Shown here: piece by piece, positions 1 to 64,000 of the stretch
Layout of the letters: every line of letters begins with the position of its first letter
Numbering within the stretch: the first letter of the stretch is position 1
Assembly (NCBI RefSeq): GCF_009834535.1
Contig: NC_045696.1
Span: forward strand, 6,016,001-6,080,000
DNA length: 64,000 bases
Direction: 5' to 3'
DNA from: Camelus ferus
Taxonomy: Eukaryota
Made by a program: the position numbers and the translations under genes
Notes under the pieces: model-generated
What the model saw: the letters and a program-made list of their open reading frames with translations, nothing else
Told to the model about the DNA's origin: nothing
Databases searched by the model: none

Positions 1-1379
1 CCTGAGCTGGACTCAGCCACTCGGAGACCAGACTCACACATTCCAACGTGCTTAGTGGACAGGGACACCCTGAACCCGGGAGACAAAAGAACAGGTGAGA
101 GAAGAATCAGTCGGCAAACACAGCGTGATCCTAAAATCACTTCATGTCACCGCAGGACTGCTCGCAACACACAGGCTCTCCTGGGAGGTTCCCGCAATTG
201 TTCAGAGCAAGTACAAGATGAAGACGTGTCAGCCTGGCGTCTGAGCTGTAAATGCTGACGATCACCGGGTGTCAGACTCCGCAGGCCCCCCCCCCGGGGG
301 GGCGTGGCTGAGGCCCGGTGATTCAGACCCAGCCCGTCACCTGTGACAGGGAGACCTCAGGCCTGGAGCACGCCCGCCCGGGACGTCTTGCTCAGACCTG
401 CGGCTCCCGCTAGCTCTGGATACCCGGCTCCCATTCCTGGCACCGTTTTGGCTTCCCAATCCGTACCTGCTCTCCACGGGCCTGAGTCCTGTCATCTGAA
501 AGTGCTGGTTCACAGGGAGCCTGTTCCTGGGCTCCTGCGGACCCGCCCCCGCCGCAGGGAGATCTGGAAGGGGAGACTTGCTCTCTGAAATGTGAACAAT
601 GCCAACGCAGTGCTGACCGCCACTGCCCCACATGACACAGTCTCTCATATAAACGGACATCAGCTGCAGAATTTGGGAGCAGGGAGTCAGCAGGCCTTCT
701 GACAACACTTCCACTCCCTCCTCAGAACCTCTGCCACTGGGCTCTCCTCCCTCAACTCCCCCAGGGACAGTGCCCACTGAAGGGAGCGCTGGCAGGCAGG
801 TCCCAAGACCCGGGAGGATGGCGTCTAAACCTGTGCCCCCAAATACCTCATCTTCCCACCTCGACCCCTTCCCGGCCTTCCTCTGCCAGTTTCTGGGCTT
901 TGTACCCAGTTCCCACCACCCTGCTTCCCCTTGGCCTTTTCTTTTCTGCTGAGAAGGAGAAAAGCCATGAATTAGGATCCAGGCCCACGTTGCCTCTCCT
1001 CTGGGGCGGGGGTGGGGGGGGTCCATGTGGCCTGTTATCAATGGGGGTTCCTAGGTCCTGAGTTTTCAGTGCTAAAGCCAGGACAGTCCCCAGCAAACAG
1101 GACAGTTGGTCGCCTCCTTATTAGTTACTCCCTTAGGGTTAAGAATGGTGATTCTTACAATTATTTTGATCCTGAGTCTTCTGAGAATCTTCTAGCGTGT
1201 GTATGGGCCCTTAGACACATCTCTTTGCATACATTTTCAGGGATGCTGAGATTGGCTTAACAATTCACAGGGGAATTTGGCAACCCATGGACCTGTCCAG
1301 AGACCCAGGGCAAAGACCCAGCCCATGGGGAGGGAGCTGGACATTGTGCTTGAGTTCATGAGCTCTGGGGACAGAGTGA

Positions 1380-1690
1380 GCCTGCTTTCTGGCCAAGCTG
1401 GGCCACTTCCAGCTGTGAACCCATGGCCAAGTGTCCTAACCTCCCCAAGCCTCTCCTTCTGCATCTGAGAACCTGAAATTAGACCTGCTTCATAAGTGTG
1501 GTGAAGACATAACAATACAGAAACAGTGCAAAGTATAGATCCCTGCACACGTGAATCTGTCCAAAACATATGCGGAGATGCTGTGTGCCGAGGACTGTTG
1601 TGGGTTCGAGGTATGTCAGGGAACAGGACAATATCCTTGCCTCCGAGAGCTGGGGTTTTTGTAGATTAAGGCTTAATAAATAGTAGCTGT
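1380..1690. mobile_element. MIR followed by L2 fragment
   Basis: MIR core-like cagctgtgaaccatggccaagtgtcctaacctcccc; L2 3'-like gtgccgaggactgttgtggg...tccttgcctcc. Confidence 0.5.
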
Positions 1691-2138
1691 TTTGATTTCT
1701 GTGGTTATTAATAACAGTTGGATTCAGAACTTACCAGTACATCCACTTTTATGTCTGCTCACGGATGGTCACCTGACAGTGCTATCCTCTGCAGGGGTGA
1801 AGGCTGACAAGCTTTTAGACTGAGGGCAAAAGCCTCCTGTGTCTACCTTTATTAAAACACTGTTATAACACAACATTGTAAATCAGCTGTATTTCAATTT
1901 TTAAGAATAATAAAGTAAGATTTTATGATAAAAAAGAAACCCATGCTGTCATGGCCTCAGTGCTTCAGTCTTTCTTACTGGTATTTTAAAGAAGTTGATC
2001 TGAGTGCTCATCGTCACGTTTCTAATTGAAGAACTTTCACTTCTTCTTCCAATAGGTTATTTAGGCCTTCTGTGACCTCTTGCTGAACTGTGATCTTTAC
2101 AAGCAAACAGTTCTCACTTGTCAAGAATTGACAGGGAG

Positions 2139-2247
2139 CGGGGATGGGGACATCTCAGGAGTAGAGCACATGCTTAGCATGCACGAGGTCCTGGGTTCAA
2201 TCCCCAGTACCTCCATTAAAATAATAATAATAATAAATGAAATAAAA
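2139..2247 (+). mobile_element. Camelid tRNA-derived SINE (Vic-1-like) with 16-bp TSD
   Basis: tRNA-like head (gtagagcacatgcttagcatgcacgaggtcctgggttcaatcccc), A-rich tail, TSD aagaattgacagggag at 2123-2138 and 2248-2263. Confidence 0.9.
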
Positions 2248-3609
2248 AAGAATTGACAGGGAGACCCCAAATGGGACCACTGGGTCACTGAGGCACAAAA
2301 TAAATGTTCTGGCCACCACCCATCAACCCATGCAGTTCCAGTTTAGGGTCTCAATAATCTGCTCATTATCTGTATTGTGGTTCACTTTTCCTGCTCAGCT
2401 GAATGTGGTTGCCCAGAGAACAATTCCCAGGTCCCAGTTTCAAGCATGCATCCATTTCCCCCAGGGAATCTGGGCGCTGCAGAAGCCAGCGGGGGAGGCG
2501 TGAACACTGGGAAGCCCTGGCCAGTGCGAGCAGGCGAGGCTGGCCTGAGGGTGGGCTGGCAGCAGCAACGGGCTCTGGCCTAAGGCCTTGGCCCGTCTTT
2601 GCTGACATCGGAGCCTTGGAGCAGGGCTGCTGACGTGGACTGGGTGGCTGTTTACTATATTTTTTTTTAACAGCTGCACTTCCAGTAAGACCTGAGAACA
2701 CGCCACAACACCCTCATTTACAGCACTGAGCGTGTCACTCAGGCAGCATGTGGGCCAAGAAAGGGAGAGTCCAGGAAAGGTGGGGTTAGCTGGCATCGGG
2801 AAAGTCACCTGACGTAAAGAGAGCACCTGGGGTAAACCAGATGGCTGCATCAGCGCTGCCCCAGAACATGCTGTGGGCTGTGCTTTGGAGGGTCAAATCA
2901 TAGAATTTCTTCTTGAGAAGGTCCAAGTAGCCAAGGCTTCGTGGTCTGGGAATTAGTGGGAACTGGCCTCAGGTTGGCTGGCTTCCAGGGTGGTGTGGGC
3001 AAGTCATTTCTCATCTTGGAGCCTCAGTGGCCCTCGCTGGGCAATCGGGGCGCTCGCAGCCTGTGGGGAGGGGCACTGCCCAGGGCCGGCGTGGGGGCTC
3101 CTGGGGTGCCGACCTCCGTCCTCCCGGCCGTGAGACCGCGGGAAAGGCCTTTCCTTGTGAAGATGCAGTCTTGTCATGTGTTAAGCGGAGACGTTTATGT
3201 ACCTGTAATCTCTCAGTGCTGTTTTGAGCGTCTGTGTGATAAAGCACACAGGACGCTTAGCCGAGTGGCAGGTGCCCAGGGAGCCCTCAGCACTGGGAAG
3301 CTCCTACCAGCACCAGCACCCGTGATGAGCGTCTGTGGAGGGCTCTGCGTGCAGGGAGCGCTGGGCGGGGAGGGTCTCGGGTCCCCTCCTGCTGCAACGT
3401 TCAATACCTGTGATCTCGTAAAGGGCCACTGTCTCTCCTAACGAAGTTACCCACGCCTCCATTTCCATCTCATTCAGATTCCTAAAACCTAATCAGTTAC
3501 TTTTTATTTAAAACCATTTCCCTAAGGCAAAGGTCAAGCTGTCCATTTGAGATGAGAGATGACAATGATAACAGTAATAATAAAAAAATAGTAACAATAA
3601 ATTCCTTTT

Positions 3610-3790
3610 TACGCGGTGCTGTAGACTTGACACAGCATTGCCAAGTGCTTTATCTCACCTGGAACCTTCCAGCAACCCAGTGAATGTGACGAGGACCAGG
3701 ATCCCCCACGTGTTGCAGGTGGGGAAACTGAGGCTCAGAGGGACTGTCTAAGGTAGCACGGGGAACGAGGTGGGGGAGGACTGGAAGCCA
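3610..3790 (-). mobile_element. MIR SINE
   Basis: gcaggtggggaaactgaggctcagaggg core. Confidence 0.65.
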
Positions 3791-4259
3791 TGTCCCCTAC
3801 TTCCAGATCTTATGTCTTACTAAAGCGAAACGGGATAGTAGCTGGTTTTTCCAAATCTGAAAAAAAAATGCAAAAAGGTGTATAGTTTGTTGTCCCATCT
3901 TTGTTTGAGAGGCCATGTGGGCCCACACAGCCCAGGTTTGCTCTCTGGGGGTGTGTGCACGTCACCGCGTGCAGAGGACTGGCTCCAGCTCTAGGGATGC
4001 CCTTTACATACACCCTCCTCCAGGAAGACCCTCCCTGGGTGGCCACCTCGTGGTGGGGGGGGGGAGGTCCTGTGTCCTGCATCAGCATTTCATTCTTTTC
4101 TGGGCCAAGCTGAGTGGACTTTTGAAAAGATAAGAAATCTGTGCTGAAGCCGAGGGATGGTCCGATCCAGGTCTCCAAGGGGACAGGGAGATGTCAAAGC
4201 TCGGCAAAGGGAGGACAGTGATTTGCTTATTAAACATATTTGTGATGAGGGAAGTAGAT

Positions 4260-4675
4260 TTTTTTTAAATTGTTTTTAATTTTTTTTGTTGTATAGTCAG
4301 TTTTAAATGTGTCAATTTCTGGTGTACAGCATCATGTTTCAGTCATCCATGTACATGCATATATTCCTTCTTATATTCTTTTCCAGTATAGGTTACAAGA
4401 CGTTGAATATGGTTCCCTGTGCTGTACAGTAGAAACTTGTTTATCTGCTTTGTATACAGTAGTTACCATCTGCCAATCTTGAACTCCTAATTTATCCCTT
4501 CCCAACCCCTTTCCCCTCTGGTAGCCCTAACTTTGTTTTCTTTGTCTGAGAGTCTGTTTCTGTCTTGTAAATAAGTTCTTTTGTGTCTTTTTTTTTTTTT
4601 TTAGAGATTCCACATTTAAGTGATATCATATGGTATTTTTCTTTCTCTTTCTGGCTGACTTCACTTAGAATGACG
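4260..4675 (-). mobile_element. L1 3' end (cetartiodactyl type)
   Basis: T-rich tail, gtcaatttctggtgtacagcat...gattccacatttaagtgatatcatatggtat...acttcacttagaatgac. Confidence 0.85.
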
Positions 4676-5494
4676 ATCTTTAAAACAATACAAACTGGAA
4701 ATGACCTAGCCAAAAAGGACAGGGACAGAGGCCCTGTGACAGGGATGCGGGTGGAGAGGAGGGCTTGGCCTGAGTGCCCCGCCCCCTGCTCCTGCGCAGG
4801 TCTGATACGACCCCGACCCGGGAGGGAAGAGGCCGCAGGGACAAGTCTCATCAGGCCGCTGGCGTCCTGGACCCGACCTCGCCTCCTCGCTCACACGTAG
4901 GCAGCTTATCACGGGTCTTGTTTTGGCTTAGAAATCCTTTAATCTCCCAGGATGGTTTTAATGGATCAGTCTCTATTTTTATTCTTGATGGCGAAGTGAA
5001 TCAGAGGCCCAGCCGACTCCACGGGACTTGTGGGGGCCTGTCCCCAGCACCAAATTCCTTGCAGCTCCCAGCAAGTTCAGGACAGAGCCGAGAGACTGAG
5101 ATGAAAACACCAACGGGAGGGCACCTGCGCTTAGCCACGGAGTCTGGAGCGCAGCAGGCATTCGGCAAATATTTGCTAAAAACAAACATCAAGGGCTCCT
5201 ATTAATTCCAAGCAATTTTCTGCCTCTGCCGCACAGTGTGGGGAAGACATGGTCCTGGCAGCCCGCAGGTCTTTTTCTGAATTGATGAGCCCAGTGCCTG
5301 TATTTTCCCAAAGGGAAATCTCTGTAGATGTGGCTCCATGTTGTAGAAATTTCTAGGCCTTGTGCTTTCCATTTCTATCCATTGTCACTGTGTTTACCCT
5401 CGTCACTCTCTCTAAGGGAGTCCCCGGGGGATGTGGGTGTTCTGTTGAGCCTGTAGGCTCTTTTAGCATTCTTCATCTTCTTCTTTTTTTTTTT

Positions 5495-5995
5495 TTAACA
5501 ACAACATTCTTTATAATTGCCAAGACATGGAAGCATCCTAAATGCACATCGATAGATGAATGGATAAAGAAGATGCAGCATATATCTGTAATGGAATACA
5601 ACTCACCCATAAAAAAGGATTATTTTCCCATTTGGGGCCCTTGATTCACTTTTTTCCCCCACTTCAGCAACCAGAATTTTATAACTGGCATAAACATTTC
5701 CATTGCATCAAAGGCAACAAAATACTTAGAAATAAACTTAACCAGAAAGGTTACCTATACTCTGAAAATTGAAAAACGCTGATGAAGGAAATTGAGGACG
5801 ATATAAAGATGAAAAGATATCTTGTGTTCTTGGATCAGAAGAATCAACATTATCAAAATGGCTGCACTACCCAAAGCAACCTACAGATACAATGCAGCCC
5901 CTGTCAAAATATTCATGACATTTTTCACAAAACTAGAACAAAAAATTCCAAAATTTATGTGGCGCCATAAAAGACCCTGAATTGCCAGAGCAATC
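5495..5995 (+). mobile_element. L1 ORF2/3' fragments
   Basis: Translations IIAKTWKHPKCTSIDEWIKKM and MKEIEDDIK are L1 ORF2-like. Confidence 0.8.
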
Positions 5996-6504
5996 TTTTG
6001 TTCTTTTTGCCTTCTTCTTGATGCTTACCAAAATGCATTCTGGCCCCCATGAAAATGGGATTTGGGTTGTTCTGGTTGCCATTGTCTGGGAGCTGGGGAG
6101 TTACTGGAAACCAGCAGGGTTGTGTTGTAATGATGCCGTTCTGTGTTAAGCTGTCAACACCCTCCCCAAACTGAAGACTGGAGTGTTACACCATTGGAAG
6201 TGGGAAGTGAGGACAATGTGTCCTGAGTCGGGGCTGAAGACTCAGAGTCTGGGGCCCTGGGCATTTGGGGCAGTGTAGTGAGCTGACCCTAATCCCAGAG
6301 GTCCTGAGAGTAGTTGGGCAGAGCTGTGGTCAAACACAGAAGCCTGCTGAGTCCCTGTCTGGCTCACGGATCACGTGGACTGTGCTGAGATCATGACTCA
6401 CACACCTGCTGCAGCTGCCTCTTTTGAAGGCAGATGCTTAGCCCACAGCTAAGCTGAGGGAAGCACCTCTAGTTCGTTCCTTATTCATGGGTGACCATGT
6501 CTAA

Positions 6505-6922
6505 ATTAGTCAGAATTTTCCAGAGAACAATAAGATGTGTATATATCTCTATATGTGTGTAAGGAGATTTCTTATAAGAAATTCACTTATGCAATTATGG
6601 AGGCAGAGAATTTCCAATATCTACAGTCAGCAAGCTGGAGACCCCAGAAGAGCTGGTGTTTCAGTCGAGCGTGAAGTCTAGAAAAGACCAATGTCCTCCC
6701 TCACACAGTCAGGAAGGAGGCGTTCCCTCTTCTTCAGTTTTTTGTTCTGTTCAGGCTTTCAACTGATTGGATGAGGGCCACCCATCTTAGGCAGGACATC
6801 CGTTTCACTCAGTCTACTGATTTAAGTGTTACAGTCATCCAGAAATACCCAGAATACTGTTTAACCAAATATCTGGGCATCCCATGACTTGGTCAAGTTG
6901 ACACATAAAATTAACTATCACA
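6505..6922 (-). mobile_element. MLT2 (ERVL) LTR
   Basis: Ends gtcaagttgacacataaaattaactatcaca; contains gactgattggatgagggccaccc-like core. Confidence 0.75.
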
Positions 6923-7682
6923 ATGTACCAAACCACAATGCCCGTCCTTAGAGAGACTGAGTTGGTTGAAGGTCCTGCTCAAATGAAGTGCCACCACTTT
7001 GTGGGCTGAGTGATGATCTAGGAGGGGCCATAGGAGAAGAGCCTTAAGCAAGGACCACAGCAAATGGCAAGGATGGTTATGGTCTCTCTCCTAGAGACAC
7101 AGGTGGAATTAGTCAGTTGGTACCAAAAGGAGAATCAAGGAGACACCCAGAGAGAAGTGGAGACCAATCAACAGTAGGGGATCTGGGCTCATGGGAGCAC
7201 CGTAGTGATGACCTGGGAACACCTGGTGCCAGTGGGGCAAGAAGACATCTTGGATCCCAGAGCTACCTTCCATCCTGAACAACCTCTTAGGTCACCCTCT
7301 CTGGGGCCAGTAGTACCTGAGATTCTGTCTTCCCCTTACATCCCTTATTATCAAGTAGTTCTTTAAATAGTCCATAAAACTCCAGTTCTTAAGGTGAACT
7401 GAATGAATCTTTTCCCTACCATCAAAAGAGATGAAACTTTATCTACCACACAGGATGAACTAACGTCAATGACGTTCTACTTGACTTTTCAAATTGGTTG
7501 GACTCCAAGGTTAAGAATTGACTCATTCAAGTGTTTTCTGCTCCGTTTCCTTACTTTGCCAGCTGGGTAAGAGCTATACTGGAGTAAGAGAAGCAGAGGG
7601 GGAAGATAACAGGACAGGGCTGGAGACCTTGTAGTTGTGTAGATGCAACTGTTCACAGATTTCATGAGATAGAGAAACATGG

Positions 7683-8422
7683 TGTTAGCAGAGAGAAGGG
7701 CCCCTAGATTAGGAAGCTCACCAAAGTGTGGGTCCTTGCCACTGGCTGTGAAAGAATTTGAGCAGCAGAGGCAGTGGGACAAAGTGAATAGCTGCTTTAT
7801 TGCTCAGAATGGGGCAAAAGATAAGAGTACTCGAGTGGGGAGCCAAGATGAGCTATTAGAGACAGCTCTGGCCCGGGTCAGGCCACGTGGACTTTTATGA
7901 GGGGCTTCTGCCATCTTGTCCTCTTTCCAGGCATGATGGAACCAATCCTTGTATGGGCTTTTCCGGTTGTTGTCATTGCAATTGTCAACAGTCACGGTTA
8001 TGGCGGGTGTGTCATTTAGCAGCTAATGCATTACAATGCGCATATAATGAGGCTCAAGGTCCACTGGAAGTCACATCCCCCACCATCTTGAAAGTTCTAA
8101 CCAGTTCTTGGTTTTTCCTTCTTGCCTCCTGAGACTTAGATAAGAGTAATTGGTTTCTATTCAAGGGAGGGGCAAGGGTATGACCCTGGGGGCAACAGAC
8201 TTGGTAATCAGGTCCCTGCCCCAAGGCTGCACTATTGTTTCTTGACTGTTCCTTCCTTGTTCTGCATTCCCTCCCTTCCCTGATTAGCCAGTGTTTGAAT
8301 CTGCCCTTTGGAACTCAGGAAGGTTAAGGAGGCTGAATGAGGTTTATTGTCTACAAACAAAAAATGGGGAACATGGAAAGATTTGTACCAGGGAGGACTC
8401 CACAGGGTCCTGCTCGGTATCA
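7683..8422 (-). mobile_element. ERV1-type solo LTR (~740 bp)
   Basis: TG...CA ends, minus-strand start tgataccgagcaggaccctgtgg, AATAAA at 7796-7801 near the minus-strand 3' end. Confidence 0.65.
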
Positions 8423-8773
8423 GTGGGATCCGGGCTACTTTCTGAGTTGTTTTCCCCTCTGTTTGCCATCGTGGGCTTTCAGATCACTCAGCTCACTAAT
8501 CTCAGCTTTGATGTTCAGCACAGTAGTTATAAGCCTCCCCTAAGTGGAGCGCTGGGAAGAGAGAAGGAAGCGCTGAGGAGAGAAGTGCTTCCCATGGCAA
8601 CATTACAGTCATTATTTATGTTAGCTCGAGGAGCACAGAAAAATACACACTTGTTCACTTGATAAATATTTCTGAAGCATCTGCTATGTAACAGGTAGGG
8701 TCTTAGGTGCTTAGAAGATGTCAGTGACTAGAATAAAGACTCCTATTATGGGGCATTTACATTGTTGCAAGGG

Positions 8774-9398
8774 TGAGACAGGAGGGAAGGGGTCAGGCCA
8801 CAGCCACTCAAGGAATGACAGCAATTTAACACCAAAATGGTGGAGATTCACCTCCTGGTGGGCTTTGAGGATTAAGAGGTTTAACTTCCAGCAGACCTTG
8901 AACTTCATTATATGCTCATTGTAACAGCGCGGTCCAATAACATGCCCACAGGCACCATGACAGCCCCACAGCTAACTGCAAAAGGCCAAAGAATGAGTGG
9001 TGGCCCAATTCCTGGTAGTCCCAGCCCCTTCCCCAGGGCTGTTGGATTAATCACACCTGTAGGCGTGTGAAGCTACTGAGCCCATAAAAACTGTCAACAC
9101 CATGCCTAGCGCCCTGTTTTGCTCCCTCCCCTTCGGAGACAGCCCGCACTCTGTCTATGGAGTGTGTACCTACTTTTACTTTAACCTGAGCACCCAATTC
9201 CCACACCTCTTTCCTTGCCTTACACCGTATGGGGTGTGTATCTCTCTAAATAAATCTACCTTTACTCAACTGCGTCTCGCACTTGAGTTATTTCCTGTGC
9301 CAAGCCAAGGACCCACACCTAGCGGGGTATGTCCCAGGGGCTCAACTGAGACCTGGGACACAGCCCTCCTCACACTCCACATCTGATTTTCTGCATCA
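8774..9398 (+). mobile_element. ERV solo LTR (~625 bp)
   Basis: TG...CA ends, TATA-like cataaaaa near 9083, AATAAA 9249-9254, U5-like gccaagccaaggaccc. Confidence 0.6.
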
Positions 9399-10149
9399 GT
9401 GGGATGCTGGGCAGAGGGGAATGGGGCCAGACCATGCAGGGTGCTGGGGAGAAAGAGAAGAATCAAGATGCGCCTGAGCAAAAACAAACAAACAAACAGA
9501 CAAACCCCAAAAATCAAAACAAACAAAAACATGATAGGCAAATGGTATTGGACTAGTTTAATCCCTGAGGGAATCAGTGACTCTCTAGGTGGGGGAGGGG
9601 AGCTGCATGCCGTAATTCCCCCAAGCCCCGGAAGGTCTTTGCATGGCTCTTCTCTCCAGGACATCATTATCTTAAGAGGCATCAGCACTGATGGGCAATG
9701 GTGTGTCTTGCTCCCGGTGCACGCACGCAGGGCGGGGAGAGGGTTGAAGACCAATGTTGTAAACACATTGAAATTAACTAATATTTGTTCTGTTGGCTGT
9801 GTGCAAACTCTCTTCTAAGGCACCTGTTTACTTTTATCCCTTATATTCCAACAAAGTATCCTAACCAGAAATAAACTAGAGAACATGGTACATTTTTTAA
9901 AGGCTCTTAAAGGGTATATCTTAATGAAATAACTAGGCATTCCAGGAGAGTTTTCCACATGTTCATTTCAGATCTCAGAATCAATATAAACTTCATCACC
10001 TTCAGATGGAGCTGGACTCTGAGGAGTGGTGACTGTGTGATGGGTGAGTATCTTGTTAAAGTGCTTTTATTCCTTAGGAGGTGAGTTTTCTCTGTCATTC
10101 ATAGTCTTTGCCATGCAAACTCACAGATGTTGCCTATTTCTATTTTTAC

Positions 10150-11010
10150 CTTTTCTGACCATTTTTTAAAACTTGAAGTGTAACTGAAGTATACTAAAAT
10201 GTGCAGCTCTTAAATGTTTAGTTTGATAAGTTTGGACTGTTGACTGATAATCACCTCTATCAAGATTTAGAGCAGATCCACCGTCCCAGAATGTTCCTTT
10301 CTGCCCCCTTCCAGTTAATTATTGGCCCTCCCTCAGGACCTTGGAGACAACCATTCTCTGACTTCTCTCAGCATAGATTAGCTTTGCTTGTTCCAGGGTT
10401 CCAAATAAATGGATGCTTCCGGTATGTGTTATTTGTGTGTGTGTTTTTGAGATGCATTCATGGGGTTATACTCATAGGTGACTTATTCCTTTCTTTTGCT
10501 GCGTAGTATTCCATTGGATGAGTATACCACAATTTGTTTATCCATCCTCCTGTTGATGGAGATTTATTCTTTTTGTATTGTAAATAAAACTTCCTGCAAG
10601 ACGGGCTTTCATTTCTCTTGGGTGAGTAACTAGAAATGGAATTGCTGGCTCACAGGGTAGATGACCATTTAACTCTAAAGGAACAGCCAAACAGATCTCT
10701 AAAATGGTTATACTGTTTCATTCTCTCCTAGCAATGTACGATAGTTCCAGTTGCTCTACCTCCTGGCCAACATTTGGTGTTGTCAATCTCTTTTTTTTTT
10801 TTTTTTTTTTTTTAGCTATTCCAGGGGATGTGAAGTGCCAACTCGCTGTAGTTTTAATTTTCATTTTTCTGATGACTAATACTGTTGAGCAACTTTTCAT
10901 ATGCTTGTTGGCCTTTCATATGTCTTCCTTTGTGAAATGTTGTTCAAGTCTTTTGCCCATGTTTAAAATTCAGTTATTTGGTTTTTCATGTTAATTTGCA
11001 GGAGTTTTGC
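10150..11010 (-). mobile_element. Old L1 (L1M) 3' region
   Basis: gtagtattccattggatgagtataccacaatttgtttatccatc; gaaatggaattgctgg. Confidence 0.75.
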
Positions 11011-12621
11011 TATTTATTTCTGTACTTGCTTTTTTTCCCTGGTGATGGTGACACAGGTGGACAACAGTCCAATCCTATCAAACTAAACATTTAATGTACT
11101 CTCTAAAGTCCTTGAGATATTTTACCAATTCTCTCTATAGTACTCACCACAATCTTTGTCAATAGCAGATACTTAATATTTATTGGGTTGTCAGCAAGAA
11201 TTACACTCTGCCGGTACCATGGCATAACTTGTTGATTTTATTAAAATAATTCAGTCAAGTGTATATGTATAATTTTTTGATTGACGGCACCTTTTACTTT
11301 TCAAACTTTGAATTTGACATTCCTTTTTTTTTTCCCCCCAATATCTTGACCTTTGGCAAACATTCAGTGTATTTATCTCCAAATGCTTTAAGCCAATGTG
11401 GCATATGCTGCTTGAGTTTGGAAACTATAATAAACTTTATAGTTAATCTTTATCAGATTTAGGAAGATCTGAAGTTTTCATGGTAGGTGGTCTCTTCTAG
11501 AAGTTAAAATATTTACAGTCTTAAAAAACAGAACATTATGTACTGTTATCTTAGGTTTCTCTCCTCTTCTGAGGTTTGTGAGTTATTTCCTGACCAAGAA
11601 CCAGAGCCTAAGGGGCAGAAGGAAGAAATATAAATACTTTTATTTGAAGATAAGGATGGTGAGCATCAACAAAGAGAATATATGAGGCTTTTCAAATCTT
11701 GTCTCCCTTCCAGTTTTGTCAGCCAGAGTGTTGTAAACGTATGTACTGCTTTGAAAGAACACCTGCAATGATGTCATCTTCATATCCTTAAATTAGTTTC
11801 CAGGCAGACTGGCCAGCTCGGGAAAGCTGGAGAAATATTTCCACTCTCGTCTGTTTGAACTTTGTTTTAGACTCTTTGCTCTCGGGTATTATCCCATGTT
11901 TTAGAGAAGCTCCTCAGATTGCTTCAGAGAAGCATAATCTTGAATCTTGAAAATATTAAGTAGCCAATGAATTTATTATATTTCAATTGATTGGTTTTAA
12001 ACTCAAGTCAATTCAACAAATCAAAAAAAAATTGAGGGGACCTCAGAATAAATATTTGCTTGTTGCAGATAATATAGCATAAAAGTATAGAGAAGACAGA
12101 AATGCCCTGAAAATCCATCTCATAAAAATAGTTATTATTAAAATCTCCGATTTACTTGAAGTCTGTTTTATTTTTATTTTCATGGGACTTTATATCATCT
12201 CTATTTGACAAAAAGGAGTAATAATGAACATACTCTTATGGATTCTGGGTTTTGCCTATTCCGCTTTGTTATTTCTAGGAGGATTTCCACACATCATCAC
12301 AGGTTTTTAACGGTCACGTTTGTGCTGCATCTCCATCAAGTTCTGTTGTTTTCCTTATGCTGTTAATAAGCATTAAGTCTTTTCCACCCATGAGCGCGTA
12401 CTTTCCGTTTGCTTCATGTTGGTATATGAAGCAGCTATTGACTGTTGTACATCTATTGTTTTTAAAATCTGGCTCTTTTGCTAAGGTTTCTTTTAAATTC
12501 CAAGTGTTTCAGGTTGATTCTCTTAGGTGTTTTAGGTTACCTAATCATATCATTAGCATATAATAAATTTTTTGTCTGCTCTTGGCCGACAGTTACAGCT
12601 CTTATTTCTCTTTCAGATCTT

Positions 12622-12776
12622 TTTTTTTTTTAATGTCAGTTACAATGTGTCAGCTTCTGGTGTACAGCATAGTGTCCCAGTCATGCGTATATATACCTAT
12701 ACTCATTTTCATAAAAGATTATTATGAGATATTGAATATAGTTCCCTGTGCTATACAGAAGAAATTTGTTTTTTTA
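12622..12776 (-). mobile_element. Short 5'-truncated L1 3' end with 9-bp TSD, inside older L1 remnants
   Basis: TSD tcagatctt at 12613-12621 and 12777-12785; same family as 4260-4675. Confidence 0.8.
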
Positions 12777-13579
12777 TCAGATCTTATTTCCTGAATCAGA
12801 TCTTCTTAAGCAACATGAAATACTAATGCTCAAAGCAGACACGCCTGCCCTGTTTCTGATTTTAATAGGAACACCTTCAGTGATTCACCATTAAGCAATA
12901 TGTTGGCCATTTGTTTATGTAATTACTATGGTGGGAAAGAAGTATCCTTTAGTTCTAATGTTCCCTAAGAATTTTTTCAAATTTGGGAATGTGTTATTTA
13001 TTGTCCTTTAAACCACTATTGAAAGTGGGTGCTACTGGCATGAAATATTATAATGTCAGATTTCCCTTTTACAACCCCAGGCTAGGAAAGGTTTTTTTTT
13101 GGTCATGATAGAAACTTTCTTTAAGATACTATTATTTTGTAGCTACTTTATTTAAGATTTTAAAATTACTCTTATGTGAGATTGGTTTCTTTTTTTTTTT
13201 TTTTTGTATTATCTTTGTTAAGTGCTTAAATTAGGGTGAGTGTAGCTTCATGAAATAGACTGTGCAGCTGGCCATCTTTTTCTGTGCTTTGAAATATTTG
13301 ACATAACCCAATCCCTTAAAAATTTGCAAGAAACTTTTGAGATACATTACTTGTATTTTCTGTTTCTTCTGTGGTTAGCAATCTGTTGACATTTTAAATT
13401 TCTTCTTAGGTCAGTTTTACTAATAAGTCCAGAAAATTATGCCACTCCCCCACCCTTTTCTTTTTAAGATTTCCGATTTATATTTTGCATGGATAGAACA
13501 TCACAATTTGCTGTGAGGTTTGTCTTCACCTCAGTTTCATTTACATATTAGGCCTTGTTTTCTTTCTTGACAAAAATGA

Positions 13580-15005
13580 TGCATGACTTTTCAACAAATG
13601 GTGCTAGAACAGTTGGATGGGTATTCACAAGCAAAAGAATAAAACTGTAACCTTATCTCAAAGCAAACACAAAAATTAACTCAAAATGGATCACAGTCCT
13701 GGATATAAGGGCTAACACTATAAAACTTTTAAAAGAAAACACAGGAATACATCTTTGTGGCCTTGAATTGGGCAATAGTCTTTTAGCTACAATACCAAAA
13801 GCACACATGACAAAAGAATAAATATATAAATTGAGCTTTATCAAAATAAAAAACTTCTGTCCTTCAAAGCACAAAATCCACAGAATGAGAGAAAACATTT
13901 GCAGATCACATATCTGAGAATGGACCTCTATCCAGGAAATATACAGCAATTCAGCAACAGAAGGACAAATAAGCCAATCAAAAATGGGCAAAGCATGTAA
14001 ATAGACATTTCTCCAAAGAAAATATACAAATGACCAAAGGATGCTCAACATTATTAGTTGTCCAAGGAATACAAATCAAAACTACAATTTGATATACCTC
14101 ACACTCAGTAGGAAGGCTAAAATTTTAAAAGACAGACTTGGGCAAGAGGCTAGTAGTGTTCACAATTGGTGGTATTTTAAAATAGTACAGTGGCAGTGAC
14201 TTTGGGAAACAGTTTGGCAGATCCTCAAACGTTTAAACATCAAGTTACCAAAAGTCCCAGCAACTCAAGGACCTACTCCATGTGTACTGAAAACATATAT
14301 CCACACAGAAATCTATATACAAGTGTTTCTACCAGCATTATTTGTAATAACTAAGGAGTATAAAAAACCCAAATATCCATCAACTGGTGAACAGATTAAA
14401 CAAATAGTCACTGGAATATTACTGAGCAATAAAAAGGAATGAAATACTGACACATGCTGAATATGGATGAATCTTGAAAACATTATGCTATGTGAAAGGA
14501 ACCAGTCACAAAATACTAGGTGTTGTATATCATTCATAGTAAATGTTCATAATAGGCAAATACATTAAGACAGAAGACAGATTAGTGGCCATAAGGGGCT
14601 TGGAGGAGGGAAGAAAGGGGACTGTTAAGTGGTACAATGTTTATTTTGGAGGTGGTTAAAATGTTTCAAATAAGAGATAATGGTGACATTGCACACATTT
14701 GTGAATACAGTTGACCCCTGAACAACATGGTCTTGAACTGTGTGAGGCCACTTACCTGTGGAATTTTTTTCAGTGATGTAGAACAACATGATCCATGGTT
14801 GGTTGAATCTGCAGATGCAGAACTGTGAATGCAGAGGGCTGACTGTGAAGTTATACATGTATTTTTGACTGCAGCTGGTTGATGCCTAACTCTCGCATTT
14901 TTCCAAGGGTCAACTGTGTACAAAAACCCCACTGAATTAAACACTTTAAAAAGGTGAATTTGGTGGTACGTGAATTATATCTCAATAAAGCTTTTATTTA
15001 AAAAG
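13580..15005 (+). mobile_element. L1MB-like ORF2 end and 3' UTR
   Basis: caacaaatggtgctagaac, aattaactcaaaatggatcaca, ends gtgaattatatctcaataaagc. Confidence 0.8.
14708..14916. mobile_element. Tigger2-derived MITE (MER8-like) nested in L1
   Basis: Terminal inverted repeats cagttgaccc...gggtcaactg, preceded by TA. Confidence 0.8.
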
Positions 15006-15099
15006 TAACACATGGGATTATTATTTGAATTTCTCAAAAAGCATTGGTCATGTAGCACAAGGTTATTCATGACATGCTCATGGTATGAAGTATAGTCCT

Positions 15100-18000
15100 A
15101 CTTTCAGTTAAAATTTAATTTAAACAATAAAATAAGAAATTGAAGTTCCCAATGAAAAAGTTTTTAAAAAGGAAACCAAAAGAGAGCAAAAGAAAGGAAA
15201 TAATGAAGGTAAAATCACTAATTAATGAGGTAGAAACTTTAAGAATAGCAGATCATAATGTAGATCGCGGGAAAAAGCACAACAAAGAACAAAGTAGACA
15301 ACCCTATTCAAGAAAAAAGGGAGACGCACAACTAAGAACACATAAATGACAAGGGGGAAATAATGAATAAAACAAAGGAGGTTAAAAAATAATGAGACCT
15401 ATCTCTGGCCATGAGGGAAGGCAAGGCTCAGACTTCCCCTGTCACTGTAAACAATCTGAAAACTGGACAAGATAGATTAGACAACAGTTTTCAGACTTTA
15501 GACAATTGATACATAGTACTGTGATGCTTATTAACAGAAAAGCAGAAGAGGTAAGTCTTAGACTTGCCCCAGCTTTCTACCTCCAGGCATTATTCAGACC
15601 CTAGATGCTGGAGAGGCAACCTGGACAGAGCTCAGAAGAGACAGAGATCAGAGTTCAGGGAGGCTGGGACTATGTGAGGTCGTAGGGCACAGTTCCAAAT
15701 AGGAGGGATCTACCCAGAAAAAGAGCTGCTGAAACCTGCAGAGGGATTCCTTAGGTGTTTGCTGAGTATTGGATTGCTTCTCGGTACAGTGACCCTTGAC
15801 AGAGATGAGCAAAGAATGACCCGGTGTTGTAAGCTGACTAAGTACCAGAGTCACACAGGGAAGAAAGCAGAATACTTAAATTCCGACCATCAGAGTGGAG
15901 AGTCTTCGGTAACAAGCTGGGGTACTCACTGATGATCCCAGAGCAGTCACACCGTATTTTTAGGACTAAACTATTGATGGAGTGATGTTACTCTAGACCT
16001 TCCCTAACAAAGCTTAAAACCAGGCCTCACAAGGATTAATCTAATCTTTCAAGAAGATTTCACTCCTTCTAAAATAAAGTGCCCCTCTCTGTACAGGGAA
16101 ACAACAAAATCTAGGCACTAAAACATAAAATTTACAGTATCCTGCCAAAATTACAAAAAGCTAAAAAAATAAGTCCAATAAGTGGGGAAGTATTAATATT
16201 TAGGAGTAAATCAGAAATTACAGAGATGATGGAATTAGTAGACAGGGACACTATATCAGAAATTATAACTACACTTCAATATTTAAAGGAAAACATAAAC
16301 ATAATGAGGAGAGGAATGGAATACATTAAAGGGAACTAAATGGAAATTAAAGAGCTGAAGCATATAGTAGGAGAAATTTAAAAAACATTAGTGGAAGGAA
16401 TAATAGTATATTAGATACTGCAGAAGATCAATGAACTTGTGAATATAACAATAGAATTTATGCAAAAGGAAGAATAGAGAAAAAAGACTGAGATAAAATA
16501 CGCTGAGATTCAGTGATCTGTGGAACAATTTCAAGCCCTCTACTACAATGGTAATTGAAATCCCTGAAAGAGAGGAAAGCAGAAAATTATTTTAATAATG
16601 TCTCCAAGTTTGATGAAAATTAAATAGGTAGAGAAGCTCAGCAAATCTAAAGTAGGATAAACACACGCACACTTACACACAGTGCATCATAAAGCATCAC
16701 AATAAAACAGCTAAAAACCAGTGATAGAAAAATTCTTAAAAGCAAAGCAAAGAGCAAAAATGAGCACACGTGCAAAGGAACAAAGGGGAGAATGACTGCA
16801 GATTTCCTGCCAGAAACTATGCAGGCCAGACATAAAGGAATGATGTATTAAAGGAAGAGAGGTTAATGATAGATAGATGGATGGATAGATAGATAAATGG
16901 ATAGATAATAAATCCTGTCAACTTATAGTTCTGTATTTGGGGAAAATAATATTTTGAAAATAGAATTAGAATAAAATCTTTTTCAGACAAACAACAGCTG
17001 CCATAATTCACTTTCGGGAGCTTTGCTCTACAATAAATTGATGCCACATTCTTTGTATCACAGGACTGTGAAACTTGTGGCCACATGAAGGCTTGGATCT
17101 ATATAAGGAAATGGAGAGTGCAAACAATTGGGAAATACATGATAAATATTTTTTTTAGCCTCCTTTAAAAATTCTTTTCAAAGATAATTGGATATTTAAG
17201 GCAACATGTAAAAATGTATTATGGGTTTACTATACGAGAAATAAAATGTGACAGTAACAAAATAGCACAAATAGCAGGAAAAAATAGAAGTATAATGTTA
17301 AAACGATTGCAAATTATACATGAAGTGGCATAATGTTATTTCTATACGGACTGTGATAAGTTAAAGTTGAATACTGTAAACCTTAGAGTAATCACCTTAA
17401 AAATAATGAAATAAAAAAGTATAGCTTATCAGGCAATAGTATATGTAAATAGAACAGTAAAAAATATTACATATTTAATCCAAAAGAAAGTAGGAAAAGA
17501 GGAAAAAAGGACAAATAAAAAAAAGTAGCAAGATGGTAAGTTTAAATTCAACCTTATTGATAACTGTAACACATGTAATAGTCTACACACGAAAGACAGA
17601 GCTTCTAAGATAAAGAAGAAAGACAAAACTGTGTGATCCACAAACAAAACCTGCTTTAAATGTGGTGACAAAGATACGTAAAAGGATAGAAATAGATATA
17701 CCACAAAAACAGAAAACAAAATTAAGTAAGAATGGCTTCATTAACATCAGAGAAAATAGACTTCAGAAGAAGAATTGATTCATATGGATAAAGAATAATA
17801 TTTCATACTGATTGAGGTCAATTTACCACAAAACATGAGAATCCTAAAAATGTACATTTACAGTAAATAAAGCAAAAACCAGCAGGCTTGACAGACTAGG
17901 CGAACCAAGTTGGAAATTATAGCATTCCTTTCTTAATAATTCATAGAACAAGTAAGCAGAAACTCAGTAAGGATAGTTTCCCCCAACTTGGCCTAACTGA

Positions 18001-18900
18001 CGTAAAACCGTCTGCCAACATCAGCAGAACAAACCATTCAAGTGCACGTGGAACGTACACCACGAAAGACTGTGTGCTGAGTCGAAGGATGAGCCTCGGC
18101 AAATTTTAAAAGGATTGAAATCATACAAAGTTTCTGCTTTGCTTAGCAGCAGACTTTAATAAGAAATCAACAACAGAAGAATATCTGGAAAATCTTCAAA
18201 TATTTGGAAATTAAACGCATATTTCTAAATAACCCATTGGTCAAAAAAGCAGCCACAAGGGCGGTTAATAATATTTTGAACTAAATAAGAATAAAAATTC
18301 AATTTGCGAAGTACAGCTTAAAAAAAAGGAATTAAACTTCACCTTAAAATGCTAGAAAAGGGGGGGAAAAGCAAATTAAATCCAAAAATAGGAAGAAGGA
18401 AATAATAAACTTTAAAAGTAGAAAATCAATGAAATAGAAATGACAGAAAAGAATAACATGGGCGAAACCCACGGTTGAGTCTTTGAGAAAAATACTCAAC
18501 GAAAGTGATAAACCTTTAACCAGACTTATTCAGGAAAAAAGGGAGAAGATGTAACACCACGTCAGGCCTGACACCAAAGCATCACTGCAAATACTACCGC
18601 TTTTAGAAGGATAATAGAAAATACGAGCAATGTTGCTCCAGTTACTTCAATAACTTAAAATAAATGATAAATTATTTGTTACAATACTGCTTTGGTTTGT
18701 ATTAAAGAATGTCCTTATGTTAAGGGTCTCCACGCAGAAATATTTGAAGCGCAACGCACTTTGAAACGATCTGGCACAATTTTGACAATGAGTGGACTGA
18801 AATTTTGAATCTAATTGGTGGGTGTACACATGTTTATCATGTTCTTATTTTACCTTTTCTGAATATTCTAGCATGTTCATGATACAAATTTGGTAAAAAA
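15100..18900 (+). mobile_element. Degenerate old L1 (5' region, ORF1 and ORF2 endonuclease remnants)
   Basis: A-rich L1 motifs, e.g. gaaattaaacgcatatttctaaataacccattggtcaaa and aaaatcaatgaaatagaaa. Confidence 0.7.
16868..16905. repeat. (GATA/GGAT)n microsatellite
   Basis: gatagatagatggatggatagatagataaatggataga. Confidence 0.8.
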
Positions 18901-21900
18901 TAAATCAGATATAAATGCTTGTCAGTAGAGAGGCCCTCAGCCCAGATTAGTCATTTGCAAACAGGCTAATGCTGGGAAGACAGTGTCACGACCTTATAGC
19001 CGGGCGGGCAGTGTTGTGACCTTCCCTCTGTGTCAGGACAAAACTTCTCGGTGGTGATGCTGGTGGGCTGAGGGCCCTCCTACAAGTTGGACACAGAGAA
19101 GAAGGACCTAGATCACTGGATGACCAGTCTGGCCCTTTCAGCGGCAGCAAGAGCCAACAACAATATTGAGCAGCTTAATCTGAGACGTCCAGCTACTAAC
19201 AACAACTTATAAAGTGCCCGGGGCAGTCAGCCTCGGGCCTTGCTCTGTAAACAGAGGCCTGACCTACTTAACTCTTCCCAGAGGTTGGAAAGAGGTCTTG
19301 ACTCACACAGACACAAAACTCAGCCTAATTGGGTACTAATTACGCAGCAGAGCTTTGTTTACCCAAACGTCCCGTAAACCAAGTTTGGTATGAAATGAGA
19401 GCACGCATGCAGAAACAAGATCACTGCTAGGAAAGTGGCACGCATTGGTGGACTCAGTCCTGCAAGTCCTTTTTTTCAGGCACGATGTTGCTAACTGCAC
19501 GAGAGTAAACAAGACCTGAGTTGATAAATCCTACCTTTAGGGGCTGAGTGCAGCTTTACCACTTTCCTAAGGTGATGCGTGTTTGGAATGGGTGAAATCA
19601 GAAGTAAGAATCGTTGGCCACCTGAAGCCACACGGGATGAGACGAGCAGAATTCCCCACACTTCTCTGTATCTTTGTGATGAGGGTATCTGTCCGGGAAA
19701 CAGACTATTGCGTGTTTATGAAAAGAGGGCTGCTAATGTGAGTTTCTTTTGGCCTGGGGTCCTGGTGATGTTAGGGTGCCCAGCCCTGCTCCCTGTCTGA
19801 GGAGGGACCTGAGAGGGGGCCACGGGGAGGAAGAGCGTCAAAACTCTCTTGCAGGACAAAATCGAACCACTTACTACTTATCTTATTCTCTTATGATCCA
19901 TTTGTTCAAGAAATGGAGCATCCCAACCACTCGACACTATTACAGACACGAGATGTAGTGGAGAAAAAGACAAAATAAGTTGCTGTTTTTACGCAGCTTA
20001 CCTTGTGGTTGATATTGTAACATCAAAATTATTTAAATAAGGAAAAGAGATGTGAGGAAAGCTGTGCACTTGAAAAATCTGGGCTCTCATCCCGGCTTTG
20101 CAGCGAGCTTATTGGGGACCCTGAGTGATGAGGCTTTGACCTCCCCTAGAGCTCGAGGGCTCATCCATCGGGGGTGGGACCTTGACCAGAGTCCCAGCAG
20201 CAGCCCCGCCCACCTGCTCTTCACAGGCGAGATCTGAGTACATCCAGCTGGGAAGGGCGTGGGCTTTCTTGGTTGCTCAGTTACTGAATCTCTGATCTTG
20301 GTCACGTCATTTAATCTGGCTGAGCTTCAGTTTTCTTGCCGCAAAATGAGGTGACAATGTTTGCTCAAGTGAGAGGTCACAGGGCAAGGCACCCACCTCC
20401 ACTCCTGAAGGCGGTCGTACCGGCTGCAGCTCCTTGGGGGGCTCCCACGTGAAAAAAGTTTGTAGTGCGAAGATAAGGATCATTTTGCTAGTGAAGCAAC
20501 CAAGAAATTGGGCAATTTCCCCCAATTGCTCCATCAGCGGATGCCCAAGCTAAGAGGGTTTGCCTCACAACAGAAAAGGCGTCCTAACCACCTTCCTCCT
20601 TCTGACCATCTTTGGTCTGAAGAACTGGGAAATCTCCTTCAAACGAAAATAATTCCTGCTGGCGCGTATACTCATCATCCACACTAAGTGTATGTTCCTT
20701 TTGGAACTGTGTCCATTTTAGCACATCAGGGCCATTTGTCATGCAGCCCGTCCTGCTTGGAGCGACCAGGGCTCCAGGCTGCTGTGCGGTGCCGTCTGCC
20801 ACGCGGGTGAGCCGGGCAGAGGACGCCCTCCTGGGTCCACGTGTGAGGGGAAGACTGTGACAGTGGTCCTCTCACCCCTCGGGGGCCTCACGGTAGCAAC
20901 ATCGAGGGCAAAGCTGGAGCAGTGGTCCAATATAATGTCCTAATTTCTTCTAATTTCCGGGACATGATAAACGACTAACAACACAAGACTGGGATCAGGA
21001 ACTTACAGAGAACCCAGACAAATCACTAAGAAAAAGACAAACAAACCAATTTAAAAATGGGCAAAAGTGCTGAGCAGGTGTTTTACAACAGAGCAGGGGG
21101 TCTGCAAACCAAGGCCCCTCAGACCAAACCCTACCTGTCCCCCATGGGGGGCCAGCAGCCTTTCCCCCTCAGTTGATGGGCCAGGGGTGGTGATGAGGAG
21201 CTCTGGCTGGGGGAGAAGGGCTGCCCTTCCAGGAGGGCGCGCGGCCTGTGTGAGCCCCGGGCGAGGGAGTGAGGGACTCCATCTGTCACTCCGGCAACAG
21301 GAGGAGGACGGCTGAGCCCCGCGCCAGGCATAGCAGTTCACAGGGCGTTCGCGGGCTTGGCCCTCCGTGCTGAGGCGGGGGCGCTGGCCGGGGTTTTATG
21401 CTGATTGGTGGCAGAGCCTCCCGGATTTGGTTTCCTCACCATCGTGCTATGAATCAGGGGAGGGGGCGGGGGCTTTACATCTTGTCTACTCTGTGCTTGG
21501 GGGTCATGGGAACGCCCGCTAGTCACAGATTCCACACTGTTTCCTCTGCCCTTTTATCTCGCTCAGAAATTAGTTGCCATGACTTGGCCTTAACTTCGCC
21601 CAGAAGGAAAAAAAAAAGAAAAAAATGTATATACACACACATACACACACATATCTTTCTGTCTGCAGGTGTATGTATCTGCAGCCTATTTTTAATAAAT
21701 CTTAATATTGGGGTAAGAGCTGCCTTATCCTTATCCTGTCCAGAGAGCCCAGTGATGGGCAGAGATTTGATTTCAGCTGAAAGATTCTGTGCGGTGCCTG
21801 AAACGAGCTATTTAGGAGGCGCGGGGAATAGACTTGCCCACTAGTTCTCAGCTTGCAACTCGAATCTACCAGGTTTTGTTCATCCTGACCATTTGATTAG

Positions 21901-24359
21901 GACTTAAAATTTCACCAGCAGTGGAAACAGGAGAGAGTATTCAAACAGAAAACCAGCCCCACACCAGCCGTCACTGAAACGAGTGACAAAATCGCATCCG
22001 TGAGAATTCGCCGAGGCCAAGCTCAGAGGCTGCTGGGGGATGCAATGGCAGGAAAGTGGTGTTTGCGGATGACGTGAGAGCCCCGTACATCTGTGCAGTT
22101 AGGGCCCTTTTCCTCTGGCGTCGCTAATGCCTCCCAGGGTCTGAGGATGGAGGGGCCAGCTAGGACCACTTCTGCGTCTTCCCTCTCGCGAGGAGGATGG
22201 CTTGGGCAGGTGTGGGCCGTGTGTGTGCAGCTGCTGCAGCCGCGGCCTCGGGGAAGTTCAGGAAGATGGGGCCTCGGGCCTGGGTTTCAAAGGTCCGGGA
22301 GTAACCCTCCGTCAGATATTCAGATGGACATCGCCACTGTCTTGGCCGGGGACAAAAAAGCCTGAGTCTTGCCCCTTGTGGCCTCTCCTCCCCCAGGGGA
22401 GGGGCAGCACCTCCCCAGAAGCTTCCCCGGGAGGGAGATGCTCCCTGCACCCACAGAGTAGGAGCCCTAGCCTCAGACCTGCTCCCAGGAGGAGCCGCTG
22501 TGTGCTTGACAGGTCATGGGCCAGGGCTGAGCCCTCAGCTCATGGTCTCCACTCTGTTCCCTGGGGAGTTGGAAGCCAGCAGAACAGTCCCCCTTCCCGA
22601 GGGCCCACAGGGAGAGTGCCGTGGCCATGGGCAGGGGTGACCCCAGAGGGAGGATGCCTTGTAAACTCAGAAACAGGGGCGCTTGTCCCTACTTTTATAC
22701 TTGTAAAGTATGAACCCAGGTGTGGTCCACTGCACCTATGTGCTGTCTTCCCTTGTCTGTTCTGATGGACTCTGTGACTTCAGACAGAGTGTTCTACTTA
22801 AGACAGAGTTTGCTATCGGCAGAATTACTATAACACATAACTAACAGGATATGTTCACATGCAAGCATCAGAAACTCAGCCCCACCTGGCTGAAGCCTGA
22901 AAGGGGACTCATTGACTCAGGGCATTTACAAGACTAGGATATGGGACTTCAGGAACAGCTGGATCCAGGGTCCAGGTCTCCGGACTCTGGCTCTCTCCAT
23001 CTTCATGGCTTCACGGCTTCACAGCTTTCTCTGTAGTAGCTTAGTTCTCAAGCAGGAGATCTCCATAAGGGTCAAGATGACCAACAGTGCCATCAGGATT
23101 ACCAACGGTCACTGGATTCTGGGTGCCCATGATTCCAGATGGAGAGAAGTCCCCTCTTTCTTAGTGTCTGTATTGGTCTGTGGAAGAAGACTGGGTCTGG
23201 GCATGTGGGGGTCTCACACCCACCCCCTACTGAGGGGCTGGAGGTCATTCCTAGGTTGAGGAAGGCAGTTCGCAGAAAGCTGGGAAGGGGGCAGAGATGC
23301 GGGGCTGGCCAGACACCTGGCTTCCAGTCCAAGGGCTCAGAGACCAGCCTCCCGTGGGGGTGTGTTCCCTGGCATCTGGCAGGAGCTGGGAGATGGCGAA
23401 TAGCAGGGATTGGAGGAGACAAACAGCCTCTAAAAACCCCTGCCTGCTGACGACCTCACAACCCTGGAAACCTGAGAAAGTCACTGTAAGGAGGAGAGAG
23501 GGCTGCAAGTCCCTCCCGCCCAGCGCAGGTGACAGACCCCCCCCCCCCCCCAGTGAGTGCAGAGCTCTCTCCAACCTGTGCCCCTGGATTCATGGAGCTG
23601 ACATTTAAAACATGTTCCACCCCTGGGTTCCTTTGAGAGACCGGAGCATCTCTGAACTGAATATCCAGGTGAACCGAGAGAATGCTGGGAGAGACCACCT
23701 CCTTGGAAGTCCCTGCCCTCAGCACCTGTTTCTCTGGAGGAGTTTGGGGAGGACTCAGGACCAGGCTCCCTGGTGACCCTTCACCTCCCCAGGTCCCGCT
23801 CAGAGCCAGGGCTGAGTCCTTTCCAGTCCCGACCTGCTGTCCCCAGCGTGGCCATCACAGAAGAGTCCAGAGACCTGACTCCTCAGGGTCCACGAATGAA
23901 CGTGGTTGGGGGAAAAAAAAAACCTGACATTTTAATTTTCACTAGCCTCCAACTAAAACTTAGCATCATCTTCAATTTTGAAATAGAGGTGACACATTAC
24001 AGCAGCATTAGCAGGACTGGAAACCTCATCACCAATTGAAAGTACAGACATCTCATACTGCACGAATGTGTCGTGGAATCTTGAAATCCCACTTCTGCTC
24101 ATCACTGCTTTGAAACTGCAATAATTATTAAATCCACCACTGATCATGTTCTACGTGTTACAAAGAAGCACATATGTGACTGTCCCACAACTCTATGTCA
24201 GTGTGCATCTCAGCTGGTCTCATTGGCCATCCTCTGAATTTTATTTTATACATCTAAAAATATGATTCTGAGAAGAGGCCCACAGCACTCCCAGTCTGCC
24301 ACAGGGAACCACAGAACTTCCCACGTACCAACACTGTGTTATGAGGTTTACAGGTGTTA

Positions 24360-24515
24360 TTAAGAGAATTCCCACAACCACCCTATGAAGTAGGTATTAA
24401 GAATTCCCCCATTTAACTGATGAAAAGACTGAGGCTCACAGAGTGGGTAAATTTCCCCAGGACACAGAGCCAGTAAGTGGCAGAGTTGGAATTCAAATCC
24501 AGAAAGTCTGGCTGG
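24360..24515 (-). mobile_element. MIR SINE
   Basis: caaccaccctatgaagtaggt...gactgaggctcacagag...agtggcagagttggaattcaaatccag. Confidence 0.8.
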
Positions 24516-26010
24516 GAGCCGACCTCACCTCCTTGACTCAGAGGTGACAGTCAAGTTGTGGTCCAGCGAGGGAGCAGATGTCAGACCTGTTCCCAAGGCC
24601 AGTACACCCTCCAAATAGGTTCACAGAAAGATGTGAACAGAGCAGATGCCGGTGGGCTCCCTGAGGGGCCTTAGAAGGACATCCTTGAGGGAGGACAGGC
24701 AGGAACAAGAGAATCTGCCTCAGGCTCTGCCCTGGGACCCTTGGGGTTTTTTTTCCAAACACTCCTTGTATATAGTGTTTCCCAAACTTTTACTATCTGT
24801 GATATTTGATCTACCCTCAGACAGCTGATTTTAGATGTTTTTTTTTTTTTCCCAAAGAGTCATCCAAAATTTTCAAACAATGAAGAGGAGATGCTGTTTC
24901 AGGCTGGTAGGAATATTGTCAGTGTCTGATCAGGGAGAGAGGTGGTGTCCCCACTCTTCCCCAGATCTCTCCATCTCTTTCAATGATAGAGAACTTGAAC
25001 CATCCAGAGGGTTTCTTTTCTTATTATTTAAACTGGAAATCCCAGCTCGCTGTGAAAGGTCATAGTGACTGGCAGTGAATAAAAAATCAATGGCTTGGAG
25101 AGGACTTAGGTCCAAATAGACCCAAAAACCAGGGAGAGATTTCTCCCTGAAGAAATCTTTCTGAAGAAAGCGCTCTGCTTTCCTGAAGGATCTCAGATGC
25201 TTCCGGGAAAGCCCAAGTCACTGGGAGGTGGGGGGGACCACTAACTCCCCTCCCCACCCCCACCACTCCCACCCCTGGCGGGTCCTCACCACCCAGCAGG
25301 TCCCTTCCCCTCAGAAGCTCCTCTCCCTGAATTACACATCGGTGGGGTTTACTTGAAGTGATTAACTGAACGTCACATAGAAATGGAAACCGAACTAGAG
25401 AGATGAGTAAGATATCCACTCACCTGACTTATCAGTGAGAAACACTGAATGCAGTCCTTTTCCCAGTAATTCCATCAGCATGTTTGCAAGTGCTCCTGAC
25501 TCAGGGAAAAGGTTCCCCACTGGCTCTAAGAGCCCGGTGCCCACCGAGCCTCAGTCTGTGTGGGGTTGGGGTGGACCTTGAGTAGATCTAAGCGGGACCG
25601 ATGTGGGAAGAGAAGGTGAAGAAGGGAAGGAGGATGGGAGGTGGGAAAGATGGGGGAAAGAGGTGGGACGGGGAGGGAAGGGGAGGCGGGAGGCTGATGG
25701 GGACAAGACTGAGCTGGGCGGACAGGGAAGGGAAGGGGCGGAGACTCTGCTCTTCAGAGACACGGGTTCAGGCCCTGCTCTGGCCCCACCAGCTACGGGA
25801 CTCCAACCTGCTTCTCACCTGGAGACTGGAGACCCCACGCACACCTCAGAGGATCGCGTGAGGGCTGTCACCTGCACGTAGATAGGGAGGTGGGCGCCCA
25901 GATGTTGGAAAGGCAGGTGACGTAGGCCTGATGTGGCCTGTCACCGGGAGCCGCTGCTCACCTGGGCTTCAAGGACAGAGCTTTCTTCAGTGTCTGAGCT
26001 CAGTCCCTGT

Positions 26011-26024
26011 GTTGCCATGGAAAC
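26011..26024. promoter_or_regulatory. RFX X-box motif GTTGCCATGGAAAC
   Basis: Exact match to the palindromic consensus GTTNCCATGGNAAC; function untested. Confidence 0.45.
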
Positions 26025-27330
26025 CACTCCCACTCCTCCACCTGCTCTTCTCTCTCAACCATCCTGGTCCTTCTGGATCAGATGCCCGCGGCCGCCCCCC
26101 GTCAGGAGCTGCCGCACCAGAGATGGCGCCGTGGTCCCCAGAGCCCCAGGGCAGCCCAGCTGCCAGCCAGCTTCTCCTCCCTGAAGCTCTCGATATGGGG
26201 GCCCCGGCCCCCAGTCGTCTGTTGGCCCCAGTCCCACAGGAACCGAGCTGGGGGTGTCAGTGCTCAGGGCCCTGTCATTTCACCCCATTCCCAGTGTGTT
26301 CTCAGCATCTCAGTGACCCAAGAATCACTGAGGGAGACCAGACTTTCCACACTTGTCTCTTTCTCCCTGAGCTCAAAGTGTGAAATACGGGTTTCACGTT
26401 TCACTGGCAACATCATTCTTACCAGCACACCCCACCCCCACTCCATGTCCTGCCGTGGTTTCCTGGCCACCTCAGTGTCACAGCTCAGAGACTATAAATA
26501 GCAAGTCCCTTTTCCAAACGTCCTCTGGTAAATGGCGTGGCCCTGGAAACCAGGCTGCGCTGTCTTCCAGGTGGGAGTGACCGGTAAAATTAAACCTCGG
26601 TTTCTTAATAACTCTCTTTTTCTTTAAACAAAACAAAACAAAAAAACCCATCTCTTTTTCTATGCATACAATTTAGAAATCTTTTCTCTATATACACAAA
26701 TTGTACCTGCATTATTTTTATTTTTTCTTGTTTAACTAAAAATTTTTTCTCTTTAGTTTTACATTTTCCTTTGGTACTGAAATAACAAAATCGCCTTGTA
26801 CATGCTTTGTAGTCTTTCTGTGTGTGTGTAAGTCTGTGTGTAATGTGTGTGTGTGTCCGTATGTGATTATCACCAATAGAAAACTTTTGTTTTCACTTTA
26901 TATAATTGAAAAATGTCTAAACAACAAACGGTATTTTAAACAAAATGATAAAGGTTAAAAATATAATAAAGCAACAAAAAAAGAGAGCAAAATGTCAACT
27001 CCTCTAACTTATCCAATGATTTTAGACCATTTAATAAAAATTTATGAAGTTTGAGTGGTACTGTGATGAAATGGTTTTTTTTTTTTGCATTGTGTTTTAA
27101 AAACAATCTAATTTGTTCAAGCAAATATAAGATTACCTGTACAGATTTCTAATAACAGCTCAGAGAAGATAGAAATGGTTTTCATTATTTCAAATATCTC
27201 TATCCATGTTAAATTCCAATGATGGCTTAAGAAGTAGTGATTTAAATTAAATACATTCCTTACACAATCTTATTCTACAGGATGCAAGACATACGAATAA
27301 ATTATTCATAAGAATCGCATTAAATGAAAC

Positions 27331-27336
27331 TTTATT
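27331..27336 (-). terminator. Candidate polyadenylation signal for retrogene copy A
   Basis: AATAAA about 170 nt after the stop, inside AT-rich UTR-like sequence. Confidence 0.55.
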
Positions 27337-27411
27337 TGAAAAAAACCTTACAAACTATAACTTATAAACTATATGAATGAAAAATCAGTTATGTTACAGG
27401 AGCTAAACTAA

Positions 27412-29604
27412 AAAGAGAAAAATCAAAATTACTTTCAAAAGAGAGCACACGTGCGGATGTTGTGCTGTGGTTGTGAGCGTCTGGACCGGCTGCTGTGAGC
27501 TGAGTCACACCTGCAGGTGACCGCAGGTCCCTGCTCCCTCACCGCGGTGCCCTCCTCCTTCCTGGGGGGCCTGATGGCCCAGGCCCCCCCCCCCCGACAC
27601 TGCCAGTCCCCTGGGGGCTGCGGGCGGAGCAGCAGGAGCACCAGGGCCCCTGGGGGGAGGCTGGACGTTGGATTCGACCTGCGCCAGCATCTGCCGGGTG
27701 CGGTCACTCTCCTGTCGCAGCTCCTGGAGCTTTCTCTTGGTGGCCACCGCCGCCAGCCAGCCTTCCCCAGCTCTTTTCTCTTGGAAGTGGATCTTCTTGA
27801 GGTGGTAGGAGGTGGTTCTCTCCAATTCCTCGCCTGCGTCTTGGGCCATCTTCTTGCAGAGGTTGTGCATCTGACGTGTGGAGTCCAGGTCTCTACACAC
27901 GTGGGTGAGTTGCTTCTCAACTTGTAAGCAGCGAGCTTCCACCTGGGACAACTCTCTGTGAAGCTGCGTCACACAGTCGTCATAGGCGTCAGGCAGACTT
28001 TGAAGCTTCAGCTTCAGCTGCTCAATCTCACCATCGAGCCGGGAATTCTCACCCTTCACAGAGGCTTCTTCTGTTTGGAGACTTGTAACTTGTGCTGTAA
28101 GCTCTTGGATCATCTGCTTTTCTTCCCGCAGGCGCCTGGCTGTCCCCTGATGTTCCTCTTGGGGACGGGGAAGGGGCACACTGCGGCCAGCATCACCAGT
28201 GACACCCTTCAGATCGCCCTCCGCCCCGTGGACAGGGCGATGGCCATCTTCTGCCCCCTCCTTCTGCTGGATGTCTGCGCGCCCGCCACCCGCGGGGCCC
28301 CCACGGAGGCGGGGCGAGGGGCTGGCCTTCAGCAGGTGGTCCGCGACGGATCTGAGTCGGCTGATTCTGTCTTGCAGGACCTGCGCCTTTCCTGCCTTCG
28401 GCCGCTCCAGCCTCCCTCCCAGCTCCTCCTTTCCCTGGACTTGTCGCTCCCTTCTTCCAATTTCTGGGTGAAACCGCTCTGGACTTTCTGAAAAACCAAC
28501 CCTTTTATTCAGATCATTCTTTTCTTTCTTCTGAGCTCGTTCTCCATTCTCCTCTGATGGCTTTAAGGTGTGTTTTCCGTCAGCGACTCGGGAGAGTTGA
28601 GGAGGCTGGCTCTTCAGTGCCTTTTCTATAAAGGCAACATTGCCCTCAAACAATGTCCTTCTCAGGTTTTCTTTCAAGGCCCAAAAGCATAAGACTTTTA
28701 ACAAGGGAGGACTGGCCTCCGGCCCAGGTGGCTTGAGGGCTTCGTGGGCCTGAGTCGTCGGGCCCGTAGCCTCTTCACATTTTCCACAGACTTCGTCTCG
28801 GGCTGAAGACGTTTTTCCAAGCGACCTCCCCCTTCTTAAAGCGTACCGTCCACTTCCTGCCAGGACCAGCACCCCAGCACACACCAGGCTCTCCCAGCGA
28901 AGCACAGGCAGACCCGGGACGTGTGTCAGGCTTTCGTAAACAAGCAGCAGAGCGCCCCACAGGGGCTCCAGGATCAGCTGGAAAGTGGCCCCGCGGGCAG
29001 CCCGCAGGACCTCCATGGCGGCGAGGCCTCCGCAGCTCTGCCTCTGAGGACCAGCGTCCTGTGGGCCCAACTGCCCGCTCAGAACCCTGCGGTGTTCCGT
29101 CTCCAAGGTAAGCAAGCGCCTGCCCGCCAGGGCGGGCAGCTGGGCCGGGGGAGGGGAGGCCAGCCAGGTCCTGGTCCGCAGTTGTCCCTAACGTCGCTGG
29201 CAGTGGAAAGCGACCTCACTTACCCAGGCCCTGGGGGAGGGGGAGGGCTGAGCACAGCCTGGAGCTGGGCCACTCGAGGCCCGCCTGGCCCCACAGCAGA
29301 CCTAGGGGGTCAAAGCAGGGCCAGGCCGGTCCCGTTCTGTGCCTAAGAGGAGGTCAGGGCAGAGTGGTGGGGCCCTGTCCTGGTGAGAGCCAGGCTCCTG
29401 AGTTAAGGGTTCCCTCTGCTGCAGAGACAGCTGGTCCTGCCCCAGAGGTCCTGGGGATCCTCCTCCTCTGAGGCTCCTGCTCCTCTTACGCGTGGTCACT
29501 GTGGGAAGACAGGGGTCTGGACTGAAGGGTGACCCCAAACGTGTAACTGGGACCAGGAATCCATCCTCACAACTCAGGAGACTACACTGGAACTGGCTGG
29601 GTCT
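27412..29604. repeat. Direct duplication, high-identity core, copy A (~2.19 kb)
   Basis: Matches 47889-50082 at offset 20477/20478, about 30 differences counted by eye. Confidence 0.95.
27505..29016 (-). CDS. cTAGE5/MIA2-family (CTAGE-like) intronless retrogene, copy A, intact 503 aa
   Basis: ATG in gccgccATGG at 29016; open to TGA at 27505. ELTAQVTSLQTEEASVKGENSRL...QLHREL...GEELERTTSYH...EKRAGEGWLAA...LRQESDRTRQML aligns from memory with cTAGE5 [23 protein letters not shown]...KLHRKL...EEELERTIHSY...EKKAHDNWLAA...LRKENAHNRQKL; N-terminal WESLVCAGVLVL resembles the cTAGE5 TM WELVICAAVVGF. Confidence 0.82.
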   Translation of the reverse strand: MEVLRAARGATFQLILEPLWGALLLVYESLTHVPGLPVLRWESLVCAGVLVLAGSGRYALRRGRSLGKTSSARDEVCGKCEEATGPTTQAHEALKPPGPEASPPLLKVLCFWALKENLRRTLFEGNVAFIEKALKSQPPQLSRVADGKHTLKPSEENGERAQKKEKNDLNKRVGFSESPERFHPEIGRRERQVQGKEELGGRLERPKAGKAQVLQDRISRLRSVADHLLKASPSPRLRGGPAGGGRADIQQKEGAEDGHRPVHGAEGDLKGVTGDAGRSVPLPRPQEEHQGTARRLREEKQMIQELTAQVTSLQTEEASVKGENSRLDGEIEQLKLKLQSLPDAYDDCVTQLHRELSQVEARCLQVEKQLTHVCRDLDSTRQMHNLCKKMAQDAGEELERTTSYHLKKIHFQEKRAGEGWLAAVATKRKLQELRQESDRTRQMLAQVESNVQPPPRGPGAPAAPPAAPRGLAVSGGGGLGHQAPQEGGGHRGEGAGTCGHLQV

Positions 29605-31469
29605 CATAATTTCGTGGATTCTGTGCAGCCAGCATGTCCCTGTTTAATCCAAGTTTTCCTAGAAGGGGTGACTCTGACAAGGGCTGTGACAGTGTCCCAG
29701 GTTCCTTATGTCCTGTGGCCCTGGCGTATTTGGCTCATGCTTCCCAGTGAGTCTCTAATCCATTCGGTTATCTTCCCACATGGACCTCTGGGGAAGGAGA
29801 GGTCCTTCTTTCTGCTTTATTTGGGCCCATTTATTTCATTAAATCACATCTTGCTCTGCTGACATCTCTCAGGCCACCTGTAGGCTCAGAACTTCCTCGT
29901 CTATCCCCTGGGACTCTGCCGTGACAGGCTGGTCCCCATTCCCTTAGCAAAGAGGGAAATGACAGAATCCTCTGAGGCCAGTCTGAGGGCTCTGACTCAT
30001 AACAGGGCGCAAGAGCCCCGGGGGACAGCGGTGAAGTTGGGCCTCGGGCCCCTCCCCGGGGAAGTCAGAGCCCTTTCACGGCACCAGAGCCAGCCCTGCA
30101 GCTGCAAGTGATGGTTGGTTTTTAAAAAGGGCCTGAAATGGGATCACACATGATCGCATCATGATATTCTCTCCAGCACCAAGCCGGCCCTAACAAGAGA
30201 GAAGCGGAGTTAAAATACTGCCCCAGAAAGAAGTACAGGATATGTCAAAGCTTCAGAGAAACTGGGGTCAGTGGAGGAGGGGGCAGGGCAGCGGCAGTTG
30301 CCTTTGTGATCAGCCTTGTGTGAGTGCTGGAAAATTTAAACTCCATGCATCTAATGCAGCAATAAAGAGTAAAAGTCACTGTCTGGCTCAATCCACAGCT
30401 AATAAATCAAAATCTAGGTGGATCCCTGGACCTAGTATTTTAGTATATTTGTCCTTGTGTCCCCAAGGTGATTGGATACAGAGCCAGGGTGGGGACCACT
30501 GGGTCCTCACAACCATGATGTCACCACGATTTCTTCTACTCCAGGGGTATATCTCTGAGTTATCTCCCCACCAGGGTGTGAGGGGACAGGAGGCAGACCA
30601 TGCTGGTCTTCTGCGTCTTGTCCACATCGGTTTTGTACATTGTCAAGGCCTGTCCCAAGGCCACCTTCACTAAATGCTCGCACAGTGGACGTGTGAACAC
30701 TGGACACGTGACAAAGGGTAGGAGTCTGTGAATTTCCTCGCTGCTCTTCACCAGACACAAGGCTTCCCCCTGCCCTCCGATACTGGCTTGGTCCTGATGA
30801 ATTCTTTTCCCACGTCTGCAAAGGGGAAGAAAATGAGGAACTGTTGGAAGTCTGTCTAAGCCTTAATGGCTTAATTGAAAACAATCTTATTTTGATATAA
30901 CTTCCCTAAACATAGGAATTTCAGTTATAAGAACAAATCCCAAGAACAATCAATGTTTGGACCAAATATGCTTTACATATGCTACAAATATTTATTCTAT
31001 GGTTACTTGTGATAGCAGAAACCTGGAAACAGCACCTACATCCAAACGTCCAAACACAAAGGGAAGCTTCAGTAACTCAGAGGTAGATTCAGGGTGATGA
31101 TGTGTGAGCATGGAGGGTAGAGGAGAGGATTTGGGGAGGGGGGATATGATTAGATACAGCTTATTTTCTGTGAATTTTTGTTTTGAGCAGTAGATTAAAA
31201 GGTGTTTATTACATTACTAAAAATACATACGTACGTACATGAGACATACCTGCCATGCATGGACCAGTGATAAAATTATGCCATGAACTAAAGAATGTAA
31301 TTTATCTAATTCAGAGGACTGGACAAACAAGCAAAAGAAATAGATTGCTGGATAGATAGGTAAGAGAAGGATAGAGAGATGTGACTATCAATACACAAAC
31401 TCATATACACATATAAGTGTATATGTGTTTATATACACAGATTTTATCATATAGCATGGGAAAATAAAA

Positions 31470-34400
31470 ATTTTTAAAATACCTTTTCCAATATCATCCA
31501 AAAACATGAAAAACATAGAAATAACTTAACAGAAGGTATGTATGACCTCTACTGTGAAAATTGTAAAGTGATACTGAGAGATATAAAAGAAAACCTGCAT
31601 AAGCAGAAATAGACACAGCGTTTAAGGTTTAGTGGACAACACTTTATGATGTCAGTTCTCTCTAAATTCACCCATAGCTGCAACGCAATCCCAACCTAAA
31701 CCCAAGCAGGTTTTTAAAAATTAAAGTTGACAAGCTGAGCCTAAAATTTATACAGAAATTCAAAGACCTAAAATAGCCAACACAATCTTTAAGTAAAAAA
31801 ACAAATTTGGAGGAATTAACACATTTTAAACTGACTTCAAGATTTAATACAAAGCTACCATTTTACATCAGCACCGTCCTAGTTAAAGAATAGATAAAAA
31901 TAAGTCAATGGAACCAAATAGAGGTTCCAGAAATAAATCAAACATATATGGTATAATAATTTTTTCAACAGAGATGTCAAAGTAATTCAAAGGAAAAAAC
32001 AACTTTTTTTCCAAAAAAAGTAGAGACAAGTGGATGTAAAGGAATACAGACCTCAACCCCCACTTCACATCATACACGGAAGTTACTCCAGGAGAGAACT
32101 GGACCTAATCATAACAACTAAAGCTGTAAAGCTTCTAGAAGAAAACCTAGGAGAGTAACTGACTTCTTGACTTTGGGGGTGGACATAACTTTACTAGAGA
32201 AAGCAAGCATCTGCAGAAACCACTCAATGTTAAAAAAAAAAAAAATTCCCTGTGATAAACTGAATGTCATCGAAATGAAAACTTCTGCTCATCCAATAGA
32301 CATTATTAATACACTAAACAGAAAATCCACAGACCAGGAAAAGATAGTCCTAGAAGTCTGTTGAGGGACTTCTGCCAACAATGATTTTTTAAAATTACTG
32401 CAGCTCAATAATAAAAATGCAAACAACTCAATTTAAAAGTGGGCAAAAGTCAGAATACCAATGGCACTTTTCATAGAAGTAGAACAAGTAATTCTAAAAT
32501 TTGTATGGAATCACAAAAGACCTCAAATAGTCAAAGTCATTGGGAGAAAGAAGAGTAATGCTGTTGGTATCAGGGTTCCTGATTTTTCACTATACTGCAC
32601 TGCAGGTCTGCAGCGGACAAAACAGACCAGCACTGGTACAAAGACACGGAGGTCAATGGAACAGAACACAGAAATAAACCCATGCTTATATGGCCAGTTA
32701 ATCTATAACAAAGGCAGTGAGAGAATAGAATGGAGAAACTAGAGCATCTTCAATAAACGGTATTGAGAAAACTGGACAGCTGCCTGCAAAAGAATGAAAC
32801 TGAACCACCATCTTACACCATGTACAAAAATAAACTCAAATGGTTTAAAGACTTAATAAGACCCCAAACCATAAAACTCCTAGGAGAAAACATAGGCAGT
32901 AAACTCTTTGAACTTGGTCTTAGTAATATTTTTTGGATCTGTCTCCTCAGGCAAGGTCAACAAAAGCCAAAAAAAAAAAAAAAAATCAAAAACAAAAACA
33001 GAAAAACGAGCAAAGAAACCTCCAAGAAACAAATGGAACTACGTCAAACTAAAAAGATTTTGCACAGTGTAGGAAATCATCAACAAAACAAAAAAGCAAC
33101 CCAATGAATGGGAGAAGATATTTGCAAACGATATACCCAAAAGGAGCCAATATTCATAATTATCAGAGACTGCAAAGCTACAGTGAGATATCACCTCACA
33201 CCTGTCAGAACAGCTATCATCAAAAAGAACACAAATCACAAGTGTTAGTTAAGGATGTGGAGAAAGGGGAACCCTTGTGCACTGCTAGTGGGAATGGAAA
33301 TTGATGCAGCCACTATGGAAAATGGTGTGGAGGTTACTCAAAAAATTAAAAATAGATCTAGGATAGGATTTAGCAATTCCACTTCTGGGTATTTACCTAA
33401 AGAAAACAAAAACACTAATTCAAAATATAAATGCACCCTTATGTTCACTGCAGATAATTTAAAATAGCCAAGATATGGAAGCAACCTAAGTGCCCATCAA
33501 TAGATGAAAGAATAAAGAAGATGTGGTATATATACATACAAGGAAATATGGCTCAGTTATAAAAGAGAATGACATCTTGCCATCTGCGACAACACAGATG
33601 GAGCTAGAGAATATTATGCTAAGTGAAGTCAGACAAAGACAAATACTATGTGATTTCACTTAGATGCAAAAATTTAAAAGAAAGAAAGAAAGAAACAGAA
33701 AGAGATTTATAGATACAGAGAAAAAAACTGGTGGCCACCACAGGGGAGGGGGTGGTCAGGGATTGGGCAAAATAGGTGAAGGGGATTAAGAAGTAAAACT
33801 TCCAGTTATAAAATAAGTAAATCATGGGAATGTAATATACAACATGAAAGATGGCCAACATAAGGAATATAGTAATACATTTGTATGATGACAGATTGTT
33901 ACTAGACTTATCATGGTGATCATTTTATAACGTATTTAAATGTTGAATCACCTGTTGTACATTTGAAACTAACGTAATATTGTATGTCAACTAGATTTCA
34001 ACAACAAAATAAGTAATTAATTAAAATGGGCAAAAGACATGAAGAGACACAATGCCAGACAAGATATACGGCCAGTATGGATGTGAGAAGACTTTCGACA
34101 CCATTACTCATCAAGGAAAGGCAGATAAAAAACCCCTCTGATATACTACTATACCCCTGTTAGAATAGCTGAAGTGAAAAAACATTGGCCAGATGAAGAA
34201 TTGCAGAGTATGTGGAGCGGCCAGAACATTCACTCATTTCTGTTGGGAGTGTAAAATGATACAGCCACTTTGGAAAACTGATTGGAAGTTTCCTAAAACC
34301 ACAAACATACATCAACCCTATGATGTTCAAGTCAATAACCAGAAACATGAAAACACAAGTTCACGAAGAGCCCTGCAAAAAAAATGTTGATAGCATCGTT

Positions 34401-34720
34401 ATTCATATTAGCTCCAAACCAAAAACAGCCTCCATGCTTATGTACTTGGGATGGATAACCAAATTATAGTATATCCAGACAGTGGTCAACAACAACAAAA
34501 AATGGGCCAGATCTCTGAAACACATGACATCGTGGATGAATTGCAAAAGCATCGATCTGAGTGAGAGAAGCAGACACAGGAAGAGAGCATAGTGTATGCA
34601 GACATTTATGAAGGTCTAGATCAGGCAAAACTAATTTGTAGCAACAGAAATGAGAACAGGGGTTATTTCTAGGATAGTGAAAATTGATCTGAAAGGGGAC
34701 AGAGGAACTTTCTGGATTAT
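31470..34720 (+). mobile_element. Old L1 ORF2/3' region interrupted by a younger L1 3' segment (about 32450-34020)
   Basis: L1 ORF2-like translations (ILKFVWNHKRPQIVK); imperfect TSD aaaa(g)tgggcaaaag at about 32435 and 34023. Confidence 0.8.
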
Positions 34721-35974
34721 GAGAACATTTTAAAATGACATTTATTGTTTTCTTTCTAGTTTTACAAGCAATACCTGCTCACTGCCGACAACTAGAAATA
34801 CATAAAAGCGTAAAGTAAAAAATTAACAATCACCTATATCCCCCACCCTTATCATTATCATTTCCTCCCAGTATCTGCATATTTCTTGTTTTTTCCTTCC
34901 AGCTTTACTGAGATGTAATTGGCATACAATATTGTGTAAGTTTAAGGTACACACCATAATGATTTGACTTATATACGTCATGAGATGATTATCACAGTTA
35001 GTTCAGTGAACATCCATCATCTCAGACAGACACAAAATTTAAGAAATAGAAATTTTTTTTTTCCTTGTGATGAGAACCCTTAGGATTTAGTCTCTTAACA
35101 GTTTTCACGTCTATCCTACAGAAGCATTCACTGTGTTTATCTTTTTAGACAACACATCTCTAATACTGCTCGATCTTACAACTGGAAGTTTGTACCTTTT
35201 GACTGCCTTCATCCAGTTCCCCTTCCCCCCACACCCCTGATAACCACAAATCTGATCTCATTTTCCGTGGCGTTTTTTTTTGTTTGTTTTAGAAGTATCA
35301 TTGACCTACAATGCTACGCTAGTTCCTGTTACACAACATAGTGATTCAAGATTTCTGTACATTTCAACATAATCGCCACGATAAGTTTAATTATCGTCTG
35401 TCACCAAATACATTACATAATTATTGACTATATTCCCCACACTGTACATTTCATACCTGTGACTCAATTATTTTGCAACTGGAATTTTGTACCTCTTAAT
35501 CTCCCTTAGCTGTTTCTCTCCTTTCCTCACCCTCCCCCGCTCTGATAACCTTCTGTTTGTACTCTATCTACAACTCTGTTTCTGCTTTGTTATTTTGTTT
35601 GTTGTTATTTGGATTCCATATATAAATAAATTCATACGGTATTTGTCCTTCTCGCTCTGACTTATTTCATTTAGCATAATATCCTCTAGATGTATCCGTA
35701 TTGTTGCAAATGGCAAGGTTTTCATTATTTTTTATGGCTGAGTTATATTCTGTTGTATATATGTGTGTGTGTAAATATACATATACATGTATCTCACATC
35801 TTCTTTATTTCCTCTTTTGATAGGCACTTTGGTTGCTTCCATATCTTGGCTATTGTAAATAATGCTGCAATGAACATAGGGGAGCATTCATTTTTTTTTT
35901 AATTAGTGTTTTTGTTTTCTTCAGATAAATACTGAGGAGTGGAATTACTGGATAATATGGTAGTTCTATTTTTT

Positions 35975-36317
35975 TAATTTTTTAAATTGAAGTATAGTCA
36001 GTTTGCAATGTTGTGTCAATTTCTGGTGTACAGCACAATGCTTCAGTCATACATGGCTATACATATATTCAATTTCATATTCTTTTTCACTGTAAGCTAC
36101 TATAAGATATTGACTATGGTTCCCTGTGCTATCACTCATATGTGGAATCTAAAAAATAAAAAGACAAATGAACTTATTTATAAAACAGAAACAGACTCAC
36201 AGACATAGAAAACAAATTTATGGTTAATGGGGGGAAGGGGGTGGGAAGGGACAAATTGGGAGTTTGAGATTTGCAGATACTGACTGGTATATATAAAATA
36301 GATAAACAAGTTTACAC
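35975..36317. mobile_element. 5'-inverted (twin-primed) L1 3' end insertion
   Basis: Minus-orientation tail to 36132, then the adjacent L1 segment in plus orientation; flanked by tctattttt duplication. Confidence 0.8.
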
Positions 36318-38118
36318 TCTATTTTTAATTTTTTGAGGAATCTCCACACCATTTTTCATAGTGAACCATTTTGCATTGCCGCCAACAGTGCGCAAGGGTT
36401 CCCTCTGCTCCACATCCTCACCGGCACTTGTGATTTGTTGTCTTTTTGATGACAGCCATTCTGACAGGTGTAAGCTGATATCTCACTGTGGTTTTGACTT
36501 GCATTTCCCTGATGATTAGTGATATTGAGCATCTTTTCATGTGCCTGTTGGCCATTTGTATGTCTTCTTTGCAAAATACATAATTACCTTCTCTGTCCAT
36601 TGTTTAATTAGATTTTTATATTGAATTCTATAAGTTCTTTATATATTTTGTGTATTAACCCCTTAGCGGACATATTTACAAATATCTTCTCCCATTAAAT
36701 AGGTTGCCTTTTTGTTTTGTTGATGGTTTCCTTTCCTGAGCAAAAACTTTTTAATTTGATTTGGTCCCATTCGTTTATTTTTCCCTTTGTTGCCCCTGAC
36801 TGAGGAGACAGATCCAAAAAAATACTGCTGAGATCAATGTTTTCTATGTAGAGTTTTACGGCATCAAGCCTGACATTTAAGTCTTTAATCCATTTTGATC
36901 TTATTTTTGTGTCTGGTGTGAGAGATGATCTAATTTTTTTCTTCCACGTGTGGCTGTCCAGTTTTCCCAACACCGCTTATTAAAAGAGACTGTCTTTTCT
37001 ACATTGTATATTCTCGCATCTTTCGTCACGGATTAATTGACCAAATGTGTGTTGGTTTTTTGCTGGGCTTCCTGTTCTGTTCCATTGATCTACGCGTCTG
37101 TTTTGTTTTGTTTTTTTGCCAGGACCATAGTGTTTTTATTTGTAGTACAGTTTGAAATCTGGAAGCACCATACCACCAACTTTGTTTTTTGTTTTGTTTT
37201 TGTTTCTTTCTAAAGATCTCTTTGGCTATTCAGAGTCACTTACGATTTCATACAAATTTTAAGATGATTTGTTTTAGTTCCATGAAAAATGCCGCTGGTA
37301 TTTTGATAGGGATTGCATTGAATCTGTAGATTGCTTTAGGTATTATGGACATTTAACCACGTTAATTCTTCTGATCCGTGAACATGGGATATCTTTCCAT
37401 TTATTTATGTTGTCTTCAATTTTTTTCTTCTATGTTTCATAGTTCACAAGGTACAAGTTTTTCACCTCCTTGGTTAATTTATTCCTAGGTATTTTATTCT
37501 CTTTGATTCAGTTGTAAGTGAGATTGTGTTCTTGATTTCTCTTTCTAATAGTTCATTACAAGTGTTTAGAAATGCAAGAAAGTTCTGTATAGTAATTTCA
37601 TGTATTGCAACTTCACTGAATTCCTTTCTTAGTTCTAATAGTCTTCTGGTTGCATCTTTCGAGGTTTCTACATATAGTATCATGTCATCTGAAAATAGTG
37701 ACAGACGTGACTCCGTGACTCCCTTTCCAATTCAGACAACATATCTCTTTTTCTTGTCTGATCACTGTGGCTAGGACTTCCAATACTATGTTAAATAGAA
37801 GCGCTGAGAGTGAGCATCCTTGTATTGTCCCTGACCTCACAGGAAAAGTTTTTAGCTTTTCACCATTGAGTATGATCTTAGCTGTTTCATCATAAATGGC
37901 CTTTGTTATGTTGAGGATTTGATAATCAAGGTATGCTGTCTTCACAGAATGAGTTTGCAAGTATTTCCTCCTCTTCAATTTTTTGGATTAGTTTGAGAAG
38001 AAAAGACATTAATTCTCCTTTAAATGTTTGTTAGAATTCCCCTGTGAAGCTGTCTGGTCTTGGACTTTTGTTTGTTGGTTTTTTTTTTTTTTTTTTTTTT
38101 TTTTACTGATTCAATTTC

Positions 38119-38299
38119 TTCTTTCTTTCTTTTTTTTAATCTTTATTTTATTTTAAATTTATTTATTAATTTTTTATTTTGGGGGGATGTAATTAGTTTT
38201 ATTTATTTATTTATTTTTAGAGGGGGTCCTGGGGATTGAACCCAGGACCTTGTGTGTGCTAAGCATGCACTCTACCCCTTGAGCTATACCCTCCCCCCT
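38119..38299 (-). mobile_element. Vic-1-like SINE nested in L1, 12-bp TSD
   Basis: Same head on the minus strand; TSD tgattcaatttc at 38107-38118 and 38300-38311. Confidence 0.9.
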
Positions 38300-40989
38300 T
38301 GATTCAATTTCATTAGTTATCAGTCTTTTTAGATTCTCTATTTCTTCCTGATTCAGTCTTGGAAGACTGTATGTTTCTAGGAATTTATTAATTTCTTCAT
38401 GGGCGTCCAATTTGTTGGCATGTAATTGTTCTTAGTATTCTTTTATGATTGTATTTCTGTGATACGCATTCTAATTTCTCTTCTTTTATATCTAATTTTA
38501 TTTATTTTGGCCCTCTTTCATTTTTTTCTTAATTATATAAGCCTTTCTCTGTCTTTTGTTACAGACTTTTTTTTAAGTCCATTTTGTCTGACAAGAGTAT
38601 TATTACTCCAGCTTTATTTTGGTTTCCATTTGTATGGAATGTTCTCTTTCCATCTCTTCACTTTCAGTCTGTATGTCTTTAGTTTTGAAGTGAGTCTTTC
38701 ATAGGCAGCATATAGATTGGCCTTTAAAAAAAATCCATTCAACCATCCTGTGTCTTTTGATTGGAGAATTTAGTTCATTTACACTTAACATTTAAAGTGA
38801 TTGTTGATAGATATGTATTTATTTCCATTTTGTTACTTGTTTTCTATTTGGTTTGTTTGTCTGCTTTGTAGTTCTTCTCTTTTGTCTTTTTTAGTTTCTT
38901 CCCTTGTAGTTTGACAATTTTCTTTTTAGTGTTATGTTTGGGTTCCTTTCTACTTCTTTTTTTATGTATTTATTGTAGGTTTTTGGTTTGCAGTTACCGT
39001 TCTAAAAGCTCTAAATTCTTGCTCCACCTCTGCAAAAAAGATATTTTACATCTTTTATGTGTATCCCTGAACTATTTATTGTAGTTATAATTGACTTTAT
39101 GAAATTGTTTTTTAATTTTCACACTAGCTTTTTAAGTGGTTGATCCACTGTCTTTATTATATATTAGCTTTTACCAGTGAGATTTTTGCTTTCATGTGTT
39201 TTCTTTATCTTGTTACGGACTTTCCTTTTTTGCTGAAGAAGACTCTTTAAAATTTCTTTTAAAATTGTTTTGGTGGCAATGAACTCTATTAGTTTTTGCT
39301 TTCCTGGGAAACTTTTTATGTCTCCTTCAATTCTGAATGATAACCTCACTGGGTAGAGTATCTTTGGTTGTACACTTTTCCTCCTCTTAGCACTTTAAAT
39401 ATATTTCACAACTCCTTTCTGGCCTGCATAGTTTCTGCTGAAAAATCAGCTGATAGCCTTATGGATGTCCCCTTGTATGTGACTCTGTTTTTCTTTTGCT
39501 ACCTTTAAAACTCTCTCTTCATCTTTAATTTTTGCCATTTTAATTACGATTTATTTTGGTGTGGATCTCTGGGTTTATCTTGCTGGGGACTCTCTCTGCT
39601 TCCTGGACCTGGATATCTATTTCCTTCCCCAGATAAGGAAAGTTTTCAAACATTATTTAATCAAGTACTTTTTCTGCTTCTTTCTCTTTCTCTGCTCTTT
39701 TGGGACCCCTACAATATGATGTTAGTATGGTTGATGTTTTTCCAGAGGTCCCTTAAGCTATCCTCATTTAAAACTGTGTTTTTTTTTTTTTTATGTTCTA
39801 ATTGGGTGATTTCCACTTTTCTGTCTTCCATGTCATTTATCTGCTCTTCTATATCATCTACTCTGCTGTTGATTCCCTCTAGTGTATTTTTCACTTCTGT
39901 TATTGTATTCTTTAGGTCTAAGAGTTTTTTTTTTTAAATATTTTCTATTTGTTGGAGTTCTCACTGTGTTTCTCTACTCTTTCCTGATTTAGTGAGCATT
40001 TTTATGACTGTTACTTTTAACTCTTGAAGTGAATTACTTATCTTAATTTCATTAGGGTTTTTTTTTTTTTTTCTGGGGTTTTATCTTGTTTTTTTGTTTG
40101 GAACATATGTCTCTGTCTTCTCATTTTGTTTGACTTTCCCTGTGTGTCTCTATGAAGTGAGGTGAAACAGTTACCTGATTCAGGTCTTGAAGGCGTGTCC
40201 TTGTGTGAGTGTGCATATATATAGCTGCATGACCCTAGTGGCTTTAGCTGGAGGGTTGAAGGTGAAGTGAGTGCCGGCTGGGGCTTTTCCTGGGGCAAGT
40301 TGGGATCAGCCATTTTGGTGGGAGCAGACTAGACCTGGGAGGGTGCCAGAGTTGTAGCCCAGCATGGGCCAGGGCTTCTCCTGGGGCATTAAAATGTTTC
40401 CACCAGTGTGTGCATGGAGGTCAGGAACTGAGCCAGTGTGGGCTGGGAGCTGTGCTGGAGCACTGATGGCAGGCCACCTAGAGCACCAGGCACTTTTCAA
40501 TCAGCTATCTCTGTGCTGAGACAGGGAGTAAGTTGTGCGCATCCTGTAAGAGTGGAATCTCAGTTTCCTACAGCCCCCCGATTCTCCCAGTCACAAGTCC
40601 TGCTGGCTTTCAAAGTCAATTAAGGGGGCTCATGTTCCTGGTGCTGGACCCCAGGGCTGGGAGGGCCTCTAACTTTGTGATAGCCTCTTCCTCTTTTGGG
40701 GTCACCTGCTGGGGTGTGGGTTCTGATGAGACTGTTTCTTTCCCCCTCCTACCTACCTCAGTGTGTGTGTGTGCACTTTCTTTATAGCCTTAGTTGTAGA
40801 AGAGCCGTTCTGTTGAACTTCAGGTTGTTTTCAGAGAGAGCAGGTCTATACATAGTTGTGTGTCCCAGTCCCAAGGGAGGTGAGCTCAGAATATTCCTAC
40901 TCTACCATCTTGATCCCACCTCCGCAATGATGCATCTTCTAAAGAGTAATATTTTACAACATGTATCCTGTTCTTACTAAAATTGCATT

Positions 40990-41572
40990 ATATTAGCTTT
41001 TTATTGCTGTCATAACAAATTCTCACAAAGTTAGGAGGTTAAACAAATATTTCTTTAACATCTCAAGGGTCTGTATGTTGGGAGTCTGAGTTTGCTTACC
41101 TGGTTTCTCTGTGTCAGTTCACAGAGCTGAAAGCAAGACGATCAGCTGGGCTCCCATTGGGATGCTCCAGGGAAAAGCTGGTTCCAACTTCATTCAGATC
41201 TTTAGCAGAATCCAGTTCCCTGCAGTTGTAGGACTGAGGTCCCATTTCCTTGTGGCTGTCAGCTGGGGACCGCCCTGAGCTCCTAGAGGCCTCTCTCTGC
41301 TCCTTAGACATCGTCCCTGCATCTCTGAGACAGGAAAAGCATATGACTCCTCCTCATTCTTCGAATCTCTCTGACTCACCATCTGCTTCATCTCTCTTCT
41401 GCTTTTAGTCAGAGAAAGTCCTCTACTTTCAAGGGCTCATGTGACTAGACGGGGTCCACCCAGATAACCCAGGACATTGGCAGAGTGTGTTTGCCATGTA
41501 ACACAACGAATTCACAAGTTCTTAGGATTAGGGCATGGGCACCTTGGGAAGGGTCATTATTCTGCCCCCACG
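40990..41572 (-). mobile_element. MLT1 (MaLR) LTR
   Basis: tattgctgtcataacaaat...gaatccagttccctgcagttgtaggactgagg...cattattctgccccca. Confidence 0.75.
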
Positions 41573-42070
41573 TTCACTGTGTGTGAAGTTGGGAACAAAG
41601 CACATAGGTTGCACAGCCAAGAGCAGCCACTGAGTCCTGGGAGACACTTTCTTGACTGGAATATGGTCCTTGCTAAAAAATATAGCTGGTTCCATCTCAC
41701 AATAATGAAAGCAGCATTATATGAAAATCTAGACGAGAGTTATTCAAAAGTATGTTAGTTTATGTAGACATTGTCTTCGTTTTATTGTCTTGTCCGAAAT
41801 CTTCAGTTTACAGAACACTGCCAATATCCATTTGCATTTTTGCATAAATCTGACTTTTCCATAAACTGTGATCTATTCATGTTCTTGGGAAAATGTCTGT
41901 TAAATGCTTAGTGAGGTAATCTTTTCCACACATTTCTGATACAGGAGCCATGGACAGTGCTGTCAGGGAAACAGGTGATGCTGGAAATAGGTTACTCTGA
42001 GGACAGTTCATAGATGAAGGTGCTGTTCAAACAGGTATGGGTGGAGCAGGACTGCAGGGCATAAGGCATC

Positions 42071-42525
42071 TGTGGGGTGGGCTGAGTAATGGCCCCCGTA
42101 ACAACACCCACTTCCTAACCCCCAAACCTGTGCGTAGGTTACCTGACATATGGCAAAAGGGACTTTGCAGATGTGCGAAGGATCTTGAAATGGGGAGATT
42201 TTCCTGAGCTATTCAGGTGGTTCTAAATGTGACCACAAGGGTCCCTGTAAGAGGGAGGCAGGAGAGTCAGTGATGCTGTGATGACAAATGCAGAGATCAG
42301 TGAGCCGGAGAGAGATGGGAAGATCACATGCTGCTGGATTTGACGATGAAGAAAGGGGCCACAAGCCAAGGAGTGTAGGAGCCTCCAGAAGGATCCAGCC
42401 CTGCCAACACCCTGACTTTAGCCCAGTGAGACTGATTTTGAGATTTTTGACCTCCGGATGTGTAAGGAACAAGTTCTCTAAGCCTCCCAGTTTGTGGTGA
42501 TGTGTTACAGCAGCTGCACTAAGCT
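42071..42525 (+). mobile_element. MLT1D-like MaLR LTR
   Basis: aatggcccc...ggcaaaagggactttgcagatgtg...aggggccacaagccaagga...tttgtggtgatgtgttacagcagc. Confidence 0.8.
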
Positions 42526-42869
42526 AGCCGTGGCATCACCTGGGCTGCCTGCTGTGGGCAAGTCAGCGCCCTGGGCCAGAGGGAACCGAGGGAAGAGCTG
42601 TTGGTGTAACCCCGAGGAAGAGTCGTGTAGAGTCAGCCCCTTAAGAGCAGAGTGTTTCTCAGCCCGTGGACAGAGCCAGCTCATGGCCACCTGGTCAAAT
42701 GCAGCAAGAGATCCAGTGACCTAGCCTCATCTTCCCACTTCCCTCCAGTCCCCTGCTGGGCTCCCCATTACTGAACCCAAAGGAAGCTGGAGGAGCGGGC
42801 ACCCAGCTGAGGTGGGTGCCCCACAGATCAGCAACGCAGGAGGAGAGAGAGTGGAAATGAAAATACCAT

Positions 42870-43675
42870 GAACTGTGTGTGAGGGGCTTGGAAATCATCA
42901 CTCTGCCCTGAGAACAAGTGAAAAGATGAACAAAATGAAAAATTACAACTCTTCTTAAATATGTCAGAGTAATGAGGTCACAGGGAAAATTGCTGCTCCC
43001 AAAATTGGAGAGACAGGCAGGCAGGCACAGAGAGTCACTACTTAACCAGCGTAGACTCTCAGGAGCAGAAATCTCCCTGGAAACCAACACTGGGGTAGGA
43101 AAACCTGATGGATGAATCACTGGTGGCTGAGTAGGGACAACTCTGAGGGTTAAACATCCAGGTGAATCCAATGGAATATTACTCAGCACTGAAAAAGAAA
43201 TGAGCTAGGAAGCCATGAAAAGATATGGAGGAAAATTAAAAACATACTACTGAGTGAAAAAGTCAGACTAAGAAAGTTACACCCTATATGAATCCAGTTA
43301 CATGGCATCCTGGAAAAGACAAAACTAAGGAAACAGTGAAAAGGTCAAGGTTGCCAGCATTTGGGGTGGGGGTGAACAGGCCGAACACAGATTTTTAGGA
43401 CACCAGAAATACTCTGTATGACACTGTCAAGATGGACACATGTCATTATGGTGTTTGTCAAAGCTCACAGAATGTCCAGCACCAAGAGTGAGCCCCAGTG
43501 TCTTGGGGACAGGAAAGGGTCATTGCAGGTTCAAATGTACCTCTCTGGTGGGGGGTGGTGACAGGGAGGTTTTGAGTGTGTAGGGACAGGGGATGTAAGG
43601 GGACTCTATGCACTTTCTACTCAGTTTTGCTATGCACCCAAAGTGCTCTAAAATTAAAGCTTATTCATTATTAAA
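42870..43675 (+). mobile_element. L1MC-like fragments (5' piece plus 3' end)
   Basis: aatggaatattactcagcact...actctgtatgacactg...caccaagagtgagccc...ctctaaaattaaag. Confidence 0.7.
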
Positions 43676-45189
43676 ATCGTAACCTTAGTGTCATGGGCCC
43701 TGAGAATTGAGTGGGGGGACCCGAGTTGTGACTCAGAGGAAGACGCACAACTTTTCAACACATTAGAGTCGAGTCCCCACTACAGTGACTCCCCGTCTCT
43801 GCTGCGCATCAGAATCGTGAGAGGATCTTGGAATAAATACAGGTGTCCTGGCCCCTCACGGGACAGCAACTCCCCGCGAGGGGCCCCGGGTGGGAGTTAC
43901 TGCCGCCTTGTCTTCCTACGAGCACTTTTTTACCTTGAGACTCAAGATCTAACTTCACCACAAAATGCTATTGAGTCTGAGTCCAACAGGTGAATCGTTT
44001 GTCTATAATTCCCGTGACTTTTGCATCACATGAACTTTGCATTAGAATGGGCTCTTGTGAAAGGGTTTTCAAGAACAGTCTCCTGAATCGACAGTAAACT
44101 GGAGGGGCCTTAACTGCAACCCTAGTGTACTTGGTGTTGTGTTTACCTGACACGTTACCTGGCTTTTGTTGAGACCTTTTCCAAACTAGAATAGCTTTTA
44201 ATTAGGAAGTTAAGACTGCAGAATCATCTTAACTAAAAATATGGTGTTGCCCTATTGGTTAAGTTGGCAAAAAAAAGTGGTGCTTTTTTGACTCCATTGG
44301 CTGCATTCAGATTTAAATTTAAATCATTTGATCACATTTTGCATGAGCTTATATATTTTGAGAAAATGTGGCAGTTCCTTTTGAAAGGTTTGAACTCAAG
44401 TGAGCCATTCATTTTGTGGCCATATAACTATTGTCGTAACTGGAACAATTTTATGAGTGAAGAGGGCAGCTGTCAGTTACATGCAGGCATAAATTAAGCA
44501 CCCCTGGAATTATCCAGGCTGCAGTGGGCGCTGCTCTTCCTTGCTGTACATGACCCAGGGCCAGGAGAAGGGGGACCAAGGTCAGGGGTCGGCTGCACCT
44601 TCATCCCACGCGTGCCAAGGTCTGGCTTCATTCTGGCCATGCTCAGGTCGTGGGATAAAGGGATGACTCCGGCTGCTGGGAGGAGACACAAGGGAAGAAG
44701 TATGGAGACGTGGGGCCCAAGTAGGATGGACGGTCACAGGAGTGACAGTGATCTAAGGCAGAGGGGTGGTTTGCACTGGAGGATGGTGGCTGAGACTGAG
44801 GGAAAACACAGGGAGTTTGGAAGAATCTTCTATGGACTCAGTGATGGAGTGGACGTAGTGGGTGAGGAACTAGGATCAGGTCAGAAGGGGTCCTCAGGTG
44901 TCTGGACTGAGCAAGAGAACAGACATGGGTTACCTCCTGACACAGGGGATTGTGGAGGTCTAAGAGGGTTGTCCACGCATGGCTCCCTCAAGGGCAACTG
45001 CCGATTGGAAGTTCATCGTGCTCTTCTGAAACGAGGTGTGTCCTCAGGGGACAGTGCACCTGTCTAAGTTATAGATCAGATCGGCCAGGTTGTCCATGCC
45101 TTCTGGTCTGTGCCTGGGCTCAAGCCAGAAATGCCATGGCCCCCTTTCTTTTCTCCCACACTCCTTCCCCACCGTCACCTAAAGATCTT

Positions 45190-45335
45190 TGCTCATCCAC
45201 TTCTCTACCCAACTTCAGCATTACCAGTGAGCAGTGCAGGACTCAGGAGGACCCAACACCTGATGAATCAGAATCTGCTTTGTGACAAGATCTCCAAGGG
45301 ATTCACAGGCCCCTCCAAGTGTGGAAAGCCCTGTA
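45190..45335. mobile_element. MER5A-like hAT fragment
   Basis: tgaatcagaatctgctttgtgacaagatctccaagggattc...aagtgtggaaagccctg. Confidence 0.55.
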
Positions 45336-47888
45336 GAGAACTCCTGCTGGTGCTTCAGTACTCAGCTCAGGGCCACCTCCCCCAGGGAGCCCTCCCTGAC
45401 CTCCCACCTCACCCGAGGTTGCTGCAGGCAGTCTGGGCGCCGGTGCAGAGCCAACAGTGAGTGTGTAGGCCTCCTTCACCGAGCACTCCTGGGCCCGGGT
45501 CCGTCTCTCCACAGCCCGCACACCCTGCTGGAGGAAACCTAGGGTTCACCTTGGTCTCCCCACGAGTAGCGCCCTCACAGCTCCACTCGGGTAGCCAGCG
45601 CCTCACACTTGGGAATCCTCCCCCTCCCCTCCAGCCCCTCCCGTACCTGCCCTTGGAGTCCCTGTGGTGGGACCCCCAGGGGTGAGACCACTGATCCCGA
45701 GGGCCGTCAGGGATGGCAGACACCTGGGGAGCCCAAGTGCTCGCCTGCTCAACCCTCTGTGCCCCAGAGACGCAGGCTTTCACGGGGTGTCATCTTGCTG
45801 AGTTTTTTTTTAGGATTCTCATGCAGAAGTTTTACTCATTTGCTTGTAGAGCAAACATACATGGCATTCTTAGAAAAAGTCTGAGTTGTTCTTCATTCCT
45901 CCCCTCTGACCCTCAACCAACAAAACGCAGCCCCATCTGTCCTCCTCCTCAGTCTTTGTGACAACCCCCCGGCGCAGCCCCCAGTGCTCCACGCAGACCC
46001 CTGTGAGCCCCCTTCCTCCAAACTCCCCCCTCCCCCCACCCCACCTTCCGCTCTCTCCCCGCCCACAGAGACCTGTGTAGGATACACATCACTCCGTGTC
46101 CTCGGCCTCCAGCCCTCTCCCCCAGGTCTGCACCCTCCCTGGTGTCCCTACCCTGCGCTAGAGAGATGTCTGTGCAGCGGGCCTGCTCCCCGTCCCCCTC
46201 TCCCCCTCCCCGTCCTCTTTGCCCCATTTCCCTGCCCAGAAACCCAGTTCTCAGGTCTCTATACTCCTGTCCTCTCTGCCTGGAGTATTCTGCCCCCTGA
46301 CTTTCCCAGGCCAACTCCTCTTCCCTTTTAAAATCTCAGCATAAATACCACCTCCTTGGTTTCGCACGTTGCGCGTCACCCACTGGAGCTGTCTGCAGGG
46401 CAGAGATTGCCATCCTTTGTCTCTTTTTCTTTATTCTCTGAACTCGTCCCTCCCCGGGTCCATGGGGAGGGGGCCACAGGCCTCACCTGGCTGCCTTTTT
46501 CCATCACTCCAACACCTATACGTTGTCAAAGGTCACAGACACTCCAAACATACTAAATAAGTGGATGTGAATGAAGGCAATAGACACACACACACATTGG
46601 ATCAAATAGGGTCAAGTGTGCTGGTCGTTCTCCAGGTTCTATGCGCCTTTTCTGGGCTGCTCTGCACCGGAGGCTGACTCCTGCCGGCCCTCCCCGGGCC
46701 CCCTGGGTGGCTGCCTTTTGCTCCAGCAGTAAAAGGAGGGACAGGACAGAGGCGGGGAAGGTTTCCCTGTCCCTCTGACGCCCCTCGCTGAGCTCAGATG
46801 CCGTCTTCGCCCCTCATCCTCCAGACCCAGCAGTGAGAAGAGCTTCCTTACTGCCGGCACCTCACAGCCCTCTTCCTCGGTCCCCCCGCATCCCTGGTGC
46901 AGCTCAGGTGACTGCCTGCATCTCAGCGCCCTCGGCTGCACCGTTTGGATGAAGGGTTTCTAGTTGGACCCTTACTGAATCATCAGGTACCTCTCATTTT
47001 CTGTCGATATGATCTATGAATCTTTTGTCTATATACAAATTATATACCAAAACAACACCATTTTTATTTTCAACATTTATTTAGTCACTTAAAAAAATGA
47101 AACTCTAACTTTACATTTTCAGCTACCCACAAAGCAACTGAATAGGCTGAGTATCTGTACTGTGGTTGGCGTGTGTGTGTCTGCCATCAAGAGAACACTT
47201 TTAAATTTTGACTTCATAAATTTTAGAAATGTAAAAAAAGAGAAAACTTTTTAACAAAATAACAACAGTTAAGAAAAAAAATTACAAAACAGAAAGACAC
47301 GGCTGCAAAATCTAAAGTACTCCAACCTGTGAGTTTAGGATTAATCTAATCCGATGAATTTAGGACTAAACTGTGAATTTAGGCGTACACTAACAAAGAT
47401 TACCTAGTTTGAACGTGGTGCTATTTTGTTAACATATTTGTTTTGTTTTTTTTTTTTGTTTTTACATTTTTTAAAATCAACAGAAGTTGACTAAGGTAAG
47501 TGTTAAATTACCTCCTCAGTTTTGTAAAACTAGCCATTGCATACAGAAATGGTCTTTATTGTGTTCAACTTTTCCATTCATGTCAGACTTAATGGATGCT
47601 TCAAGTCATCGTGGGCATTCAACTCAAATCAAAATAAAATACTTATTATGTGTCCATGAGAATTATACTATTGGGTCTACATTTAAATAACACTACCATA
47701 GAGTTTTCATGCTATTCTAATAAGAGTAATTGTGGCATCAATTTAGCAATAGTAGCTTAACTAAGGAAGGAACAAACGAAATCCCTTCAACAGAAATACA
47801 TGCAGATGGATATGAAAATTTGAGAAAATCTTATAAATTAAGTTTTATCTACTTAGAAAAGAACAATTAAGTTATAGTAGCTAAATAT

Positions 47889-50082
47889 AAAGAGAAAAAT
47901 CAAAATTACTTTCAAAAGAGAGCACACGTGCGGACGTTGTGCTGTGGTTGTGAGCGTCTGGACCGGCTGCTGTGAGCTGAGTCACACCTGCAGGTGACCG
48001 CAGGTCCCTGCTCCCTCACCGCGGTGCCCTCCTCCTTCCTGGGGGGCCTGATGGCCCAGGGCCCCCCCCCCCGACACTGCCAGGCCCCTGGGGGCTGCGG
48101 GCGGAGCAGCAGGAGCACCAGGGCCCCTAGGGGGGAGGCTGGACGTTGGATTCGACCTGCGCCAGCATCTGCCTGGTGCGGTCACTCTCCTGTCACAGCT
48201 CCTGGAGCTTTTTCTTGGTGGCCACCGCCGCCATCCAGCCTTCCCCAGCTCTTTTCTCTTGGAAGTGGATCTTCTTGAGGTGGTAGGAGGTGGTTCTCTC
48301 CAATTCCTCGCCTGCGTCTTGGGCCATCTTCTTGCAGAGGTCGCGCATCTGACGTGTGGAGTCCAGGTCTCTACACACGTGGGTGAGTTGCTTCTCAACT
48401 TGTAAGCAGCGAGCTTCCACCTGGGACAACTCTCTGTGAAGCTGCGTCACACAGTCGTCATAGGCGTCAGGCAGACTTTGAAGCTTCAGCTTCAGCTGCT
48501 CAATCTCACCATCGAGCCGGGAATTCTCACCCTTCACAGAGGCTTCTTCTGTTTGGAGACTTGTAACTTGTGCTGTAAGCTCTTGGATCATCTGCTTTTC
48601 TTCCCGCAGGCGCCTGGCTGTCCCCTGATGTTCCTCTTGGGGACGGGGAAGGGCACACTGCGGCCAGCATCACCAGTGACACCCTTCAGATCGCCCTCCA
48701 CCCCGGGGACAGGGCGATGGCCATCTTCTGCCCCCTCCTTCTGCTGGATGTCTGTGTGCCCGCCACCCGCGGGGCCCCCACGGAGGCGGGGCGAGGGGCT
48801 GGCCTTCAGCAGGTGGTCCGCGACGGATCTGAGTCGGCTGATTCTGCCTTGCAGGCCCTGCGCCTTTCCTGCCTTCGGCCGCTCCAGCCTCCCGCCCAGC
48901 TCCTCCTTTCCCTGGACTTGTCGCTCCCTTCTTCCAATTTCTGGGTGAAACCGCTCTGGACTCTCTGGAAAACCAACCCTCTTATTCAGATCATTCTTTT
49001 CTGTCTTCTGAGCTCGTTCTCCATTCTCCTCTGATGGCTTTAAGGTGTGTTTTCCGTCAGCGACTCGGGAGAGTTGAGGAGGCTGGCTCTTCAGTGCCTT
49101 TTCTATAAAGGCAACAGTGCCCTCAAACAATGTCCTTCTCAGGTTTTCTTTCAAGGCCCAAAAGCATAAGACTTTTAACAAGGGAGGACTGGCCTCCGGC
49201 CCAGGTGGCTTGAGGGCTTCGTGGGCCTGAGTCGTCGGGCCCGTAGTCTCTTCACATTTTCCACAGACTTCGTCTCGGGCTGAAGACGTTTTGCCAAGCG
49301 ACCTCCCCCTTCTTAAAGCGTACCGTCCACTTCCTGCCAGGACCAGCACCCCAGCACACACCAGGCTCTCCCAGCGAAGCACAGGCAGACCCGGGACGTG
49401 TGTCAGGCTTTCGTAAACAAGCAGCAGAGCGCCCCACAGGGGCTCCAGGATCAGCTGGAAAGTGGCCCCGCGGGCAGCCTGCAGGACCTCCATGGCGGCG
49501 AGGCCTCCGCAGCTCTGCCTCTGAGGACCAGCGTCCTGTGGGCCCAACTGCCCGCTCAGAACCCTGCGGTGTTCCGTCTCCAAGGTAAGCAAGCGCCTGC
49601 CCGCCAGGGCGGGCAGCTGGGCCGGGGGAGGGGAGGCCAGCCAGGTCCTGGTCCGCAGTTGTCCCTAACGTCGCTGGCAGTGGAAAGCGACCTCACTTAC
49701 CCAGGCCCTGGGGGAGGGGGGAGGGCTGAGCACAGCCTGGAGCTGGGCCACTCGAGGCCCGCCTGGCCCCACAGCAGACCTAGGGGGTCAAAGCAGGGCC
49801 AGGCCGGTCCCGTTCTGTGCCTAAGAGGAGGTCAGGGCAGAGTGGTGGGACCCTGTCCTGGTGAGAGCCAGGCTCCTGAGTTAAGGGTTCCCTCTGCTGC
49901 AGAGACAGCTGGTCCTGCCCCAGAGGTCCCGGGGATCCCCCTCCTCTGAGGCTCCTGCTCCTCTTACACGTGGTCACTGTGGGAAGACAGGGGTCTGGAC
50001 TGAAGGGTGACCCCAAACGTGTAACTGGGACCAGGAATCCATCCTCACAACTCAGGAGACTACACTGGAACTGGCTGGGTCT
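47889..50082. repeat. Direct duplication, high-identity core, copy B
   Basis: Matches 27412-29604. Confidence 0.95.
47982..49493 (-). pseudogene. cTAGE5/MIA2-family retrogene copy B, disrupted
   Basis: Near-identical to copy A, same Kozak ATG at 49493; 1-bp deletion in a G run (~48651), CGA>TGA at 48193-48195, 1-bp insertion at 48129. Confidence 0.85.
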
Positions 50083-50574
50083 TGTAATTCTTGGATTTTG
50101 TGCAGCCGTGTTCAATCCAAGTGTCCCTGTAAGGGGCTGTCTCTGCTCGGGGTGATTCAGTGACCTGGGCTCCTTCCCTCCTGTGTGGCTCATACCTCCC
50201 CAGGTGGCCCCTGAGCGGGTCTCCAATCAATTAGCACCCCCCACCCAGAGGTGGGCCCTGGGATGGGGACCAATACTCTGCTGCCTCAGGGTTCCATCTT
50301 TCATTTTGTTAAACCACATCTCTCACTCCTAACGTCTCTCTGGCAGACCCAGGCTCAGAACCTCCTTGTCTATCCCCGGGTGTCTACCATGACCTACTGG
50401 CCCCCAGTCCCTTATCCAAGAGGGAAGGGAGATAGCAGTCAGCTGAGGCCAGTGTCAGGGGTGGTCCTCTGGGTGCCAAGGCTCAGGCTGCAGGGACCCC
50501 ACAGAGGGAGAGGACAGAGGCTTGGTGGTAAGAGGAGGAGGCAGCTGTGACCTAATGTGAGAATAGCTTCCTTG

Positions 50575-51225
50575 TCCTTCTTATTTACATTTTACTATTT
50601 TAAGAGCAATTTTAGGTTTAAAGAAAAGCTGAGTAAGAAGTGCAGAGGGCTCGCGTGTGCCCCCTCGCCCCTCGCCACAACGCATCCTGCGCTGTTGGCG
50701 TGCTACGTGTGGTGCGGTTCTTGCAGCGGACGCTCCAGCTCTGGTGCGCCGTCATTAGCCGAGCCTGTACTTCATATTGGGGCTCACACTTCGTGTTGTA
50801 CATTCCGTGGGTTTTGACAAGCGCCTACTGCCATGTGTGCACCCCCACCTTCCTCGTACTCTTATTCCATCTGTGTCTTTAGGTGAAGGTGTTTTTTTTG
50901 TAGACAACCCATTGCTCGGTCTTGTTTTTTTATCCACTCAGTCTCTCTTTTCATTCATGTATTTAGATCATTGACATTTAAAATGATTATTGATATATTT
51001 GGATTACTAGCTACCATATTTATACTGTTTTCTTTTTGTTGCTCTTCTTCTGTTTGGTTTTTTTGTTTGTTTGTTTATCTTTGGCTTGTTTTCTGCTTTC
51101 TATAGTTTTAGGTAAGCAATATAAATATTTCTATTTTATCTTTTCTCCTAGCACATCAACCATACTTCAAAAATAAATCTTTTGCCGTTGCCCTTGAGTT
51201 TGTAGTGCACATGCACAACTGATCC
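50575..51225 (-). mobile_element. Old L1 (L1MC/MD) fragments
   Basis: tttaagagcaattttaggtttaaagaaaagctgag; catattggggctcacacttcgtgttgtacattcc. Confidence 0.65.
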
Positions 51226-51233
51226 AAGCTCAG

Positions 51234-51348
51234 TTTTGTTTGTTTGTTTATTTGTTTGTTTGTTTGTTTCAGTGGAGGTGCTGGGGATTGAACCTGGGAC
51301 ACTGTGCATGCTAAGCATGTGCTTTACCACTGAACTATGCCCTTCCTC
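51234..51348 (-). mobile_element. Vic-1-like SINE
   Basis: ggggattgaacctgggac...ctaagcatgtgctttaccactgaactat with a (TTTG)n tail. Confidence 0.85.
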
Positions 51349-51424
51349 CACCAACTTCACTTTTATGACTGGTGTTCTCAGGGTCCACTTCTGCTGATTT
51401 TAACTCATTTAGTGCTAAGAGTGG

Positions 51425-51830
51425 TTGTGCGTTGAACTATGTTCTCCCAGTATTCAAATATCGGAGTCTTAACCTCCATCGCTCATTATGTGACCTTTTT
51501 TGCAGATAGTCTCTGTGAATGTAACTGAGTTAAAATGGGTCATTTGAGTGGGCTCTAGTCTATTATGACTATGTCCTTGTAAAGGGGCAATTGGGACACT
51601 GACACAGAGGGAGGACACTCTGAAGAGACTGGGGCAGGGGGAAGACAGACATTTATAAGGCAAGGAGAGAGGCCTGGGCCACAGGCTCCCTCACCGCCTC
51701 AGAAAAAACCAGAACTGCTGACACCTTGATTTTGGACTTCCAGCTTCCAAAACTGAGAGATAACAATTTTACATTATTTAACCCACCCAATCTGTGGACT
51801 GTGTTACAGTTATCCCAGGAAACTGATTCC
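51425..51830 (+). mobile_element. MLT1A-like MaLR LTR
   Basis: ctgctgacaccttgattttggacttccagcttccaaaactgagaga...tttaacccacccaatctgtgg. Confidence 0.8.
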
Positions 51831-52706
51831 AAAGAGAAGGAAAGAGACCCAGGTCACTGAGCCTTTGATCCCCACTACAAGGCTGACCGCAGAGACATTT
51901 CAGCACTGTGGGCCCCCAAGTCCCTCACAGCCCTGGGCAGGGCTGATTCCTCATCCCCTCTTGTTACAACCTGCCTGCCAATGTGCATGGTTATTGTCCA
52001 GACTCCAGCCCCAGACGCAGCTGAAGCGCTGGGCGCCAAGCCTCCCACTCTGGGTGGAACTTGTATGCTCATCCTCACCATATTTATTCCTGGTTTCCTT
52101 CACTAGAAAGAGGCCCCTACAAAGCATGGAGGGTCTGGCTGTCAGTGATGCGTCTCTTCCCAGTGCCTGACATTTCCTAACTGCTCGTAAATGATGGCTG
52201 GCAGGATGAGTACAAAGATGTGTGAATAAACAATCAACAAACTATTGGAGCCACTTTGTGGGTGTGTTCTGGGGTCCACTCGTAGCTTGGGAAGACAGAA
52301 GCCCCTGCCTGATGCAAATTTGGCCAAACAAAATAGTCTGATTGCTCAGGATCTGAGAATTATTAACAAGATGTTTGGTCCTTAGGATGATGGAAGAATG
52401 GCTTTTTTAAAAAGGGGGTTAGAGTTAGAGTGGAATGGGTTAAAGGACCAAAGAGTGAGGCTGGTAGAAAGAGTTTGAAAGGATCCATTTCATCCTGTGG
52501 GGATGAACTTCTTCCCTATCATGCAGACATTAGACAATTCTTTTCATGTTAAATAAAAAATGCTTAATCTTAACTGGCTCTGAAAGGGTACGACTGGAAA
52601 TTTGGACACTGGATTAGAGACGCAAAAGGAAGAATTTCCCACCCTGCCCCCCATCCTGTCCCAGTTCCACTCTGTCTGTTCTGGGTGAGCTTCTCTGATT
52701 TCTAGA

Positions 52707-54220
52707 ACAGTCCTCAAAGTGAGGTCCAACAACAACATCCTTTCAGGGAGTCCTCACGGTCAAAATGATTTTTATAATAATATTAAAATATAAAATATTT
52801 GCCTTTTTTTCCCTTTTTTTTACTGTGTTGATATTTGCACGGATGATGCAAAATCAAAGAATGGCAAACGCTGGAGCTTCAGCACTAAACTGTACTGGCA
52901 ATTGCTGCATTTTCAATAGGTCCTTGCAGGGAAAAAAATTACAAGTTTCCTTAAAAAATGTCCTTGATGAAGCAGTGAAATCAATTTTATTAGTAAGTGA
53001 ATACACATCTTTTTAGTTTCTGGGTAATAGAATGGAAAGCACACAGAAGTTCTGGTGCTACCAAGGTAGATTGGTTGTCCAGGGAAAAGCAGTTGCATGT
53101 GTGAGTTGCAAGCTAAACTGACCACTTCACCCATGAGCACCGTTTCTACTTGAAAGAGCAACTGACGCATTACATTCACGCGGACTTGTGGATGACGGGT
53201 GTTCCCTCAAAAGTAAAGGAAATGAAAGGTTTTCAAAAAAAAAAACAAGAAAAAAAACTCAGTGTATTTATTTGCTGCTAATCATAAAAATTAAGCTTTC
53301 AAATGGAAATTTGAATTTTTGACAATTTATATCTGCCGCTGTGAGCTTGAGAGCTTGCCAGTAATTTTCTGGTGAGATTGGTGATGATAGTAACTCCTGT
53401 GATAGTTTAATATTGTGTGTTGAAATGTGTCAACATTTTGAAGCAATATTTTCCGATGACTAATGCGTATTACGAAATCACACATGGGTAACAGGCCCAG
53501 TCAAAGTGCAAGACCAATGGAATTTATCAGCAAGTTTATTGATATGATTTCATATGTAACTCCAACTCCAATTACCCTTTAAGAAACTACCATTTGTTAG
53601 TTTGGGTGTAGTATAAAACGATTTCCAGTTACCTGAAACAGCTATTCAATACACTACCCTCTTCCAATTACATATCTGTGTGAGTCCTGATTTTCTCCAA
53701 AAATGTATCACAAGGGACTGAATACAGAGGCCATTGTAAGAATGCAGCTCTCTTCTATTAAACCAGGTATCAAAGAGGTTTGAAAACATGTAAAACAATG
53801 CCATTCTCACATTTTGGGGAAAAAGCTACTTTTCACAAAGATCTTTCTATAGATATGTTATTTCAAAAGTGAATTCCTATTTTAACATTTGTTTTAATTT
53901 CCAATATGGTAAATAAACATTGACCACCAGTGCTGTGCTGGTAAATGTTTAACAACCAGCTCCCCGAGAAGGTACGGTGGGGGAGCCCTGATCTGTAGTG
54001 TTTGCTGATCTCAGTGGTATAAATACTCTCATCCCGACCAAGTTCAAGCTACCAATACGTCACTGATGCAAAGCTGGAAAGACACCTGCTCCATCGGCTC
54101 CCGCCAGCCCACGGGGAGCTGGCCCCAGCTCACCACTGACATGAACCACTGATGGTTTGGGAATCCTTGCTAATTTTGGAGAGTGGAGAGGAAGCCCAGG
54201 AATGGGTTTGAGCACAAGTG
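52707..54220 (+). mobile_element. Charlie1-like hAT DNA transposon (deleted derivative)
   Basis: 5' end ctcaaagtgaggtcc...cctttcagggagtcctcacggtcaaaatgatttttataataata; 3' region aaacatgtaaaacaatgccattctcac. Confidence 0.75.
53927..54138. mobile_element. MER63-like hAT-Blackjack MITE nested in Charlie1
   Basis: TIRs cagtgctgtgctgg ... ccagctcaccactg; internal gtaaatgtttaacaaccagctc. Confidence 0.75.
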
Positions 54221-54629
54221 TCCGAGGACCATCACCCCCACCTCACTTTAGTCGTCTCGGCAATGGCGGAGCTCCACGAGAGCCATGACCCCAGTTACAA
54301 AAGTCCTTGAGCCTCAAATCCTAATGCTCTCCATAGAAACACCCTCAGATCTCTTGTTATCTCCGCCAAACCCTTGGCAAAGACAAGACACCTGAATCTT
54401 TCTATTCTAATCCCTTCCTTAAAGAATTTTTCACTTTAAGGAACACTGTTTCGGAACTCCTTCAGTAAGGGCTCACAGGTGGTTCCAGCTTGGTCCTGAG
54501 TTACGAGGCAGTGGGTGTGTGAAGTTAGTGACAAGGAGATGTGACTCTGAATGACCGAGTGCCACTGAGTGGCGGGCAGTTCTGAGCCCAGCATCCCCAC
54601 TCCACCAAAGAATGAAGACCCTGACAAGG

Positions 54630-56626
54630 AGTTTATATAAACAAAATACTTTATTATTTGAGAAAGAAGCCAAATTACAAAATTTTTATACTTAAGGTCT
54701 GTTCATTACCATGCCAAAAGATTTATCATGGACTGCATTTCCAGAACTCTTGGTTTGAGCCACGTGAAACTGCCAACTCTGTCGATTAAAAAAAGACCAA
54801 CATAAGCAATTTCATGTGGTTCAACCACCTATTAAAACTCTTAAAAATAAGATTTTTTTCAGCAGCAAGATGTTCTCAGGCCCAAGTCTGTTGATGTTAC
54901 AAGCAGATGTCGGAGATATAAACAGGTCTTGCTTGAGAAAAACATCCTGTGCTTAAAGATGCTGGAAACGGTCTTGTGTGGGCACCAAGACCTAGTGGTT
55001 CCCGTAGCGGCTCTGCTGCTCCTACCACCCAAACCCCTGGTCTTACTGCACAAACAAGTCTTCTTTAGAGATGTCACCGCTGGCCCGTGTCCCCTCACGC
55101 TGCTCCTGAAGGCTGTGAACTTGACTCGATCATTTACAAAGTCAGGAGCACACGCTGACCCAGGGATTCCTTTGAAACAATGACAAAAGTCTCCACCATG
55201 ATTAAGACGTTTTCACCTGAAGGACCCCAGTGCCTTCTGGTTCCCATCTGGTCTGCCCTCTCTTCGTCTCTGGCCATTTTGCATTAGAAAAAAATATGGG
55301 AAAAAAATCTCTCTGCCTGCGGATGTTGAACAGAAAGGAGCAGCTAGGTATCCGGAGAGTCCAAGACTCGGCAGGTGAACAGGGTGAGGCAAATCATGCT
55401 TCACTCACGTCCCAGAGTGCCCTCCCCCTGAACCTTCAGCTCTGTACAATACGTTAACTTTACAGGGAGATAAAAATAAATCTTTCTTACAAATTACATT
55501 TGTTTTTTTTCCAGTGAATTGCTTTTGCAGTAAAAATAGCTGCTACACAAATCCCTCCTGATCTCTGAAAAGGAGTCGCTTATTTCCAAAAATAGGATTC
55601 TTATTTTAATCATACAGAATAACTCGGGGCTTGGGGGTGGGGCACGGGAAGGAAATGGCTGGCCGGGGAGGTTAGCGGTTGGGGAAATACAGTTACACTG
55701 AAAAATAAAATAAGTTTCGTGTATAAACTGATTTAAAGGCATGCATAGAAATGGAAAACTTACGCCATTTGTCAAGAAAAATACTGCTTTATAGCTTTTA
55801 CATTACAATTAAAGGAGAAGCAAAGGGGCCGGATGAGACTGCAGATAATAACGTTAAGTTTCTTATAAAAATTCCCAAATGTACAAAGTCCTTGCCATAG
55901 AGAATAACCCAGGCAAAACAAAACAAGATGAAAAACGGGAATCAACCCTTAGACCTTATTCCTGTAGGCCTGTTACATGTAAATAGTACACACTTTACAG
56001 CCTCCCCTGCTCTGCCCTTGGCAGAATCAATGTTTGCAAAACGCCACATGTGCTCTTAAAAAAATGGAATACACACTGGATGTCCACATTCTTCTCTCAC
56101 ATACAATTAGATAATTATTTTAAATTACAATATACAATTTCTGTTAAATAGGACTGTTAGGGGATTTTGACAGCAATTATAAGATTACAGTCATATATAC
56201 AAACTAACTTCTGAAATGGCATGATTGTTTCCTTCCCCTCCTCCCCTCTGAACCAGAGACCTTTTGCATTTGCGATTCCTGGTTGCCAGAGGCAAAAGAA
56301 AAGTCCCAAACCGTGTGTCCACGACACGCTCGCTCTGTGGAGAATTCCCCACCGGCCAAGCGACCCTGTCACAACACAGCCCGCCCGGGGCCAGGCCGGC
56401 TGCCCAGCGTGTCTCTCCCGGCCGTTCTCATGTAACAGCATCCTAAGAGCGTGTTCCTGTCAGCAGCTTGAGAAGCGAGAAACCCTGCTGCTTGCAGCGA
56501 AGAACCGCGGTTTTGGAGGAAATAAGGCCACTGCTTCCTGGAGACGTTCCTGGACGCGTCAATCCCAGCTTTCAGGGTCCCTGGAGCAGCGGGTCAGGAT
56601 GGCCCCACGCACGGCCCCGGGCGGCC
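54630..56626 (-). other. ETS2: ETS2 3' UTR (~2 kb)
   Basis: Largely repeat-free, AU-rich sequence after the stop, ending shortly after AATAAA at 54650-54655; exact cleavage site inferred. Confidence 0.75.
54650..54655 (-). terminator. Distal polyadenylation signal AATAAA of ETS2
   Basis: + strand tttatt; followed on the minus strand by U/GU-rich sequence. Confidence 0.7.
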
Positions 56627-56842
56627 TCAGTCCTCCGTGTCCGGCTGGACGCCCAGGATGGCGTGCAGCTCCTCGGGCGTGAAGCCCAGCAAGTTCTGCA
56701 GGTCGCACACGAAGCGGTACACGTAGCGCTTCCCTGACGTCTTGTGGATGATGTTCTTGTCGTAGTAATAGCGCAAACCCCGGCTCAGCTTCTCGTAGTT
56801 CATCTTGGGCTTGTTTTTCCTCTTTCCCCACCGGCGGGCCAC
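56627..56842 (-). CDS. ETS2: ETS2 last coding exon, C-terminal half of ETS domain to stop
   Basis: [71 protein letters not shown]; the C-terminus GVQPDTED indicates ETS2 rather than ETS1; acceptor tcccccag|GTG; TGA at 56627-56629. Confidence 0.98.
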
Positions 56843-57680
56843 CTGGGGGATGGATGGAAAAGAGTTCAATTATGTGACAATTAAGAAAAAGTGAATGACG
56901 TTCGCCCCTGACTAGGGTTCTGACGCGTGCTCGCCTGCCAGGACCCAACCATACAAGGACAACAGAGCTGCAGCCGCTTTCAAGCACGTTCCCTGGGCAC
57001 TGCATCCCCCGGCTGCTTGTCTGAGGATGGAGGTGAGGCCTCTCACTCAGAAAAACCTCTGGGAGTCAAGGGTTAGGAATCAGGGGGGTCCCCCCACCTC
57101 CGGGGTTCGCATGTAACCGCCACGTCCACTGGGATTGCAGCCACGTGACACTGTGCAGCCCTTGATGCTTCTGCCCCCGGGAATCAGGGAGGCGACAGAC
57201 CACACTCTACCTGTGCCAGAGACCAAGGTCCTGGAGGGGCTGGTATCAGACCTGCCCGCTGATTTCGCTGGTACAGCTCTGCCAAGCTCAGCTGAGGGGC
57301 ACGGAAGCCCAGCCAGAGGGCTGGCATGGAGCAACTAGCGGCTGAGTCCCCCCAAGGTTAACAGGCAAACTTCCTAAGACACTTTCAGGTGGTCAGGCGA
57401 GGGCCTCGGTTTACAGCTTGCACCTCTGGATTAGACAACAGAGCACGCTGATGAACGAACCCTGCCCGCTGCCCTGTGCTCTACCAGGGGACACCAGACA
57501 CTGTTTATCAGCAAAACAAGACTCCACGTTTCCCCCGACAGTCAGAAATGCCTTGTGTAGAAGTGTTCTCATCTGTGCCCTGGTGAACCCTTTCTTGTGC
57601 CGAGAATTGACTCTGGGAACCCCAAGTGACAAAATCGGGTTTTAGAGCTGGGAGACGGATTTCCTAGGTGCTGGACCTAC

Positions 57681-57799
57681 CTCGTCGGGGTCCGCCAGCT
57701 TAAACTCCCACCCGTCCCCGGTCCAGCTGATGAAGGACTGGCAGGATTTGTCGGAGAGCAATTCCAGGAGAAACTGCCACAACTGGATAGGTCCACTTC
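57681..57799 (-). CDS. ETS2: ETS2 coding exon (exon 9 equivalent), N-terminal half of ETS domain
   Basis: (G)[39 protein letters not shown]; acceptor ccccccag|GA, donor GAG|gtaggt; 119 bp. Confidence 0.97.
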
Positions 57800-59497
57800 C
57801 TGGGGGGAAAGGGGCGGGTTATTTGTTTTTGTAGATTCAAAACATAGCAAAGCTTCCGTCATCCTGCTGAAACAAAGAATGTGAGACCCAGCTCTGGACT
57901 GGGTGCCAAAGTAAGAAGGTGTGACTCTGGGTGCTGGTAACAGCCCTGGATGCTTTAATGGGAGGAGGCCAGACACCCAGGCCAGGGCTTCCTCCACGCC
58001 TCCTACTCCTGGAAAAGAGGTCACGAGGCCCTGGATGGCTGGGTTTGGTATTTCTGGAGAAGAAAATTCTGGGCCACCAACTCTTGGCATCAAAATTCCT
58101 CATCCTGTTTAATTGTTCCTTATGTAATAACTTTCAAGGTTTATTTCTAGAAACACCCCGTGGGACAGCGGTGGGGGCGGCTGAAGGGGCGTTTCAACAC
58201 AGAGTGAGGCATGTCATTCCTGGAATCCTATGATGAGTCTTTCTGCCCGATGATGGTGGGTAAATTACATAATCCAGGACTCGGTTTACTCCACAGGCAT
58301 CTGGGCATCTGGAGCTATGTCCACGGTCTCCCCACCTCTGTCTGGTGACGTACATGCTTTCCAAAGGGCTTTTCGTAAACATTTTTTTGATAATACTTAG
58401 AACCTCTGCCGCTGTGAAGCTGAGTATCACTGTATCAATCTTTTAAAGACGAAGAATCCTGTGTCTCAGCGGCCAGGCGCTCTGCCCTGGGTCATGTGTC
58501 CATCCAAGAGCTGTTCCCCAAGGCTCAAAGGCTGTTTGTCTGAGCTGTGTGACCAGACAGCTGTCTTCCCCTGAGCCCATTTCCCCATCTGTAAAATGGG
58601 TTAATACCACCAGTGCTGGGCCGCCCTCGGGTTTACCCATCACGCCCAGTTAACCACACAGAGCTGTCAGGCAACAAACGGTAACAGATATTAAGATGAA
58701 AAACACCAGCACCACCGCTGTTTACTTTCTTATCAGGCCCTGACTCCCACGTACAAAAATTAACAGCAGTTTTCACAACCTGAGTATTTTAATGCATTTT
58801 CACGGCTCTTTGTTTCACACGGCAGAAAAAACGGATGCTTACGTACTCTCATTGTAACCTATTGGATTTTTTTAAAGTAGGCATTTTTTTAAATCCCCAG
58901 TAGCTCCATATGGTCCAAATATGGAAGGAAAAAAAAAGGCACATTTAAGGACACATGAAGCCATGAAAAAAAATTTCTGCTATTTTTCGCTAAAGTACTG
59001 GAACTATCTGCTTCTAAAAACAGCTTTAATATTTGTCCCTGGCCTAGAATAGCTCTTACCCAAACTTTAAAACTGAGATGGAGTTTTAGAAGCAAGAAAA
59101 GGTAAACAGTCCCTGTGTTGTTTGAGGCTGGCTCCGCTGCCCCTCCCGGGGCCAGTTTACATTCTCTGACATTCCTGGCAGGGGTGAGTCACAGCTGAAC
59201 CTCCAGAGGCCCATGTCCCCTGCTGCTCCTCCTCTCGGGAACGGCCAGGCACATCCCAGGTGAGGAGGCAGCCTGTGGGCTCGTCTCCACGCCAAGGAGC
59301 TCACATTAAAAACCCCTACAAGGTTGGCCTTTTTAGAATTTAGGGACACGGATTGCTTGGAGGAAGGATTACGCCCCACGCACAGAACGCGGGGTGTCCA
59401 CGCGACGTGCACCGACAAGAAACGCCCTTGATAAACACGTGGGCGCGGGGCTGGGCGGGCGCCGGGGAGGGACGGGGACCTGGAGCAGCCCGCTCAC

Positions 59498-59767
59498 CTG
59501 TGAAGCCGGCCAGCACGGCCGCTGGTATGACTGGTTTGCCTTGCTCGGCCGGGTCGCTCCTCTCCTGGATGTAGTCCTTGAAGGACATGGTCGGCTTGTT
59601 GAGGCAGAGGGACTGGCTGCAGTCGTCCTCGAAGCTCTCGAAGGAGGGCACCCGCTGTACGTCCAGCAGGGACGACTGGCTGTTCCAGGACTGCAGCAGC
59701 GACTCCGAGCTCTCGAAGCTGTCGGCACCAGCGCCGTTCTCAGGGGACTCGTGGTCTCCGGGCTTGC
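59498..59767 (-). CDS. ETS2: ETS2 coding exon (exon 8 equivalent)
   Basis: (G)KPGDHESPENGAGADSFESSESLLQSWNSQSSLLDVQRVPSFESFEDDC...GKPVIPAAVLAGFT; acceptor ctgccag|GC, donor ACAG|gtgagc; 270 bp. Confidence 0.96.
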
Positions 59768-60646
59768 CTGGCAGAGACAACCACAGAGTCTGACTCCTCC
59801 AGGGCAACGAGGTGTCCTGCGCCACTGCCGACCAAGGATGACGGCGGTGCCATCACCGCCACCCCGCTTTGGGCGCTCACTGGGCTGGTGCAGAGTCACC
59901 CAGACTGTTCGTGATGCCCTGAAACTGAGCTGCCTGTTCTTGATGACAAATGCACTACATGAGGGCGCCTTCCATCCACAGTAGGACGGGTGTGTCCAAT
60001 CTAGCTCGAGTGGGGTGCTACACAAGGAAAGGGGGCAGCTGGCCGCCGCCTCCAGCAGTGTGCATGGGTCTCAGACACATGGTGAGCAGAAGACAAACAC
60101 AGAAGGGAGCACAGGGTGCGATTCCATTCCTATCAAGTTCAAGAACAGGAAAAACTCTGATGGTGAAAGTCGATGGTATCCCCTTGGAGTGGGGATGCTA
60201 CCGACCGAGAAGGGGTATGAGGGAGCCCTGTGAGGTGCTGGCAACCTCTCTGCCTCAGTCTGGGTGGCTGTTAGACAGGCACGCATACGGGAAAATTCGA
60301 CCTGAGCTTTGCATATGGTATACATGCATCTTTACAAAAAGAGATCTGTTTGTTCCCATGCCGTCTCCCCCGTATCACCGGGGGTGGAGGAATCTGGCTG
60401 CAAGAGCAGGGGCTGCGTCATGTACCTGACACCCCAGTACCCAGACCTGAGCCTGAGGCACATCAGGAATCTGCCCGCTGAGCACCAACTGCCTGTGGCG
60501 GTGACCCAGCGAACGAGCCCTTGATCTCAGTCCAATGGCTGAACACGGGACGGCTGATTAAGAAGCTTGTGTCACAGTCTGACTGTGGCTCCGGGAATCA
60601 GACCAACAACCCGGATAAGAGGAGCGCTTAGAAGCCTGGATCTTAC

Positions 60647-60871
60647 CAGAACTGCTGGAGAGCAGATTCAAGTTGCCGCCCGGGAAGTCCCGGCTGACGG
60701 AGCAGTAGTTGACGCTGACGGTGTTGAGACGAGCCTTGGGGAACATCTGAAAGTCCTGCTCAGGACCAAGCGTGCTGGGCGCGGAGGCTGCCGGACACAG
60801 GCCGTCCAGGAGGCTGCCTTTGGGGTAGTTCTGCGTCTGCATTCCATAGGGCGCCTGCTCCACGCCGAAAC
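60647..60871 (-). CDS. ETS2: ETS2 coding exon (exon 7 equivalent)
   Basis: (G)FGVEQAPYGMQTQNYPKGSLLDGLCP...NLNLLSSSS; acceptor tttccag|GT, donor TCTG|gtaaga; 225 bp. Confidence 0.95.
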
Positions 60872-61459
60872 CTGGAAATGAACCACAGACGGCAGAGCTG
60901 TCAGGTGACCTGAACGGGACCACCTCAGACCCCGCACACCTCAAACCAGACGAAACTCGAGCAGCTCTGCGCACACCAGTCCCCCGCAAGCTCTTGGTGG
61001 AAATGTGAAGGTTTTTCACGGAGTCCTCCTATTCTCAATTTATCTTCTTAGTCAATGAGCCCCTTTCCAAAATGCCTGCAGCCTCAGGACCCCGGGTGCA
61101 ATGCTGCATTGTGAATATTTCTACATCTCTCGTTTACTGACTGCGTCCACGTGAGCCTCACGCTGACAGGGTCACTGGCTCTTTCGGCTCCCGAGGAAAC
61201 TAAGGCTCAGGCAGGCTAAGTGGTCTGCCGTCTAGTATGTGACTCGTAAGGGAACATCTCCAGTGAGCCTGCCCACGCCGGCCGGGGACCACCGTAATCC
61301 ACGCGCACCGGTGCCAACCACCAGAAGGAAGGACCTGAGTTCCCTGACACCTCTCTGAATTCCACAATTCAAAACAAACTTTAGTATTGCTGTCCACACA
61401 CTTCCTGTGCCCGCCACCTTCGTCTGTCACACTGATCTGCCCACAGCAGTCAGCTCACT

Positions 61460-61810
61460 CTGCTTCTTGCTCTATAAATTACCCAGACCACACGAGGCAA
61501 AGGTAATACAGGCCACTGATGCCATGTTAAGTTTTCTCGTAGCCATGTTAAAAAACTAAAAGGAAAACAGGTAAAATTAATTTTAACACTTTACTTGAGC
61601 TAAAAGATTATCCTTTCGATATGTAATCAAAATTTTTTAAATTATTAAGGAGATATTTACACTCCCTGTTCCATACTAAGACTTTCGGATCCGACGGGAG
61701 TGTGTTATATTCTCATCGCACGTGTCACTGTGGACCAGCCACCCTTCAAATGCTCAGTGGTCTGGATTGGGGGGCGGGGAGTGGCCACCATATGGGATGT
61801 AGCACAGGTC
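61460..61810. mobile_element. MER3/MER33-like hAT MITE in ETS2 intron
   Basis: gtagccatgttaaaaaactaaaaggaaaacaggtaaaattaattttaa...agccacccttcaaatgctcagtgg. Confidence 0.65.
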
Positions 61811-61892
61811 TAAACTTTGCCTGTGGACTTTCCGTAAGTCAAACAGGAAGACTTAAAACCAAGCTCTTACGGGCAGAATTAATTGCACTGAC

Positions 61893-61976
61893 CTAACGAA
61901 TTGCTATTAATCCAATGAGGAACTGAGTTGAGGTGTGAATTTTCTTCATACTGATCTTCTGTCTTTTCCTGGTTTT
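61893..61976 (-). CDS. ETS2: ETS2 coding exon (exon 6 equivalent), 84 bp, absent from the ORF track
   Basis: Read by hand: tttttcag|AA AAC CAG GAA AAG ACA GAA GAT CAG TAT ... TCG TTA G|gtcag = (E)NQEKTEDQYEENSHLNSVPHWINSNSL; phase fits neighbouring exons. Confidence 0.95.
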   Translation of the reverse strand, partial: KTRKRQKISMKKIHTSTQFLIGLIAIR

Positions 61977-63528
61977 CTGAAAAAGAGACACAGGACACAT
62001 AAGATTGCAAATCGGGGTTAAAACTAAACAAGAAAAAAGACGTTCCTTTCTGAATCACTGTTCTACGGTTATTTCAGCAAAGTGAAATGCATTTAATGCT
62101 TTACATTTAATCCAACAGTGTTCCATGTAATCATGTTGTTTAAATGCACTAGAGACAGCGACACATTTTTCTAATAACTAGAAAAAGTCTTCCAAAATTA
62201 ATGCTGTCCCTGGCAGAGTGAAATATTCTACATAATTTGAGACACCTAGATGGTGTATTGAATTTATCCACGTGGTCAACAGTTAGATGCTTATCAAGTA
62301 CCCCCTGCCCCAGGGGCTGGAATCCCATAGATTAGTAACACGGACACAGTTCCTGCCCTGGTGAGGTTTATGCTCCTCAGTGTGTCCGGGGCGGAGGGGG
62401 AGCTACAGAAAGAGGCCCACAGCGTCTGAACGGGGACACACGTGCCCGGGAACTTTGAAGGGAAACCAGTTAGCATTCCCTGCATGCGTTTACCTCCTAC
62501 AAACACCCTGAACCCCCACGCCCCTCCCCCAACAAAGCCAGACCCACACAGACTCACACGCCTACAAACGGCAAAACAGGACCAACTGCCAACAAACAGA
62601 TTCCCAAGGAACTTGTCAGATCAGACTTGTCCAAATTCAGGGAAAATTTGAGGGCTTTAAAAGTAAGTTTCCCTGGCCCTCAGAAGCCATAACTAAAGGG
62701 GGCTGGCAGACACCCCCTAGATCTTTTTACGATTCTGAGTCTGTAACAGACGGCGAAACTCAGAGTTTAAAATCAATTAAATGAGGGCCTATTTCCCTGA
62801 ACTCCACTAACAGGCTTATTTTCTTGTATTTTTAACTTGAATGATCCCTCACGATAATGCTTTTCCTGTTTAACTCAATGACTTTTTAATATTGTTCTCA
62901 ACACTCTTTTAAGGTCAAAATCAAGACTTTCTATAGGAGGAAAGTTTTTTGTTTTTTTGTTTTTTGTTTTTTTTTTTTGCTCAAAGGCTAGTTTCTGTAT
63001 GTCAGTGAGTAAATATAGATCAATTACTTCCACATTTGTTTAAAAACAAAACCTAAAGAGAAAACAGGAAGAGAAAAAAGAAATCTTTTTGTTGGATTCC
63101 ATCTGGTCTTAGGAAAATTTACTATAAAATTCACAGCTTATCTGAATAAAGGCTCCCTTTCACAGAGGCTGCCTGATTGCTAAAGGCTCTGTCAGGTGGG
63201 CCCCAAAGCCTGGGCAACCTTGCTGCCTCGCCTCCCCATCTGAGCCACCACATTTGCTTTCGACACATGATGTCTGGTGACAGCGAACAAGTTGGTGACT
63301 AAGGCCACTGCCTTGTGGCTCACACTCCCCCACCCCCCACATGCACTCAAGTGGAATCAAAATCCATCCCCTCTGCCAGGTCGTTGACTCATTCCAGTGG
63401 TGTTTTCAGACGATCTGCCCTCCATCACTTGAAACGCCGACCCTACGGCTATAGAGCACGGCCCCCCACCATCACTGGTCCCTGCCGTGTGCACCTCTCC
63501 CGGGGGAGCCCAGTTGCTCAGTGGGTAC

Positions 63529-63729
63529 CTTTGATCATCTGCTCCAGGTGTTCCCAGAGGATGTCGCCCACAAAGTCGGGTGCCAGCTCCAGAAAGCGCT
63601 CCTTGCCAAGGTTACACAACACCTGGCCGGTCATGCCGAACCTCTGCAGGTTGACGTTCACCAGACTGAATTCGTTGGTGGCCCAGAGAAGCCACTGGCA
63701 CACCTGCTGCTCAGTCCACAGCCAGGGAT
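63529..63729 (-). CDS. ETS2: ETS2 coding exon (human exon 5 equivalent), Pointed/SAM domain
   Basis: Translates [66 protein letters not shown]; acceptor ccggtag|AT, donor AAAG|gtaccc; 201 bp. Upstream exons lie beyond the window. Confidence 0.97.
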
Positions 63730-64000
63730 CTACCGGGGAGGGAAGAAAAGACAGAAGACGTAAGGGGAAGGGGGCAGTGAGACCAGAGGCACTCCTGATT
63801 TACCCACAGAGTCCAGAAGGGCACCAAAGTCCAGGAAAATGAGTGAGAGACCCTGGAAGGTTCTGAGACACTAACAGCAGTGTTTGGCTGGCTGGGTTTG
63901 GAAATAAAAACTGGCCCAGCTAAATGACACCTCTGCCACCCTTTGCAAGATGCTCTGAACAAGCCATCCCAGCCATGGCAGCACAGTGCGTCCATCCAGG

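Follow-up and report, generated by a model that had tools for sequence, protein, structure and literature searches.

The window, by which we mean the whole 64-kb stretch of camel DNA that was analysed, contains one long direct repeat only (self-BLAST, 27380-29989 versus 47858-50460), the two units of which, copies A and B, are present in the same orientation 20.5 kb apart and downstream of ETS2. ETS2 is recognised by the Ets domain of its last coding exon and by further exon frames, one of which (59499-59765) matches ETS2 of C. dromedarius at 100% identity. The 64-kb window has no additional, more diverged copy of the duplicated unit. The locus comprises the following features.

26651..27411, downstream (3') flank of copy A, AT-rich (GC 0.26), homologous to B 46992-47888
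26717..26722, minus strand, AATAAA motif within the A-B homology, ~65 bp from its left limit (motif scan); counterpart in B at 47063-47068 (motif scan)
27331-27336, second AATAAA in copy A (motif scan)
27412..29604, homogenised core of copy A, delimited by its 31 differences to B, change-points and short-read contig ends
27505..29016, minus strand, intact single-exon ORF of copy A, 503 aa (ORF list)
29017..29604, minus strand, upstream non-coding part of the A core, GC 0.66, CpG o/e 0.35
29223, candidate splice donor in the upstream part of copy A
29605..29989, upstream flank of copy A, homologous to B 50083-50460
46992..47888, downstream flank of copy B
47889..50082, homogenised core of copy B
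47982..49493, minus strand, coding region of copy B, pseudogene
50083..50460, upstream flank of copy B
56630..56845, minus strand, last coding exon of ETS2 (Pfam Ets, E=6.7e-20)
57645-57818, 59499-59765 and 63521-63799, other ETS2 exon frames

The core ORF is, as judged from its sequence, an intronless retrogene derived from cTAGE5/MIA2. The copy A protein matches Camelus proteins labelled CTAGE5-like or MIA2 at 95-97%, its residues 1-467 align with residues 1-513 of raccoon-dog MIA2 isoform X4 (26%, E=2e-29), and a profile search recovers MIA2. The coding region is a single ORF of 1512 bp without introns, and the parent gene cTAGE5/MIA2 is presumably multi-exon. Of the features of a functional cTAGE5 ER-export receptor, the proline-rich C-terminal domain is absent from copy A, the alignment stopping at MIA2 residue 513 of 806, while an N-terminal hydrophobic segment (residues 35-54, best 19-residue hydropathy mean 1.57) is borderline for a transmembrane segment. 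In Pfam, copy A gave only weak coiled-coil matches, none better than E=0.02, and the N-terminal piece of copy B gave no match. The AATAAA at 26717..26722 may serve as the polyadenylation signal; no remnant of a poly(A) tail was seen after the terminal AATAAA of copies A and B, decay being expected at such an age. A 5' intron beginning at the candidate donor 29223 is unsupported, as the joints listed in 29163-29255 are also present in DNA runs (three of four rows) and none of them matches this donor; nor was an RNA-only joint found among those listed from short-read contigs in the upstream part of copy A.

Copy B is now a pseudogene. It carries a 1-bp deletion near 48650, a nonsense codon at 48193-48195 and a 1-bp insertion at 48129, and tblastn recovers its coding region as two pieces. 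In C. ferus, protein EPY73080 terminates at the nonsense codon of copy B and likewise has M421 and K428 of this copy.

CTAGE6 and other primate CTAGE retrogenes (PMC2386082, PMC2394760) share with the camel gene the parent, CTAGE5, and the origin by retroposition; the CTAGE5 retrogene treated in PMC2394760 is termed primate-specific there. In contrast, the camel family is boreoeutherian, located at ETS2, ~500 aa in length, devoid of the proline-rich domain and merely 26% identical to MIA2/cTAGE5. Names of the type 'cTAGE family member 6/15-like' were assigned automatically in databases and do not denote orthology.

Similarity between the copies occurs in two tiers. Between the cores, 27412-29604 in A and 47889-50082 in B, 31 differences were counted over 2193 positions, of which 28 are substitutions and 3 are one-base indels, an identity of 98.6%. 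Change-point fits place the left edge at 27412 (range 27409-27418) and the right edge at 29605 (range 29599-29605), with lnL gains of 28 and 68, respectively, and a difference rate changing from 1-2% inside to 28-30% outside. Beyond the edges, the left flank (26651-27252 / 46992-47629) is 70.9% identical over ungapped columns, with a score of 220 compared to a mean of 38 and a maximum of 59 in 200 dinucleotide shuffles (z=37), and the right flank (29611-29989 / 50088-50460) is 75.9% identical, with a score of 216 and a shuffle maximum of 36 (z=60). Chance likeness of AT-rich flanks is ruled out by the shuffles and by seven of seven AT-rich control stretches at z<=2.1, and with the same shuffle scoring no A-B homology was detected past the flank ends (z=0.6 and 0.7). 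K2P distances between A and B are 0.013 in the core, 0.29 in the right flank and 0.37 in the left flank, the last value probably being inflated through misalignment (60 transitions, 102 transversions); the left flank nearest the core, 27253-27380, is interrupted by large indels. Neither a tandem repeat nor an Rfam family was found at the core edges. Differences are evenly distributed within the core, where the longest stretch of identity measures 306 bp (p=0.28), and no patchwork of differently aged tracts was found inside it; the even spread is thus equally compatible with one last sweep.

These values bear out the preliminary description, which had given a ~98-99% identical core with abrupt edges and diverged homology on both sides, and the flank alignments, on whose significance it had made its reading depend, are significant. 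Its outline of the tract as the CDS plus ~590 bp upstream is correct upstream, where the homogenised tract of A extends 588 bp 5' of the ATG, but falls short at the other end, as the tract also includes 93 bp 3' of the stop codon.

The edges were also observed in short-read contigs mapped to the window, comprising DNA runs X1 and X2, which represent two organisms and two studies, together with further runs, among them X16, X18 and two RNA libraries. In both X1 and X2, a zero-difference contig from the A left flank reaches 30 bp into the core before it stops, and the A right-flank contig of X2 begins 30 bp inside it, an overlap which is one below the 31-letter bridging threshold; the junctions seen are both edges of A and the left edge of B. 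The loose end before 27412 in X1, X2 and X18 consists of the last 30 bases of the B downstream flank. Near-identical core contigs are present at 2.4-4.0 times single-copy depth, which hints at three to four near-identical copies, beyond the two in the window. The pair would thus be part of a larger set, and conversion may have had a donor elsewhere in the genome. Run X16 has no cover at 27068-27184, a gap given no weight here.

A third camel paralog (record 13 of run X16; single-copy depth of 9.9 in X1 and 14.1 in X2) permits comparison of flank and core by difference counts taken from the contig mapping table. Within 29842-30081, 22 of 240 bases of the third paralog depart from A (~91% alike) whereas B, the homology of which ends at 29989, differs from A at 32 of 145 aligned bases (~78%), a difference in closeness to A significant in the upstream flank by Fisher's test (p=0.0007). 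The A upstream flank is common to the third paralog at ~91% to at least 30081. In the core stretch 29179-29366, conversely, the third paralog has 23 differences to A in 188 positions while B has 0 in 188 plus one indel, and the likeness of the third paralog to the A/B core is only 86-88%. Thus, in the flank the third paralog groups with A, whereas in the core A and B form a pair to which it is external, indicating that flank and core histories differ, as conversion predicts.

Same-contig pairs are also found in dromedary (KAB1283269/70), hippo (XP_057552428/9, 486 of 504 aa identical), reindeer (CAI9176099/106, 474 of 483) and jackal (LOC144301943/944, 497 of 508). Camel A shares 58-59% identity with the hippo proteins, 51% with those of reindeer and 43-44% with those of jackal; over orthologous proteins of other mammals as a whole, the range is 36-59%. 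Clustering of cores by species had been predicted, and in the tree, which was constructed from proteins only, all four same-contig pairs (camel, hippo, reindeer and jackal) cluster by lineage with support 1.0. Alternatively, independent recent tandem duplications could account for the pairs in hippo, reindeer and canids. Within the C-terminal 133 columns, three informative sites join both dromedary copies against both window copies while one groups by locus; the three are located next to a G-run in predicted gene models and span no more than 14 codons, and may represent one tract or an error. A search of metagenome contigs for locus DNA of relatives gave 120 pattern matches, none of which was confirmed.

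Conversion may be GC-biased. Counting amino-acid-changing sites only, the A/B branch has 25 AT-to-GC versus 9 GC-to-AT changes, compared to 6 versus 13 on the branch of the EPY83705 paralog (p=0.004, or 0.011 with a second outgroup). The bias is absent relative to a second camel paralog, KAB1254226 (11:6 versus 6:5, p=0.70; 0.68 in a further comparison).

Two-tier identity, incongruence of flank and core with the third paralog, same-species protein pairs and branch points in independent reads were all observed and, with the significance of the flanks, support what had been proposed, an ancient duplication in which the core of the two copies was homogenised. We consider it probable that the two copies arose in tandem long ago and have been subject to recurrent interlocus gene conversion. 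A cTAGE5 (short MIA2) mRNA would have been inserted on the downstream side of ETS2 by retroposition, earlier than the radiation of Boreoeutheria, a timing suggested by tree-shrew synteny, and a ~3.4 kb DNA segment, the gene with ~1 kb upstream, would then have been tandemly duplicated ~70-90 My ago, an age estimated from the divergence of the flanks and a general substitution rate. Each direct copy would time and again have served as template for break repair in the other, by non-reciprocal exchange, until indels and substitutions in the flanks exceeded the limit tolerated by strand invasion and mismatch repair for pairing. The exchangeable zone would have contracted to a 2.19-kb island with edges now fixed and sharp, within which coding, synonymous and upstream sites would be homogenised alike and drift toward G/C, GC bias being the putative cause. 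The last full homogenisation may have occurred ~3 My ago, after which B would have gained two frameshifts and the stop. Only tentatively do we extend this to a boreoeutherian family of cTAGE5-derived retrogenes at ETS2, in which camelids, hippos, deer and canids may each, independently, have maintained a tandem pair under continuous conversion over 70-90 My, the protein diverging to 43-59% between lineages partly via GC-biased conversion, with dispersed non-converting sister copies in camel and probably further near-identical copies outside the window.

It is unlikely that a single recent conversion put the A core over a long-diverged B with no long-term concerted evolution. The uniform differences along the core are in keeping with such an event, as is the similar likeness of A to the third paralog, at 86-88% for the core and 86-91% for the flank, a pattern expected after transfer from A to B. 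However, mismatch-repair anti-recombination opposes conversion between strongly diverged sequences, making a 2.2-kb tract between ~25% diverged sequences unlikely, and near-identical pairs recur in four other lineages, a GC-ward excess is observed on the long A/B branch and sites are common to both dromedary copies only.

Recurrent conversion is also preferred to a reciprocal origin of the same mosaic, either by cycles of unequal crossing-over (three-unit expansion followed by contraction at another breakpoint) or by double crossover, for which we see a small likelihood. An expanded A-B haplotype would double the A right flank, yet the X2 depth of this flank is single-copy (9.89 versus 9.9-14.1 in other contigs of single-copy sequence, a rough depth from few animals). 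In its favour, the copies are direct repeats, the core depth hints at additional copies and the end product would be indistinguishable from conversion in one haplotype.

Conversion templated by RNA, from a cDNA of one copy's transcript, is very improbable. The tract is centred on the CDS of a retro-derived gene family and core contigs were found in two RNA libraries, but it ends 93 bp past the stop, before the nearest AATAAA (27331-27336), and reaches 588 bp 5' of the ATG, whereas a cDNA would favour the 3' end. Summed RNA contig depth, a poor expression measure, falls from 255-269 (28823-28939) to 18-40 (29057-29173), near the ATG. Just as improbable, and largely refuted already, is an assembly or polishing artefact in which reads of one copy overwrote the core of the other. 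The short-read contigs of X1 and X2, which come from two other studies, have their branch points precisely where the core begins and ends, which argues against an assembly artefact, core contigs exceed single-copy depth, B-specific derived states recur in C. ferus record EPY73080 and the dromedary assembly carries its own adjacent pair. Consistent with an artefact, the read evidence consists of short reads, and at 28204 both window copies have A while most contig depth of four runs has G; however, 18 of 102 of the X1 depth is without this G. Purifying selection alone, which the extent of the conserved zone across CDS and likely promoter might suggest, is refuted by synonymous-site identity, as A versus B pN/pS is 0.93 with a synonymous distance of just 1.6%, upstream DNA of the core (5 differences in 588 bp) is as alike as the CDS, B is disabled and orthologous proteins of other mammals are so divergent from A; thus, selection is not what keeps the copies similar.

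The process reconstructed here, interlocus gene conversion, is a textbook one. According to PMC5865164, HSPA1A/HSPA1B are an intronless tandem pair across placental mammals, argued to be >100 My old, in which paralogs cluster by species via repeated gene conversion and variation gathers in the UTRs. The camel pair is similarly an intronless old tandem pair clustering by species; however, Hsp70 is under strong purifying selection while the camel gene is fast-evolving (43-59% identity across the lineages that have a pair), with one of its two copies in camel dead and a distance of 20.5 kb between them. TPRX1/TPRX2 resemble it as fast-evolving, repeatedly homogenised duplicates with a fixed breakpoint; PMC8208926 describes these as non-adjacent boreoeutherian duplicates homogenised in many lineages including Camelus ferus, with GENECONV fragments of 9-492 bp. 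There the 5' homeobox part is favoured, whereas in camel the entire CDS plus 588 bp upstream is affected. HBB-to-HBD conversion in laurasiatherian beta-globin clusters overwrote coding and proximal upstream sequence while the flanks keep locus identity (PMC4041002), and the flank-versus-core partition test applies to both sets of old tandem paralogs; the globin tracts are, for their part, directional and alter expression of a known protein.

A cTAGE5-derived mammalian locus at ETS2 is apparently undescribed. Gene conversion of CTAGE retrogenes was not found in the openly accessible literature, genome-wide conversion or retrocopy tables in supplements or subscription journals being places where the locus could be listed. 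Among the matches listed for CTAGE gene conversion, as titles and abstract starts, all are human, and nothing relevant was found linking CTAGE with ETS2 and PSMG1, or ETS2 with dog CFA31.

The locus offers a natural experiment, with a converting pair with base-sharp edges and dispersed non-converting paralogs in the same genome, extended by parallel pairs in several mammal lineages, and could be used to measure erosion of conversion zones and the reshaping of a fast-evolving protein by GC bias. It is also a warning that duplicates may look young yet be very old, and short-read variant calls and automatic 'cTAGE-like' names are unreliable at the camel locus. It indicates, in addition, that mammals possess a gene family next to ETS2 which is as yet uncharacterised. 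Dog and cattle family members may be linked to ETS2, as chromosome lengths suggest, and in tree shrew ETS2 and a family member are both present on one scaffold of 3,916,490 bp.

Self-BLAST detected a single long direct repeat in the window (27380-29989 against 47858-50460), comprising copies A and B of a cTAGE5/MIA2-derived gene. In the base-level alignment the core (27412-29604 in A, 47889-50082 in B) carries 31 differences in its 2193 bp, 28 substitutions and 3 one-base indels. Change-point fits located its edges to within 10 bp (27409-27418 and 29599-29605), the A-B difference rate rising across them from 1-2% inside to 28-30% outside. The left flank, downstream of the gene, is 70.9% identical over ungapped columns and the right, upstream flank 75.9% (z=37 and z=60, respectively, against 200 dinucleotide shuffles). 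Beyond both flanks no A-B similarity above dinucleotide shuffles was observed, and AT-rich control stretches gave no signal in 7 of 7 cases in the same test. K2P distances are 0.013 in the core, 0.29 in the right flank and 0.37 in the left, the last likely inflated through misalignment. The near-identical core, abrupt edges and diverged but real flank homology of the preliminary description are therefore upheld. A-B homology stops ~65-70 bp beyond a common AATAAA (26651-26722 in A, 46992-47068 in B), which puts the left boundary of the duplication unit almost at a plausible transcript end.

Logan contigs were placed on 26600-30100 from 4 of 24 listed runs. X1 and X2 are DNA runs from different organisms and different studies, X16 and X18 are RNA runs, and in these four runs further camel paralogs are observed at 86-88% identity in the CDS and at single-copy depth. 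A third paralog (X16 record 13, its variants matched in X1 and X2) tracks the upstream flank of A to at least 30081, its likeness to A reaching beyond the end of A-B homology. Within 29842-30081 it differs from A at 22/240 bases, compared with 32/145 aligned bases for B (p=0.0007), whereas in the core stretch 29179-29366 it shows 23/188 differences from A and B shows zero substitutions. Downstream, a second paralog contig tracks A from 27297 with at least 5 substitutions and at least 2 indels, compared with 27 mismatches and 66 gap columns for B. These counts would group the flanks as ((A, third), B) and the core as ((A, B), third), a conflict which rules out a single recent duplication, a conclusion the preliminary description had already drawn from the two-tier pattern. 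In 4/4 runs a single-copy paralog links 26975 and 27297 on opposite strands, indicating that part of its 3' flank is inverted with respect to copy A. Pieces of the upstream core at 29137-29327 are matched at other loci too; the joints there leap over 70-85 bp, and depth in X1 climbs to 75.8. This region would be a 5' or promoter element occurring more widely in the genome.

The coding content of the two cores differs as follows.
27505-29016, minus strand: copy A ORF, intact, single exon, 503 aa
near 48650, minus strand: copy B lesion, 1-bp deletion
48193-48195, minus strand: copy B lesion, CGA-to-TGA stop
48129, minus strand: copy B lesion, 1-bp insertion
Copy B is a pseudogene, which extends the initial account. 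The copy A protein is closest to proteins of Camelus ferus and C. dromedarius (94-97%) named CTAGE5-like or MIA2. It also aligns with raccoon-dog MIA2 isoform X4 from residue 1 (26% over 467 residues, E=2e-29), stopping before the proline-rich domain. The cTAGE5/MIA2 parent gene has many exons; this alignment and the single-exon ORF identify the core gene, at the level of sequence, as an old cTAGE5-derived retrogene. Both RNA libraries contain core contigs, and one of the two carries the label reproductive system (X16 record 9, at a depth of 80 compared with 2.5-8.6 in upstream flank bins). This hints at expression of the core, on either strand and from any of the copies.

Same-contig pairs are also found in dromedary (KAB1283269/70), hippo (XP_057552428/9, 486/504 aa alike), reindeer (CAI9176099/106, 474/483) and golden jackal (LOC144301943/944, 497/508), identity to camel A being 58-59% in hippo, 51% in reindeer and 43-44% in jackal. 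A FastTree tree built from 30 proteins (460 columns, partial dromedary models excluded) groups every one of the camel, hippo, reindeer and jackal pairs by lineage with support 1.0. Independent recent duplications are a possible origin of the pairs in other species, where the comparison rests on proteins. In the last 133 columns, 3 sites separate the two dromedary copies from the two window copies and 1 groups by locus, a weak signal from sites next to a G-run in predicted models. Cattle DAA33738 shares 43-54% identity with the other members in the comparison and falls outside the camel-hippo-reindeer clade of the tree; it may represent an old paralog to which conversion did not extend.

Combined, the flank/core incongruence, the species-clustered protein pairs and an A-B pN/pS of 0.93 support the earlier proposal of an old duplicate pair with a core homogenised by conversion. 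Recurrent DNA-level conversion would operate between direct repeats 20.5 kb apart, with tract edges held at positions where pairing is prevented by indels and divergence in non-coding DNA; this divergence-threshold model is established and is discussed in PMC8208926. No patchwork of tracts is visible inside the core, the 31 differences being evenly spread (p=0.28). Amino-acid changes on the A/B branch comprise 25 AT-to-GC and 9 GC-to-AT, while the corresponding counts on the branch of the dispersed paralog EPY83705 are 6 and 13 (p=0.004, or p=0.011 when another outgroup is used). Compared instead with the partial paralog KAB1254226, the GC-ward excess lacks significance (p=0.70). Substitutions accumulate at ~2e-9 per site per year, a rate at which the duplication would be 70-90 My old judging by its flanks, the third paralog 20-30 My old and the last full homogenisation ~3 My old. 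If exchange was recurrent, no direction can be assigned to the transfer. A single conversion event, crossover cycles and cDNA templating are minor alternatives. Selection was rejected as the cause of A-B identity, given the pN/pS value, upstream core DNA matching as closely as the CDS and the disabled state of B.

That the near-identity of the cores is an assembly artefact is very unlikely. A contig equal to the A left flank (27140-27441) terminates exactly 30 bp into the core in both X1 and X2, a loose end before 27412 in X1, X2 and X18 equals B flank 47859-47888 in every letter, and in X2 an A right-flank contig (29575-29871, zero differences) starts 30 bp into the core. Such stops are explained by a 31-mer assembly graph in which a pair of flanks runs into common sequence; the 30-bp reach is one base under the tool's bridging rule, and the junctions among the rows listed are A left, B left and A right. 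Near-identical core contigs have depths of 41.3 (X1) and 35.6 and 27.9 (X2), 2.4-4.0 times the single-copy means of 10.4 and 11.5. A dromedary assembly carries its own adjacent pair, and the derived M421, K428 and stop of B recur in C. ferus protein EPY73080, although this agreement may not be independent of the assembly behind the window. Contig depth, a rough measure, suggests three or four near-identical cores in the genome, and C. ferus models EPY73080 and EPY82504 represent at least three mosaic versions; extra copies may be collapsed or situated beyond the window. At synonymous sites 28204 and 28342, A and B share a letter unlike most contig depth in four runs (at 28204 the other letter has 84.2 of 102.2 depth in X1 and all depth in X2, X16 and X18). 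The shared letter may be a very recent variant passed from one copy to the other; contigs drop variants, so it may also exist in X2, X16 and X18.

The pair sits in a gene-poor stretch downstream of ETS2, whose exons lie 6-14 kb past copy B on the strand of the retrogene.
56630-63799, minus strand: ETS2 3' exons (Pfam Ets E=6.7e-20; exon 59499-59765 100% to dromedary ETS2)
A profile search yielded 600 representatives at E<=0.001; ten were examined, and the named single-ORF members among them (~470-530 aa) belong to donkey, a bat, canids, tree shrew, sifaka and raccoon dog. Tree-shrew ETS2 and the tree-shrew family member share a scaffold of 3,916,490 bp, and the gene was therefore probably at this locus before the Euarchontoglires/Laurasiatheria split; the family, a further addition to the preliminary description, is probably boreoeutherian. 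Family records in dingo (39.83-Mb contig) and cattle (158.3-Mb contig) may be ETS2-linked, judging from chromosome lengths.

The camel pair is a new example of an already known process. Similar patterns are described in the portions consulted for HSPA1A/HSPA1B (PMC5865164), TPRX1/TPRX2 (PMC8208926) and HBB/HBD (PMC4041002); unlike these, as presented there, the camel pair combines whole-CDS homogenisation, a very fast-evolving retrogene and a dead partner. No publication on the locus or on conversion in this gene family was found in the literature covered, which lay outside subscription journals.

The spacer between the copies contains an inverted AT-rich repeat pair (32642-34008 and 35283-37099, 64-82% alike), probably LINE-1 fragments judging by composition. 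A tRNA-derived short repeat, probably the camelid SINE, occurs in three copies.
2137-2249: tRNA-derived short repeat
38197-38299: tRNA-derived short repeat, Rfam tRNA match at 38221-38293
51240-51349: tRNA-derived short repeat

What the first reader, a model, noticed from the sequence alone, without database searches (positions are those of the whole stretch)
27505..29016. Intact, strongly remodelled cTAGE5/MIA2-derived retrogene in the gene desert downstream of ETS2
Seen: a 503-codon intronless ORF with perfect Kozak (gccgccATGG), a CpG/GC-rich upstream region and AATAAA ~170 nt after the stop. Known: cTAGE5 is an ER-exit-site protein with TM, coiled coil 1 (Sec12 binding), coiled coil 2 (TANGO1 binding) and a proline-rich domain (Sec23 binding). 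Here the TM-like segment with basic residues after it and coiled coil 2 are recognisable, coiled coil 1 is shortened and proline-broken, and the proline-rich domain is nearly gone. Inference: an open 1.5 kb frame despite very heavy divergence from the parent implies past or present selection. It could be a lineage-specific, possibly germline, modulator of TANGO1/cTAGE5 cargo export.
Basis: partly seen in the sequence, partly recalled or inferred. Interest (0 to 1): 0.8.

Follow-up and report, generated by a model that had tools for sequence, protein, structure and literature searches.

The report
Intact copy of cTAGE5-like retrogene family
This is a real, unbroken 503-codon intronless gene copy descended from the ER-export gene MIA2/cTAGE5, but it is one of many recently duplicated and mostly broken copies of an old mammalian gene family, and nothing shows that this particular copy is used.

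Summary
In detail: window 27505-29016 (minus strand) is an open 503-codon frame with gccgccATGG and an AATAAA 169 nt after the stop, about 27.6 kb downstream of an ETS2-like last exon. It is homologous to MIA2/cTAGE5, colinear from the first Met to the start of the proline-rich domain, and lacks the parent's introns.

It is not a lineage-specific novelty. About 500-aa relatives without the proline-rich domain occur in hippo, rhino, donkey, dog, otter, bat, pig, tree shrew and lemur. They form one clade beside mammalian MIA2.

In this genome the copy is one of five that are 97-98.5% identical in the coding sequence; three of the five are broken. Its flanks belong to an older locus, and its 2.1-kb core looks overwritten by gene conversion.

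dN/dS is about 1, and non-synonymous divergence matches the rate of neighbouring non-coding DNA. An open frame is expected by chance in roughly a quarter to a half of such young copies.

RNA-library contigs cover exactly this unit and not its flanks, including libraries labelled reproductive system. In two RNA runs they carry alleles and a 3' flank of other copies, not of this one.

Verdict: an ordinary new member of an annotated but unstudied family. The family is probably functional; this copy is unproven.

The parts
27505..29016 (-). Copy A: intact 503-codon intronless cTAGE5/MIA2-like coding sequence (P0001), stop codon included
   Evidence: open frame; colinear with MIA2 806-aa isoform, E 2e-29; 100% match, no stops
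28825..28992 (-). Codons 9-64: two N-terminal hydrophobic helices, matching the signal anchor and transmembrane segment of cTAGE5. The second is shortened by a 4-residue gap and is of borderline hydrophobicity.
   Evidence: helices 9-31 and 41-64, low pLDDT; 4-residue gap; best 19-residue Kyte-Doolittle mean 1.57, against 2.41 in MIA2 and 1.81-2.73 in five relatives
27667..28164 (-). Codons 285-450: long helix homologous to the front part of cTAGE5 coil 2. This is the best-conserved part of the protein.
   Evidence: helix 285-450, pLDDT above 90; aligned to MIA2 about 330-497; conserved columns cluster here
27508..27666 (-). Codons 451-503: short Pro/Gly-rich tail ending GHLQV. It stands where the parent has about 290 residues, including the proline-rich domain.
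27584..27595 (-). C12 run (poly-G in the coding sense, codons about 474-478). It is an indel hotspot that changes the tail frame in four other copies.
   Evidence: L002 +1, L003 -4, L006 +2, L004 and L011 -3; one X3 contig has one letter fewer
27412..29500 (.). Young core, 97-100% identical to copies L002, L003, L005 and L006. Probable gene-conversion tract. It coincides with the stretch covered by RNA contigs.
29017..29300 (-). 5' flank (5' UTR and presumed promoter), identical in all five young copies: 0 of 284 sites variable
27331..27336 (-). AATAAA 169 nt after the stop. It lies outside the shared core, in the flank specific to copy A, and no RNA contig reaches it.
26975..27419 (.). Old 3' flank of the copy A locus: 88-90% identical to the flank of pseudogene L011 (C1:28.315 Mb), only 66-75% to the flanks of the other copies that matched
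29492..29648 (.). Old 5' flank of the copy A locus: 87% identical to the L011 flank. The wider stretch 29480-29989 is 66-74% identical to the flanks of the young copies.
47858..50460 (-). Copy B (L005): sister copy, 98.5% identical in the coding sequence. It is a pseudogene, with a 1-nt deletion at coding position 842 and a 1-nt insertion at 1365.
56630..56845 (-). Last coding exon of the ETS2-like gene (C-terminal half of the Ets domain, then the stop)
57678..57785 (-). Preceding ETS2-like exon (N-terminal half of the Ets domain)

Best explanation
Copy A is an intact member of an old mammalian family of intronless genes. The family arose once by retroposition of a cTAGE5-type MIA2 mRNA. Early on it lost the proline-rich domain and most of coil 1, while keeping the N-terminal hydrophobic anchor and coil 2.

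In this camelid genome the family has spread by DNA segmental duplication around ETS2 and ERG and to two other contigs, and its copies exchange sequence by gene conversion. Copy A sits in an old locus whose 2.1-kb core (window 27412 to about 29500) was recently overwritten from the young subfamily. That, not selection on this copy, explains its open frame.

Inferred, not shown: the family as a whole encodes a membrane-anchored coiled-coil protein. It could join TANGO1/cTAGE5 assemblies at ER exit sites through coil 2 without recruiting Sec23/24. The copy that is transcribed appears to be L002, 20 kb beyond the ERG-like gene. Copy A is most likely a near-neutral spare.
For: Homology and colinearity with MIA2. 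Parent with introns on C6, against one continuous block in copy A.

Family breadth. Monophyly: 18 of 18 short-family rows form one clade (SH-aLRT 100, stem length 1.11), sister to mammalian MIA2.

Copies in the genome: 48 matches, of which 3 are near full length without stops.

Segmental duplication: window 40093-57224 is colinear with C13 at 87%, including an Ets exon fragment.

Core against flanks: the core is 97-100% identical to the young copies. The flanks of copy A are 66-74% identical to theirs but 87-90% identical to those of L011.

Mosaicism: 167 of 276 pairs of informative sites fail the four-gamete test, and 69 of 120 when CpG sites are left out.

No constraint: dN/dS for copy A against the young copies is 0.62-0.87 (NG86) or 0.98-1.08 (YN00). 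Pseudogene pairs give the same values.

Between copy B and the C13 copy, the coding sequence has diverged 12.7% against 9.7% in 14,293 flanking bases. Their dN of 0.108 is about the flank rate.

Disruptions: 3 of the 5 young copies are broken, and a fourth has a shifted tail. The neutral chance of an intact frame is 0.24-0.47.

RNA: contigs of X1, X3 and X5 cover 27409-29105, 29477 or 29611, with zero depth in 26001-27336 and next to none above 29675. X3 shows the non-A letter at all 5 sites private to copy A; X5 does so at the 4 it covers. X3 also carries the L002-specific letters at 27552 and 28766. The loose end at 27412 equals the flank of the other copies.
Against: Copy A is the only young copy that keeps the whole ancestral frame to the conserved GHLQV end. 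This would also fit selection.

The X1 contigs are closer to copy A than to any other copy in the assembly: 9 coding differences against 22-25. They carry copy A's letters at 27864 and 27866. So an allele of copy A may be transcribed in that sample, but the kind of library is not on record.

Assembled contigs drop rare variants, so absence of copy A in X3 and X5 is not shown.

dN/dS of about 1 over 1.5-3% divergence has little power, and gene conversion blurs it.

The direction of conversion (copy A as acceptor rather than donor) is inferred from the flanks only. The transcribed strand was not shown.
Confidence: 0.78

Rival explanations
1. One reading: copy A is itself a functional, selected protein-coding gene. 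It would be a germline modulator of TANGO1/cTAGE5 cargo export, anchored in the ER membrane and pairing through coil 2.
For: The frame is intact, with a strong start context. It is the only young copy with the ancestral tail. Coil 2 folds as a confident 165-residue helix. Family members stay open in many orders. The X1 contigs are nearest to copy A.
Against: dN/dS is about 1 and equals that of pseudogene pairs. X3 shows non-A letters at all 5 private sites, and X5 at the 4 it covers. No contig enters copy A's own 3' flank or reaches its AATAAA. The transmembrane segment is weakened: hydrophobicity 1.57 against 1.81-2.73 in five relatives. The open frame is explained by recent conversion together with a neutral survival chance of 0.24-0.47.
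Confidence: 0.17
2. The whole camelid subfamily is decaying. No copy is under selection, and the RNA is incidental transcription from a retained promoter. On this reading copy A is simply a pseudogene that has not yet been hit.
For: 3 of 5 young copies are broken, and every older copy examined carries stops or frameshifts. Non-synonymous divergence is about equal to the non-coding flank rate. The tail frame is unstable at the poly-G run.
Against: RNA word depth of about 80-380 over the coding sequence, in runs of only 177-780 million letters, argues for real and fairly strong expression. The expressed L002-like form shows none of the frameshifts or the stop of L003, L005 and L006. Relatives in other orders keep frames of about 500 aa.
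Confidence: 0.04
3. Assembly artefact: the young core inside old flanks is a chimeric join of reads from different copies, so copy A as written does not exist.
For: There are five copies 97-100% identical over 2.1 kb. The homopolymer run is prone to length errors. Even the best holders among unclassified runs held only 0.80-0.89 of the sampled words.
Against: The core is short, and copy A has 5 private substitutions inside it. Two of these (27864 and 27866) recur in independent X1 contigs. I did not lay any DNA run across the junctions.
Confidence: 0.01

Closest known systems
MIA2, cTAGE5-type short isoform (parent gene; here on contig C6:43.91-43.96 Mb)
   Same: Colinear from Met1 through the hydrophobic anchor, the coil 1 region and the front of coil 2: BLASTP 26% identity, E 2e-29, 1-467 against 1-513. 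Coil 2 is a confident long helix.
   Different: No introns. The coil 1 region is mostly disordered and Pro/Gly-rich. The transmembrane segment is 4 residues shorter. Residues matching about 514-806 are missing, including the proline-rich domain.

In human cTAGE5 the proline-rich domain (651-804) binds Sec23/24 (PMC3128532, passages read). Coil 1 (61-300) binds Sec12 (PMC4164946, passages read).
Database proteins of about 500 aa named 'cTAGE family member 2/5/15-like' or 'MIA2-like': hippo P0005, donkey P0203, dingo P0169, bat P0018, pig P0210, tree shrew P0022, lemur P0028, Camelus P0002 and P0003
   Same: Same length, same start, same truncated architecture, and a shared ...LQV end in many of them. 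They form one clade with copy A.
   Different: Copy A is a camelid-specific recent duplicate. It is 97% identical to a Camelus ferus model and 28-59% identical to the aligned members from other groups. None of these proteins has a tested function. I found no paper on them.
Primate CTAGE retrogene family (CTAGE1/4/6/8/9/15; these names are recalled)
   Same: These too are intronless copies of CTAGE5 that are transcribed. An intact, primate-specific CTAGE5 retrogene is reported in PMC2394760 (passages read).
   Different: Apparently a separate, younger origin. In the tree, the squirrel-monkey 'MIA2-like' row and the squirrel 'cTAGE9-like' row group with parental MIA2, not with the short family. 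That the primate proteins keep the proline-rich domain and are about 750-780 aa long is recalled, not tested here.

Membership tests
MIA2/cTAGE5 (TANGO1-like ER-exit-site proteins) | Significant sequence homology to MIA2 | tested here: met
   316 library hits at E up to 0.001; all 11 named long hits looked up are MIA2 or cTAGE5, at E 1e-12 to 1e-23; pairwise E 2e-29. Pfam has no model that reports it.
MIA2/cTAGE5 (TANGO1-like ER-exit-site proteins) | N-terminal signal anchor plus one transmembrane helix | tested here: inconclusive
   Two hydrophobic helices, 9-31 and 41-64. The second has a 4-residue gap against MIA2. Its best 19-residue hydropathy is 1.57, against 2.41 in MIA2.
MIA2/cTAGE5 (TANGO1-like ER-exit-site proteins) | Coil 1 (human residues 61-300), which binds Sec12 | tested here: not met
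   The region is colinear, but residues 65-284 are 8% Pro and 11% Gly. The model gives only short helices (103-135, 186-194, 209-231) at pLDDT mostly below 50. Binding itself cannot be tested with these tools.
MIA2/cTAGE5 (TANGO1-like ER-exit-site proteins) | Coil 2, which pairs with TANGO1 coil 2 | tested here: inconclusive
   The fold is present: helix 285-450 with pLDDT above 90, the best-conserved stretch. Pairing with TANGO1 was not tested.
MIA2/cTAGE5 (TANGO1-like ER-exit-site proteins) | C-terminal proline-rich domain that binds Sec23/24 | tested here: not met
   The alignment ends at MIA2 residue 513 of 806. Only a 53-residue Pro/Gly tail follows.
Short MIA2-like retrogene family without the proline-rich domain (about 500 aa) | Full-length colinearity, shared start and C-terminal end, one clade | tested here: met
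   100% coverage at 59% identity to hippo, and a 12-row alignment; 18 of 18 rows in one clade, SH-aLRT 100.
Retrogene (processed copy of an mRNA) | Lacks the parent's introns; poly(A) tail and target-site duplication | tested here: inconclusive
   Intron loss is met: one continuous 975-bp block, against parent exons spread over 51 kb. No poly(A) remnant or target-site duplication is visible at the unit's ends, as expected for an old insertion that was later copied as DNA.
Gene under purifying selection | dN/dS below 1, coding divergence below that of flanks | tested here: not met
   0.62-0.87 (NG86) or 0.98-1.08 (YN00), the same as pseudogene pairs; the coding sequence has diverged 12.7%, more than the flanks at 9.7%. 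Power is low and gene conversion interferes.
Transcribed gene (this copy) | RNA carrying this copy's private letters or its own flank | tested here: inconclusive
   X3 shows the non-A letter at 5 of 5 private sites, and X5 at the 4 it covers. The 3' loose end matches the other copies. X1 has copy A's letters at 2 of 5 private sites, but its library kind is unknown.

The most novel reading that the evidence does not exclude
The short family lacking the proline-rich domain would be a gene family predating the split of the major placental lineages. It would evolve quickly and be expressed in reproductive tissue. Its product would sit in the ER membrane and enter TANGO1/cTAGE5 rings through coil 2 without engaging Sec23/24 or Sec12, acting as a natural brake or re-tuner of large-cargo export.

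Camelids would be actively amplifying and homogenising it by gene conversion around ETS2/ERG, much as primates expanded their own CTAGE cancer-testis genes. Copy A would then be a working member kept open by conversion from expressed sisters.
Probability: 0.15. Interest if true: 0.6.

Novelty: new member of a known kind. Interest (0 to 1): 0.3.

Why it matters
For this window the result is mainly a correction. An open 1.5-kb frame in a multi-copy, gene-converting family is not evidence of selection. The 'heavy remodelling' is an old trait shared across mammalian orders.

The family itself is the modestly interesting part. It is a natural cTAGE5 lacking the Sec23/24-binding domain and with a degraded Sec12-binding region. 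It has been kept open in many mammalian orders, appears transcribed in camelid libraries labelled reproductive system, and has no paper in the library searched.

Such a protein would be a ready-made tool for asking what coil 2 alone does at ER exit sites. The locus is also a clear example of non-allelic gene conversion giving an old copy a young core.

Tried and rejected
- **Pfam scan**: only sub-threshold coiled-coil noise (bZIP_1, Rab11-FIP3 and others).
- **Sequence search of solved structures**: only vimentin- and myosin-type coiled-coil noise.
- **Profile search with alignment A1**: no members beyond those.
- **Self-pairing of residues 280-455**, two copies: no answer. The score was 0.19 against a mark of 0.32, and the controls were not run. 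This is not evidence either way.
- **Raw single-cell RNA run X23**: 4 reads laid, none on the gene, so it shows neither strand nor transcript ends.
- **A 'goes back' joint in one X1 contig**, 29105 to 28130: I considered a back-splice. The flanking letters are not canonical splice signals and only one contig shows it, so I treat it as an assembly artefact.
- **Fresh retroposition of a sister copy's mRNA as the origin of copy A**: rejected. Copy A's flanks are homologous, though diverged, to the flanks of other copies. No poly(A) tract sits at 27412.
- **Literature**: nothing on a non-primate short cTAGE5-like family. The search was badly framed; none of its 15 listed papers held 'CTAGE'.
- **Earlier notes of this scan**: look-ups by place and by sequence gave nothing.
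- **Fold search**: not run, because a single long helix gives meaningless matches.
- **Not possible here**: nucleotide sequences of family members from other species could not be fetched, so no codon models across species were run. Synteny in other species could not be tested.
Full report
**Observation.** Window 27505-29016 on the minus strand is an uninterrupted 503-codon frame, kept as P0001.
- The start context is CCTCGCCGCCATGGAG.
- An AATAAA lies at 27331-27336, 169 nt after the stop.
- The 284 bp before the ATG are GC-rich (0.71), but their CpG observed/expected is 0.48, below the usual island threshold.

An Ets domain split over two minus-strand exons lies at window 56708-56845 and 57678-57785. 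The last exon ends ...[12 protein letters not shown]. Its best solved-structure hit is C-ETS-2, at 145.7 bits, narrowly above ETS-1 at 143.2. An ERG-like single-exon Ets domain lies 381 kb away in head-to-head orientation.

**What it is.**
- Pfam reports nothing above threshold.
- An exhaustive HMMER search finds 316 relatives at E up to 0.001.
- All 11 named long hits that I looked up are MIA2 or cTAGE5 of mammals, reptiles and a lungfish.
- BLASTP against an 806-aa MIA2 isoform of cTAGE5 type is colinear from Met1: residues 1-467 against 1-513, 26% identity, E 2e-29.
- The parental MIA2 of this genome lies on contig C6, with matched exons spread over 51 kb. Copy A matches MIA2 residues 191-511 in one 975-bp block. 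It is therefore a processed, intronless derivative.

**Protein anatomy.** An AlphaFold2 model built from a 12-row alignment (mean pLDDT 57) gives:
- one confident helix at 285-450 (pLDDT above 90), homologous to the front of cTAGE5 coil 2;
- two low-confidence hydrophobic helices at 9-31 and 41-64;
- a largely disordered, proline- and glycine-rich stretch at 65-284, where the parent has coil 1.

The tail after residue 450 is 53 residues, 17% Pro and 28% Gly. Nothing corresponds to the parent's last roughly 290 residues.

From passages I read, in human cTAGE5:
- coil 1 (61-300) binds Sec12;
- coil 2 (301-650) binds TANGO1;
- the proline-rich domain (651-804) binds Sec23/24 (PMC4164946; PMC3128532).

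One added detail: the transmembrane segment is 4 residues shorter than in MIA2. In this copy it is only borderline hydrophobic, 1.57 against 2.41 in MIA2 and 1.81-2.73 in five relatives.

**Not lineage-specific.** Proteins of about 480-530 aa with the same start, the same truncation and often the same ...LQV end are on record for Camelus, hippo, rhino, donkey, dingo, dog and jackal. They are also on record for raccoon dog, otter, panda, a bat, a deer, pig, a tree shrew and a lemur. Their database names are 'cTAGE family member 2/5/15-like' or 'MIA2-like'.

In a quick maximum-likelihood tree of 29 rows, all 18 short-family rows form one clade (SH-aLRT 100) on a long stem of 1.11 changes per site. 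That clade is sister to mammalian MIA2, inside tetrapod MIA2. A squirrel-monkey 'MIA2-like' row and a squirrel 'cTAGE9-like' row stay with the parent clade.

So the remodelling happened once, before Laurasiatheria and Euarchontoglires split. Frames that stay open after so much change imply selection somewhere in the family; this is an inference. Caveats: the tree search was short, many rows have unusual composition, and I chose the rows.

**This genome.** A six-frame search finds 48 matches. Only three are near full length without stops: copy A, L002 at C1:6474120-6475574, and L004 on C13.

Five copies form a young group. Coding identity to copy A and damage:

| Copy | Identity to A | State |
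|---|---|---|
| L005 (copy B, window 47858-50460) | 98.5% | two frameshifts |
| L002 | 98.15% | only +1 in the poly-G run, which changes the last roughly 25 residues |
| L006 | 97.7% | three indels, all frameshifting |
| L003 | 97.0% | stop at codon 434, plus a 4-nt deletion |

The C12 run at window 27584-27595 is an indel hotspot in L002, L003, L004, L006 and L011. Homopolymer assembly error cannot be excluded there.

**Duplication history.**
- Copy B's surroundings (window 40093-57224) are colinear at 87% with C13:48360770-48377981. That stretch includes a dead fragment of the ETS2 Ets exon. These are DNA segmental duplications.
- Copy A shares only a core with the young copies. From 27412 to about 29500 it is 97-100% identical to them. 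Outside that, identity to them falls to 66-74%.
- Copy A's flanks (26975-27419 and 29492-29648) are 87-90% identical to those of the badly decayed copy L011 at C1:28.3 Mb.
- Among the five young copies, 167 of 276 pairs of informative sites fail the four-gamete test, and 69 of 120 without CpG sites.

The simplest reading is an old locus whose core was recently overwritten by non-allelic gene conversion, within a set of copies that keep exchanging tracts.

**Selection.**
- dN/dS of copy A against the young copies is 0.62-0.87 (NG86) or 0.98-1.08 (YN00). Pseudogene-to-pseudogene pairs give the same range.
- An internal calibration is available. Between copy B and the C13 copy, the coding sequence differs at 12.7% of sites. 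The 14,293 aligned flanking bases of the same duplication differ at 9.7%. Their dN (0.108) is about the flank rate, and their dS (0.246) exceeds it, probably through CpG decay. CpG transitions account for 33 of the 76 variable coding sites.
- With 4.3% of single-base changes creating stops, and the indel-to-substitution ratio seen among the copies, 24-47% of such young copies should still be open by chance. Observed: 1 of 5, or 2 of 5 if the tail shift is tolerated.

The open frame of copy A therefore carries no weight as evidence of selection.

**Transcription.** Of the 24 runs listed, 20 hold the stretch or part of it, and 9 of those are on record as RNA, several labelled reproductive system. 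I laid 4 of the 24 on window 26001-31000.
- Contigs of X1, X3 and X5 cover 27409/27415 up to 29105, 29477 or 29611, at word depths of about 13-380.
- Depth is zero in 26001-27336 and next to none above 29675.
- The runs hold only 76-780 million letters. This looks like real transcription of the unit, not DNA carry-over.
- X3 shows the non-A letter at all five sites private to copy A. X5 does so at the four it covers; it has no depth at 29003.
- X3 also carries the L002-specific letters at 27552 and 28766. No contig shows the frameshifts of L005 or L006 or the stop of L003.
- The 30-letter loose end at 27412 equals the 3' flank of copies B, L002, L003 and L004.

So the RNA seen in X3 and X5 comes from other copies, chiefly an L002-like one that lies 20 kb beyond the ERG-like gene.

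X1, whose library kind is not on record, is nearest to copy A: 9 coding differences against 22-25 for the other copies. It has copy A's letters at 27864 and 27866 but not at the other three private sites.

Limits: contigs cannot show strand, transcript ends or absence, and the raw run X23 gave no reads on the gene.

**How it most likely works.**
- Shown: the family descends from a cTAGE5-type MIA2 mRNA. It keeps the anchor region and coil 2, and lacks the proline-rich domain and a folded coil 1.
- Inferred: the product is tethered to the ER membrane and can join TANGO1, cTAGE5 or itself through coil 2. It cannot recruit Sec23/24 and probably not Sec12, so it would modulate ER-exit-site assemblies and not drive them.
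- Untested: every binding step. The one self-pairing prediction returned no answer.

I put about 0.6 on the family being functional in some such way, and about 0.2 on copy A itself contributing.

**Comparison and novelty.** It is a member of the MIA2/cTAGE5 superfamily by descent, but it fails two defining functional features: the proline-rich domain and coil 1. It is a full member of the short, database-annotated 'cTAGE family member-like / MIA2-like' group. It is apparently distinct in origin from the primate CTAGE retrogenes, for which PMC2394760 reports an intact primate-specific CTAGE5 retrogene (passages read).

I found no paper on the short family in four searches. Supplements were not consulted.

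Two earlier notes of this scan, on other genomes, describe dead cTAGE5-like intronless copies. One is a pair about 22.5 kb apart; the other is in a primate, with a partial tail copy 4.5 kb away. These resemble the A/B pair here (20.5 kb apart) and the partial tail copies beside L002 and L003. I could not test whether they are orthologous.

**Verdict.** This is a new member of a known kind, of low to moderate interest.

Noticed in passing
window 29017-29300: The 284 bp just upstream of the ATG are identical in all five young copies, pseudogenes included: 0 of 284 sites variable against 76 of 1505 in the coding sequence. P is about 4e-7 at the coding rate, and by my own arithmetic about 3e-4 if CpG transitions are discounted. 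A very recent conversion tract, a hypomethylated germline promoter, or a separate element all remain possible. A donor-like CAAG|GTAAGC on the + strand sits at about 29103-29113, where RNA depth drops.
   Followed up: partly
window 47858-50460: A second, frameshifted copy of the same gene (copy B) lies 7 kb downstream of the ETS2-like last exon. Its 17-kb surroundings (window 40093-57224) are duplicated at 87% identity on contig C13, together with a dead fragment of the Ets exon, next to the nearly intact copy L004.
   Followed up: yes
G000:C1:6474120-6475574 (L002), with a partial tail copy at C1:6478177-6478542; likewise C1:6610029-6611516 (L003) with C1:6607057-6607362: Two full copies each have a partial copy of only the last roughly 120 codons about 3 kb away. 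An earlier scan note reports a similar full-plus-tail pair in a primate, so the arrangement may be old. L002, 20 kb beyond the ERG-like Ets exon, appears to be the copy that is transcribed.
   Followed up: partly
window 27584-27595: A C12 homopolymer (poly-G in the coding sense) differs in length between copies (+1, -4, +2, -3) and in one X3 RNA contig (-1). This switches the C-terminal tail between the conserved ...GHLQV frame and read-through frames. Assembly error is possible.
   Followed up: partly
window 33340-34008 and 35283-35983: An inverted repeat of about 700 bp at 69.5% identity. The stretch 30910-34004 recurs, at 67-73% identity, next to family copies on C1:6.757-6.760 Mb and C34:1.587-1.590 Mb. 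It is probably part of the ancestral flank or an interspersed repeat.
   Followed up: no
window 38221-38293 (minus strand): A tRNA-like match just above the Rfam gathering score (31.2 against 29 bits). In a mammalian intergenic stretch this is most likely a SINE-derived or decayed tRNA copy.
   Followed up: no
many contigs of G000 (for example C17:39053211-39053765, C19:21061158-21061709): MIA2 residues 1-194 hit dozens of open frames of about 200-300 aa at 31-38% identity all over the genome. This looks like coiled-coil resemblance to a dispersed repeat protein, not to cTAGE copies. That is my guess and was not checked.
   Followed up: no
window 28130-29105: One X1 contig joins 29105 back to 28130 (it 'goes back 976'). 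The flanks have no canonical splice signals. It is likely an assembly artefact, but a circular or tandem form was not excluded.
   Followed up: partly
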